Source of the DNA: an uncultured Rikenellaceae bacterium
GTDB lineage: Bacteria > Bacteroidota > Bacteroidia > Bacteroidales > VadinHA17
Reading direction: 5' to 3'
DNA: 64,000 bases
Assembly: GCA_964634565.1 (NCBI GenBank)
Contig: CAZWLP010000004.1
Coordinates: 21,921-85,920 of the forward strand
Shown here piece by piece: positions 1 to 64,000 of this stretch. Numbering within the stretch: position 1 is the stretch's first letter; every line of letters starts with the position of its first letter. Made by a program: the position numbers and the translations under genes. Under the pieces are notes generated by a model. The model was not told the origin of the DNA, did no database searches, and saw nothing but the letters and a program-made list of their open reading frames with translations.

Positions 1-639
1 CATTATCATAGAATATTTTGCTCCCTGCATCCATGCTGTTTGTCCTGTTCCTACCAGTTCGGCTTTGTAACCTGCTTTTCTCATAGCATGTACTATGATC
101 CATGCTGTGGTTCGCTTTCCAACTGCTGAATCTGTACCCAGAAGTGCAATTTTAAGACAGTCTACTTCTTCAATTTTACCTGTAAAGAAGTGGAGTTCCT
201 CTCTTTCCTTTGTCTTCCTGATATCTCTTACGCGGCATTTGTTTTTTGATGCAATTGCCATAAGCTCAGGGTCTTTATATATATAATCGTGAAGGCCACT
301 GTCAATATTCATACCCTTAAGCAGTGCCTGCCTTACTACTTTTCTGCTATCTTCGGGGAGCAGACCGCCATCTGTTGCGAGTCCTATAATAAATGTTTCC
401 GGTTTTTTGTCAGGACCCAGATTTTCCAGGGCCTCAGATAAATCTTTAAATATGGGTATATTGCACCTTGAATTATCAAGTACTGTTCCTGCATCCTGCC
501 CCGCATATCTGTGGTCAATAACTCCGACAATCTCATATCTTTCTGTAAATCTCACCAGTCCATGTGCTGTTTTCCCATAAGTGGTATTAAATGCACCCTC
601 AGCATACACTATAGCCTTACCATCGATAGATTTTTTCAT
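1..639 (-). CDS. DUF1611 domain protein (DgcN-like P-loop protein); N-terminal part only, gene runs off the left edge
   Basis: Hand translation of the minus strand from ATG at 639-637 gives MKKSIDGKAIVYAEGAFNTTYGKTAHGLVRFTERYEIVGVID...LLGTDSAVGKRTTAW...GTGQTAWMQG. The frame stays open to position 1. It is absent from the ORF track because the window edge truncates it. It starts 3 nt after the upstream gene's stop. Confidence 0.65.
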   Translation of the reverse strand, partial: MKKSIDGKAIVYAEGAFNTTYGKTAHGLVRFTERYEIVGVIDHRYAGQDAGTVLDNSRCNIPIFKDLSEALENLGPDKKPETFIIGLATDGGLLPEDSRKVVRQALLKGMNIDSGLHDYIYKDPELMAIASKNKCRVRDIRKTKEREELHFFTGKIEEVDCLKIALLGTDSAVGKRTTAWIIVHAMRKAGYKAELVGTGQTAWMQGAKYSMIM

Positions 640-642
640 TGC

Positions 643-1707
643 CTAATATTTTCCGGTTAAAATTACCACATACCTGTCGTTAACAAGCTCAGTTCTCTCA
701 TGCATCTGAATCAGGGCTATTAAGCCTGAGGTTGATGCAGGCAGAATCCTGTATCCTTCCTTTTTGTGAAGGAATGCGCTCATCTCTTTCATTTTATTAT
801 CACTTATATGACTTGCTTCTCCACCTGATTGCTGAAGTGCATAAAGTGCTTCGTCTCCATCAAAACTATGCCAGTTTATAAGAGGCTCGTTAATAGCTGT
901 TTCCTTTAATTGTTTGGGGTCAATATCCTTACAATAATCGAGGCCTGCCTTAAATGATGCCACAATCGGATTTTTATTTGCTGCCGACCCTGCAATAAAG
1001 ATTGGTATCCTTGATGTTTTCCCTCTCTTGTAAAGGCTTACAAAACCACGGTATATTCCTGCAAGAAGAGTTCCATTAGACACGGGTGCTGCAATAATCC
1101 TGGGAGCATCGCGAAGCTGGTCATAGATTTCTACTGCAATTTCGGCATAAGCTGATATTTGAAGCGAGGTATTGGCCCCGCCCGGATTTGCATCATACCA
1201 CTTATTATTTGATGCAAGAAGGCTTGATTCTCTTACTGTATCTTCATATGTGCCAGGCATCCTGATAATTTCAGCGTCAAAAGCCTGCATCTCCTTTAAA
1301 CGATCAGTATGATATGTCTCAGGTATAAATATCTTGCACTTAATCCCGGCAAGAAAGGCTGCATATGCCATTGCAACACCATAATTTCCGCATGTTGCAA
1401 GGGATACAGTTTTAAAATCTCTTCTGAATGCATCCCGAATCTGTGCAAAGGCTATTCTGTCTTTCTGGGTCCCTGAGGGGTTTTCACCCTCATACTTTAA
1501 ATATAGCTGTCTCAGGTTTAACTCTCTTTCAAGATTTCGAGCCCTGTTAAGAGATGTATCACCGATTTCAATACTAATAATATCCTCAAATGCCTCAATC
1601 CTGTCAACAATTGATAGACCGGCATCCTTTACCAGGGCACTCAGTTTACTTGTTTCTCTGGAGATTTTAATGTCTGCAGATTTTACTCCATCTAGAATAT
1701 TTGGCAT
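643..1707 (-). CDS. PLP-dependent enzyme, tryptophan-synthase-beta/threonine-synthase-like fold (type II)
   Basis: 354-aa ORF. PLP-lysine motif region is YLKYEGENPSGTQKDRIAFAQI (compare NPTGSFKDR). Glycine-rich loop region is APVSNGTLLAGI. Confidence 0.7.
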   Translation of the reverse strand: MPNILDGVKSADIKISRETSKLSALVKDAGLSIVDRIEAFEDIISIEIGDTSLNRARNLERELNLRQLYLKYEGENPSGTQKDRIAFAQIRDAFRRDFKTVSLATCGNYGVAMAYAAFLAGIKCKIFIPETYHTDRLKEMQAFDAEIIRMPGTYEDTVRESSLLASNNKWYDANPGGANTSLQISAYAEIAVEIYDQLRDAPRIIAAPVSNGTLLAGIYRGFVSLYKRGKTSRIPIFIAGSAANKNPIVASFKAGLDYCKDIDPKQLKETAINEPLINWHSFDGDEALYALQQSGGEASHISDNKMKEMSAFLHKKEGYRILPASTSGLIALIQMHERTELVNDRYVVILTGKY

Positions 1708-1807
1708 TACAGATGTATAAATTTCAGTAATAACTTATTGAATACAAATTACAATTATTCAAGGAATAAAAGGATGATTACATATTAAATTTCACAGGCG
1801 CAGAATA

Positions 1808-3346
1808 TCAAATCTTTTTTAATTGATAGATATCTTTTCTCCTGTCTTTCAGGTTTCTTACACTTCCAAACTGATGAAGTTCTCTAAGCAGGTCGATATC
1901 CACATCTGCAATAAGGATCATTTCTGTATTGGGTGTGGCCTCTGCCTTAACACCATTGGCAGGGAATGAAAAGTCGCAGGGTGTAACTACCATTGCCTGA
2001 CCATACTGTATGTCCATATTATGCACCTTGGGAAGATTGCCCACACTACCTGCAATAGCGACATAGCATTCATTTTCAATTGCCCTTGCCTGGGCACAAT
2101 TTCTAATACGAGAGAATCCGTTTTGTGTATCTGTAAGATAGGGGACAAAGAGAATGTCCATCCCCTCATCTGCCAGTATTCTGCTCATTTCAGGAAATTC
2201 AATATCATAGCATATTAAAATTCCTATTTTACCACAATCAGTGTCGAAGGCTTTAATCTGATTTCCTCCCTGGAGGCCCCATACTCTGCTTTCGTCAGGA
2301 GTTACATGTATTTTCTCAAATCTTTCCACAGCACCATCTCTCTTACATAAGTAGCCAACATTATACAGGTTACCATCCACCAGTTCCGGCATGCTTCCGG
2401 TAATTATATTGATATTATACGAAATTGCAAGTTCTGAAAATCTTTTTACAAGATTTTCGGTATGGATAGCCAGCTCCCTTATAGCTTCAGGTTCTGAAAG
2501 ATGATTATTTTCGGCCATCAGGGGTGCATTAAAGAATTCGGGAAAAAGGGCGAAGTCAGACCTGTAGCCCGAAACAGCATCAACAAAGTATTCGGCCTGC
2601 TGCATCAGTTCTTCGATATCCTTATATAGTCTCATCTGCCACTGAATAAGCCCAAGCCTTATAATTTTCTTAACTGGCGATACTTTTTTAGAAGGTTTTT
2701 CATAGTATATATTATCCCATTCAAGAAGAACAGCATAGTCTTCAGACTCCTTGTCTCCTGTGAGGTAGCCCTTGAGGATTTTAGCGGGGTGAAAATCGTT
2801 GGACATCTGGAAATCAAGGACCGGATCATGAATTTCTTTTTTCCTTACCATTGAGATATATTCCTTAGGCGTAAGTTCTGAAGAATATTTATGGTAATTG
2901 GGTATTCTGCCACCAAAGGCTATTCCCTTCAGGTTTAATTTCTCACAGAGATCCTTCCTGTAGTCATACAATCTTCTACCCAACCTTAATCCTCTGAAAG
3001 AGGGTCTTATAAACACATCGATACCATAGAGCATATCTCCTTCATCGTTGTGAGTGTTAAATGTGTATTCACCGGTTATCTGACTATAGGTATGATTATT
3101 GTCGAAGAGTGAATAGTCTACAATAACAGACAGAGCACATCCGGCAAATTTATTATCAACCCATATTACTACCTGACCCTCCGGAAACTTATCAAGGAGG
3201 GTTTTAATCTGATCTTCTCTCCATACCAGATTGTGCAGATTGGAATATGCTTCCAGCATTGCCTCTTTTAGTTCTTCGAAGTCTTCAGGAGTCAGAAATT
3301 TAAGTTGAATATTATCCGATTCTGAGGTAGTTTTTATATTTGTCAT
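1808..3346 (-). CDS. Bifunctional GNAT N-acetyltransferase / carbon-nitrogen hydrolase (nitrilase superfamily) protein
   Basis: 512-aa ORF. N-terminal GNAT motif A is IRPSFRGLRLGRRLY. The C-terminal nitrilase-type catalytic Cys context is GKIGILICYDIEFPE. Confidence 0.8.
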   Translation of the reverse strand: MTNIKTTSESDNIQLKFLTPEDFEELKEAMLEAYSNLHNLVWREDQIKTLLDKFPEGQVVIWVDNKFAGCALSVIVDYSLFDNNHTYSQITGEYTFNTHNDEGDMLYGIDVFIRPSFRGLRLGRRLYDYRKDLCEKLNLKGIAFGGRIPNYHKYSSELTPKEYISMVRKKEIHDPVLDFQMSNDFHPAKILKGYLTGDKESEDYAVLLEWDNIYYEKPSKKVSPVKKIIRLGLIQWQMRLYKDIEELMQQAEYFVDAVSGYRSDFALFPEFFNAPLMAENNHLSEPEAIRELAIHTENLVKRFSELAISYNINIITGSMPELVDGNLYNVGYLCKRDGAVERFEKIHVTPDESRVWGLQGGNQIKAFDTDCGKIGILICYDIEFPEMSRILADEGMDILFVPYLTDTQNGFSRIRNCAQARAIENECYVAIAGSVGNLPKVHNMDIQYGQAMVVTPCDFSFPANGVKAEATPNTEMILIADVDIDLLRELHQFGSVRNLKDRRKDIYQLKKI

Positions 3347-3501
3347 AGATCATATTATTCTTAAAAAAATGTGGACTAATATATTAATTATAATGATTAT
3401 ACAGTGCAATTGTAAAAAAAAACAATAATGCTTGTAACAAACAGATAAACAGATATATATAACTTATTAGAAAAAATTAATTTAAGCAGTATATGCCCAG
3501 A

Positions 3502-4902
3502 TTAAATTTCAAATTCATTTCCGACCCCGGGAATCGTGATATTTGAAAAACCTTTTTTCTCCAGGTATGATTTATATTTTAACTGAGGTTCCAATTCTCC
3601 ATGCACCAGGAAGGTTTTTTTAATTTGTTTCGGGTCCTGGCATGAAAGAAAATCTGCCATCTCCTTGTAATCCCCGTGACCGCTGTAGGAATCCAGTCGT
3701 TTTATTTCAGCTTCAACCGGATACTTATTGCCATGAATGGATATTTCTTTTTCGCCACGCAATAACCTTGCTCCAAGTGTTCTTGGTGCGCAATACCCAA
3801 CAGCGAGTACTGTATTCTTTGGATCGGATATCGAGTTGGCAAGGTGATGCTTAACTCTTCCGGCTTCCATCATCCCTGATGCTGAAATTATTACAACAGG
3901 TTTCTTTATCTTATTTAGCTTTTTGGAATCCTCAGCCATCTTAATATAAAACAGGTTATTAAAACCAAAGGGGTCAGGATCTCTTTCCATTATCTCCAGT
4001 ATATCACGGTTAAAGCATTCAGGATGCAGTCTGAAAATTTCTGTGGCGTTTACTGCGAGGGGACTGTCAACATAAATATCAATTTTTGGTAATCTGCCTT
4101 CGTTATAAAAATTATTAAGAGTATAGACTATATCCTGGGTTCGTCCGACACTGAAAGATGGGATAATTAATTTTCCTCCTTTTTTTACACATGTATTATG
4201 TATTACTGATAATAATTCTTTTTCGGCGTGGATATTATCATGATGCAGACGATCACCGTAAGTTGCTTCTGTTATAAGATAATCGGCCTGTGGAAATGGC
4301 TTTGGTGGAGCAAGTATGCGATTAACCGGGCGACCAATGTCGCCTGTATAGGCAATCCTGTGGCTGGTATCACCTTCCTTTATTATCATGTTTGCAACCC
4401 CGCCACCAAGCATATGACCGGTATGAGTAAACTCCACGGAGATCTCATTATCAATCTTATATGGACGTTTATAAGCAATACCAATAAACAGGTTCATGCA
4501 CTCTGATGCATCATCTTTTGTATATATAGGCTCTACCGGGTCGAGTCCCTTCCATGCCCTCTTTTTATTAAATGTTCTGGTATCATGCTCCTGTATTGAG
4601 CCTGAGTCTGCAAGCATAATTGCACATAGGTCTCTTGTGGCACTGGTGCATATTATTGATCCTCTGAATCCAAGTTTGTAGATATATGGGATAAGACCTG
4701 AGTGGTCGATATGGGCATGAGACAGAATAAGGTAATCTATATCAGAAGGGTTGAAGCCCAGTTTACGATTCAGGCTATCAGTCTCCATGCCTTTACCCTG
4801 ATACATACCACAATCAAGCAGTACTTTTGTCCCTGAATTTGTTGTTATAAGGTGTTTGCTGCCTGTTACTTCCTGCGCTGCTCCGAGAAATTTTATCTTC
4901 AT
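3502..4902 (-). CDS. MBL-fold metallo-hydrolase with beta-CASP / RNA-specificity domain (CPSF/RNase J-like)
   Basis: 466-aa ORF. HxHxDH motif is LILSHAHIDHSG. The beta-CASP-like middle region and a C-terminal HGE motif (FLVHGE) are present. Confidence 0.8.
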   Translation of the reverse strand: MKIKFLGAAQEVTGSKHLITTNSGTKVLLDCGMYQGKGMETDSLNRKLGFNPSDIDYLILSHAHIDHSGLIPYIYKLGFRGSIICTSATRDLCAIMLADSGSIQEHDTRTFNKKRAWKGLDPVEPIYTKDDASECMNLFIGIAYKRPYKIDNEISVEFTHTGHMLGGGVANMIIKEGDTSHRIAYTGDIGRPVNRILAPPKPFPQADYLITEATYGDRLHHDNIHAEKELLSVIHNTCVKKGGKLIIPSFSVGRTQDIVYTLNNFYNEGRLPKIDIYVDSPLAVNATEIFRLHPECFNRDILEIMERDPDPFGFNNLFYIKMAEDSKKLNKIKKPVVIISASGMMEAGRVKHHLANSISDPKNTVLAVGYCAPRTLGARLLRGEKEISIHGNKYPVEAEIKRLDSYSGHGDYKEMADFLSCQDPKQIKKTFLVHGELEPQLKYKSYLEKKGFSNITIPGVGNEFEI

Positions 4903-4910
4903 ATATTATG

Positions 4911-4990
4911 ATCTTTCTCTCAAAAGTAGCTATAAAAAGGTTGAAAAGGGTTTAAAGTGGGTGGAAAAAGTTGAATAAGGTGGAAAAACA
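4911..4990 (-). promoter_or_regulatory. Repeat copy A: promoter-like box (minus-strand TAGCTACTTTTG, fits TAnnTTTG) plus about 10-11-bp phased A-tract repeats, immediately upstream of the MBL hydrolase gene
   Basis: 4911-4961 is near-identical (one 1-nt indel) to 7982-8031. Plus-strand units GTTGAAAAGG, GTTTAAAGTGG, GTGGAAAAAG, TTGAATAAGG and TGGAAAAACA recur at about one helical turn. Confidence 0.5.
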
Positions 4991-5024
4991 AAGATGGTGT
5001 AAGGATAAGCCCACACCATCTTTG
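4981..5024 (-). terminator. Rho-independent terminator of the M16 peptidase gene
   Basis: 12-bp perfect stem CAAAGATGGTGT (4989-5000) / ACACCATCTTTG (5013-5024). On the minus strand it is followed by TTTTTCCA. It lies 18 nt downstream of the stop at 5042. Confidence 0.65.
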
Positions 5025-5041
5025 GATATCTGTAATTATTG

Positions 5042-7849
5042 TTAATTCTTAGGAACAAATACTACATCTGCGATATCTGGATTGCTCATAAACTTTGATG
5101 TAAACTTCTTAATATCCCTGATAGTAACCTTATTAATAATTTCATCGAAATTTTCAGGAGCATTACCATCTATACCATGGTAATAATAATTAAATATAGT
5201 ATTCATCCAGTAACTGTTATGCTCTTTTGACTGTTCGCGGTCTTTTTTCATATTTTTCACAACCTTGTCAAGATCCTCCTCTGTGGGACCGTTCTTAGCT
5301 ATCTTCTCAATTTCTCTGAATATGATTGATTTCAGATAATCAGCTTTCTCCGGATCAGTATCAAAATTCATTTGGAGGCTTTTCTCCTCCGTTGGGAAAT
5401 GACTATTGCTGGCACTTACTGAAACACCGTAAGTTCCACCTTCTTTTTCCCGTATTTCCTCTGTATATCTCAGAATAAGGATGCTTTTAAGCATATTCAG
5501 ATAAAGATTTGTTTCGGGGGTATATTTGAAATCCTTCCTTATTAGAATATTTACATTCGCCTTGGCTGTTTCGAGCGGAATCTCAATCTTTTTTTCAATG
5601 TGTCCTTCAGGTTGTTTTACATTATGATCAGTCCATGATTCGGTTCTTGGATCGTCGGTCAACGACCCGATGTAATATTCTACATTTTGCTTAACAGTTT
5701 CTTCATCTATATTCCCAACTATTATAAAAATAAAATCTCCAGCATCTTTAATTCTGTCTTTATACAGTTTCTCCATATCCTCAAACTTAAGTTGTTCAAG
5801 AAATTTGGTATTCAGGAGTTTGGTTCTAGGGTGGTAGTTAGTAAAGATCAATTGTAAGGAATCAGACATTATCTTTTTGGGATCATTTTCCAAATTGGGC
5901 AGAAAAGCCTTGAACCTGCTGAGCAAAGCATCATATGCCTGCTTATCAAATCTGGGTCTTTCAAAGTTCAGATAAAGCAGTTGCATCATGGTTTCAAAAT
6001 CTTTCGGGGTCGAAGAGCCACTTATTGTTTCAGTGAGCTCTCCAATATTAGGCTGAACGCTAACCTTCTTTCCTGTCAGTGCATTTCTTAGAGCTATAGC
6101 GTCGAAATCTCCGGTACCAAATGATCCAATAAACTGGGGCAACATTATGGCAGTTTCCAACTGCACGGCAGAAATAGCTGACATACCACCTTTACTGAAT
6201 CCGGTAATTGTAACATTATCTTTTTCAAAATCCGCATGTTTGTATATTACTGTTGCATTATTTGAAAGCTTCCATTCGATTGCACCAAATTTATCAAGGG
6301 GTGTGCCAGTAACTATTGTTGAGCCAGGAAGTTTATCTGATATAAGTTCAGTGACAATCTCAACATCCTTATATGGTTCAATTTCAGTTTCCTTAACTTC
6401 ATTCAATATTAAAAGGGCCTTTTCTTCGTCCAGGTGTACCGCATTTTCTGGTCCCATGACAATAATTACCCTGTTGTTATCTGATATCCAATTATCTTTT
6501 GCGGCGTTAACATCATCCACGCTTATTGACTCCAGCAAGGCCTGCCCTATTTGCCAGTCCATCTCGGGAGATGTTAGTGGCTCACCACTGAGAAAATGAG
6601 TCTGCATTCCTCTTATATAGGTGTCATTATGTATTTTATCTCTCTGTTCATAGGCGCTCTTCATTGAAGTAAGAAGGTTAGATTTAGCTCTTTGGAATTC
6701 ACCTGGCATAAATCCAAATCGCACTATTCTTTCAGTCTCGGTATATATTGCTTTCAGGGCTTTAGTTTCATCTTCAGGACTTGATACTGCAGCAATACTT
6801 AAGACATCATACCCTCTCAGAAAACTGCCATAAGAGATGCTTCCCATTATAAACGGGGGTTCTCCTTTCTGAAGTAACTCGGTAATACGGGCTCCTGTCA
6901 TAGAGTTAAAAAGATTGGCTATATACTGGTTTCTAAGATATACTGCATCTTTCTTATCTGCCTGAGTAGCTCGATGCTTAATGAAGATATTGATCATGTT
7001 CTGGGATGCCTCAGGGTCTGTTGCTACCACGAATCTTGTATCCTTATGTTCAGGAATATCAAAGAAGGGTCTGGGTTGAGCATCTTCGACGGCAGGGATT
7101 TTTCCAAATAGATTTTTTACTTTTAATTCTACCTCATCAACATCAATGTCGCCAACAATAGCGATTGCCTGAAGATCTGTTCTGTACCAGTCGTGATAAA
7201 AGTTTCTTAGAGTTTCGTAATCAAAGTTTTTTATTACATCAAGGTCGCCAATTACATCCCTTTCAGAGAATTTTGAATCCCCCATAAGTGCAGGAAAATA
7301 TTTAGCCCTCATCCTGAAATTAGCATCTCTTCTTGTTCTCCATTCCTCGCTTATAACCCCACGTTCAGCTTGAATCTCTTCATCAGTTAAAAGCAGGTAG
7401 TTAGACCAATCGTTTAACACAAGGAGACAAGTGTCAATAAGTCCAGGATCATTTACGGGTACATCACTCAGATTATAAACTGTTTCGTTAAAAGAAGTAT
7501 ATGCATTGATATTTCGTCCGAATGCCACCCCATGCTTTTCCAGAGTATTCAGTATCCCTTTTCCCGGGAAATGTTCAGTACCGTTAAAAGCCATATGCTC
7601 CAGGAAGTGGGCAAGTCCGTTCTGATTATCATTTTCAAGAAGTGCTCCTACATTCTGAATAATATAGAAACTGGCTCTTTCTTTTGGTTCTTCATTATGC
7701 CTGATATAATATGTCAGGCCATTATCCAGTTTACCCATTTTAATTTCGGGGTCTATAGGAATTTGCTGCCCTCTGGCCAGGCTAATAAGGGCCTGTGCTA
7801 CAATTATAAGTGATAAGGAAGCAATTTTCGCTTTAGTTAGTATTCTCAT
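5042..7849 (-). CDS. Secreted M16 (pitrilysin/insulinase) family zinc peptidase, double-domain
   Basis: 935-aa ORF. Signal peptide is MRILTKAKIASLSLIIVAQALISLARG. The inverted zinc motif HxxEH occurs in GLAHFLEHMAFNGTEHF. Confidence 0.85.
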   Translation of the reverse strand: MRILTKAKIASLSLIIVAQALISLARGQQIPIDPEIKMGKLDNGLTYYIRHNEEPKERASFYIIQNVGALLENDNQNGLAHFLEHMAFNGTEHFPGKGILNTLEKHGVAFGRNINAYTSFNETVYNLSDVPVNDPGLIDTCLLVLNDWSNYLLLTDEEIQAERGVISEEWRTRRDANFRMRAKYFPALMGDSKFSERDVIGDLDVIKNFDYETLRNFYHDWYRTDLQAIAIVGDIDVDEVELKVKNLFGKIPAVEDAQPRPFFDIPEHKDTRFVVATDPEASQNMINIFIKHRATQADKKDAVYLRNQYIANLFNSMTGARITELLQKGEPPFIMGSISYGSFLRGYDVLSIAAVSSPEDETKALKAIYTETERIVRFGFMPGEFQRAKSNLLTSMKSAYEQRDKIHNDTYIRGMQTHFLSGEPLTSPEMDWQIGQALLESISVDDVNAAKDNWISDNNRVIIVMGPENAVHLDEEKALLILNEVKETEIEPYKDVEIVTELISDKLPGSTIVTGTPLDKFGAIEWKLSNNATVIYKHADFEKDNVTITGFSKGGMSAISAVQLETAIMLPQFIGSFGTGDFDAIALRNALTGKKVSVQPNIGELTETISGSSTPKDFETMMQLLYLNFERPRFDKQAYDALLSRFKAFLPNLENDPKKIMSDSLQLIFTNYHPRTKLLNTKFLEQLKFEDMEKLYKDRIKDAGDFIFIIVGNIDEETVKQNVEYYIGSLTDDPRTESWTDHNVKQPEGHIEKKIEIPLETAKANVNILIRKDFKYTPETNLYLNMLKSILILRYTEEIREKEGGTYGVSVSASNSHFPTEEKSLQMNFDTDPEKADYLKSIIFREIEKIAKNGPTEEDLDKVVKNMKKDREQSKEHNSYWMNTIFNYYYHGIDGNAPENFDEIINKVTIRDIKKFTSKFMSNPDIADVVFVPKN

Positions 7850-7981
7850 GATATTTTATAGATTTATTTTAAGTACGAAATTATGCAAAAAATAGTATTA
7901 CAAAGGATAATTTCCAGAGAAAAATTCGATATCACTTGCCAGTTTAACTCCCGTATCGCTCCGGGAAATATTATATACTAC

Positions 7982-8060
7982 ATCTTTCTCTCAAAAGTAG
8001 CTATAAAAAGGTTGAAAAGGTTTAAAGTGGGTTGAAAAGAGTTTAAAGTGTTTACAAAGA
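7982..8060 (-). promoter_or_regulatory. Repeat copy B of the promoter-like / phased A-tract element, upstream of the M16 peptidase gene
   Basis: The first 39 nt are identical to copy A (atctttctctcaaaagtagctataaaaaggttgaaaagg). After a 1-nt indel, tttaaagtggg is also identical. Further A-tract units GTTGAAAAGA, GTTTAAAGTG and TTTACAAAGA follow. Confidence 0.5.
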
Positions 8061-8215
8061 ATGGCGCTGAAGCGACATTCTAATAATGAAAGATAACTTT
8101 TTTGCTATGTTATTTTTCTTTTAATTCTTCGACTTTCTCAGCTGGAGATGGAATCGTGATACCTGTATCTCAGATACCTGTGATAAATTCGAATATTTTA
8201 TATTAGACAGGGATA

Positions 8216-10078
8216 TCAGTTGTTAACTTTCAAAAATGAATATGCTGATATCACATTGCTGTATAATCCTGGAATAATCAATTGATTTTTACTATCTACA
8301 AGTTCGAAGTCGGCAATATTTAACTGCCTGGATACTGTATTAATTATTTCAACTAATTCTCCTGATGGATCAATTCGAAACAGGTGACCGTTAAAATCAC
8401 TGAAGAATACTTCCCCTTTATTACTTACCTGCAATCCATCCATAACTGAGCCATCAGGTAATGTGGCAATTGTGCTGGTACAAAAAGTCTTTATGTCAAT
8501 TTTCTTAACAGAGGCATCGCCTGAACAGCCCACGTAGAGAAGACCATCATGATAATCTATTCCGTTGGGATTTAATATATCTCCTCTCTCCAACCAAATT
8601 TCTGAAACCTTATCTCTGATCCTGTATATCTTACTCCCACCGCTATCGCTTATATATATAACACCCTTATCATCGACGGTAATGTCATTTGGGAAAACAG
8701 CTTCTTCAAGCTTAATGCGTTCAGTAATTATGCCGCTATATTTATCTATTACTGCAACAGAGGATCTCTCAACAACATAAATTTCATTCCCGTACAAAGT
8801 AATACCTGTCGGAGAATTAAGGCCTTTTACCCACTCATAATCAAGGTTTTTTCCATCTGTGGAAAGCTTTGAGATTCCACCCCCTGATCCGGTAATATTA
8901 TTTGAAAAATAGAGAATGTTTTCATCCTGGTCGTAGACTACAGACTCGGGATATCCAAGCTTATGGTGTAATTCCCAATTTTTTGAAATCCCTTCTGCAA
9001 GACCGATTGCTTCAGCGTCTCTCATTTTAAATCCCCATCCTCCAAACTGCTCACCTATCAGAAGACATATCTCGTTTGGTCCCTTTTTTAGTGGCAGAAA
9101 TACTTCATCAAAATATCCAATTAAACCTGCAAAGGCCGGATCACGGCTTGTATAAGCATTTGTTGAAGACATTATGGGTAAGCCATTTACAAAGACTGTT
9201 ATATAATCGCTATATGCCAGCTGGAACCTTGCAATTTTATCCTTCTCTGAGTTCAGAACGGATCTGGCATAGATCCAGCCAGGTAATTGCGGATTTCTGA
9301 CCGCCTGTTTTGTAAGATTTATAAGCCCGTCATCATCAGTTTCTGCATTTTTCCAGTCAAGGTCATTCTGATCTTCGTAATACATATAGGGGTCTGTCTC
9401 ATTATAAGATAGTACACGACTGATTTCCCACCTTCTTATAATACCTGGTTCTGCGTTATATTTAAGTGCTTTGTCAGGCATATCAATATCAATCTTATCA
9501 GTCCATGTGAAATTTGCAAACCATGATGATCCATTTACGGGCCCTTTTACCCCAACTGAACCGGAGATGTCTCCATGCCATAGTCTGTCAATATTCATTG
9601 ATACAGGCTCTTGTGTGTACATTGTCAGCAAAGCCCTGTTATCTTTTACTACCAACTTAAAATGTATCCATTCCCTGGCAGGGATCTTAGCTGCTTTAGT
9701 TCCACCGCTTCCATGTGACAATTGCCAGCATGAAACTCCGTGATATATTGGTGTGTACTGAAAAGCATCAGGAAAGAGGCCGTTCCCTTTATGAGGTCTT
9801 ACATAAAACTCTTCGCTGTCACGGTTATTCTGATATCTGAATGTTACCCCTGCATAAGATCTTCCTCCTGTTGTCCACATATCCCACTCCAGGGTTCCGT
9901 TCCTGAATTCAATATCTTTAAGGATTGCTGTTCCTGCAAAAGCAGGCCTTCCATCGATAGTATCAAACATGCCATTGTAAATGCTTGAGTTCTCTCTGGA
10001 GAATTCTATTAATTCCTGGCTTTGTAAATTAAAAAGTATAAAAAGGCCTGAGATAAACATACTAATTTTCTTTTCCAT
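8216..10078 (-). CDS. Secreted multidomain protein: N-terminal jelly-roll (DUF1080/LamG-like) regions plus C-terminal SMP-30/NHL-like six-bladed beta-propeller
   Basis: The ORF is open to 10165. The ATG at 10078 gives a signal peptide, MEKKISMFISGLFILFNLQSQE. The C-terminal repeats are propeller-like (NPNGIDYHDGLLYVG, GVIYISDSGGSKIYR, GEVFFSDFNGHLFRI). Confidence 0.45.
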   Translation of the reverse strand: MEKKISMFISGLFILFNLQSQELIEFSRENSSIYNGMFDTIDGRPAFAGTAILKDIEFRNGTLEWDMWTTGGRSYAGVTFRYQNNRDSEEFYVRPHKGNGLFPDAFQYTPIYHGVSCWQLSHGSGGTKAAKIPAREWIHFKLVVKDNRALLTMYTQEPVSMNIDRLWHGDISGSVGVKGPVNGSSWFANFTWTDKIDIDMPDKALKYNAEPGIIRRWEISRVLSYNETDPYMYYEDQNDLDWKNAETDDDGLINLTKQAVRNPQLPGWIYARSVLNSEKDKIARFQLAYSDYITVFVNGLPIMSSTNAYTSRDPAFAGLIGYFDEVFLPLKKGPNEICLLIGEQFGGWGFKMRDAEAIGLAEGISKNWELHHKLGYPESVVYDQDENILYFSNNITGSGGGISKLSTDGKNLDYEWVKGLNSPTGITLYGNEIYVVERSSVAVIDKYSGIITERIKLEEAVFPNDITVDDKGVIYISDSGGSKIYRIRDKVSEIWLERGDILNPNGIDYHDGLLYVGCSGDASVKKIDIKTFCTSTIATLPDGSVMDGLQVSNKGEVFFSDFNGHLFRIDPSGELVEIINTVSRQLNIADFELVDSKNQLIIPGLYSNVISAYSFLKVNN

Positions 10079-10226
10079 AGCTTTGTACCTTATTAAGGTC
10101 TGCAAAGTAAGGTTTAGCCGTATACCCGACAAGTTTTTTATTTTAACAGAATGTTTTTTCGACAAATGGCAGAAAATCCGGATGCAAATCTTTGCTTAAG
10201 ATTGTTTATAAGAGAATATGAGCTAT

Positions 10227-11264
10227 TTACCTGCTGCCTAAAAACTTAAACTCTACAGTTGGGTGGTGATCTTCTCCATCCAGTTTGTAGTCTACAATCT
10301 GAAGTTTAAAGTACATATCCCTGTCTCCTTCCGTATCGTATTTTTTCAGGAGGTATTTCTTATCAGGGTCCATTGTATACAGGTTAGACGATCCAACAGC
10401 TCCGAGTAATTTCCAGTCGGCTCCGATAGCACCTTTCATATCGGTAAATTCATAAGTATCGATATACGACAGGTCAATATCAGCAAACTCTATCTCAGGG
10501 TCAAATACATGGGCAACCCTCACTCCATTTTCATTATTTATCATTATGCCGCTTACATAGAATGGGGAATATATGCCCGGATCATCTGTTTCCCACCATC
10601 CGGTATATGGAGTAAAAAGTATGTCCCAATCGGAAAAAGGTGGTTCTACATCAACCACTCTGTTTTCTTCGTATGAGAAGGAGACATAATTATATCCTGT
10701 ACTTCTGTAGATGCTTGCTTCTGTAATATTTTCAAGAGATTGTGCCGAGGCGTATTTTATTGTATATGATGTTTCATTCCTGGAAACAAACTGGAAGACA
10801 TAGTATGTATTACTTTCGAGTCCTCTGTTATGTATATAAACTTCTCCATTTTCCCAGTCTCTCAGACATATGGAGTCAGCCACATTAATATATGAAGGAT
10901 CGTTAAAGGTCCAGATATCAGGTGTGGCTATCAGGTCGAGAATTTCAGACTGAGTTAAATCTCCAATATCAAATTTACCTGACTTAATCACCCTTGATTT
11001 TGTTCCCCATCCAATAAGAACTCTACTCCCGGCACCTGCAGATTCGAAGGCCAGATCCCAGCTATACGGGGAGGCAGTACTTACTTCCAGAACAGTATTT
11101 TCATAGAATTTAAAGAAAGACTGTACCTGTTTAATTGAATTCTGCACAGTAAATGTTTCTTCCACAGTCCTTGGGATTGGCGTAGTATCGATCTCCTTAA
11201 TACATGAAGATATCGATGCCATAAGAAGCAATGTGAACAGACATAATATTATGCATCTTTTCAT
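10227..11264 (-). CDS. Lipoprotein, possibly HmuY-family accessory protein of the upstream TonB-dependent receptor
   Basis: 345-aa ORF with lipobox LLMASISSC and a WDLAFES motif. Its start overlaps the receptor stop (TAATG). The family assignment is from memory of the HmuY-like context and is not verified. Confidence 0.4.
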   Translation of the reverse strand: MKRCIILCLFTLLLMASISSCIKEIDTTPIPRTVEETFTVQNSIKQVQSFFKFYENTVLEVSTASPYSWDLAFESAGAGSRVLIGWGTKSRVIKSGKFDIGDLTQSEILDLIATPDIWTFNDPSYINVADSICLRDWENGEVYIHNRGLESNTYYVFQFVSRNETSYTIKYASAQSLENITEASIYRSTGYNYVSFSYEENRVVDVEPPFSDWDILFTPYTGWWETDDPGIYSPFYVSGIMINNENGVRVAHVFDPEIEFADIDLSYIDTYEFTDMKGAIGADWKLLGAVGSSNLYTMDPDKKYLLKKYDTEGDRDMYFKLQIVDYKLDGEDHHPTVEFKFLGSR

Positions 11265-13516
11265 TAGAAACTCAGGTTTATATTTAATTTAAGAAAGAAT
11301 GACCTTCCATAATTTAATGGTCTCAGGTATGCCGACTGGAAATCAGTCTGGCCGTAATCTTCATAACCTGAAGTTTTTCCTTCATAATTATTAAGGAGGT
11401 TTTTTCCGCCAAGTACAACAGTTGCCCTGTTCTTCCAGAAATTTTTTGTAATAGTAAGTTCAAGATCACCGAAGGGATCAGTATAGACCCGGTAATAACC
11501 TCCTCCATCTTCTTCCGGAACGGGAGCAAGAACAGGAGTCTCGCCATAATACTTGAAGTTGGCAAGAAAAGTTATCTTATTCCAGCTAAGATTATATCTT
11601 CCGGAGACTGAAAGATTATTATAATAAACTACAGGGAGGTAATCGCCTTCTCCTTCTTCATCGTAGGTTTCTCCAATCCTGCTAAATCCAGCTCCAAAAA
11701 GTAAACCTGAGTTATGGGAAAATGAACCATTTACCTCGCCGCCAAAAGTTCTTCTTCCTCCCAGATTAACATTGGTTGCTGAGTTGGAACTTGCATCAGT
11801 AACAATTAATGTAATTGCATCCTTCCCGTCATTATAAAATAATTCCGGTTCCAGTTTTACAGTAAATAGATCGTTCCCCAGCGAATATTCAAATGAAGCG
11901 TTATAGCTATTTGTTGTTTCAGCCTTAAGGTTTCTGTTACCTGAGAGATCGTGATTACTATCTTTAAAATCCAGATACAATTCTTTAAGCGAAGGTGCCC
12001 TGAAGCCCCTTGCATAGGAAAGTCTAATATTTCCAGCTTCTGAAAACTTCCATTGCAGGTTTATTGATGGAACTACAGGTGCTCCATATATTGTGTTATA
12101 TATTGCTCTAAGGCCCGGTTGCACTATAACTTTATCCCTGATGTTGTACTGCCCGCTTATAAATACTGCATAATCTCCAATCGTGGCATTATCTTCAAGT
12201 TTATCTCCGCTGCCGCTATCATGATTGATATCCCAGCCCCACATCAGTGAATAATTTTTTTCAGGAGATGCCAGAGTTACAGATCCTCTGGTCATAGAGT
12301 TATAGAACTTTGTGGCAGTGGTTCCGGTTACTTCTTTTGTCATCAGGAAAAGGTCTGATGTAATATATTCGGTCTCGCGTCCGTAGTATGTATAGGCAGC
12401 AATTATATTATAGGATAAATTTTCGGATAATTTATTACTGAGAGAGATGCTGTTTGTTGACCTTGTAGTATGATAATCTGCATCATAGGCCAGAACAACC
12501 TTTTCAATATAGTTGGAATAGTTCTTTAGCAGGGTATTCATATACTGACTCTTTACCCTGAGCTGCAAATCTTTGTTTTTATAAGTATATCCCAGATCAG
12601 CATTATATACCAGTTTAGGCTTAAACTCCATATACCTGTCGTGCCCGTCGACATCTGCAGTATCAACATTCAGATCAATATCAACTCCCTGGAAGAGATT
12701 TCTGGTAGCGGCCAGTGACAGAGAATGGTTTCCTCTTATCACAGACCCTGATAGCCCGATGTTATAATTACCCTTAGTATCGGTAAAAGAGTTTGCTTTT
12801 ATCTGGTTTCTGAAGTAATTATTGGATTTGGTGATTATATTTATTACACCTGCAATTGCACTTGTCCCGTATTGTACGGCCATAGGGCCTCTTACAATTT
12901 CAATATGGTCAATATTTTCCATATTAATCTGGCTAAGGTCTATTATGCCACCAACTCTTCCGACTATCGGAACTCCATCAATTAGGTACTTAATATTTTC
13001 ACCTCCCATGCCCTGCATCTTTATTGATGTGCCGAGAGAAGGATCGACAGTCAGTCTGATACCGGTTTCATTGGAGAGTGCTTCGGCCAGGTTATTTACT
13101 CCACGCTGGTTAATAGTTCTGGCATCTACCACGTTTATCCTGTAAATAGACCTGTCTACAGCCTGGGGTTTGTACTGCCCTGTAACAACTACTGTTTCAA
13201 GTTCAAGTAAGTCAGGGGTTAACATAATAATTAAGTTCTGATCCGGGTAGATAGTATCATTTTTTGAAGCATAACCCAGGGAGGATACACTTATCCTGGA
13301 TGCTTCTATTATCTTAAAGCTGATTAGCCCGTTCTTATCAGTAGCGCCTCCATCAAGGTATTTATTGGCCATACTGGAAAGCATAACAGTTGCATACTGG
13401 CAGGGTTCAAGTGTTTTAGCATCCAATATTTTAACAGTAGTCTCCTGTGCACGTGCGCCTAGCAGAAGCAGTGCAAGAAAAGCTACTGTTAAAAATTTTG
13501 GAGTACTTATTCTCAT
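11264..13516 (-). CDS. TonB-dependent outer-membrane receptor with CarboxypepD_reg-like N-terminal domain
   Basis: 750-aa ORF with a signal peptide. The plug region is VVVTGQYKPQAVDRSIYRINVVDARTINQRGVNNLAEALSNETGIRL. The barrel ends in an aromatic residue (LNINLSF). Confidence 0.85.
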   Translation of the reverse strand: MRISTPKFLTVAFLALLLLGARAQETTVKILDAKTLEPCQYATVMLSSMANKYLDGGATDKNGLISFKIIEASRISVSSLGYASKNDTIYPDQNLIIMLTPDLLELETVVVTGQYKPQAVDRSIYRINVVDARTINQRGVNNLAEALSNETGIRLTVDPSLGTSIKMQGMGGENIKYLIDGVPIVGRVGGIIDLSQINMENIDHIEIVRGPMAVQYGTSAIAGVINIITKSNNYFRNQIKANSFTDTKGNYNIGLSGSVIRGNHSLSLAATRNLFQGVDIDLNVDTADVDGHDRYMEFKPKLVYNADLGYTYKNKDLQLRVKSQYMNTLLKNYSNYIEKVVLAYDADYHTTRSTNSISLSNKLSENLSYNIIAAYTYYGRETEYITSDLFLMTKEVTGTTATKFYNSMTRGSVTLASPEKNYSLMWGWDINHDSGSGDKLEDNATIGDYAVFISGQYNIRDKVIVQPGLRAIYNTIYGAPVVPSINLQWKFSEAGNIRLSYARGFRAPSLKELYLDFKDSNHDLSGNRNLKAETTNSYNASFEYSLGNDLFTVKLEPELFYNDGKDAITLIVTDASSNSATNVNLGGRRTFGGEVNGSFSHNSGLLFGAGFSRIGETYDEEGEGDYLPVVYYNNLSVSGRYNLSWNKITFLANFKYYGETPVLAPVPEEDGGGYYRVYTDPFGDLELTITKNFWKNRATVVLGGKNLLNNYEGKTSGYEDYGQTDFQSAYLRPLNYGRSFFLKLNINLSF

Positions 13517-13532
13517 CAGTTATTTTACAATC

Positions 13533-14300
13533 TTATTTTCCGGCAAGAGGAGTGATGGCTCCAATATAAAATAATTCCAGATCTTTTGTGCTGGTTTCAG
13601 TAAAATCTCCTGTATCATAATCATATGATCCAACTGAAAGAATGCCTGTCATTTCAATTTTATAAACATCTGTAGCCAGTTCAGTAATAACAAGATTCTG
13701 TGATCCTGTCTTACCAATTGCTGTCCAGTCATAAGCCATCCCTGCATAATCTGCAGTATATCCGAAATCATAAGTTCCTTCAGGGTTTTCTGCATCCCAG
13801 GTATATGTTCCCGGAAGCTCATTTAATCCCTTGTTTGGATATAGCTTAATAAGATCAGGATTATCCTGTCCGCTGATATCTGTTAGCAGTCTGATGTAGG
13901 CAGAGCTTCCAGGCATGGATGATTGATACCAGAACATATCGTTTGTTATGTCAAACTGAACATCGTCAAGAGTATAAATATTTGCAGGAACTGTAACTGT
14001 TATATCTTTTGTAACAACCTCACTGCCATCTATATTAGATGCTGTAAGTTTTACAGTGTAGGTTCCTTCTGTAGTGTAAGCGTGAGTAGGATTCTCTTCT
14101 GAGGATGTTGCTCCATCACCAAATTCCCATGAAAATGTATCAGCATCTGTTGAGGCATTTGTAAATGTAACTTCGTCGTATATTTCAACTTCAGCAGGAC
14201 TGAATGTGAAATCTGCTGTTGGAAGTACGGGGTCTTCACATGACGATAATGAAATTATCATTATGCTTAATGCAATAAAGGGATAGAAAATTCTTTTCAT
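13533..14300 (-). CDS. PKD-domain lipoprotein
   Basis: 255-aa ORF with lipobox IISLSSC. PKD signature is FSWEFGDGATSSEENPTHAYTTEGTYTVKLTASN. It ends 16 nt upstream of the receptor gene. Confidence 0.7.
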   Translation of the reverse strand: MKRIFYPFIALSIMIISLSSCEDPVLPTADFTFSPAEVEIYDEVTFTNASTDADTFSWEFGDGATSSEENPTHAYTTEGTYTVKLTASNIDGSEVVTKDITVTVPANIYTLDDVQFDITNDMFWYQSSMPGSSAYIRLLTDISGQDNPDLIKLYPNKGLNELPGTYTWDAENPEGTYDFGYTADYAGMAYDWTAIGKTGSQNLVITELATDVYKIEMTGILSVGSYDYDTGDFTETSTKDLELFYIGAITPLAGK

Positions 14301-14480
14301 GATTATGTAATTTTAGTTTTTGTAGATTCTGGTCCCAAAATTAGATATTCTGACAGTCTCAATTATGTAGAAAATCTGTATAAGTAATAATTACAATATT
14401 TCAGGCATAATTTAGAATTAATCCAAAGAATGTAAGAAAAGGTGATGGATGTTAAAGCATTGGGTGTCGAAGAGAAGATA

Positions 14481-15692
14481 CTACCATACTTCTGTTAAGG
14501 AATCCCGCTGATCTTTTAAGAGCTGATTTGAAAATTTAAAGGTGTAGGTCTGGCTGCTACCGTTTGAGAAAGCCCAGTGAATCTTTATCAGGTTCCCGTT
14601 CATGTCATAGTTGAAAATTATATCTGCAGATAAATCCTTGTCAGAAGTATATTTGGCTGATATAATCCGGTCATACCTGTCATGCATAAATTCAAGTCTT
14701 CCTGTCAGCCAGCTGTCAAAGTTTACCCATTGGCCTGAAATTAGTTTTCCATCGCCATCGTAGATATATTTCTCGGAACCGGTAATACCATCCGATCTGT
14801 TAAAAATCCTCTCAAGCAGATCGCCATTTACGTCATATGTATATGTGAAAGTTCCTGTTTTTCCGTCTGAGTAATGCCTGACAGATTTTTCAAGATAGCC
14901 ATTATCCCTGTAGAAATAGTTTGTTATTGTTTGCATGCCGTCAGATCTAACAAATATTTTCTCCTGCAGTTTGCCGGCATCATCATAATTATAGTACGAT
15001 GGCCCTCCTCCCTGACCGGAATAATCATAATTTTCTTCTGAAATTATCCATGGGTAGTTATCCCTTATAAATGCATTTGATGATTTGTAGTGTAGATGCT
15101 CGCGATCTAAATATTCGTATTTTAGAGATTGGGAAAAACCTGTGTCGAAATTCCAGTCTTCTTCAGTTAGCTGACCTATGTCGTTATACCTGAAGATAAT
15201 TTCTCCTATCCTCTTATTATTCTGAGATAATTTAGCATAAACCGGGTGGTCGCCATCATTGTAACTATAGTCGATCCTGCCGTGAAACCAACCATTCAGT
15301 CCCTTACAATCGGCGTATGAACGGTTTCCCTTCTCATAAAAATAGTTAACAGTACCTTTAACTCCATCTGATCTGGAAAATGTCTCGGTAATTAATTGAC
15401 TATCCTTATTATATGTAAAAGTTTGTGAAATGGTAACTGAATCAGAAAAAGTCCTGTCTCTTTTGGTCATATTCCCGTTTGCATCAAATTCATGATAATT
15501 TTCCGACCATCGCGAACCATCTTTCAGCTCCCATATTGCTTTATAAGGATGTTGCTTACCATTGTAAATATAGGTTGTCAGTCCTTCTTCTCCCGAGGAA
15601 TTGGTATATTCGAGTTTTAATAAATTCTTCTCATATTGCCCATACGATGCCTGGGTAATAAGAAGCAGTACTATTGGTATCAGTTGTCTCAT
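14481..15692 (-). CDS. Secreted protein with YD/RHS-like repeats
   Basis: The ORF is open to 15743. The ATG at 15692 gives a signal peptide, MRQLIPIVLLLITQASYGQ. Recurrent units resemble YD repeats (FTYNKDSQLITETFSRSDG, TYTYDVNGDLLERIFNRSDG, KYIYDGDGKLISG). Confidence 0.45.
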   Translation of the reverse strand: MRQLIPIVLLLITQASYGQYEKNLLKLEYTNSSGEEGLTTYIYNGKQHPYKAIWELKDGSRWSENYHEFDANGNMTKRDRTFSDSVTISQTFTYNKDSQLITETFSRSDGVKGTVNYFYEKGNRSYADCKGLNGWFHGRIDYSYNDGDHPVYAKLSQNNKRIGEIIFRYNDIGQLTEEDWNFDTGFSQSLKYEYLDREHLHYKSSNAFIRDNYPWIISEENYDYSGQGGGPSYYNYDDAGKLQEKIFVRSDGMQTITNYFYRDNGYLEKSVRHYSDGKTGTFTYTYDVNGDLLERIFNRSDGITGSEKYIYDGDGKLISGQWVNFDSWLTGRLEFMHDRYDRIISAKYTSDKDLSADIIFNYDMNGNLIKIHWAFSNGSSQTYTFKFSNQLLKDQRDSLTEVW

Positions 15693-15773
15693 GTTATAAT
15701 TATTTTTTAATAAATTTATATGTAGTATCTGTCGGTTTAACAAACTAAAGATTGTGAATTTATTTATCTCTGT

Positions 15774-16877
15774 TTATTTTAATTTATCTTCCGGATAGTT
15801 AATCCAGGAGATCGCTTTTTTGATTGTTTCGCCACCAGTAGGATTATCAGGGTCGAAGTCTTCAGAAATAAAGAAATCTGGTATTATTCCATCCCTGTGG
15901 ACTGTCGAATCAGAACTCATATAGTAAGCAGTGGCAATGTTGTAAAAAACATTATCTGATATTTTCACCATTCCATTAGTAGTGCTATACCCTGCAGTTT
16001 GCTCACCAAATAGTTTTATATTCTTCTGTCCTTTAAGAGCTGAAGCAACTGCTTCACCTGAACTGGCAGTATATCTGCCTACCAGGACAGCGACTTTTTT
16101 GTTGTTTATGTTTATATTACATTGTAAGGGAAGGCTAAAGGGTAGAGTGTTCTCATTTAAATAAAGATTACCATTTCGTAAGCTCCACTTTACCCTGAAC
16201 GTCTTACTGTCTTCTGTATCCCCTCCAAGGTCAATATTTGGAAACAATTCCCCTAAGCCTGAAAGCATAGGCCAGAAATTCCCTCCTGTGTTTCCACGTA
16301 AGTCAACAATGTATCCTTTTGGACTATTCTTTTTAAGATTACATATTGTCTCTCTGATCTTCATAATTTGATTCATAATAATACTATCGCCCCCAACTTT
16401 ATATTGTATAGCCGGGATCTGAATATATGCTATTGAGTTGTCAATGATCTCTGAATGGGTATCTATTCCTTTTAAAGTATTTTGATAGATAGATCTTACT
16501 TTGGACAGATACTCCTTACTCTTAAAATCATAATTAACATCCCTCTCTCTATCAATACGGCCTTTGATTGTTTTATTATCAATGTTAACAAAGCCATGAA
16601 AATCTCCCAGCGAGGTCATCATATGCCTTATTGGTTCCTCCAATGAAGAGAGAGAGTCATTATCACTTAATCTGTTAAACATCTCTTTCTCCAGTTCTTC
16701 CCAGTTAACATTATTTGTATATAGTGAGTTGACTCTGGCAGTGCTTATTATGGAATCAAGAATCATTTTTGTATCGGGTGCCTGAGCTTCGACGTGGGTC
16801 TTATCTGCTGTTCTTTTTTGCATTGAACAACTAAATAAGCTAACAGTACACAAAATAATTAAAAAGCTATTCTTCAT
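15774..16877 (-). CDS. S41 family peptidase (tail-specific/tricorn-core type), lipoprotein
   Basis: Lipobox is VSLFSC. S41 motifs are VDLRGNTGGN and GRYTASSGEAVA (Ser nucleophile context). The ATG at 16877 overlaps the upstream PD40 gene's stop (16867) by 11 nt. Confidence 0.7.
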   Translation of the reverse strand: MKNSFLIILCTVSLFSCSMQKRTADKTHVEAQAPDTKMILDSIISTARVNSLYTNNVNWEELEKEMFNRLSDNDSLSSLEEPIRHMMTSLGDFHGFVNIDNKTIKGRIDRERDVNYDFKSKEYLSKVRSIYQNTLKGIDTHSEIIDNSIAYIQIPAIQYKVGGDSIIMNQIMKIRETICNLKKNSPKGYIVDLRGNTGGNFWPMLSGLGELFPNIDLGGDTEDSKTFRVKWSLRNGNLYLNENTLPFSLPLQCNININNKKVAVLVGRYTASSGEAVASALKGQKNIKLFGEQTAGYSTTNGMVKISDNVFYNIATAYYMSSDSTVHRDGIIPDFFISEDFDPDNPTGGETIKKAISWINYPEDKLK

Positions 16878-19800
16878 CAAAGTATTTGGTTTTAAGTTTA
16901 TTAATTGATTTTATTGATATCCAGTATGCATGTGCTTCTTTTCCATCGTATCTATTGAAGAAAAGATATTTGCCATCAGGAGATATTGCAGGGCAGTTTT
17001 CCATTAACTCAGAATTAATCTCAGGGCCCATGTTTATAAGACGTGACCAGTTGCCATCGCTGTTTCTGAATGAAATATACAGGTCGCTTCGGCCTCCAGT
17101 TGTAGTGTCGGGTCTTTCCCAGCATGATGTTATAGCATAGCTTTCATCTGGTGAGATACACATATCTCCTTCGTTAAATAAATTTTCCGGATCGTTATCT
17201 AATGAGATAATTCTGGTAAAGAGTTTTCCTTCTCTTTTCAGATAATACAGGTCTCCGAATCCCCTTTCCCTGTCTGTTACTTTTGGAAAATAAAGGTTGC
17301 CTGATGATGCGGCAGATGGATAACCTGCCTGGAGGAATTGCCCGTTAAATGATACAGGAGAGGGTTCAGACCAATGTCCATTATTTTTTTCTGAGAACCA
17401 GATATATGAAACTGATTCCTCGGGACTTTTGCCTTCAAGTGGTCTCCATGATCTGAAGTAGGCATATCTGCCATCCGGAGATATGGATATGTCATTGTCA
17501 GTATATTGACTGTTAAATGGTGCCGGTTCTGAATTCGTCCATCTTTTATTAATCTTTCTAATCCGTAAAATATCACCGGTATTATTACTGTCTGCGTCAC
17601 AGGTAAAAAACAATTCCTCCCCATCCGGTGTAAAGGCTATATTAATGGTGTTTTTAAGAATATCTTCAGCAAATATTCTGGCTATAGAATCTGGTTTTTC
17701 TTCTTCCAGATAGTTGATATTTTGCTGATATCTTAAAGGATAGTTAAATTTAAAACTATAAATATCAAGATTTTCGGATCTATTACAGGCAAAGTAAATA
17801 CTTCTTCCATCTTTGCTTATAACCGGCCTGTTTTCATCCCATTCCGAGTTTATTTCAGGTCCCAGGTTAAATGGTGCCGACCAGCTTTCATCTTCAAGCC
17901 TGTAGCAGAAGTACAAATCGTCGCCACCATATCCTCCATTGCGGTTTGAGGCAAATACCAGGATCGATCCATCAGATGAAATTGCAGGATCATGTTCTCT
18001 CCACCTTGTATTAATAGGATAGCCCATATTTATAACCGAAGAGTAATGACTGTCTTCAGGTATTGAATAATATAGATCAAGATCTCCCTGTCCACCTGGT
18101 CTGTTGCTGAAGAAGCACAGATTAAATTCCTGGTCGAGAACAGGCCATGAGTCTGTGAACTCAGTGTTTACGGGATATCCCGGGCAGATAAGGTTAATGC
18201 TATCAGGAGATATAAAATCACAGATATTAATATCGAGATCAGATACTCCGTTTGCTTTTGTGATCTGTTGTGAAAAAGCCAGTCTGCCTTTGATGCTTGC
18301 CGGAGGCAGATATCTTACCCAGCTACCATTACTATTAGTTAACCTTAATGGTATACTCCATTCTTTATCTATACAATGTGAAATGTAGATCGGCTCATTT
18401 AACCAGTCTGAAAATCCTTCTGGCGTGCGTGAAAATACCATGAAGCTATCAGAAAGGTATAGAGGAATTTCATCATCTTCTGTGGATATTATCTCCCTTG
18501 AAATAAGTTCAGGTTTTGTGATTGGGTTCAAATAAAGGAATCTCGAATACTGTTTTAATATCCCTTCGAGAGAGACTTTATAAATATCGGTGTCGCTACC
18601 GGATTGCCTTGTGATAAATAAAGTACTGCCATCATCACTGATATAGGGATGACCGGCATAACCTATTAGGCTACCCAGTGGCATAGGTCTGTTCCATCCC
18701 GCCTTATTATTACTTGAGCAAATGTATAAATCTCCATCAGGATAACTTCCACCCGGGCGATCCGAAAAAAATATTAGTACAGAACCATCCGGAGATATGG
18801 CAGGGTCCCTGTCATTAAACTCTGTGTTGATCGGATAGGGCTGATTAAGGAGTTGTGTGAACGAGTTTTTTGCTGAAATGCATCTATAGATGTCATCACC
18901 TCCCTGACCTTCTGACCTGTTACTGTGGAAGTACATCAGATCATTGTCAGTAAATGAGGGATATCCGCTGAAGCTTCCATCCAAATTTACGGGAGGTGGC
19001 AGTGGGAATGGTTCACCCCAGATTCCATTTCTATAAGCTGCCTTCCATATTTTTGAATTTGTTATTGATTCAGAGTTATTACTTTCCATCGGCCTGTCTG
19101 AAGTGAAGTAGAACTGTTTGCCTGTCCTGTCGAAGTTAAAATCCCATTCCCTGTATTCACTGTCAATGCTTATATTCTGGTTGCTTATCTCAGATGATCC
19201 TCTTTTACTGTATGTTATCAGTTTAAGCGGGTCCTTCTTATCGGGACTGAAAACACGATAAATAAAGGTATTGTACTTCGAACTATGGCTCAGGTTGCCT
19301 TCATTTCTGTTTTCGACGGATATTATTCCGGGTTTAAAAACTTCTGTCTTACATTTTCCCGGTCTTATCCGGTTAATGATATCTGAGCTCACCCAGTAAA
19401 TATTATTTGATCCGTTTACCGGGCAGTTTAGTGTTTTAGTTTTTACAGGGTATGTAATCCTTTCATTATCGGGTAAGGAATGTTTTTTCCTTCTGCTGGT
19501 GAAAAACAGAAATCTGCCATCACTCGAAACTGAGGGACAGATTGATTCACCTGAGCCGATGTCATCACCCATATAACAGGGCTTTGTCCAGTTTTCACCA
19601 TTTTTATAGCTGATAAACAGTCCCCCCTTCCCGTTTCTGTCGGATGAAAAGATCAGGTAGCTTTCGTCAGGGGCAATAAAGGGATCAACTTCGTTATTCC
19701 TTGAGTTTATCTCCTGGCCGAGGCAATATGGAGATTGATACTTTCCATTTTTATATTCAGAAATGTAGATATCTTCCCTGCCTGAACCCTCTTCACGATT

Positions 19801-20322
19801 ATCAAAAAAATATATATTGCCATTGTCAGATATTGTAGGGTAACCAGCTCCCTTGAATTGTTCGCCCAGGAAGCATGGCTCACTCCATTTGCCGTCTGTC
19901 CTTTCAGATTTCCAGATATAAAATTCTCCTCCAACGGAATCTGCGGGATTCAATGGTTTGTTTGAAGTGAATACAAGAGTATTTCCATCGCCTGAGAAAG
20001 TAAATTCTTCGAAATAATATCCTGAGAAGAAGGCTGTCTCAGGTCTTGTCCAACCCAGGGCAGTCAGGTGAGTATAAAAGACCGTTGATCGAGGAACACC
20101 TCTAATCTGGAAATAGCATTCAGTTCCCTCCTTAATGAAACTAATCATTCTTTCATCAAAGGGCCCTGAGATAATATCTGGTGCAAATAATCTGGACTGT
20201 TCTCCCGGATATGTTAATCCGAAATATGGTTCTTTCCTGACATGCCACATAATATCTGCTTCAGTCTCCTGTCCTGAGTAGCAAATAAATAATAGCATTA
20301 AGATCTGAAAACTTGTAATCAT
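16867..20322 (-). CDS. Large secreted multi-propeller protein with many PD40 (TolB-like WD40-like) repeats
   Basis: 1151-aa ORF. PD40 signatures recur along the whole length: DPAISPDGSVLIFFSDRPGG, DPAISSDGSILVFASNRNGG, CPAISPDGKYLFFNR, DPFIAPDESYLIFSSDRNG, ISISPDGRYAYFRS. Confidence 0.75.
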   Translation of the reverse strand: MITSFQILMLLFICYSGQETEADIMWHVRKEPYFGLTYPGEQSRLFAPDIISGPFDERMISFIKEGTECYFQIRGVPRSTVFYTHLTALGWTRPETAFFSGYYFEEFTFSGDGNTLVFTSNKPLNPADSVGGEFYIWKSERTDGKWSEPCFLGEQFKGAGYPTISDNGNIYFFDNREEGSGREDIYISEYKNGKYQSPYCLGQEINSRNNEVDPFIAPDESYLIFSSDRNGKGGLFISYKNGENWTKPCYMGDDIGSGESICPSVSSDGRFLFFTSRRKKHSLPDNERITYPVKTKTLNCPVNGSNNIYWVSSDIINRIRPGKCKTEVFKPGIISVENRNEGNLSHSSKYNTFIYRVFSPDKKDPLKLITYSKRGSSEISNQNISIDSEYREWDFNFDRTGKQFYFTSDRPMESNNSESITNSKIWKAAYRNGIWGEPFPLPPPVNLDGSFSGYPSFTDNDLMYFHSNRSEGQGGDDIYRCISAKNSFTQLLNQPYPINTEFNDRDPAISPDGSVLIFFSDRPGGSYPDGDLYICSSNNKAGWNRPMPLGSLIGYAGHPYISDDGSTLFITRQSGSDTDIYKVSLEGILKQYSRFLYLNPITKPELISREIISTEDDEIPLYLSDSFMVFSRTPEGFSDWLNEPIYISHCIDKEWSIPLRLTNSNGSWVRYLPPASIKGRLAFSQQITKANGVSDLDINICDFISPDSINLICPGYPVNTEFTDSWPVLDQEFNLCFFSNRPGGQGDLDLYYSIPEDSHYSSVINMGYPINTRWREHDPAISSDGSILVFASNRNGGYGGDDLYFCYRLEDESWSAPFNLGPEINSEWDENRPVISKDGRSIYFACNRSENLDIYSFKFNYPLRYQQNINYLEEEKPDSIARIFAEDILKNTINIAFTPDGEELFFTCDADSNNTGDILRIRKINKRWTNSEPAPFNSQYTDNDISISPDGRYAYFRSWRPLEGKSPEESVSYIWFSEKNNGHWSEPSPVSFNGQFLQAGYPSAASSGNLYFPKVTDRERGFGDLYYLKREGKLFTRIISLDNDPENLFNEGDMCISPDESYAITSCWERPDTTTGGRSDLYISFRNSDGNWSRLINMGPEINSELMENCPAISPDGKYLFFNRYDGKEAHAYWISIKSINKLKTKYFDEE

Positions 20323-20333
20323 TGCTTATAAAT

Positions 20334-21293
20334 TCAATAAATTTTATCGGTACTTATATAGTATATATTCCCATTAGCTGGTTCTTTTAGCCAGCTCTCG
20401 ACCACATCCATATATTTTTTTGCTGTTTTTGAAGCAGGTAAATATGCTATATCCTGCCTGTTAAAGTATAGGGTCTTCATATCCGGGCTCACAGAGGGAA
20501 ACCTTTCTGCCTTTCCACTGTTTATTATTTCAGGCAGTCTTTTTGCTTTGCTCCATCTACCATCGCTCTTTTTGTAACTTAAATAGAGTCCGTCAAGTTC
20601 CCCCAGTCCCATCCTTCCGAATACTATAAAACTCTCATCTGCTGAAATATAGGGACAATAATCAATTGCATCTGAATTAATACTGTCACCGGCGTTAATC
20701 GGTTCTGAATACCCCTTTTCAGTTCTGTTCTGAAAATATATATCCGCATCATCTCTTCCTTTCTCAAAAGATGCCCAGCCAAAGAGTGTGCCTGAGGACG
20801 ACATCGAGTAGGCCCAGAGATCATTATGAAACAGGTTATTCAGAGAGGGTTTTTTCCACTGTTGATCTTCTCTTTCAGCCTTCCAGTGTCTGAAAGAGGG
20901 TAATGGATTATCTCCCGGGTTATCAGGTCTCCATGACATAAAGTAGACTGTGTTACCATCCGGGGAGAAAACTGGATATTCGTCCCTGTATCTGCCAGAG
21001 AAGGGCACAACCTCTGGCGAATCATCATCAGAAGAGTTAGTTTTTAATTGTAATATTATTTTTTGCCCATTTAATGAAATTGTCCACAAGAAAATATCAT
21101 TGGATGGAGAGAAGACAGGGGCACCGTGCTCATGCATACCTGTTGATACTTTGCCTGGCATAAGAATCGCCGGGATAGTATTGCCTGTTTCTATGCTCTC
21201 TGTTTTTGAATAGTCTGTTTTACATGAACTTGATATACAAATAAGAGGCAGAATAGCCAAAGCATACCTAACAATTACATGTAATGAATTCAT
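20334..21293 (-). CDS. PD40-repeat (TolB-like) lipoprotein
   Basis: 319-aa ORF with lipobox LICISSSC. PD40 motifs are PVFSPDGNTVYFMSWR and PSVSPDMKTLYFNR. It lies 11 nt upstream of the 1151-aa gene. Confidence 0.65.
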   Translation of the reverse strand: MNSLHVIVRYALAILPLICISSSCKTDYSKTESIETGNTIPAILMPGKVSTGMHEHGAPVFSPSNDIFLWTISLNGQKIILQLKTNSSDDDSPEVVPFSGRYRDEYPVFSPDGNTVYFMSWRPDNPGDNPLPSFRHWKAEREDQQWKKPSLNNLFHNDLWAYSMSSSGTLFGWASFEKGRDDADIYFQNRTEKGYSEPINAGDSINSDAIDYCPYISADESFIVFGRMGLGELDGLYLSYKKSDGRWSKAKRLPEIINSGKAERFPSVSPDMKTLYFNRQDIAYLPASKTAKKYMDVVESWLKEPANGNIYYISTDKIY

Positions 21294-21600
21294 TTACTAT
21301 ATTTTTGACAAGGATATTTAACATTTATTTCACTCCAGCAGTTTTATTGAAATAATCGACATACTATTAAGAAAAATCTATAAAAACATATTTTTTGTTT
21401 ATTTGTAGAAAAACAGAGTGATCTTGTCGATTATTTTCGGGATATATCGTTAAGTTATAAACTATAAGGTTATTTGTGGAAGATTTTAGAGCCCATATAG
21501 CCAGTGTTAATTATATGGCGTACTTTAACATATAAAATCAGAGTAATTGATATTTTGGTAATTAAACAATTAAGTAACTTAGGGTCTTAAATTTCTTGAA

Positions 21601-22647
21601 TTGTCAGCTAAAGAGAAAACAAAATTATTTTATAAAGAGGGGCCAAAAAGGATTCTTAAGCATATCTTATTTTGGTTCTCGATATTGACGTTTTTCACCT
21701 TATTCGGATTAGCAATAAATGATAATGGTTTATGGTATTCTTTTAAAATAAATATTATTTTTCTTCCTCAGGATATCTTTCTGGTATATATTATTCTGTT
21801 TCTTGTTATCCCCAGGCTCTATCTTAAGAAAAGGCCCTTTCTTTTTGTTCTGTCACTTATTGCGGTCTTTTCGCTAAATCTGATTTTCAGTTTTTTGGTC
21901 GATGGGTATGTTGCACCGGCTGTAGGAGTTGAGATTGAGGATGTTGTTCTTGCTAAGCGCTTACTCTCAAGCATATTGACTTTTACATTTATTGCCAGTA
22001 TAGCCAGTATCCTTAAACTGATTGATATTAATAACATTATTCTAATGAATAAGGAGATTGCGGAATCAAAGTTTCACAATGCTGAAATAGCCCTGCTCAG
22101 ATCTCAGATAAACCCACACTTTCTGTTTAATGTTTTTAATAATATTGATGAATTAATATATAAAGACAGGGATAAGGCTTCTGATACTCTTGCATTTTTG
22201 TCTGATTCGCTGAGATATGTATTACAGGAGTCAGATAAAGAACTTGTCCCTGTAAAAGAGGAAATTAAGTTTATCAGATCCTATCTCGAGGTTGCTTCGA
22301 TAAGTTTCAATGACCCCGACTTTATTTTGTTTAATGTTAAGGATGAGATGACTGAAGTTTTTGTTGCCCCCATGATTTTTATTCCCTTTATCGAGAACTG
22401 TGTAAAGCATTGTAACAGGAAAGCTCAGTCGCCGGGAATAGAAATAGAAATAGGATATCAGCCACACTATATTAGCCTGTATTGTTGTAACAGGATTAAG
22501 GATGGTAAGCCAGGTGCTGATCCAAATGGAGGATATGGATTAGTAAACGCAAAGAAAAGACTGGATCTGATATATAAGGACAATTATGTTCTTAACATTG
22601 ATAATGATGGCAACAGTTTTAGTATTGATCTTAAAATCTCTTTATAA
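21601..22647 (+). CDS. Sensor histidine kinase, LytS/YehU-type (His_kinase + HATPase_c), multi-TM N-terminus
   Basis: 348-aa ORF with a TTG start as given by the track and no in-frame ATG nearby. H-box is LRSQINPHFLFNVFNNI. ATPase motifs are PMIFIPFIENCVKH and GYGLVNAKKRLDLIY. Confidence 0.8.
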   Translation: MSAKEKTKLFYKEGPKRILKHILFWFSILTFFTLFGLAINDNGLWYSFKINIIFLPQDIFLVYIILFLVIPRLYLKKRPFLFVLSLIAVFSLNLIFSFLVDGYVAPAVGVEIEDVVLAKRLLSSILTFTFIASIASILKLIDINNIILMNKEIAESKFHNAEIALLRSQINPHFLFNVFNNIDELIYKDRDKASDTLAFLSDSLRYVLQESDKELVPVKEEIKFIRSYLEVASISFNDPDFILFNVKDEMTEVFVAPMIFIPFIENCVKHCNRKAQSPGIEIEIGYQPHYISLYCCNRIKDGKPGADPNGGYGLVNAKKRLDLIYKDNYVLNIDNDGNSFSIDLKISL

Positions 22648-23381
22648 TGATTCTGAAAGCTATAGCCATAGATGATGAAATACTTGCTCTTCATAAGATT
22701 GAAAGGTACTGCAAACAGCTTGAAATGGTTTCCCTGATCAGAAAAATTGATAACCCTGCTGATGCTTTATATTATTTAAAGCATCATAAGATCGACCTTA
22801 TTTTTCTGGATATTCATATGGATGGTATGTCGGGAATCGAACTTTTAAATCAGATGGAGAGTAAGCCTCTTGTAATAATGACAACAGCATTTTCTCAATA
22901 CTCATTAAAAGCTTTTGATCTGGAAGTCATAGATTATTTATTAAAACCAATACGTTTTGAAAGGTTTGAGAAAGCAGTAAAGAAGGCTTTTGAGAGGAAA
23001 TTACTTGAAGAAGCATATGAGGGACATTTTAAGGATAGTAATTCTGATGATCGTGATTATATTTTTGTAAAAAGTGGAAGAAAGACGCATAAGGTTTTAA
23101 TAGACGAGATATTGTATATAGAAGGAATGAAGGATTACCTGTCAATTTCCACTTTTACCAGGAAGTATATGGTTTTGAAGGTGTTCGACGATATGTTAAA
23201 AGATCTGCCCGGAGATAAGTTTTTTAGAGTTCACAGATCTTTTATTGTGGCTTTAGACAAGGTTGATATACATGAGGCCAATAAGCTTTTTATTAATAAT
23301 AGAGAGATCCCTGTTGGCGGGACCTACAAAAGGAAATTTGAGGAGGTGTTTTTAAATCATATCAGAAGCAAGGTCAAATAG
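22647..23381 (+). CDS. LytR/AlgR-family response regulator (receiver + LytTR DNA-binding domain)
   Basis: Receiver motif is DLIFLDIHMDGMSGIELL. LytTR motif is FFRVHRSFIVAL. The start overlaps the HK stop (TAATG). Confidence 0.9.
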   Translation: MILKAIAIDDEILALHKIERYCKQLEMVSLIRKIDNPADALYYLKHHKIDLIFLDIHMDGMSGIELLNQMESKPLVIMTTAFSQYSLKAFDLEVIDYLLKPIRFERFEKAVKKAFERKLLEEAYEGHFKDSNSDDRDYIFVKSGRKTHKVLIDEILYIEGMKDYLSISTFTRKYMVLKVFDDMLKDLPGDKFFRVHRSFIVALDKVDIHEANKLFINNREIPVGGTYKRKFEEVFLNHIRSKVK

Positions 23382-23450
23382 GGCTGTCTGTTTCGATTTG
23401 ATTAAATATATTTATTGGTTTGTTCAACCAGGCTCAGCAAACGATTATCT

Positions 23451-25808
23451 ATGATAAATATCCGTCTTTCATTTAGATCTCTGATTAGAGGAAAATTGTA
23501 TTTTTTCCTTAACCTTGCAGGCTTATCAATAGCATTCGCTATTTCATTCTTTATAATATCTTATATTTTAAGAGAATATTCAATAAACCGACATTTTACA
23601 AATTACAATAGAATTGCAAGGGTACTGACAGTAAAGAAAACTTTTGGGTGGACCGAACCGAGTGCTTCATATCCGCTACACCTGGCTCTGAAGAAAAACA
23701 TTCCCGGCATAGAAGCTGCAACTCCGCTAAGAAGATTCAGATCATTTTTAATTGAGAATGATAAGGATGATTTAAGAGTCAGATCTGCATATGCAGCGAG
23801 CAGTGATTTTTTTAAAGTCTTCACCCCCGATATTATATTCGGAGATCCGACTCAATTTTTTGAAGATCCAAACTCAGTTGTAATAACAAGGAGCCTGGCA
23901 GAAAGAATATTTGGAGAACTTCCGGCCCAGGGGGCCAATCTTATTGTTAGCCTGGGATCAAATAGAATAAATATGACGGTAGGTGGACTTATCGAAGACT
24001 TTCCGGAGACTTCATCAATAAGACCGGAACTTATCGGATCTGTCGATTTACTGAAATACGAATTTCCGGAAGGATCTTTCTACGGTGACTATTCAGATGC
24101 CTGGCAGAAGGATCTCTTTAGTGAATTTATTCTTATCAGACCCGATGCTGATTTAGATGATATAGTTTCTGCAATGAGTTTATTTTCGAGTGAAATGCCG
24201 GAAGGTTACGATTATTTATTTACTCTTCAGCCTATGAAAAGGCTTCATCTGTTTTCTACTGACTATGTTAATGACGGTGGAAAGGGTGATATTAAATTTG
24301 TAATACTTTTTGGTGCTGTAGGAATACTTATTCTGATAATTGCTATAAGTAATTACATAATTCTGTCTATCGGGTCTTCAAACAGAAGAATTCCGGAGAT
24401 TTCAATTAGAAAGATATTTGGTGCCAGAACTTCTGCAATCAGGTTTTATGTCTTAATGGAATCTATATCGATATGTTTACTGAGTGTGCCAGCAGCATAC
24501 CTTATTACAATATTTTCATCAGAAGCTGTTGAAGAGTTGTTTAATATTGATATGCAGCTTGTGGGAGAAGAAAAATTTATACTGTTTATTCTGGTAGCGT
24601 TGCTTGTTATATTTACAGGTATATTATCTGGGGCCTATCTGGCAAGTAAACTGGGTAATACGTCTCCCTTAGAAGTGTTGGGAGTAAAAAGTGCGGGTGG
24701 CAGGGGTAGGTCTCTTTATAAAATTCTGATTACAGTGCAGATAATTATATTTGTTTCATTATTGTCATCTGCCTTTATAGTCCTCCGACAACTAAACTAT
24801 TCTAAAAATATTGATCCGGGATTTAACTCGGAGAACCTTATTATTGGTGAGTTTCCTTCAGGTATAATAAGCGATTTCGAAGCTTTCAGGTATGAACTGC
24901 AAAAGAACCCGAATATTATTGATTTAAGTTTCGGAGCAGTACTGCCACCTACTCAGAGCGCAATGGTGTCGGTTATGAGACCACCTGATGGAGGACAGGA
25001 GATAAGCTTTGAAGGTGTATCTGCAGATTTTAATTTTATTAATACATCGGGGATTGAGATTATAGCAGGCAGAGGATTTGATAAAAATCTGGCGAGTGAT
25101 TCCTCAGCCATGCTTATTAATGAAACCCTGGCTCTAAATCTTGGAATTGATGGAAATACATTTGATGCTTTTGAGAGGCTGCCGAATATAATTGGAATAG
25201 TTAAGGATTTCCAGATTCATTCCATCAGGGAAGATATTCCTCCCTTAACCATTCAGATATCGAAGCCCAGATATATAAGTAGTTTTATGGTGAAATACAG
25301 ACCCGGGACCATGAATGAGATTATTGATTTTATTGAAGGTGTCTTTAAGGATATTCAGGCAGAAAAATTATCAATTATAAGTTATGAGGAGGCCGTATCA
25401 AACTTTTATGGAAGGGAAGCACGGCTGGGTACAATTGTAAGTGTTTTTGGCACTATAGCTCTTCTTGTGGCTATGCTGGGAGTTTTTGGTCTTTCACTAT
25501 TTCTGACTAACGAGCTAAGATACGATACAGCTATATACAGGGTCTTTGGTGCTTCTTCAAAAAGGATAGTACTTCTTAACCTCTGGCGCTATCTTTTTTA
25601 TATCGGACTGGGTAATATTATTTCCATCCCGCTGGTAATAATATTTATGTCAAGATGGTTGCAGCAGTTTGCCGAAAGAATAAGCATCGGTCCCTGGGTG
25701 TTTATCAGTACTTTTTTAATTTCAGCACTGGTGTTTCTTGCTACCACATTGTTTAATACTCTCAGGCTGGCCTATATTAATCCTGCACAGAACCTGCGTC
25801 AGGATTAG
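23451..25808 (+). CDS. Double FtsX/MacB-type ABC transporter permease (paralog 1 of 5)
   Basis: The ATG at 23451 gives MINIRLSFRSLIRGKLYFFLNLAGLSIAF, a typical FtsX N-terminus. Topology is TM, large loop, 3 TM, repeated twice. The C-terminus is INPAQNLRQD. Confidence 0.85.
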   Translation: MINIRLSFRSLIRGKLYFFLNLAGLSIAFAISFFIISYILREYSINRHFTNYNRIARVLTVKKTFGWTEPSASYPLHLALKKNIPGIEAATPLRRFRSFLIENDKDDLRVRSAYAASSDFFKVFTPDIIFGDPTQFFEDPNSVVITRSLAERIFGELPAQGANLIVSLGSNRINMTVGGLIEDFPETSSIRPELIGSVDLLKYEFPEGSFYGDYSDAWQKDLFSEFILIRPDADLDDIVSAMSLFSSEMPEGYDYLFTLQPMKRLHLFSTDYVNDGGKGDIKFVILFGAVGILILIIAISNYIILSIGSSNRRIPEISIRKIFGARTSAIRFYVLMESISICLLSVPAAYLITIFSSEAVEELFNIDMQLVGEEKFILFILVALLVIFTGILSGAYLASKLGNTSPLEVLGVKSAGGRGRSLYKILITVQIIIFVSLLSSAFIVLRQLNYSKNIDPGFNSENLIIGEFPSGIISDFEAFRYELQKNPNIIDLSFGAVLPPTQSAMVSVMRPPDGGQEISFEGVSADFNFINTSGIEIIAGRGFDKNLASDSSAMLINETLALNLGIDGNTFDAFERLPNIIGIVKDFQIHSIREDIPPLTIQISKPRYISSFMVKYRPGTMNEIIDFIEGVFKDIQAEKLSIISYEEAVSNFYGREARLGTIVSVFGTIALLVAMLGVFGLSLFLTNELRYDTAIYRVFGASSKRIVLLNLWRYLFYIGLGNIISIPLVIIFMSRWLQQFAERISIGPWVFISTFLISALVFLATTLFNTLRLAYINPAQNLRQD

Positions 25809-25939
25809 GCTTATGCGTGAGATAAAAATAAATTATGAGTTAATCTGTCTTATTAATTTTCTGTCGGAAAATCCTACACTATATTTGGAAGCTTAGGATT
25901 TCTTTCCGTCCTTTATAGGTCTAAGTGATAAAAAAAATC

Positions 25940-27313
25940 ATGAAAAACAAGGCCAGGATACTGATAGTAGATGATAATCGTGAATTGCTTGCAGCACTCA
26001 GACTTTGTCTAACTCCGTATTTTGATTCTATTGAATTACTTCATGATCCAAACCGGCTTTTGAGCCTTCTGAAAGATAAGTCCTTTGATCTTGTTCTTCT
26101 GGATATGAATTTCAGTCCCGGCAAGACCACAGGCAATGAGGGGATCTACTGGCTAAGCAGAATCAGGGAAATAGATCCTTCAACAGGTGTGGTTCTGATT
26201 ACTGCCTATGGTGATATTTCACTGGCTGTCAGGTCTGTGAGGGAGGGAGCTATCGACTTTATACTAAAGAGCTGGGATGAGAGCAAGATCGTTTCGACCG
26301 TCCTGTCGGCAATGAAGATTCAGGAATCGCAGGCACAGATTAAAAAATTGCAGGATAAAGGGCGTCAGCTAAAAAGTGATATAGATGACCAGAACAGGCT
26401 TTATTATGGAAACTCATCGGCCATGAAGGATGTAAAGCATATGATTGAGAAGGTTGCTGCTACCGAGGCTAATGTTATGATCCTGGGAGAGAATGGCACG
26501 GGCAAGGAGCTGGTCGCCAGAGAAATACACAGGCTGTCATCCAGATCAGATGATATTTTCGTAAAGATCGACCTTGGAGCAGTCTCAGAAAGCCTCTTTG
26601 AAAGTGAACTGTTTGGTTATAGAAAAGGTGCATTTACTGATGCAAAAGAGGATAGATCTGGACGACTGGAAGTGGCTTCGGGCGGTACTGTTTTTCTTGA
26701 TGAAATAGGGAACCTGAGTCTTGATATGCAGGCAAAGCTACTTAGTGTACTACAAAACAGGGAAATAGTCAGGTTGGGTGATCATAAAACAGTACCGATA
26801 GATATCCGGATTATATCTGCAACTAACAAGGATCTGTACTCAGCTGTTGATGAAATGATTTTCAGGGAGGATCTGTTCTACAGGTTGAATACCATTATTA
26901 TTAATCTCCCTGCCCTCAGGGAGAGAAAGGAGGATATACTATTTCTCGCAAATAAATTCCTTGTGGAATTAAATAAGATTTATAACAGGAATGTTGTATT
27001 ATCGGATGAGGCGATCAAGTATATTACTAATTACGGGTGGCCTGGTAATGTCAGGGAACTTAAGCATATTATAGAAAAAGGTATTATACTGACCGAGAAT
27101 AAGAAGATAAATGTTTCAGATCTAAGGACAGGATACTCAAGGAAGATGGTACCTGATACGAAATCATTTAAGCTGGATGACCATGAGAAAAGAATTATTG
27201 AGTCTGCTCTTGAAACCTTTAGCTGGAATATAAGCAGAGCTGCAAAAGAACTTGGAATAAACAGATCTACTCTTTATGAAAAAATAACAAGATATGAGAT
27301 CTCAAAGAATTGA
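25940..27313 (+). CDS. Sigma-54-dependent response regulator (NtrC family: receiver + AAA+ + Fis-type HTH)
   Basis: Receiver is ILIVDDNRE...LLDMNF. Walker A is GENGTGKE. ESELFGY and GAFTDA (a GAFTGA variant) are present. HTH is RAAKELGINRSTLYEKI. Confidence 0.9.
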   Translation: MKNKARILIVDDNRELLAALRLCLTPYFDSIELLHDPNRLLSLLKDKSFDLVLLDMNFSPGKTTGNEGIYWLSRIREIDPSTGVVLITAYGDISLAVRSVREGAIDFILKSWDESKIVSTVLSAMKIQESQAQIKKLQDKGRQLKSDIDDQNRLYYGNSSAMKDVKHMIEKVAATEANVMILGENGTGKELVAREIHRLSSRSDDIFVKIDLGAVSESLFESELFGYRKGAFTDAKEDRSGRLEVASGGTVFLDEIGNLSLDMQAKLLSVLQNREIVRLGDHKTVPIDIRIISATNKDLYSAVDEMIFREDLFYRLNTIIINLPALRERKEDILFLANKFLVELNKIYNRNVVLSDEAIKYITNYGWPGNVRELKHIIEKGIILTENKKINVSDLRTGYSRKMVPDTKSFKLDDHEKRIIESALETFSWNISRAAKELGINRSTLYEKITRYEISKN

Positions 27314-28685
27314 CCTGGTTGTGCTTTTGCAGGTACTGTTACTTGCATCCACACCTGTAATATTTTCTATGACTCTGGGTAATGATGTTCTTGTTGTAAC
27401 AAGGATTGGTCTTTGTGTAATCTGGTGTTTTCAGATTATTTTTCTCTATCGTTATCTCAAAAGATCAGAAAACAGGCTCAGGCAGGCAGTTCAGATTATA
27501 AGCAGTGGAGAGGAGTACCAGGAGTTGGGCAAGAGAGGTTTATCGAGCGTTCATGAAGATTTGCTCGACGAGATAAATAAAGCCATTTCTATTTTCAGTA
27601 ATTTAAAAATAGAGAAGGAAGCCAATCTTCTCTTCTTCCAGGAGGTGATGGAGAATGTTCCTGCCGGAGTAATTGTTATGAACTCAAATGAAAACTTCGA
27701 CTTTGTTAATAGGGCTGCGTCTCAGATTTTAGGTCTTGATAATTACCTCTGTCTCTATGATATGGAGAAGGTCAGACCTGGCTTAAGCTATTGGTTAAGA
27801 GAAATTAAGGGTGGTCATAATGTTATAGATATTAACTATTCCAGCAGATCACTCAGGCTATCTGTTTCAGTAAGAGAAATAAAGGTGCGAGGTGACAACT
27901 TAAAAATATTCTCTCTTAAAGATATAAAAAGAGAGGTAGATACAAAAGAGATGGAAACCTGGCATAATATGCTCAGAATATTATCCCATGAGGTTGTTAA
28001 CTCAGTAAGCCCGATTACTTTGTCGGCAAACAGTATGAAAAGAAATCTGGCAGAGCTTAAAAAGATTATAACTGATAATATTAAGTACGAAAGGATTCTG
28101 GCAGATATTGATGACGGACTATCTGCAATAAGTGAAAGAGGAAGAGGGCTGAACGAATTTGTTGAGTCGATGCGTGAAATAACAAAAATTCCTGATCCTG
28201 TTCTTAATACAATTTCGCTGCGTAAACTTGTAAGTGAATCACTCGACATAATGCGAATGAACCTTCAGGATAATCATATAAAACTAGAAGAAGAGCTCGA
28301 AGATATTAGTCTGGATGTTGACAGGAGACTATTTAATCATGTTCTGATAAACCTTGTTAAGAACTGTATTGAATCCTATACAGACCAGGCAACTAAAGTT
28401 ATCAGGATAAGAGGAAGGAAGAATGAGGACAGTGTTATTATCCAGGTTGAAGATAATGGTCCAGGTATTCCCGCAGACCTTCAAAACCAGATATTCTCAC
28501 CCTTTTTTAGTACAAAGACTGATGGCTCAGGACTGGGATTAAGTTTTTCACGCAGGGTGGTGGAAATGCATGATGGTGATATTAGTTTCTGGTCAGAACC
28601 GGGCAGTACAATCTTTACCCTTACCCTGCCTGAAAAACGCAACAGGACTGAAACTACTTATTTAGGATATGACAGAATTGTATGA
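27294..28685 (+). CDS. Sensor histidine kinase (2 TM with minimal loop, PAS, HisKA, HATPase_c); partner of the sigma-54 regulator
   Basis: H-box is LSHEVVNSVSPI. ATPase motifs are DNGPGIP and GSGLGLSFSRRVVEMHDG. It overlaps the RR gene by 20 nt. Confidence 0.85.
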   Translation: MRSQRIDLVVLLQVLLLASTPVIFSMTLGNDVLVVTRIGLCVIWCFQIIFLYRYLKRSENRLRQAVQIISSGEEYQELGKRGLSSVHEDLLDEINKAISIFSNLKIEKEANLLFFQEVMENVPAGVIVMNSNENFDFVNRAASQILGLDNYLCLYDMEKVRPGLSYWLREIKGGHNVIDINYSSRSLRLSVSVREIKVRGDNLKIFSLKDIKREVDTKEMETWHNMLRILSHEVVNSVSPITLSANSMKRNLAELKKIITDNIKYERILADIDDGLSAISERGRGLNEFVESMREITKIPDPVLNTISLRKLVSESLDIMRMNLQDNHIKLEEELEDISLDVDRRLFNHVLINLVKNCIESYTDQATKVIRIRGRKNEDSVIIQVEDNGPGIPADLQNQIFSPFFSTKTDGSGLGLSFSRRVVEMHDGDISFWSEPGSTIFTLTLPEKRNRTETTYLGYDRIV

Positions 28686-28770
28686 TTTTCCAACATATAT
28701 GTTGAATAAGCCGTCATAAAGTATTCTGATATAATTATATAACGTACATAAAATCAGTACATTAAATATA

Positions 28771-28787
28771 TGGCACAAATATAGTTT
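28771..28787 (+). promoter_or_regulatory. Candidate sigma-54 promoter (-24 TGGCAC perfect, -12 noncanonical) upstream of FtsX paralog 2
   Basis: TGGCACaaataTAGTTT lies 61 nt upstream of the ATG at 28837. The same TGGCAY-N7-GTTT spacing is seen at 40154. A perfect palindrome, CAACATATATGTTG, sits upstream at 28691-28704. Confidence 0.35.
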
Positions 28788-28836
28788 ACTATAAATTGAT
28801 AATATTTAGCATTACAAATTTTAGTAAGCAGTTAAC

Positions 28837-31146
28837 ATGGATTTACGAGTCTTTTATATAAATTTTCTGGTATTCTTAAAAGGTAACCTTGTGTCACTTG
28901 CGGGTCTGACCGTTGGTATGATGGTAACCGTCTTTTCAATTACTTATATAGTATTTGAATCATCCTACGATACATTTCACAGGGACTCAGAAAGGATTTA
29001 TCAGGTGTCAACCCAGATGGAGCGGCAGCCGGGTAATGGGGTTATTATGAGCAGCACTCATCAGCAGTTAAAGGAATATATCGATTTACACGTGCCACAG
29101 GTTGAAAAGACATGTCGTATTAAAAGTATAAATGATCCCATTTATGTTAATCAGGATAAATTCAGGGGCCAAAGAGGCCTTTATATTGACAGGGAGTTTT
29201 TTGAGGTATTTGATTTCACGATGCTGATTGGTAATGCTATGAGTATCGGGGAGCCTAATGCAATAATACTCACCAAGGATCTGGCTGAAAAACTATATGG
29301 TGATATTGACTGTCAGGGTAAGACCCTTATCATTAAGGATAATATCTACACTGTGACCGGTATCGCAAACAATCCTCCCGGTAATTCAAGTATAAAATTT
29401 GATTACCTGGTACCTATGGCAAATTTTTTTAATACTCTACCACCCTTATTTAACTTCGTAAGTGTTGAAACCTATATTAAATCTGTTCTGGAATTAAAAG
29501 ATATTAATCAGATAAGTGGGCTATTGGACGAATTCTATGAGCTTTATGATGTAAAGAGTAAGGATATTTTCTCAACTAAAGTCGGAAAGCTATCCGATAT
29601 TCACCAGTATTTCTATAAAACATCAAAGAACTATATACTGTTTGTAACTATTTCCCTTCTTGTTCTTATAGTGTCTGTTGTAAACTTCATGAATACGTTT
29701 GCTGCGGCTAAAGAGCTAAGAATAAGAGAAATAGGCATCAGGAAGGTCTTCGGTGCTTCCAGGGTCATTCTGATCAGGTCGATGCTGCTTCAATCGGTCA
29801 TATTAACTCTTTTATCCGCTATGCTCGGGATAATATTGTCGGAGATATTTATGGATACATTCCGGACACTTTCGGGGGTTGATGTAAGCCAGTATGGACC
29901 AGGATTATGGTGGATACAGGTACTTATTTTAATAATTGCGATAATAACAGGATTGCTGGCCGGGATATTTCCATCCTTAAGGTATTCCTCTTCGGATGTA
30001 ATAAGCATGATCAGGGCAAGCGCAGGTTTGCGCGGAGGATCCCTTACCATGAGAAAAATCCTGATTACGGGACAATATTTAATTTCAGCCGGGCTTCTGA
30101 TCTGTCTTATAATATTCTTTTTTCAGATCAGGTATCTTGGTAAGAAAGATCCCGGCTATATTTCGGAAAACAGAATGCTGATAGAAGTCTCACCTGTTCT
30201 TGAATTTAAGTATAATACTTATATAGGGGAATTAAGAAAGATACCCGGTATTGAGTCTATTTCCGGAAACGGATCTGCCTTTGGTCAGACTGTAGGTATG
30301 GGCATCAGGAAGGATGAAAAAGGGGAGGGCCTTTCATCATTGGGATATTTTGTCGAGGATGATTTTTTTAAAACTTATGGAATAGAAGTCCTGGCAGGTA
30401 AGACATTTTCTCAGACCTCGGAAGTGGATACAGGGAAAGTGATAATTGACAAAGCTACTGCTGAAATTTTTGGATTTGATAATCCAGTTGGTAAAAAGAT
30501 ATACACCTCATCACTTAAAGAGCTTGAAATACTGGGTGTTGTTGAGAATTCTGATTTAATTGCCCGCAAAGGGGAGAGGTATCCATTCCTGTATACTCAG
30601 TTTTATGATATATGCGCTGAACTGATAATTCACTATCAGGGGGATGCTGCCACAATTGCCAGGGAGGTGGCAGACAGGATGCTGGAGTTTGATCCTGAAT
30701 TTGAGTATAACTACAGGACGCTTGATGAGGCCAGAAAGACGCTGTACAAGTCTGAAACCAACCAGGTAAAGATTGTTTTATTTGTTGGTATTGTTGCTAT
30801 TCTGCTTACACTGGTTGGTGCTTATTCAATGGCGAGCTATATGGCTGAAAGAAGAGCCAGGCAGGTCAGTATAAGAAAAGTTATGGGAGCAACAGTTACC
30901 GAGGTACTGAAAATATCTGCCATAGAAATGACAGTGATGTTAACAGTTGCCTTTGTAATAGCGTCTCCAATAGCTTACTATATAAGCAATAAGTGGCTTC
31001 AGAATTTTACCGACAGGATCTCTGTCGGGATCTTACCATTCTTAATGGCTTTATTAATCCTTTTTGTACTTATCTTTTTTACGGTATACTTTAAAGAACG
31101 AAGGTCAGCTATGGCTAACCCGGTCGATAATCTAAGACAGGAATAA
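28837..31146 (+). CDS. Double FtsX/MacB-type ABC transporter permease (paralog 2)
   Basis: 769-aa ORF with the same TM, loop, 3 TM topology repeated twice. The C-terminus is FTVYFKERRSAMANPVDNLRQE. Confidence 0.85.
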   Translation: MDLRVFYINFLVFLKGNLVSLAGLTVGMMVTVFSITYIVFESSYDTFHRDSERIYQVSTQMERQPGNGVIMSSTHQQLKEYIDLHVPQVEKTCRIKSINDPIYVNQDKFRGQRGLYIDREFFEVFDFTMLIGNAMSIGEPNAIILTKDLAEKLYGDIDCQGKTLIIKDNIYTVTGIANNPPGNSSIKFDYLVPMANFFNTLPPLFNFVSVETYIKSVLELKDINQISGLLDEFYELYDVKSKDIFSTKVGKLSDIHQYFYKTSKNYILFVTISLLVLIVSVVNFMNTFAAAKELRIREIGIRKVFGASRVILIRSMLLQSVILTLLSAMLGIILSEIFMDTFRTLSGVDVSQYGPGLWWIQVLILIIAIITGLLAGIFPSLRYSSSDVISMIRASAGLRGGSLTMRKILITGQYLISAGLLICLIIFFFQIRYLGKKDPGYISENRMLIEVSPVLEFKYNTYIGELRKIPGIESISGNGSAFGQTVGMGIRKDEKGEGLSSLGYFVEDDFFKTYGIEVLAGKTFSQTSEVDTGKVIIDKATAEIFGFDNPVGKKIYTSSLKELEILGVVENSDLIARKGERYPFLYTQFYDICAELIIHYQGDAATIAREVADRMLEFDPEFEYNYRTLDEARKTLYKSETNQVKIVLFVGIVAILLTLVGAYSMASYMAERRARQVSIRKVMGATVTEVLKISAIEMTVMLTVAFVIASPIAYYISNKWLQNFTDRISVGILPFLMALLILFVLIFFTVYFKERRSAMANPVDNLRQE

Positions 31147-31236
31147 CATCAATATTATTAGTTTTTAAATTGAGTGCAAATTTCACGAAGACATCTTTGA
31201 TTTACCGATAAGTTTTTATTGTAAAAACAAGAAATT

Positions 31237-33540
31237 ATGACACTTCAAATTTTCTTTAGAATATTTCTCAGGAACCTGAAGGAAAGGCTAATACCCTTAA
31301 TAGGGCTTTCTGTAGCAATGATGGTAGTTGTATTCTCGATAAGTTATATCATTTTTGAGCTTTCTTACGATAAGTACCATCGGAATTCTGACAGGATCTA
31401 TACTGTTCAAATAAATATTAAGCATGAATCAGGGAAAGAAACTGTTTCATCATATACTTCCCATAATCTTTTTCACTACATTAATAACAGGATTCCTTTA
31501 GCTGAAGTTTCATGCAGAACTGTTTCGGTAACTGAAAACCTTAAGACAGGTAATGATATTTACAGGGATCAGAATGCACTGTATATTGATCCTGGTTTTT
31601 TTGAGATCTTTGATTTCAGGACACTTAAGGGGACAGTAGCCAGGATCAGTGAAACATCTGGAGCTATTCTCAGCGAAGGTACTTCGCAGAAGCTTTTTGG
31701 CATATCTGATCCTCTGGGTAATATAATTGAATTCCAGGGACGGATTTATGAAGTTATTGCAGTTGTATCTGATGCACCGGCAAATTCCAATATCAGTTTT
31801 GACATTCTGCTGCCTGCAGAAAATTATATGAAAGATAACGATCCTGGCAGATTCTTTCTTGCTGTTAAGACCTTTATTCTTACCACCAGAGTGCTTGATG
31901 ACTACAGTCTTATTGAGGATCAAATGACTGATTTTTACAGGGATATAGGGAATGAATCAACAAGCTGCAGGATTGTTCCATTAAGTGAGCTCCATCAAAA
32001 ACTCAGCAGAAGCTCTGAAAATTTCTGGGCCTTTATCCTTGTTTCTGCCCTGGTGCTATTTGTTTCGATCGTTAATTATATAAATATGTTTACTGCCTAC
32101 AGTGAAAAGAAACTAAGGGAATCCGGTATTAGGAGAGCATTGGGCAGCAGGAAATCAGAGCTCCTTAGAACACTGGTAGCTGAATCTATATTGACATGTG
32201 TGCTTGCTACAGTAACAGGTATGATTCTTTCCGAGCTTGGGATGAATTATTTCCGTAATCTTGCTGATATCAACATTAATCAGTATGGTCCCGGGCTTTT
32301 CAGGATACATATTATACTGGCCGGACTTGCTGTTATAATAGGTGCTATAGCAGGGTTAATTCCATCTTTACGAATTTCTGACAGAAATATTTCACTCCTT
32401 CTTAAAGGTAATAACATTACAGGCAGGTTGGGAATCCCGGCCAGGAAGATACTGCTTACTTTCCAGTTTGCCATTTCACTCGGGATAATTATATTTCTTA
32501 TTGTTGTTCTTATGCAGGTAAGATATCTTAATTATATAAGCCCGGGCTTTAATCCTGAAAACAGGCTTCTTATTCCTTTATCGCGAAGCCTGGCACTGAA
32601 GTATGAATCGTTTAGCAGTGAAATAAGTGCACTGCCGGGAGTAGAAAATGTAACTGCTAAAACAAGCCCTTTCGGATCTCAGTATGGTGCCGACATTAAA
32701 CTGACAAATAAAACAGGTGATGAGTGGATAAAAGCAACTGGGTTTAGTGTACACGATGGATTCTTTGAGACTATGGGTATGGAGATGTTGGAGGGAAAAA
32801 CCTTTGTTGAAATAAGTGGAAGGGACTCCAGCCTGTTTATTGTCGATGAAAATACTGCAGCCTTACTTGGTTTTGATAATGCTCTGGGCAAGTATATTAT
32901 GGATGATTTTGTATGGGGAGAAATAATAGGCGTGGTAAAGGAAGCTACCCTCTTACCATTGAGGGGAGAGCCTCGTCCGGTTATATATAACCAGATAAAG
33001 GATTATTACCGGGAATTGATCATTCATTACTCAGGTGATATAAGATCTCTTACATCTTCGGTCGGAGAAGTACTGCGTAAATTTGACAGTGAATATATAT
33101 TTGAATACCAAATGATGGATGAGGTCTTCAGGGGCTTTTACTCCAGGGAATTTAAGTTCTTCAGAATGATACTATGGTCGGGTATAATAGCGATAATCCT
33201 TTCACTTGCCGGTTCATACTCAATGTCTGTTTATCTGGCCGAGAGAAGAAGAAAAAGTGTTTGCATCAGAAAGATACATGGAGCATCAATCAAGGATGTT
33301 CTTCAGATGTCGGCCCGGGAACTTGTCTGGATGATTCTTTTTGCTTTTATATTTTCTTCGCCTGTATCGTACATTATTGGTATAAGATGGCTGGGTAATT
33401 ACTCAGAACATATTAATATTGGATTTATTCCTTTTATACTGGCATTGTTAATTCTATCTGTTATGGTATTTATGACAGTTTATTTTAAGGAACGACAATC
33501 AGCACTAGCTAATCCGGTCGATAATCTCAGGCAGGAGTAA
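31237..33540 (+). CDS. Double FtsX/MacB-type ABC transporter permease (paralog 3; closest to paralog 2)
   Basis: 767-aa ORF. The C-terminus MTVYFKERQSALANPVDNLRQE is nearly identical to that of paralog 2. Confidence 0.85.
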   Translation: MTLQIFFRIFLRNLKERLIPLIGLSVAMMVVVFSISYIIFELSYDKYHRNSDRIYTVQINIKHESGKETVSSYTSHNLFHYINNRIPLAEVSCRTVSVTENLKTGNDIYRDQNALYIDPGFFEIFDFRTLKGTVARISETSGAILSEGTSQKLFGISDPLGNIIEFQGRIYEVIAVVSDAPANSNISFDILLPAENYMKDNDPGRFFLAVKTFILTTRVLDDYSLIEDQMTDFYRDIGNESTSCRIVPLSELHQKLSRSSENFWAFILVSALVLFVSIVNYINMFTAYSEKKLRESGIRRALGSRKSELLRTLVAESILTCVLATVTGMILSELGMNYFRNLADININQYGPGLFRIHIILAGLAVIIGAIAGLIPSLRISDRNISLLLKGNNITGRLGIPARKILLTFQFAISLGIIIFLIVVLMQVRYLNYISPGFNPENRLLIPLSRSLALKYESFSSEISALPGVENVTAKTSPFGSQYGADIKLTNKTGDEWIKATGFSVHDGFFETMGMEMLEGKTFVEISGRDSSLFIVDENTAALLGFDNALGKYIMDDFVWGEIIGVVKEATLLPLRGEPRPVIYNQIKDYYRELIIHYSGDIRSLTSSVGEVLRKFDSEYIFEYQMMDEVFRGFYSREFKFFRMILWSGIIAIILSLAGSYSMSVYLAERRRKSVCIRKIHGASIKDVLQMSARELVWMILFAFIFSSPVSYIIGIRWLGNYSEHINIGFIPFILALLILSVMVFMTVYFKERQSALANPVDNLRQE

Positions 33541-33689
33541 GTTCCCGGCATATTTGTCTATAGATATAGAAATATATCTACCGATCGAATAAGGAGATAA
33601 TTTAATCTGAACTTTCAACCTATTTTCGATGGTTATCCAACATTTAGAAATACCTGTCGTCTTTTAGAAAACCAAAAAACCTATTATCT

Positions 33690-36035
33690 ATGTTTTCTAA
33701 ATATTTCCGTGATCTGTTGATGGGATTAAAAAGTTCAATAACAGCTTCACTGATAAGCATTATTGGACTGAGTGTCAGTATAGCTGTGTTTATATTTATT
33801 ATGCTCTATGTAAGTACAGAACTAAGAATAAACAGGAGTTTTCCGGAATATAATAATATTTACAGAATTTCCAGTGGTGACGGTACAGGCTTTCAGGGAA
33901 CTCCGGCCCGGCTTGGGGAAATACTTACTGATAATCTCCCTGAAGTTATTTCTTTTACCAGGGTTGATCCCGGTGGTACCAACCATGTTTTGAAGATCGA
34001 TAATGTTCCAATGCGAACAGGTAAACTAATATACGCTGACTCAAGCTTTTTTCGACTTTTTGCATTACCTTTTAAATACGGAGATCCCCTTACCTGCCTT
34101 AGTGATAAATATGATGTAGTTATAACAGAGAGCCTATCCGACAGGCTGTTTGGCAAAGCTTCGCCAGTTGGTAAAGTTGTAAAGCTGGATGGCAAATTCG
34201 ATGTCCGAATAACAGGTGTAATATATGATCCAGGGCAATCGACAAATATTGACGGAGACCTGTTTATCTCTTTTCACTCTATGCCAGAGATAAAAAACTG
34301 GCCTGATCTGTATGACTGTTATACATGCTATAATTACCAGACCTATCTGCTTCTGGCCGGGAATGCAGACCCGGATATAAGTACACAAAAGATTAATGAT
34401 GCCCTGGTATCTTATGGTAAGATGAATTCTATTCCGAGTCTTATTGACCACGAGTATTCTCTTACAGATATGCATGATGTTTACTTCGGACCGGAAGAGA
34501 GACCCGATTTTCGGAAAGGTAATTCACAGCAGTTGAGTATGCTTTCTCTGACAGCTTTGCTAATACTAATTATAGCGATTATAAATTATGTAAACCTGTC
34601 TACAGCGCAGGCAAGCTCAAGGCTCAGGCAGCTGGCTATCAGGAAGGTTATGGGTGCATCCAGAAAAATGCTTATTTCCAGCATTATAGGAGAAGCCATA
34701 ATTATTTCCATGCTGTCTTTACTTGCAGGGCTGCTGATAATGAAACTGGCCAGCCCGCTTTTTGTTAGAATTATGAATATAGATTTTAATATAGCTCTTT
34801 ATAGCGATCCAATTATTTTTCTGATATTTATTTTGGCAGGAGCAATAATAGGATTTCTGGCGGGACTATATCCTGCCCTGTCTGTTACAGGCTTCAGTAC
34901 CGCAAACTCTCTTAGTGCAAATATTAATGATTCTTTATCAGGAGGAAGGGTCAGAAAGGTGCTTACGGCATTACAGGTTTTTGTGTCAATAGTTTTAATA
35001 GGAAGTACAATAATAATTTATAAGCAGCTTTCTTACATTAATAATTACGACCTGGGCTTTGATAAGGAAGTACTTGTTTATTTACCTCTGAATGATGAGA
35101 TTCTTAATCGAAAACAGGCTTTCAGGGAAGAACTGCTTGCGCATAATGGTATTGATAATGTATCATATTCATACTCCAGTTACCGAACGAGTAATGAAAG
35201 GTGGACCTTTGAATTTAATGATAATGAGGCTGCCCTGCATATAGAAAATGTGGATGAATATTATCTTAATACATTGGGGCTTGAACTTTTTAGTGGCAGA
35301 GACTTCAGGGGAAGGCAGGATAGTCTGACAATTATTGTTAACCAGGAGGCATGTAAACAATATTTTGGAGATAATCCTGAAGGAACAATTATTGAAAGCC
35401 TCGGGGGTATGGAAATAATAGGTGTGGTCAGGGATTTCAGGTTTCTGACCTTCGACAGGGAGGTTGAACCCATAGGTCTTAAGTACAGACCAGATAGGGT
35501 AAGCCTTTGCAATATCAGGCTGTCAGGGGGCGAATTTACTCCAGCCCTGGAGCATATGGAAAAAACATGGAACGATTTCTGCCTGAATTATCCCTTTGAA
35601 TGTCATTTTGTTGATAAGCTTTATGAGGACAGATACATTAAATACAGGAGCGCAGGACGACTATTAGTATTGCTTTCGCTTATTACAGTTGTTATTGCAG
35701 GTCTTGGTATATTCGGACTGGCTTCTTATACTGTTTCAAAACGTTCAAAGGAAGTAGGTATAAGGAAGACAAACGGAGCCTCTATACCTGAAATAATAAT
35801 GGTTCTTACAGGCGATATTAACAGGATTGTTCTATGGTGTATTATCCCGGCGAGCCTGCTGATTTACTTTATTATGAGCCGCTGGCTTAACGGCTTTGCC
35901 TATCATATTTCTTTACCTTTTTTTGTTTTCCCTTTGTCTGTATTCTCAGTTTGGAGTATTGCTCTGATTTCAACTATTGGCAAGACAATCGTATTAGCCA
36001 GGATAAATCCTGTTGATGTCCTCCGAAGAGATTAA
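33690..36035 (+). CDS. Double FtsX/MacB-type ABC transporter permease (paralog 4)
   Basis: 781-aa ORF with the same topology. The C-terminus is RINPVDVLRRD. Confidence 0.85.
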   Translation: MFSKYFRDLLMGLKSSITASLISIIGLSVSIAVFIFIMLYVSTELRINRSFPEYNNIYRISSGDGTGFQGTPARLGEILTDNLPEVISFTRVDPGGTNHVLKIDNVPMRTGKLIYADSSFFRLFALPFKYGDPLTCLSDKYDVVITESLSDRLFGKASPVGKVVKLDGKFDVRITGVIYDPGQSTNIDGDLFISFHSMPEIKNWPDLYDCYTCYNYQTYLLLAGNADPDISTQKINDALVSYGKMNSIPSLIDHEYSLTDMHDVYFGPEERPDFRKGNSQQLSMLSLTALLILIIAIINYVNLSTAQASSRLRQLAIRKVMGASRKMLISSIIGEAIIISMLSLLAGLLIMKLASPLFVRIMNIDFNIALYSDPIIFLIFILAGAIIGFLAGLYPALSVTGFSTANSLSANINDSLSGGRVRKVLTALQVFVSIVLIGSTIIIYKQLSYINNYDLGFDKEVLVYLPLNDEILNRKQAFREELLAHNGIDNVSYSYSSYRTSNERWTFEFNDNEAALHIENVDEYYLNTLGLELFSGRDFRGRQDSLTIIVNQEACKQYFGDNPEGTIIESLGGMEIIGVVRDFRFLTFDREVEPIGLKYRPDRVSLCNIRLSGGEFTPALEHMEKTWNDFCLNYPFECHFVDKLYEDRYIKYRSAGRLLVLLSLITVVIAGLGIFGLASYTVSKRSKEVGIRKTNGASIPEIIMVLTGDINRIVLWCIIPASLLIYFIMSRWLNGFAYHISLPFFVFPLSVFSVWSIALISTIGKTIVLARINPVDVLRRD

Positions 36036-36077
36036 AATTAATTCTATTTTTAGTGATTCTATATTTTCTGTTTAATT

Positions 36078-37289
36078 ATGAAAGAACTACTTATTTCTCT
36101 GACGTTTATTATTACTTTTTCCTCATGTGCTGAGAGGAATGTTATTCCTGAAGATATAATTGATGATCTTCCCGGATCATACGAGAAGGTTCCTTTCAGG
36201 TATTACTCGGGTCGCGTATTGTTTGATGTTACTATATCAGACAGTATAAAAGCTAGTCTGCTGTTTGATACAGGTGGAGACAATTTTTACCTGGATAGCC
36301 TGTTCTTCGCAAACAGCTCGCTGAGATTCAAAAATATCGCGACAGCAAGAATAGGTGGTAATGGAGAAGGTCTTCAGCGTGCTGATATTATTATGGATAC
36401 TGCAGAGTTTATATTGGGAAGTAAAAGCTACTCAGACAGCCGTGTTCCAGTAATAAATGTTAAACCTATAACCGGACGCTTTGTTGATGGTATTATAGGA
36501 ACCGAGTTTTTCAGGGACAGGGCAATAGGCTTTAATTTTATTGAAGAGTATGCCGCGATATATGATTCACTAAATTATTCAGACTTCGAGGGATATATAA
36601 AACTGGACTTTGATTTTGTAAATAATAGGATACTTGTTCCGGCCAGGGTATTTGTTAATGAACTGGCAACAATAGATGGTAGTTTTATGATTGATATGGG
36701 AGGCTCAGGAACAGTTTCGATTATCAGGAAAATTGCGGAAGATAACAAGCTGAGTGAGATTATCAAAGATAAGGTTCAGGTAGATATATTAAATGGCGGT
36801 CTGGGTGGCAGAAGTTCCAGGTATGCTTTCGTATGTGATTCCATAGGCTTTGCCGGTTTTACCATTGATGCAGTGCCAATGTATTACTCAGTTGATAATA
36901 CGGGATCTCTTTCAGATCGAAATTATACAGGAATGATCTACAATGATATTCTCGACAGGTTTAATTTAATTATTGATTTTAAAGGTGAAGCTCTTTATCT
37001 GAAACCAAACAGAACTTTTGAAGAGAAATATTATCCCCGAAGACTTGGTTTTAAATGGGTCGACCGAACGGATATTACTGATGGATGGGTAGTAAATAGC
37101 ATATATATTGGTTCCGGGGCAGATATTGCCGGGCTAAAGCAGGGTGATGTTATTCTTAAAATTAACGGCACTTTGGTAGGGGAGGTAAGCCTTGAGAAAA
37201 TGAAAAGTATCGAGAGAACAGAAAATAGTATTAATATTAAAGTTGATAGGTCCGGGCAGATTCTTGAATTTTCCTTTAGACTTCTTTAA
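36078..37289 (+). CDS. Lipoprotein with two retropepsin-like aspartyl-protease lobes and a C-terminal PDZ domain
   Basis: Lipobox is ITFSSC. Lobe 1 has LLFDTGGDNFYL plus VDGIIGTEFF. Lobe 2 has FMIDMGGSGTVS plus YTGMIYNDILDRF. PDZ-like region is GLKQGDVILKINGTLVG. It begins 42 nt after FtsX paralog 4. Confidence 0.5.
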   Translation: MKELLISLTFIITFSSCAERNVIPEDIIDDLPGSYEKVPFRYYSGRVLFDVTISDSIKASLLFDTGGDNFYLDSLFFANSSLRFKNIATARIGGNGEGLQRADIIMDTAEFILGSKSYSDSRVPVINVKPITGRFVDGIIGTEFFRDRAIGFNFIEEYAAIYDSLNYSDFEGYIKLDFDFVNNRILVPARVFVNELATIDGSFMIDMGGSGTVSIIRKIAEDNKLSEIIKDKVQVDILNGGLGGRSSRYAFVCDSIGFAGFTIDAVPMYYSVDNTGSLSDRNYTGMIYNDILDRFNLIIDFKGEALYLKPNRTFEEKYYPRRLGFKWVDRTDITDGWVVNSIYIGSGADIAGLKQGDVILKINGTLVGEVSLEKMKSIERTENSINIKVDRSGQILEFSFRLL

Positions 37290-37340
37290 ATGAAAGCATT
37301 CGTTTTGGAATCAAGTAATACAATCGCTGCTTATCGATTT

Positions 37341-38675
37341 TCAGTTAAACACGATTGTAAAAACAGTCTCAGATCCTGGTTTCGATCTTACTCTTATGCT
37401 ACCATTATGCATTGCGATTATCTGTTTCGTAAGGCTTAGTCCTATACCGGATCCATTTTCGCGGGTCGTATAAAAAGGAATAAATATTTTATCCATGATT
37501 TCAGGACAAATACCCTTCCCTGAATCTCTGACTTCTATAAGCGTTTTACCTCTTTCATTCCTTGCTCCTATAATCTCTATCCTTTTTATTTTTGTGTCGG
37601 CAATTGCGTAAATAGAATTCTGAATAAGATTAATCAGTACCTGGCTGATGAGATCACGATCAATACGACATTTAAGATTTTCCGGTTTGCAATTAACAGA
37701 GAGTGTCACTCCGTCTGAGTATTTTTTGCCTGTAAAAAGAGACTTTACCTCATTAAGTAAATCCTTAATTATTGTATCCTCAAATACAGGTTCCGGGATT
37801 TTTGTTAATTTTTGATATGAATCCACAAATTTCATCAAGCCGTTACTTCTCCTGTCTATAGCATCAAATCCTTCTATAAGCTCATCCATGTCATTTTTAG
37901 AAACAGACTTTGCCATTCTGAGCCTCTTACCAAGTGTGCCTGATAAGGATTTAATAGGAGAAACAGAGTTCATGATCTCATGAGTAAGAACATTTATAAG
38001 TTTCTGCCATACAATTAGTTCTTCATCCTCAATCACTCCATGAATATTCTGAACAGTAATAAGACTCATATTGGCGTTTCCTTTCCTTAATAAGCTTTTT
38101 CTTGTTGCGAGACTTACTAACTCTCCCTTAATTACAGATCGGAATAATTTATTACTACCTGCTTCAAGCTGTCTGCAGAAAGAAGAAAAGCCTGAAGCAT
38201 ACTTATCAACAGAATCAAATTTACCGATTGTATCAATGCCAAATATTTCACGGGCAGTCCGGTTGATTAAGTCTATATTCCCATCTTCATCAAATACAAA
38301 CATTCCGGTACCTGATACATCAGCAAGGGATCTGAAATATTGGTAATCTTCCTCTTTTGATACTTTAACTCCCTGGATAATATCAATAATTTCATTATAA
38401 GTAATATTAAGTTGCTTATATGATTCACTATCATCCTTTTCCACTGCCCTTGAAGAATCCATATTTCTTATTGATTGAAGAAAGCTGTTTAAGCTTTTAT
38501 TTGTTCTGTTAACATAACTTATAAGCAAAATAATCATACTGACCCACAATATGCCTGTTGAGAATTTTGCAACCAGCAGGTAGTCCTGCCCCAGGGCCCA
38601 TAAAAAAAGAATACCTGTGAGGGAAATTAATATTACCAGTATAATGATCCTTGCTGTAAACCTGTTATATTCCAT
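37341..38675 (-). CDS. Sensor histidine kinase (2 TM minimal loop, PAS, HisKA, HATPase_c); paralog of 27294-28685
   Basis: H-box is LTHEIMNSVSPI. ATPase motifs are DSGKGICPE and GSGIGLSLTKQIIAMHNG. It overlaps the RR gene by 11 nt. Confidence 0.85.
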   Translation of the reverse strand: MEYNRFTARIIILVILISLTGILFLWALGQDYLLVAKFSTGILWVSMIILLISYVNRTNKSLNSFLQSIRNMDSSRAVEKDDSESYKQLNITYNEIIDIIQGVKVSKEEDYQYFRSLADVSGTGMFVFDEDGNIDLINRTAREIFGIDTIGKFDSVDKYASGFSSFCRQLEAGSNKLFRSVIKGELVSLATRKSLLRKGNANMSLITVQNIHGVIEDEELIVWQKLINVLTHEIMNSVSPIKSLSGTLGKRLRMAKSVSKNDMDELIEGFDAIDRRSNGLMKFVDSYQKLTKIPEPVFEDTIIKDLLNEVKSLFTGKKYSDGVTLSVNCKPENLKCRIDRDLISQVLINLIQNSIYAIADTKIKRIEIIGARNERGKTLIEVRDSGKGICPEIMDKIFIPFYTTRENGSGIGLSLTKQIIAMHNGSIRVRSKPGSETVFTIVFN

Positions 38676-40035
38676 ATTTCTTTATCTTGTTGTAAAGAGT
38701 TTTCCTGCTAATTCCCAGCTCTTTGGATGCCTTAGAATAATTATATGATGTTGTGGCAAGTGCCTGTTTTATGATCTTTATTTCATGATTTTTCAGATCC
38801 AGCATCAGGGATTCGTTTTCCGGCGAATAAAGTCCACTATCAATTAGCAGATCTTCACTTTCAATATAATTGCTTTCGCTTAATATTACAGCTCTTTCAA
38901 TAAGGTGTTCCAGTTCCCTTATATTACCGGGGAATCTGTATCCTGTGAGTCTTTTTATAGCCGACTTGCTTATAATAATGCCTTCTTTTTTATATTTTTT
39001 TGCAAATTTATTAATAAAATGAGTTGCAAGGATGCTTATATCCTCGGGTCGCTCACGAAGGGGTGGAATAGTAATATTTATAGTATTTATCCTGAAGAAC
39101 AGATCCTCCCTGAACCTGTTTTCATAAATAAGATCTTCAGGGTTTATATTGGTCGCACTTATTAATCTTACGTCAGAATGAATCTGGCTACCTGATCCAA
39201 CCTTATTAAAATAACCTGTTTGTAATACCGTAAGAAGTTTCGATTGCAGGGGATATGGAATATTCGCAATCTCATCCATAAAAAGTGTTCCGCCCGCAGC
39301 AAGTTCGAACCTGCCTGCTTTATCTTCCCGGGCATCAGTAAAGGCACCCTTTTTATGTCCAAACATTTCGCTTTCAAAAAGTGTATCGGCTATTGAACCC
39401 ATGTCAATGGAAACAAATATCTTATCTGATCTTTCGGATAGCATATGTATGTACCTGGCTAAAAGACCCTTTCCTGTTCCGCTTTCTCCCAGGATAAGCA
39501 CAGATGCATCTGTCCGGGCTACCTTTTCAGCCATCTGGAGCGCATTCTTCATCAGGGCTGAGTTATATATGATTTCAGGCATATAATTTTGCCCGCTAAT
39601 TATTTGTTTCTGTTTAGATTTTAGTAATCCAAGTTCCTGTCTTGATTTCCTTAGTTTTATTGCAGAATTTACAGTAGCAAGAAGCTTTTCATCGTTCCAT
39701 GGCTTTTGAATAAAATCCACCGCCCCCTCCTTTAATGATTTTACTGCAAGGTTTATATCACCATAGGCGGTAAGGAAGACAACGACATTTTCCTTGTCTT
39801 TCTTAAGTATCTCACGTAACCAGAATAAACCCTCATTACCCGTATTTATTCCAAGTGAGAAATTCATATCCAGCAGAATCAGATCATAAGCCACTTTATC
39901 AATCTCACCGGGGATAAGGTTTGGGTTTGAGATTGTTTTAATAAATGAATAGTGTTCCGACAGTAAAATCTTAAGTGCTATTAATATTTCACGGTTGTCA
40001 TCTGCTATCAGAATATTAGCATCTTTCTGTCTCAT
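38665..40035 (-). CDS. Sigma-54-dependent response regulator (NtrC family); paralog of 25940-27313
   Basis: The ATG at 40035 gives MRQKDANILIADDNRE. LLDMNF, Walker A GESGTGKG, and GAFTDA are present. HTH is KASKELGISRKTLYNKIKKY. Confidence 0.9.
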   Translation of the reverse strand: MRQKDANILIADDNREILIALKILLSEHYSFIKTISNPNLIPGEIDKVAYDLILLDMNFSLGINTGNEGLFWLREILKKDKENVVVFLTAYGDINLAVKSLKEGAVDFIQKPWNDEKLLATVNSAIKLRKSRQELGLLKSKQKQIISGQNYMPEIIYNSALMKNALQMAEKVARTDASVLILGESGTGKGLLARYIHMLSERSDKIFVSIDMGSIADTLFESEMFGHKKGAFTDAREDKAGRFELAAGGTLFMDEIANIPYPLQSKLLTVLQTGYFNKVGSGSQIHSDVRLISATNINPEDLIYENRFREDLFFRINTINITIPPLRERPEDISILATHFINKFAKKYKKEGIIISKSAIKRLTGYRFPGNIRELEHLIERAVILSESNYIESEDLLIDSGLYSPENESLMLDLKNHEIKIIKQALATTSYNYSKASKELGISRKTLYNKIKKYGI

Positions 40036-40061
40036 TTTAATAATTTGTATGAATATACATA

Positions 40062-40094
40062 TTGTGTAATAATTACACAAGTACTTGTGTAAAA
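40062..40094. promoter_or_regulatory. Candidate operator/UAS: 19-bp palindrome plus an extra half-site in the divergent RR / FtsX intergenic region
   Basis: TTGTGTAAT-a-ATTACACAA occupies 40062-40080, with 9-bp perfect arms. A third TTGTGTAA half-site is at 40085-40092. The palindrome is 27 nt upstream of the RR ATG. Confidence 0.4.
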
Positions 40095-40153
40095 TATATA
40101 CAAAAAAATATAATCTGTAATTATATAGCCTTAATATTCAAGGTAATAGATTC

Positions 40154-40170
40154 TGGCATTAATAATGTTT
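40154..40170 (+). promoter_or_regulatory. Candidate sigma-54 promoter upstream of FtsX paralog 5
   Basis: TGGCATtaataATGTTT lies 68 nt upstream of the ATG at 40222. It has the same architecture as 28771 (TGGCAY-N7-GTTT). Confidence 0.35.
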
Positions 40171-40221
40171 CAGGATCAATAAAATATTTTAAAAAAATTC
40201 TATATTTATATATTATTCGAT

Positions 40222-42627
40222 ATGAGAAACTTAAATCTTATTATAATTTTCAGGAATTTTTCAAAGCAAAAATTCTATAATCTGATTAATATCGCTGGCC
40301 TGGCAATTGGTATGGCAGGAGCTTTAATCTTATTGCTCTATGTCACAAATGAGCTTAGTTACGATAAAGTTCACAAGAATATAGACCGGATATACCGGGT
40401 AAATACTGAAATAGATGCTCATGATATGAAATGGGCATCTTCTCCATTCGTTTTGGGGACTAATCTAAATAATGATCTTTCTGATGATATTATGATTGGC
40501 AGAGTATTTCGGCTGCCACAGACTAATGTTAAATTTCAGAATGAATTATTTCCTGTTGAAGATATATATTGTGCTGATAGTGAGATATTCAAAATATTTA
40601 CTCTGAACATTCTTTCAGGAAGGACTGAAGGACTGCTGACAGAGCCTGATGAAGTTGTAATCAGTAAATCTCTGGCCCGGAAATATTTTGGAAAGGAATA
40701 CCCGGTCGGAAAAAGTCTGGTGCTCGAAAACAATGGTGATGAGTACATCTTCAGAATAGGTGCAATTATAGAAGATCTTCCACAAAACACCTCTTTTCGC
40801 CCTGAAATAATAGTCTCACCTGACTTTGGGCTGGATCAACTTGATAAGGTAATATATACATCCAGCACGGAGCCTTTTGGCAGAGAATATTTCAGAACAT
40901 CATGGTATATGTATTTGTTTTTCGATAATTATATATTATTACCTGATAAATATAATCTCTCATTAATTGAAACACAGCTGGAAGCTTATGCAGATAAAAA
41001 CTTTGATAAAAGCCTGGGACTGAAATTTGCCTTACAGAGATATTCTGATATTTATATGAATTCGTCAGATCTGGCCGGAGAATATGATACGGGTGATAAA
41101 CGCAGTGTGCTGATATATTTTCTGGTTTCGATTCTGCTACTTTGTACGGCATTATTCAATTACATATTGATTTCCAGTTCTTTAATTCAAAAAAGGTACA
41201 GGGAGATAAGCTTAAAAAGGATGATGGGTGCAGGCAGGAATAGTATTATTGCTGATATTTTTTGTGAAACAATGTTATACTCGCTTGTTTCTATGCTTCT
41301 GGGGCTTACCTTAACTGAGCTTGCCTTGCCTTTGATGTCTGAGATTCTATTCGGCAAGGATATAGCAATTAATTATTTACAGAATTATCAATTCACTATT
41401 GTTATCATAGTTATATTTCTGCTTGCCGGGGGCTTGTCAGGATTCTTTCTGACATACAGGGTCTTTAGATATACTCCGCTTGATATCCTTTTTTACAGAT
41501 CATCAGCAAAGGGTGTCAGGTCAGGAAGTACAAAGATAATAAGCACATTGCAGTTGATTGTTTCCATTGTTTTTATGGTATGTGCGATGGGTATCTGGTC
41601 ACAGATCAAATATTTCGGCGAGGCGGATATGGGTTTCTCAATGGATAATCTTATTAAGATTGATTTCAGGGATAATGATGCAAAAGCGAGGTATGAGACT
41701 ATTAAGAACAGGCTGCTTGATAACCCATCAGTATTATCGGTGTCAGGATCGATGTGGGCTCCTCCGACAAAGAGTACTATGAATATGAATCTGAAGAGAT
41801 TTGATGATCCAACAATAAAGGTAAATGTTCAGGGACTTATGGTTGATTATGATTTTGCCGGTACCATGGGATTGCGACTGGTCAGTGGAAGGGATATAAG
41901 ACAAAGTGATGATGTGGAAGAGGGAACGGTCCTGATAAACTCAAAAGCCATTGATGCTCTTGGCATAAGTGGCTCGCCCGTTGGTCAGACCACTTCATTC
42001 GGAACAATAGTAGGAGTTGTTGAAGATTTCCATATACATTCTTTTCATAAGGTAGTACCCCCGATGGTAATTCAATATGTTCCCGTGGGTTCAAGAACTA
42101 TGTTATTGAAAGTAGAACAAGGTTCCGGGCCACAGGTTAATAAATTTATAAGGGAGGTATGGGATGAATTCTCATTTGAAAAAGAGGTAAATGTTACATA
42201 TTTAAAAGATTCACTTGCAGACCTGTATGCTGAAGATCTAAGATTTGGAAGGATAATAACGATATTCAGTTTTCTTACTGCTGTTATAGCTCTGCTTGGC
42301 ATCCTTGGTATGTCAAGATTAACAGCAGAGAGAAAAACCCGGGAGATTGGTATCAGAAAAGCCATGGGTGCTGATTCTACCGGTCTGGTTAATTCCGGAT
42401 TACTAACCTACTTAAAAATGATTCTTTTATCTGCTGGCCTGGCTTATCCTGCAGGTTTAATTCTTCTAAGAAGATGGCTTCAGAACTTTGAGTTTCATCG
42501 CAATATAGATCCAGTTATATTTATTTTTACATTACTGATTTTATTTATTGTTGTTTTTATTACGGTCGTTTCACAAATATTACGCTCAGCCAATATTAAC
42601 CCTGTTGAATCATTAAGGCATGAGTAG
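40222..42627 (+). CDS. Double FtsX/MacB-type ABC transporter permease (paralog 5)
   Basis: 801-aa ORF. N-terminus is MRNLNLIIIFRNFSKQKFYNLINIAGLAIGMA. The C-terminus is NINPVESLRHE. Confidence 0.85.
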   Translation: MRNLNLIIIFRNFSKQKFYNLINIAGLAIGMAGALILLLYVTNELSYDKVHKNIDRIYRVNTEIDAHDMKWASSPFVLGTNLNNDLSDDIMIGRVFRLPQTNVKFQNELFPVEDIYCADSEIFKIFTLNILSGRTEGLLTEPDEVVISKSLARKYFGKEYPVGKSLVLENNGDEYIFRIGAIIEDLPQNTSFRPEIIVSPDFGLDQLDKVIYTSSTEPFGREYFRTSWYMYLFFDNYILLPDKYNLSLIETQLEAYADKNFDKSLGLKFALQRYSDIYMNSSDLAGEYDTGDKRSVLIYFLVSILLLCTALFNYILISSSLIQKRYREISLKRMMGAGRNSIIADIFCETMLYSLVSMLLGLTLTELALPLMSEILFGKDIAINYLQNYQFTIVIIVIFLLAGGLSGFFLTYRVFRYTPLDILFYRSSAKGVRSGSTKIISTLQLIVSIVFMVCAMGIWSQIKYFGEADMGFSMDNLIKIDFRDNDAKARYETIKNRLLDNPSVLSVSGSMWAPPTKSTMNMNLKRFDDPTIKVNVQGLMVDYDFAGTMGLRLVSGRDIRQSDDVEEGTVLINSKAIDALGISGSPVGQTTSFGTIVGVVEDFHIHSFHKVVPPMVIQYVPVGSRTMLLKVEQGSGPQVNKFIREVWDEFSFEKEVNVTYLKDSLADLYAEDLRFGRIITIFSFLTAVIALLGILGMSRLTAERKTREIGIRKAMGADSTGLVNSGLLTYLKMILLSAGLAYPAGLILLRRWLQNFEFHRNIDPVIFIFTLLILFIVVFITVVSQILRSANINPVESLRHE

Positions 42628-43099
42628 ATAAGGTCCTGTGAAGCCGATTTTAATATATTAAAGTATTAGATAATATTCGATGGAAATTAATCTGGTTTTC
42701 ACTTTTAAAGATTATATATGATAGCCTTAAAGAGCATTATAATAATATATTTATTCTTTAACACACAAAAATTTTACTCTTTCTGAATCAGGCACACAGA
42801 AAAATTAGTTTTTTATTCCTTTGCCTTTACATATTTATCCATTTTCAGGGTTTTTGCCAGATCTGATTACCTGCCATTACCCTTGAACATATATTCTTTT
42901 TTTGCTAACTGTTGTACTTTCCTGAATTAAATCCTGCCATTCAGGTAAGTGTTAATTGGATTAGAATCCCCATTTGTTTATTCCTGGTACGAGTTTGTTG
43001 AGAAGAATCCCTTGTTTGTATAGTATTTAAGTAAATGATATACAGTTAGATAACAATAGGATATTTTTGACATGTTATACTAAATCTAAATTAAATAAT

Positions 43100-46000
43100 A
43101 TGAAACAAAAACTATTTGTAATGGCTTTTCTGAGCATTCTATCCATAATGGTAAGTGCTCAGAATGTTCAGATCAGCGGAACTGTAAGCAGTTCGGAGGA
43201 CGGTTTGGGCATGCCAGGAGTAACTGTTGAAGTTAAAGGGACAACCATTGGCCAGGTAAGCGATAGAGATGGCCGATATGAAATAAGTGTTCCTTCTAAC
43301 GCAGAGATATTGATATTCAGATTTGTTGGTTACCTGTCGCAGGAAATACCTATAGACGGACGCTCAACCATTGATGTTATTCTTGAACCTGATGTTTATA
43401 ATGTTGATGAGGTTGTTGTAATAGGATACGGAACTCAGAGAAAAAGAGAGGTGACGGGATCAATTGCTCAGGTTCGGGGTGAGGAGATTGCTCACAGAGC
43501 AACTCCGAGTTTTGATGTTCAACTGGCGGGGTCAGCTGCAGGAGTGCAGGTTACAACTCAGAATGGAGTTCTTGGAGAACGTCCTCGTTTCAGGATCAGA
43601 GGAATAGGCTCCATAACATCTGGAACCTATCCTTTAGTTGTAGTTGATGGTATACCTATTTTTACCGGAAATGGTGATGGATATGCCGATGCTAATACTT
43701 TGGGTGATATTAACCCTGCTGATATTGAATCTCTCGAGATTCTTAAGGATGGTTCGGCAACAGCTATTTATGGATCAAGGGCCGCCAATGGAGTTGTTCT
43801 TATTACAACAAAAAAAGGAAGAAAGGGCAAAGCAAAGATTGAATATAATACTTATATGGGTGTTGCTTCGCCTGTCAGATTATTCGATCTTCTTCATACT
43901 GATGATTTTATCATTATAAATAATGAGAAGAGAGCTAATTCAGGCATGAGCGATATTGCTTTTGGAACTGATTATGATACAGATTGGCAGGGGGCAGTAC
44001 TCAGGAGCAATGCATTCCAGCAGGATCATAATCTTTCGGTATCAGGTGCTGATGATGAAACCAGCTATTACTTATCACTTGGCTATACAAGCCAGGAAGG
44101 TGTTACCCTGCCAAATGATATGTCAAGGTTTACAGCCAGAACAAATATTGAAAGAAAGGCAAATGAATGGCTTACCCTGGGAGCTAATATTGGTGTTACC
44201 CAGACTCAGTATAATGGTCTCAACACCGGTACAAACTCACTTTCTGGTAATATATTCTCTGCCATAAGGCAGCTTCCCAATACTCCTATTTATGATGAGA
44301 ATGATCCTTCTGGTTATAATTTTGATGATACGAATCCCAATCTTGTAGGGAGATGGGATAATGCATCAACCATAGGGGATAATATTCCTAATATTGTATA
44401 TGTGCTTAATAATAATGTATACAGGACTAAAAATTTAAGGACACTTGGAAATGCCTTTGCACTGGTTGATTTTTTACCTTATCTTAATTATAAGCTTCAG
44501 TTATCGGTTGATAATTCCATTACAGAAGGTTTACTTTACTGGAACCCTAATCATGGCGATGGCTTTTCAACCAATGGCAGACTTCACAATAATCATTCTA
44601 ATTCTACCAGGTGGAACGTTCAGCATATTATTTCATTTAATAAGACTTTCGGGAGCGATCATAATGTTGCTGCTGTTCTTGTTAATGAATATCAATATCA
44701 GAAGCGAAATGGTTTTTGGGCTTCAGGAACAGACCTGTCTAATGAATTCTTTAATCAAAACCTGATAGATGATTCATATACAAACCATAATTCAGGAGGT
44801 TATTTAAATGAAAATGGTTTTATATCATATGCAGCTAGGCTAAATTATAACTTCAGAGATAAATACTTTATACAGGCATCTTTAAGAAGAGATGCAATCT
44901 CTGCATTACCCGAAGCCAACAGGTATGGCTTATTCCCCGGAGTATCTATGGGATGGAATATTTCTGAGGAGTCATTTATGGATTTTTTATCTGTTCTCTC
45001 AGACTTTAAGATCAGAGGATCATATGCCCAGGTTGGTAATGTTTCCATTGGAGATTATCCTTATCTGGGTCTATATGAATCAGCTCCTTATGGCCCATAT
45101 AACGGACTTGCATTTTCTCAGGCAGGTAATGATCAACTTTTGTGGGAGACCTCAAAAAAGATTAATGTTGGTTTTGATGCTTCATTTATGGAAGGAAGAT
45201 ACAGGTTTACCTTTGATTATTACGTAAATGATCAGGACGGACTTATTCTTGCTGCTCCGACGCCTGCTTCAATGGGAATACCAGGTAATTCAATAACTCA
45301 GAATATTGGCAGAATCAAAAACTGGGGATATGAATTTTCAGGTGATGCTGTAGTGATTTCCAAAAGAGATTTAAAAGTTTCAGTAAATGCTAATTTAACT
45401 CTTGCTCAAAATGAAGTTTTGTCTCTTGTAAGCGGACAGGATATACTTGATGAATATGTTGTAACCAGAGAAGGAGAATCAATGAGATCCCTGTATGGAT
45501 ATGATTACTGGGGATCTAATCCGGCAAATGGCAATCCGGTCTATATAATGGCAGATGGAAGATATGTACAGATAGATATTGATACCTGGAATGAATTATC
45601 ATTTGATCCTGCTGACCCTTCAGCTCCCGGAAGTCCGGATGTTATATCCAGTTCAGACCGCCAGATTCTGGGCGTATCTATACCAACCTATTTTGGTGCT
45701 GTTAACCTAAAAGCAGAATATAAGGGTTTTGATTTCGGAACATTGCTGAGATTCAGTGGAGGCAATCATATAATGAATGTGACCAGAAGCCAGTTGAACG
45801 GACAAAACTTTGTTAATAACAGCACTGAGATACTTGGTCGCTGGCAAAGTGTTGATGAGCCGGGTGATGGATGGACTCCTCGTCTTTCTTTCCAGGCAGA
45901 TCCGATTACAAATCTTACAGGGTATACTAATGGAAGATTTCTTGAAAAAGCAGACTTCCTGAAGATCCAGAATATTACCCTGGGTTATACGCTTCCTAAG

Positions 46001-46174
46001 AGTTTAGTAAGCAGAATAGGAGTAAATGGCCTCAGGGTATATGTACAGGCCCAGGACTTCTTTATGTTTACCAAGTATACAGGAATTGATCCTGAGATGG
46101 AAAATGCCGGAGTAGATAACAATGGAACTCCAAGACAACGGGTTTTCACTTTTGGTTTAAGCCTGAGTTTATAA
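43100..46174 (+). CDS. SusC/RagA-family TonB-linked outer-membrane protein (no STN signalling domain)
   Basis: The ATG at 43100 gives the signal peptide MKQKLFVMAFLSILSIMVSAQN. A CarboxypepD_reg region follows (VQISGTVSSSEDGLGMPGVTVEVKG). Plug motifs are VVVIGYGTQRKREVTGSI and LKDGSATAIYGSRAANGVVLITTKKG. Confidence 0.9.
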   Translation: MKQKLFVMAFLSILSIMVSAQNVQISGTVSSSEDGLGMPGVTVEVKGTTIGQVSDRDGRYEISVPSNAEILIFRFVGYLSQEIPIDGRSTIDVILEPDVYNVDEVVVIGYGTQRKREVTGSIAQVRGEEIAHRATPSFDVQLAGSAAGVQVTTQNGVLGERPRFRIRGIGSITSGTYPLVVVDGIPIFTGNGDGYADANTLGDINPADIESLEILKDGSATAIYGSRAANGVVLITTKKGRKGKAKIEYNTYMGVASPVRLFDLLHTDDFIIINNEKRANSGMSDIAFGTDYDTDWQGAVLRSNAFQQDHNLSVSGADDETSYYLSLGYTSQEGVTLPNDMSRFTARTNIERKANEWLTLGANIGVTQTQYNGLNTGTNSLSGNIFSAIRQLPNTPIYDENDPSGYNFDDTNPNLVGRWDNASTIGDNIPNIVYVLNNNVYRTKNLRTLGNAFALVDFLPYLNYKLQLSVDNSITEGLLYWNPNHGDGFSTNGRLHNNHSNSTRWNVQHIISFNKTFGSDHNVAAVLVNEYQYQKRNGFWASGTDLSNEFFNQNLIDDSYTNHNSGGYLNENGFISYAARLNYNFRDKYFIQASLRRDAISALPEANRYGLFPGVSMGWNISEESFMDFLSVLSDFKIRGSYAQVGNVSIGDYPYLGLYESAPYGPYNGLAFSQAGNDQLLWETSKKINVGFDASFMEGRYRFTFDYYVNDQDGLILAAPTPASMGIPGNSITQNIGRIKNWGYEFSGDAVVISKRDLKVSVNANLTLAQNEVLSLVSGQDILDEYVVTREGESMRSLYGYDYWGSNPANGNPVYIMADGRYVQIDIDTWNELSFDPADPSAPGSPDVISSSDRQILGVSIPTYFGAVNLKAEYKGFDFGTLLRFSGGNHIMNVTRSQLNGQNFVNNSTEILGRWQSVDEPGDGWTPRLSFQADPITNLTGYTNGRFLEKADFLKIQNITLGYTLPKSLVSRIGVNGLRVYVQAQDFFMFTKYTGIDPEMENAGVDNNGTPRQRVFTFGLSLSL

Positions 46175-46192
46175 ATACAAAAATATTTTACA

Positions 46193-47773
46193 ATGAAGAA
46201 TGCACAACTTTATAAAAGCATATTATCTAGGTTAATGCTTATATCTATTATGTCTCTTGGACTTTTTATGATGTCCTGTGAAGATATAATAGATCTTAAA
46301 CCTTATGAATCTGTTTCAGAGGCAACAGCTTTTGATTCTCCCTCCTTATGTGAATTAAGTGTTATGGGAATGTATAATGCTGCACAGGTGGGTTACTATT
46401 CGGGTTCACCCCAGCGTGGATATCCTTTTGGAGCTGCAGTAATAGAACAGAATGATTGTCGTGGAGAAGAAGCTGTTAACGCCCAGACATTTTACAGGTA
46501 CACCTATCTTGGTACCTATACTCCTACAACGGCTAATAATGTAGGTTACTGGATTAGTATTTACAGGCTTATAAACAGAATAAATATAGTAATTGAAGGT
46601 GTGAGAACAGCTGCTGATAATGGAATAATTTCCGCTGAACTGGCTGCTGAGTACGAAGGTGAAGCAAGACTTCTCAGGGGCATGTCTTACCAGGAATTAT
46701 TATTCCATTTCGCTTATCCATATTCTCACACTGCTGATGCATCACATCCAGGGGTACCAATTCATACAACCGCATATACTTCAGGTTCTCAGGTGGATGA
46801 TGTCCTTTCAAAGGGACGTAGCTCTGTAGCTGATGTATATGATCTAATACTGGAGGACTATGATTATGCGGAAGATAATCTTCCTTCTTCTGCAGAAAGA
46901 TCTGGTAATTGGATGATTACACGTGGTACCAGTGAAGCAGCTATTGCCCTTAAAACCCGTACTTATCTGCATATGTATGATATGGATAATGTTATATTAG
47001 AGGGTCAAAAGCTGGTTACTTCAGCTATATACTCGCTTACTGCAGAGCCAGACGGGCCATTCGGACTTTCAGGCTATGCTAATACCGAATCTATCTATTC
47101 AATGGAAAATGATGTCAATAGTAACCCGGGTGTAAATGCTGCTCTTGCATCTCAATATAATAGGAGATTACTTGTGCTGATCAGTCCAATAGTCTGGCGT
47201 AATAAATTCTGGCTGCCAGACGATAAAAGAAGAGAAGAAGGTGTTATGGTATTTACTGTGGAAGGAATAAAGTTTACAAATAAGTATACAGAGACAGTTA
47301 ATATGGATGATCCCTGTCCGCTTATCAGATATGCTGAAGTTCTTCTGAATATGGCAGAAGCATATGCCAGGAAAAATGATGTAATAAATGCACGCGACTA
47401 TCTTAACCAGGTAAGAGACCGCTCTCTTGCAGATCCGGCAACTCAATCCTATCAGGCTACTGATTTCGCCGATAACATAGAATTACTTGAGGCAATCCTG
47501 GGTGAAAGGAGTATCGAATTTGTAATGGAGGGCAGACGCTGGCCGGATATTCACCGTCTGCAGCATTGTCCATATTTTCCTATTGATGGGATACCTGCAA
47601 AGGTAGCCAATGCCTATCCAGACGGATCTTTGTATACTCTGGGAACGGAGTATGATGGTCCACTGGAGGTTCCATCCTATCCTTACACTGATAAACGCTT
47701 CCTGTGGCCTATTCCACAGGTCGAGATAGATGCAAATCCTATACTTGGAGATCAACAAAATCCAGGCTGGTAG
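46193..47773 (+). CDS. SusD/RagB-family outer-membrane lipoprotein
   Basis: Lipobox is LFMMSC. Typical SusD motifs are IRYAEVLLNMAEAYARKND and LGERSIEFVMEGRRWPDIHRL. It begins 18 nt after SusC. Confidence 0.85.
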   Translation: MKNAQLYKSILSRLMLISIMSLGLFMMSCEDIIDLKPYESVSEATAFDSPSLCELSVMGMYNAAQVGYYSGSPQRGYPFGAAVIEQNDCRGEEAVNAQTFYRYTYLGTYTPTTANNVGYWISIYRLINRINIVIEGVRTAADNGIISAELAAEYEGEARLLRGMSYQELLFHFAYPYSHTADASHPGVPIHTTAYTSGSQVDDVLSKGRSSVADVYDLILEDYDYAEDNLPSSAERSGNWMITRGTSEAAIALKTRTYLHMYDMDNVILEGQKLVTSAIYSLTAEPDGPFGLSGYANTESIYSMENDVNSNPGVNAALASQYNRRLLVLISPIVWRNKFWLPDDKRREEGVMVFTVEGIKFTNKYTETVNMDDPCPLIRYAEVLLNMAEAYARKNDVINARDYLNQVRDRSLADPATQSYQATDFADNIELLEAILGERSIEFVMEGRRWPDIHRLQHCPYFPIDGIPAKVANAYPDGSLYTLGTEYDGPLEVPSYPYTDKRFLWPIPQVEIDANPILGDQQNPGW

Positions 47774-47813
47774 TATGTAGATAAATATTAGAATAAAGAT
47801 TAGGTTATTAGGC

Positions 47814-47850
47814 ACAGGGCTCTCTTTTAGAGGGCCCTGTCTTTGTTTAT
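47814..47850 (+). terminator. Rho-independent terminator after the SusD-like gene
   Basis: The stem ACAGGGCTCTC (47814-47824) / GAGGGCCCTGT (47830-47840) has 11 bp with one G-U. The loop is TTTTA, followed by CTTTGTTT. Confidence 0.65.
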
Positions 47851-48143
47851 ATACTTATTAATCTGCTATCGTATTTGATTTTTTAATATGTATATGGCTG
47901 TAATGATTTTATTGATTGAATTGTTCCCTTTGTTGATTTTTTATGGATACGAATTATGATTTGAATAGTTTTATACTAGCGGCAGCCATGAAAATTCGCT
48001 AAGCTGTTTTTTGTAACTTATAAGTTTAAAGAGTCTTATTGTAAAATTGAGAAGTAAATATTCAATATTATTATCAGGAAAGAATGAGTTACATAAGACA
48101 GGTTTTTGTAATTAACAAATATTGTTAGATTTAACAAAATGGA

Positions 48144-48548
48144 ATGATACAAAACAGAAGAGATGATATTGTTAAGAGTCTGGAGCTGGATAATCCTCAT
48201 TTAAGAATTAGTCCTTCAGGATCGAATTGCTATTTTTTCGTCAGAACCTGCCATAAATATGAAGTGGTTAGAAAGAGTGATATTTTATATGTTAAAGGAT
48301 TAAAGGAGTATCTCCAGATTGTTACCAAGACAGGCAAGATTGTTACTTTAATGAGTTTTGGAAAGCTTCAATCCCAACTGCAAGATCATCGTTTTCTTAG
48401 GGTTCATAGATCTTACCTGGTTAATATTAGTATGGTTACATCTATATCAAATACTTGTTTAACCATAGAAAAGAACAGGATTCCTATTGGCAGTAGTTAT
48501 AGGGAAGGACTGATGAGCTATCTCAGCAAGCTCAATCTTATAGTTTAG
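48144..48548 (+). CDS. Stand-alone LytTR DNA-binding domain protein (no receiver domain)
   Basis: 134-aa ORF. LytTR signatures are DILYVKGLKEYLQIVTKTGK and FLRVHRSYLVNI. There is no receiver-like coding remnant in the 370-bp AT-rich upstream gap. Confidence 0.7.
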   Translation: MIQNRRDDIVKSLELDNPHLRISPSGSNCYFFVRTCHKYEVVRKSDILYVKGLKEYLQIVTKTGKIVTLMSFGKLQSQLQDHRFLRVHRSYLVNISMVTSISNTCLTIEKNRIPIGSSYREGLMSYLSKLNLIV

Positions 48549-48667
48549 TCTGATTATGCTGTTTATTTGTCCAGAAAACCAGCTGCTTATCGAAAATCAG
48601 GATATTTATTTGCATATTTCTTGAAGAATTTCATTATTTGATTCTGTTCAATCCAGAATATTGTATT

Positions 48668-49078
48668 ATGAGTAAAGTCAGAATTGAGAAAAGAAAACTT
48701 TTTGTTCATGAATATCAGTATCTGAGACAAACTACTGATTGGTTTCAGCTTGAAGATGACGTGGTTGAGAAAGCATTGCAGAATGACTTATACTCCGTAT
48801 GTGTATTTGACGGAGATAAGATTATTGGCATGGGCCGGATAGTAGGTGATGGTGCTATTTATTTCTATATACAGGATATTATTGTTATTCCAGAATATAA
48901 AGGCAAAGGAGTAGGAAAGATAATAATGAATTCAATCGAAAATTACCTGACAAATATGAGCAATAAAAACTCCTTCGTTGGCCTTATGGCCGCAGAAGGA
49001 GTAGCAGGATTTTATTATCAGTTCGGTTATAAGGAACGTCCTGCAGACAAGCCCGGAATGTCAAAAATGATCAGTTAG
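48668..49078 (+). CDS. GNAT family N-acetyltransferase
   Basis: ATG at 48668 (MSKVRIEK). Motif A is VIPEYKGKGVGKIIMNSI. Confidence 0.75.
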   Translation: MSKVRIEKRKLFVHEYQYLRQTTDWFQLEDDVVEKALQNDLYSVCVFDGDKIIGMGRIVGDGAIYFYIQDIIVIPEYKGKGVGKIIMNSIENYLTNMSNKNSFVGLMAAEGVAGFYYQFGYKERPADKPGMSKMIS

Positions 49079-50960
49079 CTATCCAGACTTTGAAAAGCCT
49101 TTCCTGTAAGGGAGACATCTTATCCTTTATACCTATTTTGTATTTAAAGACCTCAGGTTTAAATTCTTCTGGCCTTAACTCAAGTTTTATCCATTTACCA
49201 TTCCTGTAAACAGGTATTTCAGCAGATTCTCCTTCTTTAATAAATTCACCTTTATTATTAATAAATGGTTTCAGGCAATTATATCCAAAATCTGACGACA
49301 ATATCTTATCGCCCGGCTTGAATGGTGATTTCGAGTCTGCCTTATTTATTGTATAAAATCCAAAGAATTCAATTACATCTTCAACACCAAACCCTTTAGC
49401 AAGTATCGATTCAGGAACCAGGGTTTTTTCTTCTTCAACAAAATCTATCCCAATTGTATTAAACGGAGTTTTATAATCCAGGGGTTCTGAACCTCTGATA
49501 TAACTATCAAAGAAAATCATTAAGTCCGGGTGCACCATTTCCACAAGCTCATTAATAAATGAGTCTTCTTTAAAGGGATTCTCCTTTCCATATTTCCTGG
49601 TTAATTTGAATATCAGTTCAGAAAGATTTAATTTTCCTTCTGTAAGCCTTATTATTTCCAGGTCCAGGATCATTGCAAGTATTGCTCCTCTGTTATAAAC
49701 CTGTATAAACTGACTTTTATATGGTTCTTCAAATATCTTCTCGCTCATTTCTGTAAAGACCATATCATCAGGATATTGGTTACTGATTAAGATTTTCATT
49801 CTTAGATCATAATTGAGATAGCTGCCGGGATCAATAAGTTTGCCCTTTAGTAGCACCATATCCGACAGATACTCTGTAACTCCCTCATACAGCCAGAGGT
49901 GTTTCGACATATTTGGTTCTGAATAATTAAAATTAGCCCTTACATCACTTCGTAAATTAAGCGGCGTATAAATATGCAGAAACTCATGTACCGCACTTGA
50001 GGTTAATAGGTGATCAGTTAGTTTGTTTTTCCCAACGTAAACTAAATTGTGGAAAGATGAATTGCTATGCTCAAGCGCACCCAGCATAGGAATACCATGC
50101 TTATTTATAATTCTTCGACTGATAGCCTCACCAGTAATAATACTATCATAAAACAGGTCGGCTTCTTCACTGTAATCTCTCAGATAATAAATAAATACAT
50201 AATTATCCACAGGCAGGCTGCCTCCTGTAAATTCGGCAACAGCTTCCATTTCCGGCTTAATCAGATCAGCAATATAGGGTGCTGATTTTTCTCCGGACTG
50301 GTTATAACATGCTACTGTAATCCTGCTGTTACCAACGAATAAATCTGCAGTATCGGGAGCAGCAAATAGGATCGGACAATCAACTAGCTGATGGTAATTA
50401 TCGGCTTCATAAGCTTGTTGGCTATCGCTGCGGGCAGTGCATTTCATTGCAGTGCTTCCATATAGATTTAAAGGTTTTGAAAAATTGATTTGTACCGGCA
50501 TATTTTCCATCCCTTTTATATAGCCAAATACTCCTCCCGGGTTTACGACAAATACTTTGTTTTCTACAAAATTGGTTTCCGACCATCCCATAACTTTCTC
50601 GTCCTGATCACTATCCTTTGTGTCGTTAACCAGGTAAGTAATAATATGCAGGTCTTCGGAATCATTGATCTGGAAATCATTTATCCCCTTTTTTATAACC
50701 TCAAGCTCTGATCCATAAGAGTTATATGCTTTCAGACTATCTATAAATCTGCCGTAATTCACCCAGAAATGGTGACCCGGTATTATTGCAGGAAAACAAA
50801 ATAGTGTAACATCACTATGCGGCCCCGGACAGATTAGTTCAACTTTTATTCTGTCATCTGTCAGATTGATGAGGTCTACTGAATATTCAAGTTGCTGTCC
50901 TTTTAGTGATATATTAGACATTACTATTAATAGAAGGACGTTAAATAATAAAGTTCTCAT
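49071..50960 (-). CDS. Secreted gluzincin metallopeptidase, M61-like, with C-terminal PDZ-like region
   Basis: 629-aa ORF with signal peptide MRTLLFNVLLLIVMSNISLKG. HExxH occurs in AVHEFLHIYTP, with a downstream Glu in LYEGVTEYLSD. PDZ-like region is FKPGDKILS. Its 3' end overlaps the convergent GNAT gene by 8 nt. Confidence 0.55.
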   Translation of the reverse strand: MRTLLFNVLLLIVMSNISLKGQQLEYSVDLINLTDDRIKVELICPGPHSDVTLFCFPAIIPGHHFWVNYGRFIDSLKAYNSYGSELEVIKKGINDFQINDSEDLHIITYLVNDTKDSDQDEKVMGWSETNFVENKVFVVNPGGVFGYIKGMENMPVQINFSKPLNLYGSTAMKCTARSDSQQAYEADNYHQLVDCPILFAAPDTADLFVGNSRITVACYNQSGEKSAPYIADLIKPEMEAVAEFTGGSLPVDNYVFIYYLRDYSEEADLFYDSIITGEAISRRIINKHGIPMLGALEHSNSSFHNLVYVGKNKLTDHLLTSSAVHEFLHIYTPLNLRSDVRANFNYSEPNMSKHLWLYEGVTEYLSDMVLLKGKLIDPGSYLNYDLRMKILISNQYPDDMVFTEMSEKIFEEPYKSQFIQVYNRGAILAMILDLEIIRLTEGKLNLSELIFKLTRKYGKENPFKEDSFINELVEMVHPDLMIFFDSYIRGSEPLDYKTPFNTIGIDFVEEEKTLVPESILAKGFGVEDVIEFFGFYTINKADSKSPFKPGDKILSSDFGYNCLKPFINNKGEFIKEGESAEIPVYRNGKWIKLELRPEEFKPEVFKYKIGIKDKMSPLQERLFKVWIAN

Positions 50961-51122
50961 AATATTTTTTTATGGTGTTTTGCAAAGGTCTGATGTCTGT
51001 TTCTTTTTCAGAACATATTATGACAAACTATACGCTAATTTTGATTATCTCCTTTTATATGTGATAAGAGACGTTTATCATTTAAATAGCTGGATTTACA
51101 GACTATTAATTATTTTTGTGTT

Positions 51123-52127
51123 ATGGACAGGCTGATCGAGTTCATTATTAGGATGATAAGAAATCGTGCATTTCAGCATATTTTTTTCTGGGTGGTTTCT
51201 TACCTGGTGTTCTTTGCTATTGTCAGATTTCGAAGTCCTATTGATTTTACGGCAAAGTTTGTAACAGGGGTTGTCGTTCCACTTATTATACCTGTCTATC
51301 TGCATTTTTTGATTCTTCGAAATTTGTTTGAAACTCAAAAATATTTTATTTATTCAGTTCTTCTTATTTTGATAGTTGTTGGCTCGGAGCTACTTGCCCA
51401 ACAATTTATAAGCTTTTTATTCCAGGATGATTTCCAGACCTTCCTGAGTCTTCCGGCAATTATTACTTTTATTGTTGTAACAACCAGTATCAGGTCTCTG
51501 AAAAGATCATATCTGGAACAGATCAGAATGAAAGAAATCGAACAAAAAAGAGTCGAGACGGAGTTAAAACTTTTAAGATCTCAGATCAATCCGCACTTCT
51601 TGTTCAATACTTTAAATAACCAGTATTCGCTTGCTCTGTCCGGATCTGAACTTACCGCACCAGCAATACTTAAACTATCTCAATTGCTTCGTTACAGTCT
51701 TGATAGTTCGGAGAGTAATTTTGTTTCTCTTTCTGATGAGGTGGAATTTATACGAAATTATATTGACCTGGAATCATTGAGACTTGATATTGATACTGAC
51801 ATTAATATTAATATAAAAGGTGAAATTAACGATATTGATATTGCTCCCCTGGTAATCAGCCCTCTGGTTGAAAATGCCTTTATTCATGGAATAGATTCCA
51901 CTACCGGAAATTTCACCCTGAATATTGATATCGATATTATGAATAATGAGTTAGTCGTAAGGGTATTTAATACATGCCCGTTAAAAAGCGAAAGGGAAGG
52001 AGACAGAGCGGGTACAGGCTTAACAAATCTGAAATCAAGACTTGAGCTAATTTACTCTTCCGGCTATGATTTGAAAATAAGCAAACGGAAAGGAACTTTT
52101 TACGTTGTTTTAAGAATTAAGCAATGA
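51123..52127 (+). CDS. Sensor histidine kinase, LytS/YehU-type
   Basis: H-box is LRSQINPHFLFNTLNN. ATPase motifs are PLVISPLVENAFIHG and GTGLTNLKSRLELIY. Confidence 0.8.
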   Translation: MDRLIEFIIRMIRNRAFQHIFFWVVSYLVFFAIVRFRSPIDFTAKFVTGVVVPLIIPVYLHFLILRNLFETQKYFIYSVLLILIVVGSELLAQQFISFLFQDDFQTFLSLPAIITFIVVTTSIRSLKRSYLEQIRMKEIEQKRVETELKLLRSQINPHFLFNTLNNQYSLALSGSELTAPAILKLSQLLRYSLDSSESNFVSLSDEVEFIRNYIDLESLRLDIDTDININIKGEINDIDIAPLVISPLVENAFIHGIDSTTGNFTLNIDIDIMNNELVVRVFNTCPLKSEREGDRAGTGLTNLKSRLELIYSSGYDLKISKRKGTFYVVLRIKQ

Positions 52128-52825
52128 ACGTACGATGTATTATAGTTGACGATGAACCTCTTGCCAGAGATGTTATTGAGAAGTATGTTTCAAGGATTGC
52201 ATCACTGCAAATGATGTATAGTTGCAAAAGTGCATATGAAGCAATTTCTTTCCTCCAGACACATAAGGTTGACCTAATCTTTCTTGATATTGAGATGCCT
52301 GGTTTAAATGGTTTGCAGATGCTTGATACATTGACTTATAAACCTCATATTATCTTAACCACTGCTTATTCCAAATATGCAGTAAAGAGTTATGAGTATA
52401 CTGTAACAGATTATTTGGTTAAACCAATATCATTCGAGCGTTTTCTTAAAGCGGTTAATAAAGTTCAATTAAACAGAGATACAAGAAACTCAGTATCTTC
52501 AGATAGTGAGTCATTTTCGGATGGTTTTATCTTCCTAAAAGCTGATAAAGAAAGCCACAGAGTCTCCTTTAAAGATATTGAATATATTGAAGCTTACGGA
52601 AATTATTTAAAGGTGCATCTGTTAAAGCGTATGATATTGGTTTATGAAACAATGAACTCAATAGAGAACAGACTTCCTGTAGAATTCCTTAGAGTGCATA
52701 AATCATTTATTATTCCACTTCCAAAAATTTCAAAAATTTCAGGTAATCGTATTTTTATTAATGATGCAGAAATACCTGTTGGTAAATTTTATAAAAAATC
52801 CCTGCTTGATTCTCTCAATACCTAG
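52124..52825 (+). CDS. LytR/AlgR-family response regulator
   Basis: Receiver motif is DLIFLDIEMPGLNGLQML. LytTR motif is FLRVHKSFIIPL. There is an ATGA overlap with the HK gene. Confidence 0.9.
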   Translation: MNVRCIIVDDEPLARDVIEKYVSRIASLQMMYSCKSAYEAISFLQTHKVDLIFLDIEMPGLNGLQMLDTLTYKPHIILTTAYSKYAVKSYEYTVTDYLVKPISFERFLKAVNKVQLNRDTRNSVSSDSESFSDGFIFLKADKESHRVSFKDIEYIEAYGNYLKVHLLKRMILVYETMNSIENRLPVEFLRVHKSFIIPLPKISKISGNRIFINDAEIPVGKFYKKSLLDSLNT

Positions 52826-53037
52826 GTGTTGTTCCTGATGCAAGACTAAAATAATAATGCTGATTATTTTATCTCTGAAGTTTCTGAAGACAGGTTTCAA
52901 AGAATTTATAAAAGAATTATTCAAGACTGACTGAAGCATTTATAGAATTTTTATTTATAGAATGGTGAAACATTGAAAAGTTATATATCTTCGGGTTTTT
53001 CATCGAATTAATATCAATATTTAATAAAATTTGCGAA

Positions 53038-53802
53038 ATGAAATTAGTCTCCTGGAATGTAAATGGGATTCGTGCCGTAGCGAAGAAAGATTTTTTTAAG
53101 GACCTTCAACAAATGTCACCTGATATATTGTGCCTGCAGGAGACAAAAGCACAGAATGACCAGGTTTCAGAAGTACTGGAACCTGTTGGTAATTACTTTC
53201 ATTATTCAAATTCCGCTGAGAAGAAGGGTTATTCCGGAACTGCGGTTTTATCAAGGACTGAACCTATAAGTGTTGTGCGAGGTATAGGTATAGCAGAACA
53301 TGATAATGAGGGAAGGGTACTTAGCCTAGAATTCAAGGATTATTATCTTGTAAATGTATATGTACCAAATTCCGGGAATGACCTGAAGAGGCTTGATTAC
53401 AGGCAGGAATGGGATCTGGCTTTCTTCAATTACCTGAAAAACCTGGATAAGACAAAGCCCGTAATTACCTGCGGGGATTTCAACGTTGCTCATACGGAGA
53501 TTGATATTGCCCGCCCGAAGGCAAATTATAATAAGTCGGCAGGTTTTATGCAGGAAGAGATTGATGGTATGGATCGTTATACAGGCGGAGGTTTTGTAGA
53601 TACTTTCAGATACTTTTATCCTGATAAGACAGAGGCTTACTCATGGTGGAGCTACAGGGCAGGGGCAAGGCCAAAAAACATTGGCTGGAGAATTGATTAC
53701 TTCCTGGTCTCAGAGTCTCTTATTCCCTCTCTCTCAGGAGCTGATATATTGAGTAATATAATGGGATCTGATCATTGCCCTGTACAGATAATGATTAAAT
53801 AA
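53038..53802 (+). CDS. xth: Exodeoxyribonuclease III (AP endonuclease, EEP superfamily)
   Basis: 254-aa ORF. Motifs MKLVSWNVNGIRA, LCLQETK, GDFNVAH and SDHCPV are colinear with ExoIII/Xth. Confidence 0.9.
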   Translation: MKLVSWNVNGIRAVAKKDFFKDLQQMSPDILCLQETKAQNDQVSEVLEPVGNYFHYSNSAEKKGYSGTAVLSRTEPISVVRGIGIAEHDNEGRVLSLEFKDYYLVNVYVPNSGNDLKRLDYRQEWDLAFFNYLKNLDKTKPVITCGDFNVAHTEIDIARPKANYNKSAGFMQEEIDGMDRYTGGGFVDTFRYFYPDKTEAYSWWSYRAGARPKNIGWRIDYFLVSESLIPSLSGADILSNIMGSDHCPVQIMIK

Positions 53803-53974
53803 GAGGTAAGATTTATTATCCAGGGTCTTATTAGTTTTTTTGCTAAGTGGTACTGGAAACTATTCCAAAAACTTTTGATCTTTGGAATTGTCCATTTTAA
53901 TACTTTGCCAGAATCGTTTCTTTCAATGAATTGAAATACAGAACTTTCTTTGTTTTGGATTTCTAATGATATAG

Positions 53975-54013
53975 TATAAAAAAGGAAACAGGATCAAGAG
54001 GTGATCCTGTTTC
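53975..54013 (-). terminator. Minus-strand rho-independent terminator, 235 nt downstream of the LytTR regulator stop
   Basis: Perfect 11-bp stem GAAACAGGATC (53985-53995) / GATCCTGTTTC (54003-54013) with a 7-nt loop. On the minus strand it is followed by CTTTTTTAT. Confidence 0.55.
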
Positions 54014-54247
54014 ACAAAACCTAAAACTTATTTAAAGAAACTTCTGTTTCTGTAATAAAAGTAGCTAATTGTGATCTATATATTAATTATTATCGACGTA
54101 TTCAGAAAAGTATTATATGTAATGGCAATAATCATCCATAAATTATGCCACAGAGCTGCTTGCTTTTTCCTGATATTGCTGGTACTGAGCAAAAATATTC
54201 TTGTGCAACCAGAATATCAGTTACCAACCAGCAGAAAAGGATATGAT

Positions 54248-54988
54248 TTATATTAGGGTATTATTTAATTTTAAAAAATGAATAAGCGAGTCATAGTAAG
54301 TGTTGCTTATCGGGAGATACTCTTTTCCTAAAATGGCTCTCTTTCTTGATATTGCATCAATTTTTCCAACGGCGACGATATATGATTTATGAATCCGAAA
54401 AAAGTATTTTGGCGGTAATAATTTTTCCATCTCTGAAAAAGTGCTTAATGTCATTATCTTTTTATTTTCCATGTTGATCTGAATATATTCTCTCATCCCC
54501 CTCAGAAATAAAATATCTCCCAGCATTACTTTTTCAAGCTGGAATGCTGATTTGACAAAAATATATCCATTCAATTCCAAACTATTTGATGTTTTACCAT
54601 TCTCTTTATTACCAGTATTTTCATGGTACTCAATATCATTCAGTGCTCTTGTTGAAGCTTGCAGAAAGCGATCAAAATCAAATGGTTTCAGGAGATAGTC
54701 ACAAACATTATATTGGAACCCTGTTACAGCATAAGAGCTATAGGCTGTGGTAAGAATAACAAGTGGTCTTTCTTTCATTGACTCAATTACATTTATTCCT
54801 GATATATCGTCCATTTGAATATCAAGAAATACCAGGTCAACATAGTTGTTTTTTAAATATTCCAGAGCTTCAAATCCGGAAGTAAAAGTATTTAACAACT
54901 CAAGAAAAGGTATTTTGCTGACAAAATGTTCAATTTTTACCAGGGCTGGAGACTCGTCATCTACGGCGATACACTTAAGTATTTTCAT
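54248..54988 (-). CDS. LytR/AlgR-family response regulator
   Basis: Receiver motif is DLVFLDIQMDDISGINV. LytTR motif is FFRIHKSYIVAV. Confidence 0.9.
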   Translation of the reverse strand: MKILKCIAVDDESPALVKIEHFVSKIPFLELLNTFTSGFEALEYLKNNYVDLVFLDIQMDDISGINVIESMKERPLVILTTAYSSYAVTGFQYNVCDYLLKPFDFDRFLQASTRALNDIEYHENTGNKENGKTSNSLELNGYIFVKSAFQLEKVMLGDILFLRGMREYIQINMENKKIMTLSTFSEMEKLLPPKYFFRIHKSYIVAVGKIDAISRKRAILGKEYLPISNTYYDSLIHFLKLNNTLI

Positions 54989-54999
54989 CCTTTCAATGA

Positions 55000-56064
55000 T
55001 TAAATATATTTGTAATATTGAGTGTCTATTCTCAGGTAAACTTTAAAATAATCGTCATTCGAATCTATTTTCAAAAGATGCCTGCCCGGGTACAGTAACT
55101 CCAATCTCCTTGTAACATTTTTTAATCCCAGACCATCCGGGTTATTTACTGCAACAGACCTTTTTTTATTTTCTCCTCTGAATTCAATAATTCTTCCATC
55201 GAAATTAAATGAGGTTTTAAAAGGATGGTTGTCAGAAATGTCGCCGTGTTTAATAGCGTTTTCAAGGAAGGGTATAAAGAGCATCGGAGCAATTGATATT
55301 GTTGAGAAATCGCCGGTAACATCATAACATATTTTGTTCTTTATTTTGGCACGGGATGAAAATAGCTCAAGATAGTTTTCGAAATATTCAAGTTCCTGAA
55401 ACATGGGTACCACCTCTTCACTGGTTTCGTAGATAGAGTATCTAAGTAGCTTTGAGAGATTGATCAGGGATCTTGATGCCTGATCAGGATCCTTGTATAT
55501 CATCGCATCAATATTGTTCAGGGTGTTAAACAGGAAATGCTGGTTTATCTGAGTTTTGAGCAAATTTAGTTCATTCTGAAGATTCTTGTTATGTACCTCA
55601 GCTATTTCTGCTTGAGAGAGAATCCATTTACGAAGTAGATGAAGAAATGATATGCTGAAGATTGGTATCAGGATAGAATAGGTTGTAAATACGATAGATA
55701 TTGAATTTGCAAGAGTTTCGAAATCTTCTTCCGGATAGTATATTCTGATTTTTAGTCTCCATACTAACAGGTAGGCAACTATTTCACATGCCAGGGTGAA
55801 TAGGGTTAAAGCTATAAAAAGAAGATATCTCTTCTCCAGAAGAAGATTATCGATGTAATATAGAAAAATATAGGCAAACCCGATGTCTACTATGAAGCTT
55901 GCAATATCAAATATAAGAACTCTTGAAAAGTCATGATTCTCCTGTACAAAGAATTGAAAGACTGCCAGTCCTGTGATAAGGATAACCCAGAAAGCAAGAT
56001 GCATCAGTACCTTATGCAACTTGCTTTTATAGTGGAGAATATCAAAAATTCTTTTTGGTTCCAT
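55000..56064 (-). CDS. Sensor histidine kinase, LytS/YehU-type (variant H-box QINQHFLFN)
   Basis: H-box is LKTQINQHFLFNTLNNI. ATPase motifs are PMLFIPFLENAIKHG and GLGLKNVTRRLELLY. It lies 11 nt upstream of the RR gene. Confidence 0.8.
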   Translation of the reverse strand: MEPKRIFDILHYKSKLHKVLMHLAFWVILITGLAVFQFFVQENHDFSRVLIFDIASFIVDIGFAYIFLYYIDNLLLEKRYLLFIALTLFTLACEIVAYLLVWRLKIRIYYPEEDFETLANSISIVFTTYSILIPIFSISFLHLLRKWILSQAEIAEVHNKNLQNELNLLKTQINQHFLFNTLNNIDAMIYKDPDQASRSLINLSKLLRYSIYETSEEVVPMFQELEYFENYLELFSSRAKIKNKICYDVTGDFSTISIAPMLFIPFLENAIKHGDISDNHPFKTSFNFDGRIIEFRGENKKRSVAVNNPDGLGLKNVTRRLELLYPGRHLLKIDSNDDYFKVYLRIDTQYYKYI

Positions 56065-56626
56065 ACAATTAGTATTGATACTGGCAAAGCTTGGTTATCC
56101 AGACCAATATACAGGTTAAGGTAATAGCAAAGCTATTGTAAAAATCTGGTAATTAAAACTGGGTGTTTGTTGCCTGAAAATATTCAATTTCAGGATATAT
56201 ATGTGTAAGTCTTTGAAATACAAGCAATAGTGTTTTATTGAATCCTATTGGTTTCCTTGTAACAGTACTCTGATAATTGAAAATATTATTGCTATTTTTT
56301 TATGGTTTATAGATACAATATAGCATTATGTAGAAAAAAAATACATATTTGTTGATTTTCTGTTCGATAATCCAGATAGATAAAAATATTCTCTGGTAAT
56401 TAATATCAGTGATTCATGTCTTGCCAGCCTGAATAGGAGAACTTAGAAATTGTATGAGCAGGTTACAGATACAGTTTCTTCATGGTAATTAAATTAGTAG
56501 AATTCAATTCAGGACACAAGAAAAAGTATTACTGTTTGGTATATTTTATAAAAACTAATCGGCCACGCAATTTGATATTGATGATTTTATCATTTGTATT
56601 TCCTTATTAATGTCTTATTAATTAAT

Positions 56627-57697
56627 TTAATTGAGAAGTATTAATTCCCGGATTTGATTTGCAATATTTAGTAAAGACCTGTTTTCGTTATTATCCAGCA
56701 GTACAATGAAATACTCCCGGTTTACAATATGGATCAGGGACATAAATCCGGGTATACTTCCTTCATGGCCTATTACCTCAATTGGATTTTCTGAATCATT
56801 ATTCTCAAGGCCAAGTATACCAAACCCGAATCCATATTTGTTATCAGCATCGGCTATAAAGGGAGTGAAGAGCATTTCTGTTCCCTTCTTGCTAATTATC
56901 TTCCCCTGTATTAAGTTCATGTAAAATTTATACAGATCTTCTGTTGTGGAATATATGCCACCAGCTGAAAATGGTATTGAGTGATGAAATGTCATTGGTA
57001 TTTTATAGCCCTCCGCGCTTTTAATATATCCGTTTGCATCCATTTCATGTTTAATATTATTATTTATATAACCTGAGTTCATCATTCCTAAAGGATCGAA
57101 GATCAGGCTTTGCAGATTATCTTCATATGATTTCCCTGTTACTTCTTCAATTATCATTCCCAGCAGGTAATATCCTGAATTTGAATAACTGAAATCTGTT
57201 CCAGGTTCAAAGAGCAGATCTTTTTCAGAGAATATTTTAATAAAATCCTGACGTGAATGTTCAGTATTTATGAAATTCATTAACTCTGGTAGCCGGGTAT
57301 AATCAGGAATACCTGATGTATGAGACAGGAGATGTTCAATTAGTATCTTATCGCCACTTTCCTCAGGGTATCCTGTTATATAATCACCCAGTTTATCTTT
57401 CAGACTCAGTTTCCCTGATTCAACAAGTTTCAATATTATCACAGAGGTAAATCCCTTGGTCAAAGAGCCAATCCTAAATCGTGTTTCAGGGACATTGTTT
57501 TTCAGGTCAATTATAGATGCACCATAACCTTTATTTAATATTATCTCTGATTTTGATGCAACAAGAGCACAGCCGGAGAAATTGTTGTTAATGCTTTCGC
57601 CCTCAATTAACTTATCAATTCTTTGTTCTATGGGCTGGCTGTTACAGATTGAGAACGAGGTAAGCAGTATTATTGCCAATGTTATTCTTGCCTTCAT
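56627..57697 (-). CDS. Secreted serine hydrolase, class-C beta-lactamase / PBP4*-like family
   Basis: Signal peptide is MKARITLAIILLTSFSICNS. SxxK occurs in RIGSLTKGFTS and YxN in YSNSGY. Confidence 0.8.
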   Translation of the reverse strand: MKARITLAIILLTSFSICNSQPIEQRIDKLIEGESINNNFSGCALVASKSEIILNKGYGASIIDLKNNVPETRFRIGSLTKGFTSVIILKLVESGKLSLKDKLGDYITGYPEESGDKILIEHLLSHTSGIPDYTRLPELMNFINTEHSRQDFIKIFSEKDLLFEPGTDFSYSNSGYYLLGMIIEEVTGKSYEDNLQSLIFDPLGMMNSGYINNNIKHEMDANGYIKSAEGYKIPMTFHHSIPFSAGGIYSTTEDLYKFYMNLIQGKIISKKGTEMLFTPFIADADNKYGFGFGILGLENNDSENPIEVIGHEGSIPGFMSLIHIVNREYFIVLLDNNENRSLLNIANQIRELILLN

Positions 57698-58030
57698 TAT
57701 TTTTATGGTTTAATGTTAATATTATTTGCATCTAAGTAAACCCTTTGAGCCAGGGCCTACACCTATATGCATATGCAAATAAAAGTATATACTCTAACTA
57801 TATAAATCATAATAAATCAACAAGAGACGCCATGCCTTCAATGTACAGCAGAATTATATATACGAAATACCAATGTAATGGTAACTACGATTATAAATTT
57901 TTCGAAGCAGAAACTTAAGATATCCTCAGTATCTGGTTTATGAATATCATATCTTAAGAATAGTACGTCTATTATTTCATTAAAATTTATAATCTTTGAC
58001 TAAACAAACAGGCCGGAAACGTTAACTATT

Positions 58031-59089
58031 ATGATTAATATCAAAGGGTTTGATTTAATAAATTATAGAAGTAAGTGGCAACGGGTAATTACTCATTCAA
58101 TATTATGGCTTGGACTCAGTATGTTTTTTCTTATTTATGAATTAACAGTTGAGAATAAGACGAATATTCTGGTCGAATTCAGGAATAATTCCTTCCACAT
58201 GTTTGTAGATATTATATTTACATACTTAATAATATTCTTTATTGATAATTTCCTTTTCAGAAAGAAGTATATATCCTTTATTTTTTTAACCCTGGGGTCA
58301 TTAATATTAGAATTCTTTATTTACAGAGAGTTGTTGCACATTATGATTAAAGTGTTTTACCCGGAGCGTATTCTGGAGGATTTTCTTGAATCTATAAGTA
58401 CTATATTCACCATATACTCAATGTTATTTCCGATAGTATTGTTTTCTATTCTGCATATTTTTCGAAGAAGTATAATTTCTCAGGCCAGATTATCTGAAAT
58501 TGTAAACGAGAACCTTACAAATGAGTTGGCCTTATTAAAAAATCAACTCAACCAGCATTCACTTTTTAACACACTTAATAATATTGATTCTCAGGTCTAC
58601 ACTGATCCTGATAAGGCTTCACGAAGTATTAATAATCTTTCCGGACTTCTAAGATATTCTCTTTATGAGACTGCTTGTACCTCTGTCCCAATGGTGAAAG
58701 AGATTGAGTATATTACGAGTTACCTCGAATTATTCACCCCTGATTCTGACTTAAGTAAGAATATAAAATTTACTATTGATGGCGATTACAGTTCAATCCT
58801 GATCGCTCCAATGCTGTTTGTGCCATTTATTGAAAATTGCCTTAAGCATGGTGATTACACAGGAAGTAAAACTATAGATATCGGATTTACCTTTGACGGA
58901 GACATCTTGTATTTTCAAACAACTAACTTTATAATGCATAGTTCTGGTAAAACATCAACTGGCATTGGCATAGAGAATGTTAAAAGGAGACTGGAACTTA
59001 TTTACAAAGGGAAATATAAACTGCAAATAAGAGACCATAATGAAAGATTTGAAGTAAATCTTAAATTAGATAGCCTTATCCGCGAATAA
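58031..59089 (+). CDS. Orphan sensor histidine kinase, LytS/YehU-type; colinear paralog of 55000-56064
   Basis: H-box is LKNQLNQHSLFNTLNNI. ATPase motifs are PMLFVPFIENCLKHG and GIGIENVKRRLELIY. No response regulator gene follows. Confidence 0.8.
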   Translation: MINIKGFDLINYRSKWQRVITHSILWLGLSMFFLIYELTVENKTNILVEFRNNSFHMFVDIIFTYLIIFFIDNFLFRKKYISFIFLTLGSLILEFFIYRELLHIMIKVFYPERILEDFLESISTIFTIYSMLFPIVLFSILHIFRRSIISQARLSEIVNENLTNELALLKNQLNQHSLFNTLNNIDSQVYTDPDKASRSINNLSGLLRYSLYETACTSVPMVKEIEYITSYLELFTPDSDLSKNIKFTIDGDYSSILIAPMLFVPFIENCLKHGDYTGSKTIDIGFTFDGDILYFQTTNFIMHSSGKTSTGIGIENVKRRLELIYKGKYKLQIRDHNERFEVNLKLDSLIRE

Positions 59090-59248
59090 GTACTATATCA
59101 GAAGTACTGTATTGCCTGATTTAATTTGAATTAAGGGCCGAATATCGAATATATCCGCACTATATCTGTTAAAAGCCAGTAGATCATTTTTATTGTAGAT
59201 ATTTGTTTTATAGTAAATAGTAATATTTACCATAAAAATATATCAATA

Positions 59249-60958
59249 ATGAAATCATTAAATAAACTACTTGCCTGGCTTATTCCTCTGAGCTTATCAA
59301 CAAGCATAATATTTGCGCAGCAATTATCTCGCGATAAACTTATTGAAGATGCCAGGCAGTTGAAGAATCTTATAGAAGGATGTCATCCAGACCCATATCT
59401 GAATACCAATGGTAAAATAGGGTTTAACCTGGCATTTTATGAAATGCTAAATAAAATTCCTGAAGAGGGAATGAATACTGAGGATTACTGGTGGTTGCTT
59501 TCCTCATTTCTGGCCAAGATGGAAGACGGCCATACTTTTTTGTTCCCTGTGAGTCAGCCTGACTATTCCAATCCGGGAGGTATACCTATGAGGTTTCGGA
59601 TATTAGCCGATTCTTCTATTATTATTAACAGGGTATCAATGCCTGAACACAAACCTTTTATAGGTTGTCGTGTATTAGGCATTAATAATGTAAAGACAGA
59701 TTTATTAATTGAGAAGGCGGGACTTCTTTACCCTATGGAGAATCATTTTGATCATTTCAGGAACCTGAGAACCTATCTCTGGTTTTCCGCTTATATGAAG
59801 CGACTTTTTCCAGCCTGGGAACCCGGTATGAGTGTTAGTATAGAAGTGGAAGAAGCTAATGGACATATAAGGCAACTTATTTTACCAACAGGTTCGGATG
59901 CTGTGTATAAAACAAGCGGTTCTGAAAAATCATCTCTTAAGCTACCAGATACCGGGAAATGTGATTTTGTTTTTGATTGGATAAACAATGACCGCAATAC
60001 AGGGTATATGTGCCTTGAAAAACAGGATGAGTTCAGGGAATATGCAGAGCAAATGATTGCCGGACTTAAAACAATACAGGATAAGGCAACAGTTAATGCC
60101 TATAGAAAGCAGTACCTTGCAGTGGCCCATCAGTATTATCAGCGATATCACGGGACACCCGGGCCAGACAGTCTGGAGCTGCTTATCAGCCGACTGCCAT
60201 CCTTTACAGAGTATATGACAGATGTAGTAAACAAACTGAAGAATAATAATACAGAGAACCTTATTATAGATCTTAGGGATAACAGTGGGGGGGTTTCACT
60301 GATGTCTGATATTCTTATTTATTTCCTTTACGGAAAAGAAAAAATGGCTGAACTGGAAAGTGATAATTATGCAATTACTTATTTGTCTGAGCTAAATACT
60401 AAAACAGCCTTTTCTGTTGATGTTAGCGCTACTAACAAGCAGTATGCGGGGAATAAGATGGTCCCTCTGGAAACAGGAGATTATGATTTTTACTCAATGT
60501 ATGAATATAAATCAGGTAAAAAGAAGCATAATAAAGTAATCCCTGCCTCCAGGTATGAAAATACCGGGCCTTTTTATGATGAATATAATTCGGGCAATTA
60601 TTCAGGGTTCTATGCTCCTGACAATATTTTTGTATTGGGAGGATCTGATACATTCAGTGCAGGATTTGAGACTCTTGTAAAACTTATGAAATGTGACGCA
60701 ACTTTTGTTGGAGTATCAGCTGCTCAGCCAGGTAATTGCTTTGGCATGGCAATAAGTCCGGTAAGTGGTTTGAAAAACTCTAATATCAGGTTGAATGTTG
60801 CAATAAGGAGGATGGTGATGTTTCCCGATGATCCTGAGAAAGGTTATCAGCTTGATCCGGATATACCGCTCGACTATAAGGCGTTTTCAGAGTATAACTT
60901 TGATCCAAACTCAAGTGTTCGACTGGTTCTGGATATGATACAGAAACAGAATAGATAA
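59249..60958 (+). CDS. Secreted S41-like peptidase
   Basis: Signal peptide is MKSLNKLLAWLIPLSLSTSIIFAQ. S41 motifs are IIDLRDNSGGVS and GGSDTFSAGFETL. Confidence 0.55.
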   Translation: MKSLNKLLAWLIPLSLSTSIIFAQQLSRDKLIEDARQLKNLIEGCHPDPYLNTNGKIGFNLAFYEMLNKIPEEGMNTEDYWWLLSSFLAKMEDGHTFLFPVSQPDYSNPGGIPMRFRILADSSIIINRVSMPEHKPFIGCRVLGINNVKTDLLIEKAGLLYPMENHFDHFRNLRTYLWFSAYMKRLFPAWEPGMSVSIEVEEANGHIRQLILPTGSDAVYKTSGSEKSSLKLPDTGKCDFVFDWINNDRNTGYMCLEKQDEFREYAEQMIAGLKTIQDKATVNAYRKQYLAVAHQYYQRYHGTPGPDSLELLISRLPSFTEYMTDVVNKLKNNNTENLIIDLRDNSGGVSLMSDILIYFLYGKEKMAELESDNYAITYLSELNTKTAFSVDVSATNKQYAGNKMVPLETGDYDFYSMYEYKSGKKKHNKVIPASRYENTGPFYDEYNSGNYSGFYAPDNIFVLGGSDTFSAGFETLVKLMKCDATFVGVSAAQPGNCFGMAISPVSGLKNSNIRLNVAIRRMVMFPDDPEKGYQLDPDIPLDYKAFSEYNFDPNSSVRLVLDMIQKQNR

Positions 60959-61012
60959 AATCTGAGATATTTTGAAATGATTTGAATTAGTTTATCAGGT
61001 GAGTATATTAAG

Positions 61013-61323
61013 CTGTGTCAGGAGTGGGCCGGAATTGCTCACTTCCATCGGCATACCTTGCAAACCGACCCATTTCTCTTTTATGAACCTGGTCTGCGCG
61101 AGGCCATGGCCAGCCACCGAATCTTATCTCCATGGTACATCCTCCAGCCATCTTTAGGTGCAAAATCGTGTCCTATACTACGGCCTGCCAGCGATGCTCT
61201 TGGTCCCATTTCCTCGTTGCCCATCGGGTAGAAATCTTTGTGATGCACACAGAAAAGGAAGGGGTTATTCGTTTCCCACTGGAAGCCAAGGGGCTTAATT
61301 GATTTAATACTTTTGCTTAGCAT
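61013..61323 (-). pseudogene. Pirin-family gene remnant (N-terminal about 70 aa recognisable, then frameshifted and truncated)
   Basis: The 80-aa ORF carries the pirin N-terminal pattern LGFQWETNNPFLFCVHHKDFYPMGN...[12 protein letters not shown]. It then loses the expected PGFPxHPHRGFE metal-binding motif. The +1 frame stays open to about 61013 without restoring it. Full-length pirins are several-fold longer. Confidence 0.5.
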
Positions 61324-61420
61324 AACTTTATTGTTTCTATAAAGTTAAGCTATTTTAAGTATTTTGACACTTATACTTTTATGAGTACTGTATTCTCCTG
61401 ATTTGTAATAATGAGATGTT

Positions 61421-62344
61421 TTATAATTCAAACTTAACACCCGTAAGTTTTTCTGATACCTCCCATAGAATTGCTGCGTCGCTCAAATTATGGGATAGTT
61501 CACTGGATTCTACAAGAACAGGATAACCCTTCATCTCTCTCTTACCGTCAGGTCCGTAATATTGCCCTCCTTTTACCTGTGGGTCGACAGATGCCCTGAT
61601 CTGAGGCAGTGCTCCCATTGCCTGATCCTGGGATATGCTCTTAAATACCGGGTATAGTATTTTATATATAAATTTATTTTCAAGGTAACGGGCCAGATTC
61701 GTATTGGCAACCCCAGGATGAGCTGCAAGAGCAATAGTTGTTGATCCCGACGATTCAAGCTTTCTCTGGAGCTCATAAGTAAACAGCAGGTTTGATAGTT
61801 TTGAACGCCCATAAGCCTTCATCGGCGAATATCCATTTCCATCATTAAATTGCAGGTTTTCAAAATCCATCTTTCCCTGTTTGTGTGCCATGCTGCTTAC
61901 ACTTACTATTCTTGAATTTTCAGTTTTATTCAAGACATCCAACAGTAAACCTGTCAGAGCAAAATGACCCAGGTGATTGGTTCCAAACTGCCCTTCATTG
62001 CCGTCCCTGGTAAGGAAGTAGGGTGTCATCATAATGCCGGCATTATTTAACAGTATATCCAGCTTTTTGTATTTCTTTTTATAACTGACAGCAAAGTCCC
62101 TTACTGATCCAAGGTCACCCAGGTCAAGTTGCATTACTTGAATTTCAGCATGGGGGAGCTCTTTTAGTATTGTTTTTTTTGCATCTTCTCCTTTTTCCAG
62201 TGAACGGCTTGCAAGTATTACTTTTGCCCCTTTCATAGCAAAGGCTTTTACCGACTCATATCCAAGTCCGCTATTGCCTCCTGTTACAAGAATATTTTTT
62301 CCCTTTAGATCAGGTATATCGTTTATTGTCCAATTATTATTCAT
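61421..62344 (-). CDS. Short-chain dehydrogenase/reductase (SDR) family oxidoreductase
   Basis: Cofactor motif is LVTGGNSGLGYE (TGxxxGxG). NNAG is present. The catalytic YxxxK occurs in YGRSKLSN. Confidence 0.85.
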   Translation of the reverse strand: MNNNWTINDIPDLKGKNILVTGGNSGLGYESVKAFAMKGAKVILASRSLEKGEDAKKTILKELPHAEIQVMQLDLGDLGSVRDFAVSYKKKYKKLDILLNNAGIMMTPYFLTRDGNEGQFGTNHLGHFALTGLLLDVLNKTENSRIVSVSSMAHKQGKMDFENLQFNDGNGYSPMKAYGRSKLSNLLFTYELQRKLESSGSTTIALAAHPGVANTNLARYLENKFIYKILYPVFKSISQDQAMGALPQIRASVDPQVKGGQYYGPDGKREMKGYPVLVESSELSHNLSDAAILWEVSEKLTGVKFEL

Positions 62345-62613
62345 CTTTTATTTTGTTTAAATTTTAAAGTTATCAGTATAACAAAATACCGGCATGATAG
62401 TTTTAGTCAGTCCTGCATTATTAAAAGTAATAGCTGGAAAAATAATTTTAAATTTAAAGAGTCAGATAATTTAAATGAAGTAACAGGTTTATTCTGTGAT
62501 TAAAATTTTATGTTCTGTGGCATTACCTCAAGTAACCGCCTACATAAAAGGTGATACAGGTATAATTATTAATCATTCTTATTTTTGGATATCTTTATAA
62601 AAAATTTACATAG

Positions 62614-63666
62614 ATGACTCTTTTAATTTTTTATATTTTCCTTGCATTGTTTGTTTCATTCCTCTGTTCTGTAACAGAGTCGGTGCTTCTGTCAACACCG
62701 GTTTCATTTCTTAATGTGAAGCTTGATGAGGGAAAAAAATCAGCCGGGATAATGATTAAAATGAAGGAGAGTATAGAAGGTCCTCTTTCAGCAATATTAT
62801 CTCTTAATACTATTGCTCATACTGTAGGTGCTGCGGGAATAGGAGTGCAGACTGCTATATTATTTGAAAATTTATCCTTTGGTATAATTTCAGCAGCACT
62901 GACCCTGTTGATTCTGATTTTTTCAGAAATTATACCTAAGACTATTGGAGCAATGTACTGGAGGAACCTTGCATTAATTTCGGGAAAGGTTATCAAAGTA
63001 ATGATAATCATTACATGGCCCTTTGTAATTATGGCTGGCTTTATAACAAGGATATTTTCAAGGAGTAAGGAAGAAGCTTCGATAAACCGTGATGAGCTTT
63101 CAGCCATGGCCAGGATAGGACATGAGGAGGGAGTCTTCAGTGAAAAGGAAAGCATGATCATTACCAATCTTATCAGGTTAAAAACTGTCAGGGTAACCGA
63201 TATTATGACCCCCAGAGTGGTAGTAACAATTGCTGATGAGAATATGACAATTTCTGAATTCCTCAGGCAGAAGGAATATCTTCATTACTCAAGGATACCC
63301 GTTTATGATGAATCAAGGGATAATATAACGGGATTCGTGCTGAGGCAGGAAGTTTTTGAATATATTGACGATAATCCTGGTGTAAAGATGCTAAAGGATG
63401 TAAAACGAAATATGGTTATTGTACCTGAGACAAAAACCGTACTTGACCTCTGGAATACAATGTTAAATTCCAAGACTCATATAGCCCTGGTTGTTGATGA
63501 GTACGGAGGAATGGACGGTATAGTAACTATGGAAGATATCTTTGAGACCCTGCTCGGGCTGGAAATCGTTGACGAGAGGGATAAGGTTGTTGATATGCAG
63601 GTGCTTGCCCGCGAGAGGTGGAAGGCAAAAAAGCTGAAGTACAGTATTATTGACAGGGATTCTTAA
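62614..63666 (+). CDS. CNNM/DUF21 membrane domain plus CBS-pair protein (hemolysin/CorB-like, without CorC_HlyC tail)
   Basis: 350-aa ORF with an N-terminal 4-TM DUF21-like region. The CBS pair region includes VRVTDIMTPRVVV and VVDEYGGMDGIVTMEDIFE. Confidence 0.8.
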   Translation: MTLLIFYIFLALFVSFLCSVTESVLLSTPVSFLNVKLDEGKKSAGIMIKMKESIEGPLSAILSLNTIAHTVGAAGIGVQTAILFENLSFGIISAALTLLILIFSEIIPKTIGAMYWRNLALISGKVIKVMIIITWPFVIMAGFITRIFSRSKEEASINRDELSAMARIGHEEGVFSEKESMIITNLIRLKTVRVTDIMTPRVVVTIADENMTISEFLRQKEYLHYSRIPVYDESRDNITGFVLRQEVFEYIDDNPGVKMLKDVKRNMVIVPETKTVLDLWNTMLNSKTHIALVVDEYGGMDGIVTMEDIFETLLGLEIVDERDKVVDMQVLARERWKAKKLKYSIIDRDS

Positions 63667-64000
63667 GAACGCGGAGAAGAAGTATTCATATCCGGGCTTA
63701 GTTTTTAAACTATATCTATGAACAATATTTCAGTCTAATAACTCTGACGATTTTCTCTTTCGGTGCCTGGCTTTGATAGGTTGATGATTATATAAAAGTC
63801 CTGTACTATGTTCAAACCGGTACTGTCATGTATTTTTAATACTTTTTTAGAAGCTTAAAGACCCCTCTGTTTTGTAAATATTCATCAATTATATTTTAAA
63901 TAGAAGCTCCAATAAAAAAGGTCCCCATCTGGTAAAAAGAAAAAGAGATAAGCCAGGCTGCCAGAGTATTATAAATAAATGATAGTGTCATCCACTTAAT

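Follow-up and report, generated by a model that had tools for sequence, protein, structure and literature searches.

Genes and features of the locus

The window, i.e. the whole 64-kb stretch of DNA that was analysed, harbors five duplicated permeases (P1–P5) along with their regulators (Table 1). All five open reading frames are intact and of full length, exactly where the original prediction had placed them. According to Pfam each protein carries MacB_PCD and two FtsX domains, and hydropathy gives 8 TM per protein in the order TM1, ECD of ~240 aa, TM2–4, TM5, ECD of ~215 aa, TM6–8, in agreement with the fused, twice-repeated topology predicted for them. The same 8-TM layout is found in the AlphaFold model of P5 (pLDDT 83.9, pTM 0.80). 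The predicted C-terminal tail NP(V/A)xxLR(Q/R/H)(E/D) is present in 5/5 permeases (NPAQNLRQD in P1). The five paralogs are old and divergent (22–40% identical; 22–27% for all pairs save P2/P3 at 40%). A sixth, solo paralog is located ~8–10.5 kb left of the window in the flank taken from the same metagenome.

Table 1. Coordinates of permeases, regulators and candidate promoters in the window.
Feature	Position	Strand	Assignment
LytS-type histidine kinase, module 1	21601..22647	+	Pfam His_kinase PF06580, E 1e-23; four N-terminal hydrophobic segments
LytTR response regulator, module 1	22647..23381	+	Pfam Response_reg + LytTR
P1, duplicated FtsX/MacB-type permease, 785 aa, 8 TM	23451..25808	+	Pfam FtsX x2 + MacB_PCD
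RR1, sigma-54-dependent response regulator	25925..27313	+	Pfam Response_reg, Sigma54_activat, AAA_lid_14, HTH_8; GAFTDA loop
HK1, PAS histidine kinase	27294..28685	+	Pfam PAS_8 + HATPase_c
Candidate sigma-54 promoter 5' of P2, TGGCAC-N5-TAGT	28771..28785	+	Pattern match
P2, duplicated permease, 769 aa	28837..31146	+	Pfam MacB_PCD x2 + FtsX x2
P3, duplicated permease, 767 aa	31237..33540	+	Pfam
P4, duplicated permease, 781 aa	33690..36035	+	Pfam
Asp-protease-like/PDZ putative lipoprotein	36078..37289	+	Weak Pfam PDZ and Asp_protease_2 matches; lipobox-like N-terminus
HK2, PAS histidine kinase, inverted	37341..38675	-	Pfam PAS_8 + HATPase_c
RR2, sigma-54-dependent response regulator, inverted	38665..40080	-	Pfam
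Candidate sigma-54 promoter 5' of P5, TGGCAT-N5-ATGT	40154..40168	+	Pattern match
P5, duplicated permease, 801 aa, divergent from RR2	40222..42627	+	Pfam

The division into three regulatory modules is borne out by Pfam: one LytS/LytTR pair and two sigma-54 RR/PAS-HK pairs. The true starts of RR1 and RR2 are probably near 25940 and 40035, respectively. RR2 is 48% identical to RR1 and 51% identical to the response regulators of two complete loci described below (L147 and L148), with which RR1 shares 47–49% identity; HK2 and HK1 share 29%. Both PAS kinases are anchored by a two-TM hairpin only (TM 8–26 and 28–46 in HK1, TM 10–28 and 34–52 in HK2) with a loop of ~1–5 residues, and HK1 is devoid of a periplasmic domain. 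This architecture, with no sensor domain, recurs in 109 of the 120 related kinases across the loci.

The element TGGCA[CT] occurs in 93/106 RR-to-array intergenic regions versus 8/106 shuffles, and its positions peak at 40–49 nt before the first gene. The site in front of P2 has a perfect -24 element, but it is regarded as a candidate only because the -12 element is weak. The -12 element of the P5 candidate is weak too; the orthologous site in the closest genome, L012 (bin.793), is TGGCATTAATTATGC.

A gene for the predicted protease/PDZ lipoprotein is indeed present after P4. Its membership in the permease system is nevertheless doubtful, as none of the 215 loci counted for comparison yielded a homolog and L012, although syntenic otherwise, does not carry the gene.

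The orthologs in L012 are 54.5% (P1), 87% (P2; 65% to L014) and 68.5% (P4) identical to the window permeases. P3 has no one-to-one counterpart there and finds the P2 ortholog as its best match; only two permeases occupy the P2–P4 position. The ortholog of the LytTR response regulator adjoins that of P1. The pN/pS values against L012 (0.40, 0.18 and 0.26 for P1, P2 and P4) show purifying selection. The cluster lies within a 44.6-kb segment that is missing from a close relative.

Absence of the ATPase, adaptor and channel in cis

Three checks of the 64 kb agree with the claim that no ABC ATPase, HlyD or OEP/TolC is encoded there. None was found by Pfam on any ORF of 100 aa or more, a six-frame scan for Walker-A/LSGGQ revealed no ABC ATPase, and phmmer with real HlyD, OEP, ATP1 and ATP2 sequences against all stop-to-stop ORFs of 60 aa or longer yielded no pump parts. 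The flanks from the same metagenome contain no pump parts in ~13 kb to the left and ~4 kb to the right, so that an adjoining ATPase operon, which would make this an ordinary MacAB system, is not seen over these distances. Among the metagenome contigs by which the source organism is represented, no ATPase, adaptor or channel was found, and 0/4 looked-up HlyD homologs came from its samples. L012 is not among the best 80 ATPase matches nor among 8 OEP matches, which could reflect either true absence or an incomplete MAG.

Of the permease-seeded loci whose 10-kb flanks are complete, 20 of 21 have no MacB-type ATPase. Most arrays are thus orphans, which weighs against a single shared ATPase, as it would have to serve very many partners.

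Complete loci in other Bacteroidota

The comparison covered 160 loci seeded on the conserved 225-aa ATPase, 80 from Flavobacteriia/Chitinophagia and 80 from Bacteroidales/Marinilabiliales. In the usual locus the sigma-54 pair faces an operon consisting of a TolC-family channel, HlyD, 1–2 ATPases and 1–5 permeases. The Flavobacteriia/Chitinophagia loci contain HlyD in 78/80, the sigma-54 RR in 73/80 and duplicated permeases in 75/80 cases (233 permeases in total); the corresponding set from Bacteroidales/Marinilabiliales shows OEP in 63/80, HlyD in 70/80 and RR in 66/80 (155 permeases). A Pfam check of one locus, L102, identified HlyD_3, two ABC_tran domains and OEP. The best ATPase match belongs to a Marinilabiliaceae MAG (86%), and several of the best matches come from the order of the source, others from genera of the Marinilabiliales.

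In these loci single genes for ATPase, adaptor and TolC are routinely followed by up to four or five permeases, under the same type of sigma-54 two-component system. A 1:N ratio of ATPase to permease genes is thus normal for the family. Intermediate layouts are found as well. In L147 a permease-HK-RR module faces OEP-HlyD-ATPase-permease, with a 65% ortholog of P2 lying ~8 kb away. Satellite RR/permease modules stand beside a complete set in L160, L169 and L175; one permease of L175, 42% identical to P5, is also oriented divergently from an RR and has the complete OEP-HlyD-ATPase set next to it. L235 carries an OEP-HlyD-ATPase operon without a permease of its own.

Retention of the ATPase-coupling elements

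The strict coupling-helix motif is found in both halves of P1 (residues 316 and 692) and P5, and in one half of P2, P3 and P4, the remaining halves of which are near-matches as judged by eye in the alignment. In the P5 model the motifs are short helices lying between TM2/3 and between TM6/7 (326–334 and 706–714), like in YbbP and MacB, and the C-terminal helix comprises residues 794–800. Judged by these motifs, P1–P5 retain the elements of ATPase coupling. The coupling helices and the C-terminal helix are conserved in orphan permeases as often as in those with an ATPase in cis: the values for the coupling-helix motif and C-terminal tail are 0.79/1.00/1.00 (n=19) and 0.74/0.97/0.93 (n=403), respectively. 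The top Foldseek matches of the P5 model, YbbP, MacB, LolCDE and BceAB, are all ATPase-driven. The best full-length structural match is YbbP (9ge7/9ge6; E 1e-17, 12% identity, TM-score 0.41), while by sequence the best match among solved structures is MacB (88 bits versus 32 bits for YbbP).

Proposed function and alternatives

The window most plausibly represents, with a probability of about 0.6, a trio of satellite modules, each under its own control, that belong to a MacAB-TolC-like (Type VII ABC) envelope pump widespread in Bacteroidota. Most likely its permeases borrow an ATPase, adaptor and channel encoded elsewhere in the genome, since hundreds of related Bacteroidota clusters place these parts beside such permeases. 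The original prediction had offered a remote ATPase as one of two options; the comparison favors it through the 1:N loci and the retained coupling elements, although the ATPase itself was not located. The satellite reading also draws on the predominance of complete loci among the ATPase-seeded ones, the intermediate layouts, the ATPase-driven fold matches, the pN/pS values, the TGGCA[CT] sites and the ATPase matches from the order of the source. Against it stand the missing ATPase, adaptor and channel of the source organism, the failure of L012 to appear among the best ATPase and OEP matches, the majority of orphan arrays and the weak -12 elements. On this reading the locus is a stripped MacAB-TolC-like system and not one that lacks those parts in principle.

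In its complete form the system comprises a sigma-54 RR and a PAS kinase divergent from an operon with a sigma-54-type promoter, which encodes the TolC-family channel, the HlyD adaptor, a 225-aa MacB/LolD-type ATPase (in some cases two) and 1–5 highly divergent duplicated permeases, each a single-chain fusion of two MacB/FtsX units; the window contains only permeases and regulators. We infer assembly in trans, as well as the substrates and the signal sensed by each kinase. Each two-component system would turn on its own permease(s), which would dock via the two conserved coupling helices onto the trans-encoded ATPase dimer and probably also engage the shared adaptor and channel. ATP-driven mechanotransmission would then drive a compound out of the periplasm or out of the outer leaflet, the substrate being presumably specific to the divergent periplasmic domains of each permease.

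It is possible, but unlikely, that the permeases are extractors driven by an ATPase in trans which pass substrates derived from the membrane on to a partner in the periplasm or to a lipoprotein, with no HlyD/TolC duct, as in YbbAP-TesA or LolCDE. The partner would be, e.g., the Asp-protease/PDZ lipoprotein encoded directly 3' of P4 or another nearby peptidase, the surroundings being peptidase-rich (M16, two S41, M61, M14 and PD40 proteins). The absence of adaptor and channel in cis is consistent with such a role, and so is the presentation of substrates to a hydrolase by YbbP, which is structurally the best match over the full length. However, the PDZ gene is not shared with the comparison loci or L012, the family is nearer to MacB than to YbbP by sequence, and HlyD is nearly always present in complete loci, as is OEP wherever the flank is long enough.

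Less probable still is the second option of the original prediction, in which the permeases feed the adjacent kinases, here as ATPase-independent ligand-binding co-sensors that signal within the membrane and perform no transport. In the Bce system the transporter acts as a sensor for the kinase. BceAB-BceS is structurally related (Foldseek 8s5g, 8g3a), but its sensing is still ATPase-dependent. Some support comes from the hairpin kinases, from the pairing of every module with its own two-component system and from the lack of an ATPase in the window and flanks. Complete loci, however, carry the same kinase type beside ATPase, adaptor and channel, and kinase architecture is therefore no argument for an ATPase-free mode. 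The equal conservation of coupling and C-terminal helices in orphan permeases also speaks against it, and P2–P4 behind one two-component system are more permeases than sensing needs.

That the arrays are non-functional remnants of complete loci, as the missing shared parts and the segment absent from a close relative might suggest, is very improbable given the five intact full-length ORFs, the pN/pS of 0.18–0.40, the same stripped layout in L012, the preserved functional motifs and the reported high translation of an ADOP paralog cluster in Psychroflexus (PMC3914696).

Relation to known systems

The window permeases resemble MacAB-TolC in the FtsX transmembrane module and the MacB_PCD periplasmic domain, in the TM2–TM3 coupling helix and C-terminal minor helix, in having MacB as the best sequence match, and in the HlyD adaptor, MacB/LolD-type ATPase and TolC-family channel of their complete relatives. 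In contrast to the MacB homodimer, each joins two units in one chain (8 TM); the ATPase of the family is a separate protein with several divergent permeases to each ATPase, control is exerted by sigma-54 two-component systems, and the window itself encodes none of the three other parts, ATPase, adaptor and channel.

In E. coli YbbAP-TesA the Type VII permease is likewise a pseudo-dimer in one chain; it has two periplasmic domains and binds a separate ATPase dimer through two coupling helices. YbbP differs in its 10 TM, including two linker helices, in the low similarity given above, in its partner, a hydrolase instead of adaptor and channel, and in the co-location of ybbA with ybbP. BceAB-BceRS also pairs a structurally similar Type VII ABC permease with a kinase without an extracellular sensor domain, one two-component system per transporter. 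BceB, however, has 10 TM and a single extracellular domain, the BceA ATPase is invariably encoded in cis, an OmpR-type regulator takes the place of a sigma-54-dependent one, and the hosts are Gram-positive (antimicrobial-peptide sensing and detoxification in Firmicutes). The DarB model, a 777-position permease profile, covers nearly all of P4 and P5, but the scores (103 and 142 bits) are far under its cut-off of 700; the darobactin exporter DarBCD, part of a RiPP biosynthetic cluster, has a single permease per system and no sigma-54 two-component system.

The novelty of orphan FtsX arrays had been overstated. The family has already been named ADOP (TIGR03434) and noted in Bacteroidota genomes, the name being in use in RAST annotations and papers, and a 2025 publication linked FtsX permeases of Bacteroidia to sigma-54. 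Experimental work on the function of orphan duplicated permeases was not found in the literature. The window permeases share with ADOP the equal length, the duplicated FtsX architecture and full-length alignment to the model. Their scores of 141–247 bits are far under the curated cut-off of 622, and they are a sister group of ADOP and not members; a dedicated ATPase, adaptor and channel are, moreover, identifiable for their wider family. ADOPs, in the TIGRFAMs description, form large paralogous families mostly not beside an ATPase. This distance from the ATPase agrees with the permease-seeded loci analysed here.

Sequence, topology and class of the permeases

Among the 51 ORFs of at least 100 aa in the window, five encode duplicated FtsX/MacB-type permeases of 767-801 aa (P1-P5, see the table). 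Pfam finds FtsX twice and MacB_PCD in each of them, with MacB_PCD matched over two stretches in P2, P3 and P5. Hydropathy gives eight TM segments per protein, arranged in two 1+3 sets with extracytoplasmic domains of ~240 and ~215 aa, i.e. a repeated FtsX four-TM module whose TM1 and TM2 are separated by a large extracytoplasmic domain. The C-terminal tail NP(V/A)xxLR(Q/R/H)(E/D) is present in all five. Position, fused double-FtsX character, topology and tail are thus as stated in the original prediction, which was made from the sequence alone. Pairwise identity is 22-27%, except for P2 and P3 (40%); judged by their sequences, P1-P5 are old paralogs. P3 lacks a separate counterpart in bin.793 (L012), a Marinilabiliaceae MAG that is the closest genome (P2 87% identical) and has two permeases there versus three in the window. 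P3 may be a lineage-specific duplicate of P2, or it may have been lost from L012.

The system type is known at the annotation level (Type VII ABC, MacAB-TolC-like, ADOP-like duplicated permeases). The nearest NCBIfam model is TIGR03434 (ADOP, 'duplicated permease'), where P1-P5 score 141, 247, 230, 212 and 200 bits, all under the curated cut-off of 622.3 bits. The layout is ADOP-style: duplicated FtsX paralogs, five in the array and a sixth nearby, without an adjoining ATPase. The second-nearest model, DarB (NF038008; darobactin exporter permease), gives 64-142 bits versus an equivalog level of at least 700. By sequence the nearest solved protein is MacB. The periplasmic domain of the family is matched by PDB 3IS6 from Porphyromonas gingivalis, deposited by structural genomics in 2009 as 'a domain of a putative permease' (hmmsearch E 2.7e-15; Foldseek TM-score 0.74-0.80 normalised to target); a periplasmic domain of the family type has thus already been solved, as a crystal structure.

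Coordinates of the permeases, regulators, candidate promoters and other features
Feature	Sequence	Position	Remarks
P1	window	23451-25808	
P2	window	28837-31146	
P3	window	31237-33540	
P4	window	33690-36035	
P5	window	40222-42627	
HK2	window	37341-38675	PAS kinase, inverted
RR2	window	38665-40080	sigma-54 regulator, inverted
Candidate sigma-54 promoter	window	28771	TGGCAC-N5-TAGT, 66 nt before P2
Candidate sigma-54 promoter	window	40154	TGGCAT-N5-ATGT, 68 nt before P5
LytS/LytTR genes	window	21601-23381	
LytS/LytTR genes	window	48144-48548	
LytS/LytTR genes	window	51123-52825	
LytS/LytTR genes	window	54248-56064	
LytS/LytTR genes	window	58031-59089	
M16 peptidase	window	5042-7849	
Exo_endo_phos	window	53038-53802	
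First segment missing in L248	window	8216-52825	44.6 kb
Second segment missing in L248	window	54248-60958	
SusC/SusD pair	window	43067-47773	right behind P5
Peptidase and uptake surroundings	window	5042-20322	
Peptidase and uptake surroundings	window	49071-50960	
Peptidase and uptake surroundings	window	59249-60958	
Peptidase and uptake surroundings	L007 (left flank)	16902-19670	
Sixth permease	L245 (left flank)	2692-5073	793 aa
Sixth permease	L007 (left flank)	19848-21065	
ATPase gene 1	L102	10007-10684	
ATPase gene 2	L102	15648-16325	
OEP-HlyD-ATPase operon	L235	8323-11979	no permease downstream

Pump components in the window and its flanks

No gene for an ABC ATPase, a HlyD adaptor or a TolC-family channel (OEP) was found in the window, either by Pfam over all ORFs or when every stop-to-stop ORF of 60 aa or more was compared by phmmer with authentic HlyD, OEP and ATPase proteins. 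A six-frame motif scan of the window likewise gave no ABC ATPase, and the absence of pump parts claimed for the 64 kb holds. The window has no exact-DNA match in the genome_contigs collection; the flanks were taken from same-sample metagenome contigs (MUDA16-1; JGI 3300029449/3300029797; SRR51125xx). An ATPase operon just outside the window, named beforehand as evidence against the original prediction, is missing from the ~13 kb on the left and the ~4 kb on the right, as are adaptor and channel genes.

A sixth solo duplicated FtsX permease lies ~8-10.5 kb left of the window start. It is flanked by a DUF5128 protein and an M14 carboxypeptidase, and no two-component system or ATPase adjoins it. 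The full 793-aa protein was recovered with the complete neighbouring M14 peptidase as the query, not with the permease's 405-aa fragment. A scan of the metagenome_contigs collection with this sixth paralog gave no hit; the source samples seem to be missing there. Its best match among the 523 collected permeases is only 32% identical; because there is no close ortholog among them, the region upstream of it cannot be deduced by synteny. No adaptor/ATPase operon was located for the source organism itself, which is known only from metagenome contigs: four close HlyD homologs (P0128, P0124, P0129, P0146) all come from other samples, and bin.793 is absent from the best 80 of >580 ATPase matches and from the best OEP matches.

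Complete loci in other Bacteroidota

The ATPase is missing from most of the 55 loci collected with the permeases as seed. In three of them (L015, L021, L025) a MacB/LolD-type ATPase of 225-228 aa heads the permease array. Two scans seeded on this ATPase gave >580 matches each, and the best 80 of each were analysed (160 loci). Homologous permeases adjoin the ATPase in these loci, and HlyD is present in 148 of the 160. In Flavobacteriia/Chitinophagia a PAS kinase and a sigma-54 regulator are divergent from HlyD, ATPase 1, one to four permeases, ATPase 2 and OEP; among the best 80 loci HlyD was counted in 78, the sigma-54 regulator in 73, duplicated permeases in 75 and OEP in 14, the last number reflecting arrays that mostly overrun the 10-kb flank. 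In Bacteroidales/Marinilabiliales the kinase-regulator pair is divergent from OEP, HlyD, ATPase and one to five permeases, with HlyD in 70, OEP in 63, the sigma-54 regulator in 66 and duplicated permeases in 63 of the best 80 loci. Pfam examination of one locus (L102) gave HlyD_3, two ABC_tran and OEP. Several permease genes routinely stand behind one ATPase gene in the complete loci.

Seen against this architecture, the modules of P2-P4 and of P5 (modules 2 and 3) are that part of a common system which comprises regulators and permeases. Where this system is complete, it also has ATPase, adaptor and TolC-family channel genes. The window regulators are 47-51% (response regulators) and 30-34% (kinases) identical to those of complete loci, roughly the similarity that they show among themselves.

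Intermediate arrangements are found as well. On a contig carrying a 65% ortholog of P2 (L147), a permease-HK-RR unit ~8 kb away is divergent from OEP-HlyD-ATPase-permease. In three further loci (L160, L169, L175) additional RR/HK pairs with permeases adjoin a complete set, and the permease divergent from the regulator in L175 is the best non-orthologous match of P5 (42%). Locus L235 mirrors the permease-only layout of the window: its OEP-HlyD-ATPase operon has no permease downstream, and its sole duplicated permease lies beyond a divergent two-component system. Arrays stripped to two-component system and permeases occur also in L012 and in three Roseivirga loci (L023, L048, L050). The Asp-protease/PDZ gene was rejected as a conserved component, since none of the comparison loci counted has a homolog of it.

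In complete Flavobacteriia loci (L067, L072, L081, L086, L102, L113 and others) two ATPase genes, 51% identical, bracket the permease array; most Bacteroidales/Marinilabiliales loci have one ATPase gene only. The bracketing suggests a heterodimer matched to the pseudo-heterodimeric single-chain permease.

ATPase-coupling elements

Both halves of P1-P5 contain the coupling-helix motif E-x-G-I-R-K-x-x-G-A or a near-match, and the tail reads NPxxxLRxE. The strict motif is found in both halves of P1 and P5 and in one half of P2, P3 and P4, whose remaining halves are near-matches judged by eye in the alignment. The frequencies of first-half motif, second-half motif and tail are 0.79, 1.00 and 1.00 in orphan permeases, i.e. 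those without a cis ATPase (n=19), and 0.74, 0.97 and 0.93 in permeases with a cis ATPase (n=403); the coupling elements are as frequent in the former as in the latter. In the AlphaFold model of P5 (pLDDT 83.9, pTM 0.80) the motifs form short cytoplasmic helices at 326-334 (TM2/3) and 706-714 (TM6/7), followed by a C-terminal helix at 794-800. MacB and YbbP touch their ATPase via these same elements (PMC5985334; PMC12646458).

Most probably (we put it at roughly 0.6), the arrays of P1-P5 are satellite permease modules, consisting of permeases and regulators and using an ATPase encoded in trans. A dimer of this ATPase would drive the permeases, and adaptor and channel would probably be shared among them. 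Each module would be induced by its own two-component system, and the differing periplasmic domains would give each a distinct specificity.

The best Foldseek match of the P5 model is YbbP (E 1e-17), then MacB, LolCDE and BceAB, with probability 1.00. Like YbbAP-TesA, P1-P5 might be ATP-driven extractors passing substrates to periplasmic partners and not into a duct; next to complete loci with adaptor and channel, such extraction is unlikely. YbbP itself has 10 TM segments with two linker helices versus 8 in P1-P5, and the YbbP model NF041854 is matched by P4 only (23 bits versus an equivalog level of at least 999).

Regulation

The regulators are arranged as first described: a LytS-type kinase and a LytTR regulator stand ahead of P1, a sigma-54 regulator and a PAS kinase (RR1/HK1) ahead of P2-P4, and an inverted pair (HK2/RR2) is divergent from P5. 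Receiver, sigma-54 AAA+ and HTH domains of the sigma-54 regulators are clear, the loop of GAFTGA type reading GAFTDA; rpoN itself was not seen. Both sigma-54 promoters proposed in the table have a perfect -24 element; they are candidates only, because GT replaces the expected GC at -12. Across the family, TGGCA[CT] is strongly enriched at the equivalent position: it occurs in 93/106 intergenic regions between regulator and array versus 8/106 shuffles, its position peaking 40-49 nt upstream of the first gene (consensus TGGCAY-N5-TTGrC). A 2025 computational study (PMC12316311) had already reported that sigma-54 promoters are enriched ahead of COG0577/FtsX permease genes in Bacteroidia. Scans of window 21.2-41 kb were uninformative: an E. 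coli-type sigma-70 consensus gave 94 promoter-like sites versus 74.5 ± 9.4 expected, and there were 14 sites resembling intrinsic terminators versus 11.7 expected.

In HK1 and HK2 the membrane part is limited to a two-TM hairpin at the N-terminus, whose loop is a few residues long, an architecture shared by 109/120 related kinases. It resembles that of kinases such as the one in BceAB-S, which senses via its partner transporter, and we infer by analogy that HK1 and HK2 may do likewise. More tentatively than the satellite modules, we propose a 'cartridge' pump, in which one chassis of ATPase, adaptor and channel would take many interchangeable single-chain permeases, each induced by its own sigma-54 two-component system whose sensor-less kinase would read how active the permease is, a Gram-negative counterpart of Bce-type flux sensing. 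If this were true, the repertoire with which Bacteroidota recognise envelope-active compounds would be modular and could be expanded, and the genes for chassis and cartridges could lie at separate places and travel on flexible islands. That P1-P5 are instead ATPase-independent co-sensors for the kinases is a reading which must stand beside the coupling elements of both permease halves and is improbable.

Few paralogous families of membrane proteins in Bacteroidota are as large as that of the duplicated FtsX permeases. Two Dyadobacter genomes contain 28 and 33 copies of ADOP-like genes (PMC11573002), and Psychroflexus torquis has a highly translated cluster of 10 ADOP-like paralogs on a genomic island (PMC3914696). 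The literature covered, in which subscription journals are mostly lacking, holds annotation-level mentions of these loci in Bacteroidota and one computational sigma-54 regulon paper only. The description of such arrays as experimentally uncharacterised thus stands provisionally, no experimental function having been found there; the orphan state and the sigma-54 link had both been remarked on earlier. The family-wide architecture (one chassis, many single-chain permeases, at least one sigma-54 two-component system, and permease-only and permease-less splits) was not found described in this incomplete coverage. The orphan-permease problem becomes directly testable, since complete loci are TolC/HlyD/ATPase sets, probably under sigma-54 control, with many permeases per ATPase and both permease-only and permease-less versions exist. 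The question now is to which ATPase, adaptor and channel each permease belongs, and whether a single chassis exchanges its permeases. Such swapping, if it occurs, would mean that tripartite pumps can be organised on a new principle, and would bear on the resistance of gut and environmental Bacteroidota to peptides, bacteriocins and bile-like compounds.

Genomic setting

The pN/pS values versus the L012 orthologs are 0.18-0.40, and the permease genes are therefore under purifying selection; that the arrays are decaying remnants is very hard to believe. L248 comes from a close relative, with proteins 85-90% identical; there the M16 peptidase directly abuts Exo_endo_phos. The 44.6-kb segment that separates the two in the window, the whole permease supercluster included, is therefore missing at that position, and the cluster thus belongs to the flexible genome. 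A second missing segment holds the block of LytTR/LytS, beta-lactamase, HK and S41 genes before adh_short. No integrase or transposase domain and no GC shift were seen.

LytS/LytTR genes are unusually dense in the window: besides three complete pairs it has a single unpaired LytS-type kinase and a LytTR-domain protein of 134 aa that stands alone. Several unrelated loci (L048, L090, L100, L152, L154, L210) have such pairs next to their sigma-54 pair. Uptake genes and peptidases, secreted or of the envelope, abound in the surroundings. The peptidases comprise M16, two S41, M61, M14 and PD40/tricorn-like proteins of 1151 and 319 aa; also nearby are two TonB-dependent receptors, the SusC/SusD pair and a protein with a serine beta-lactamase fold.
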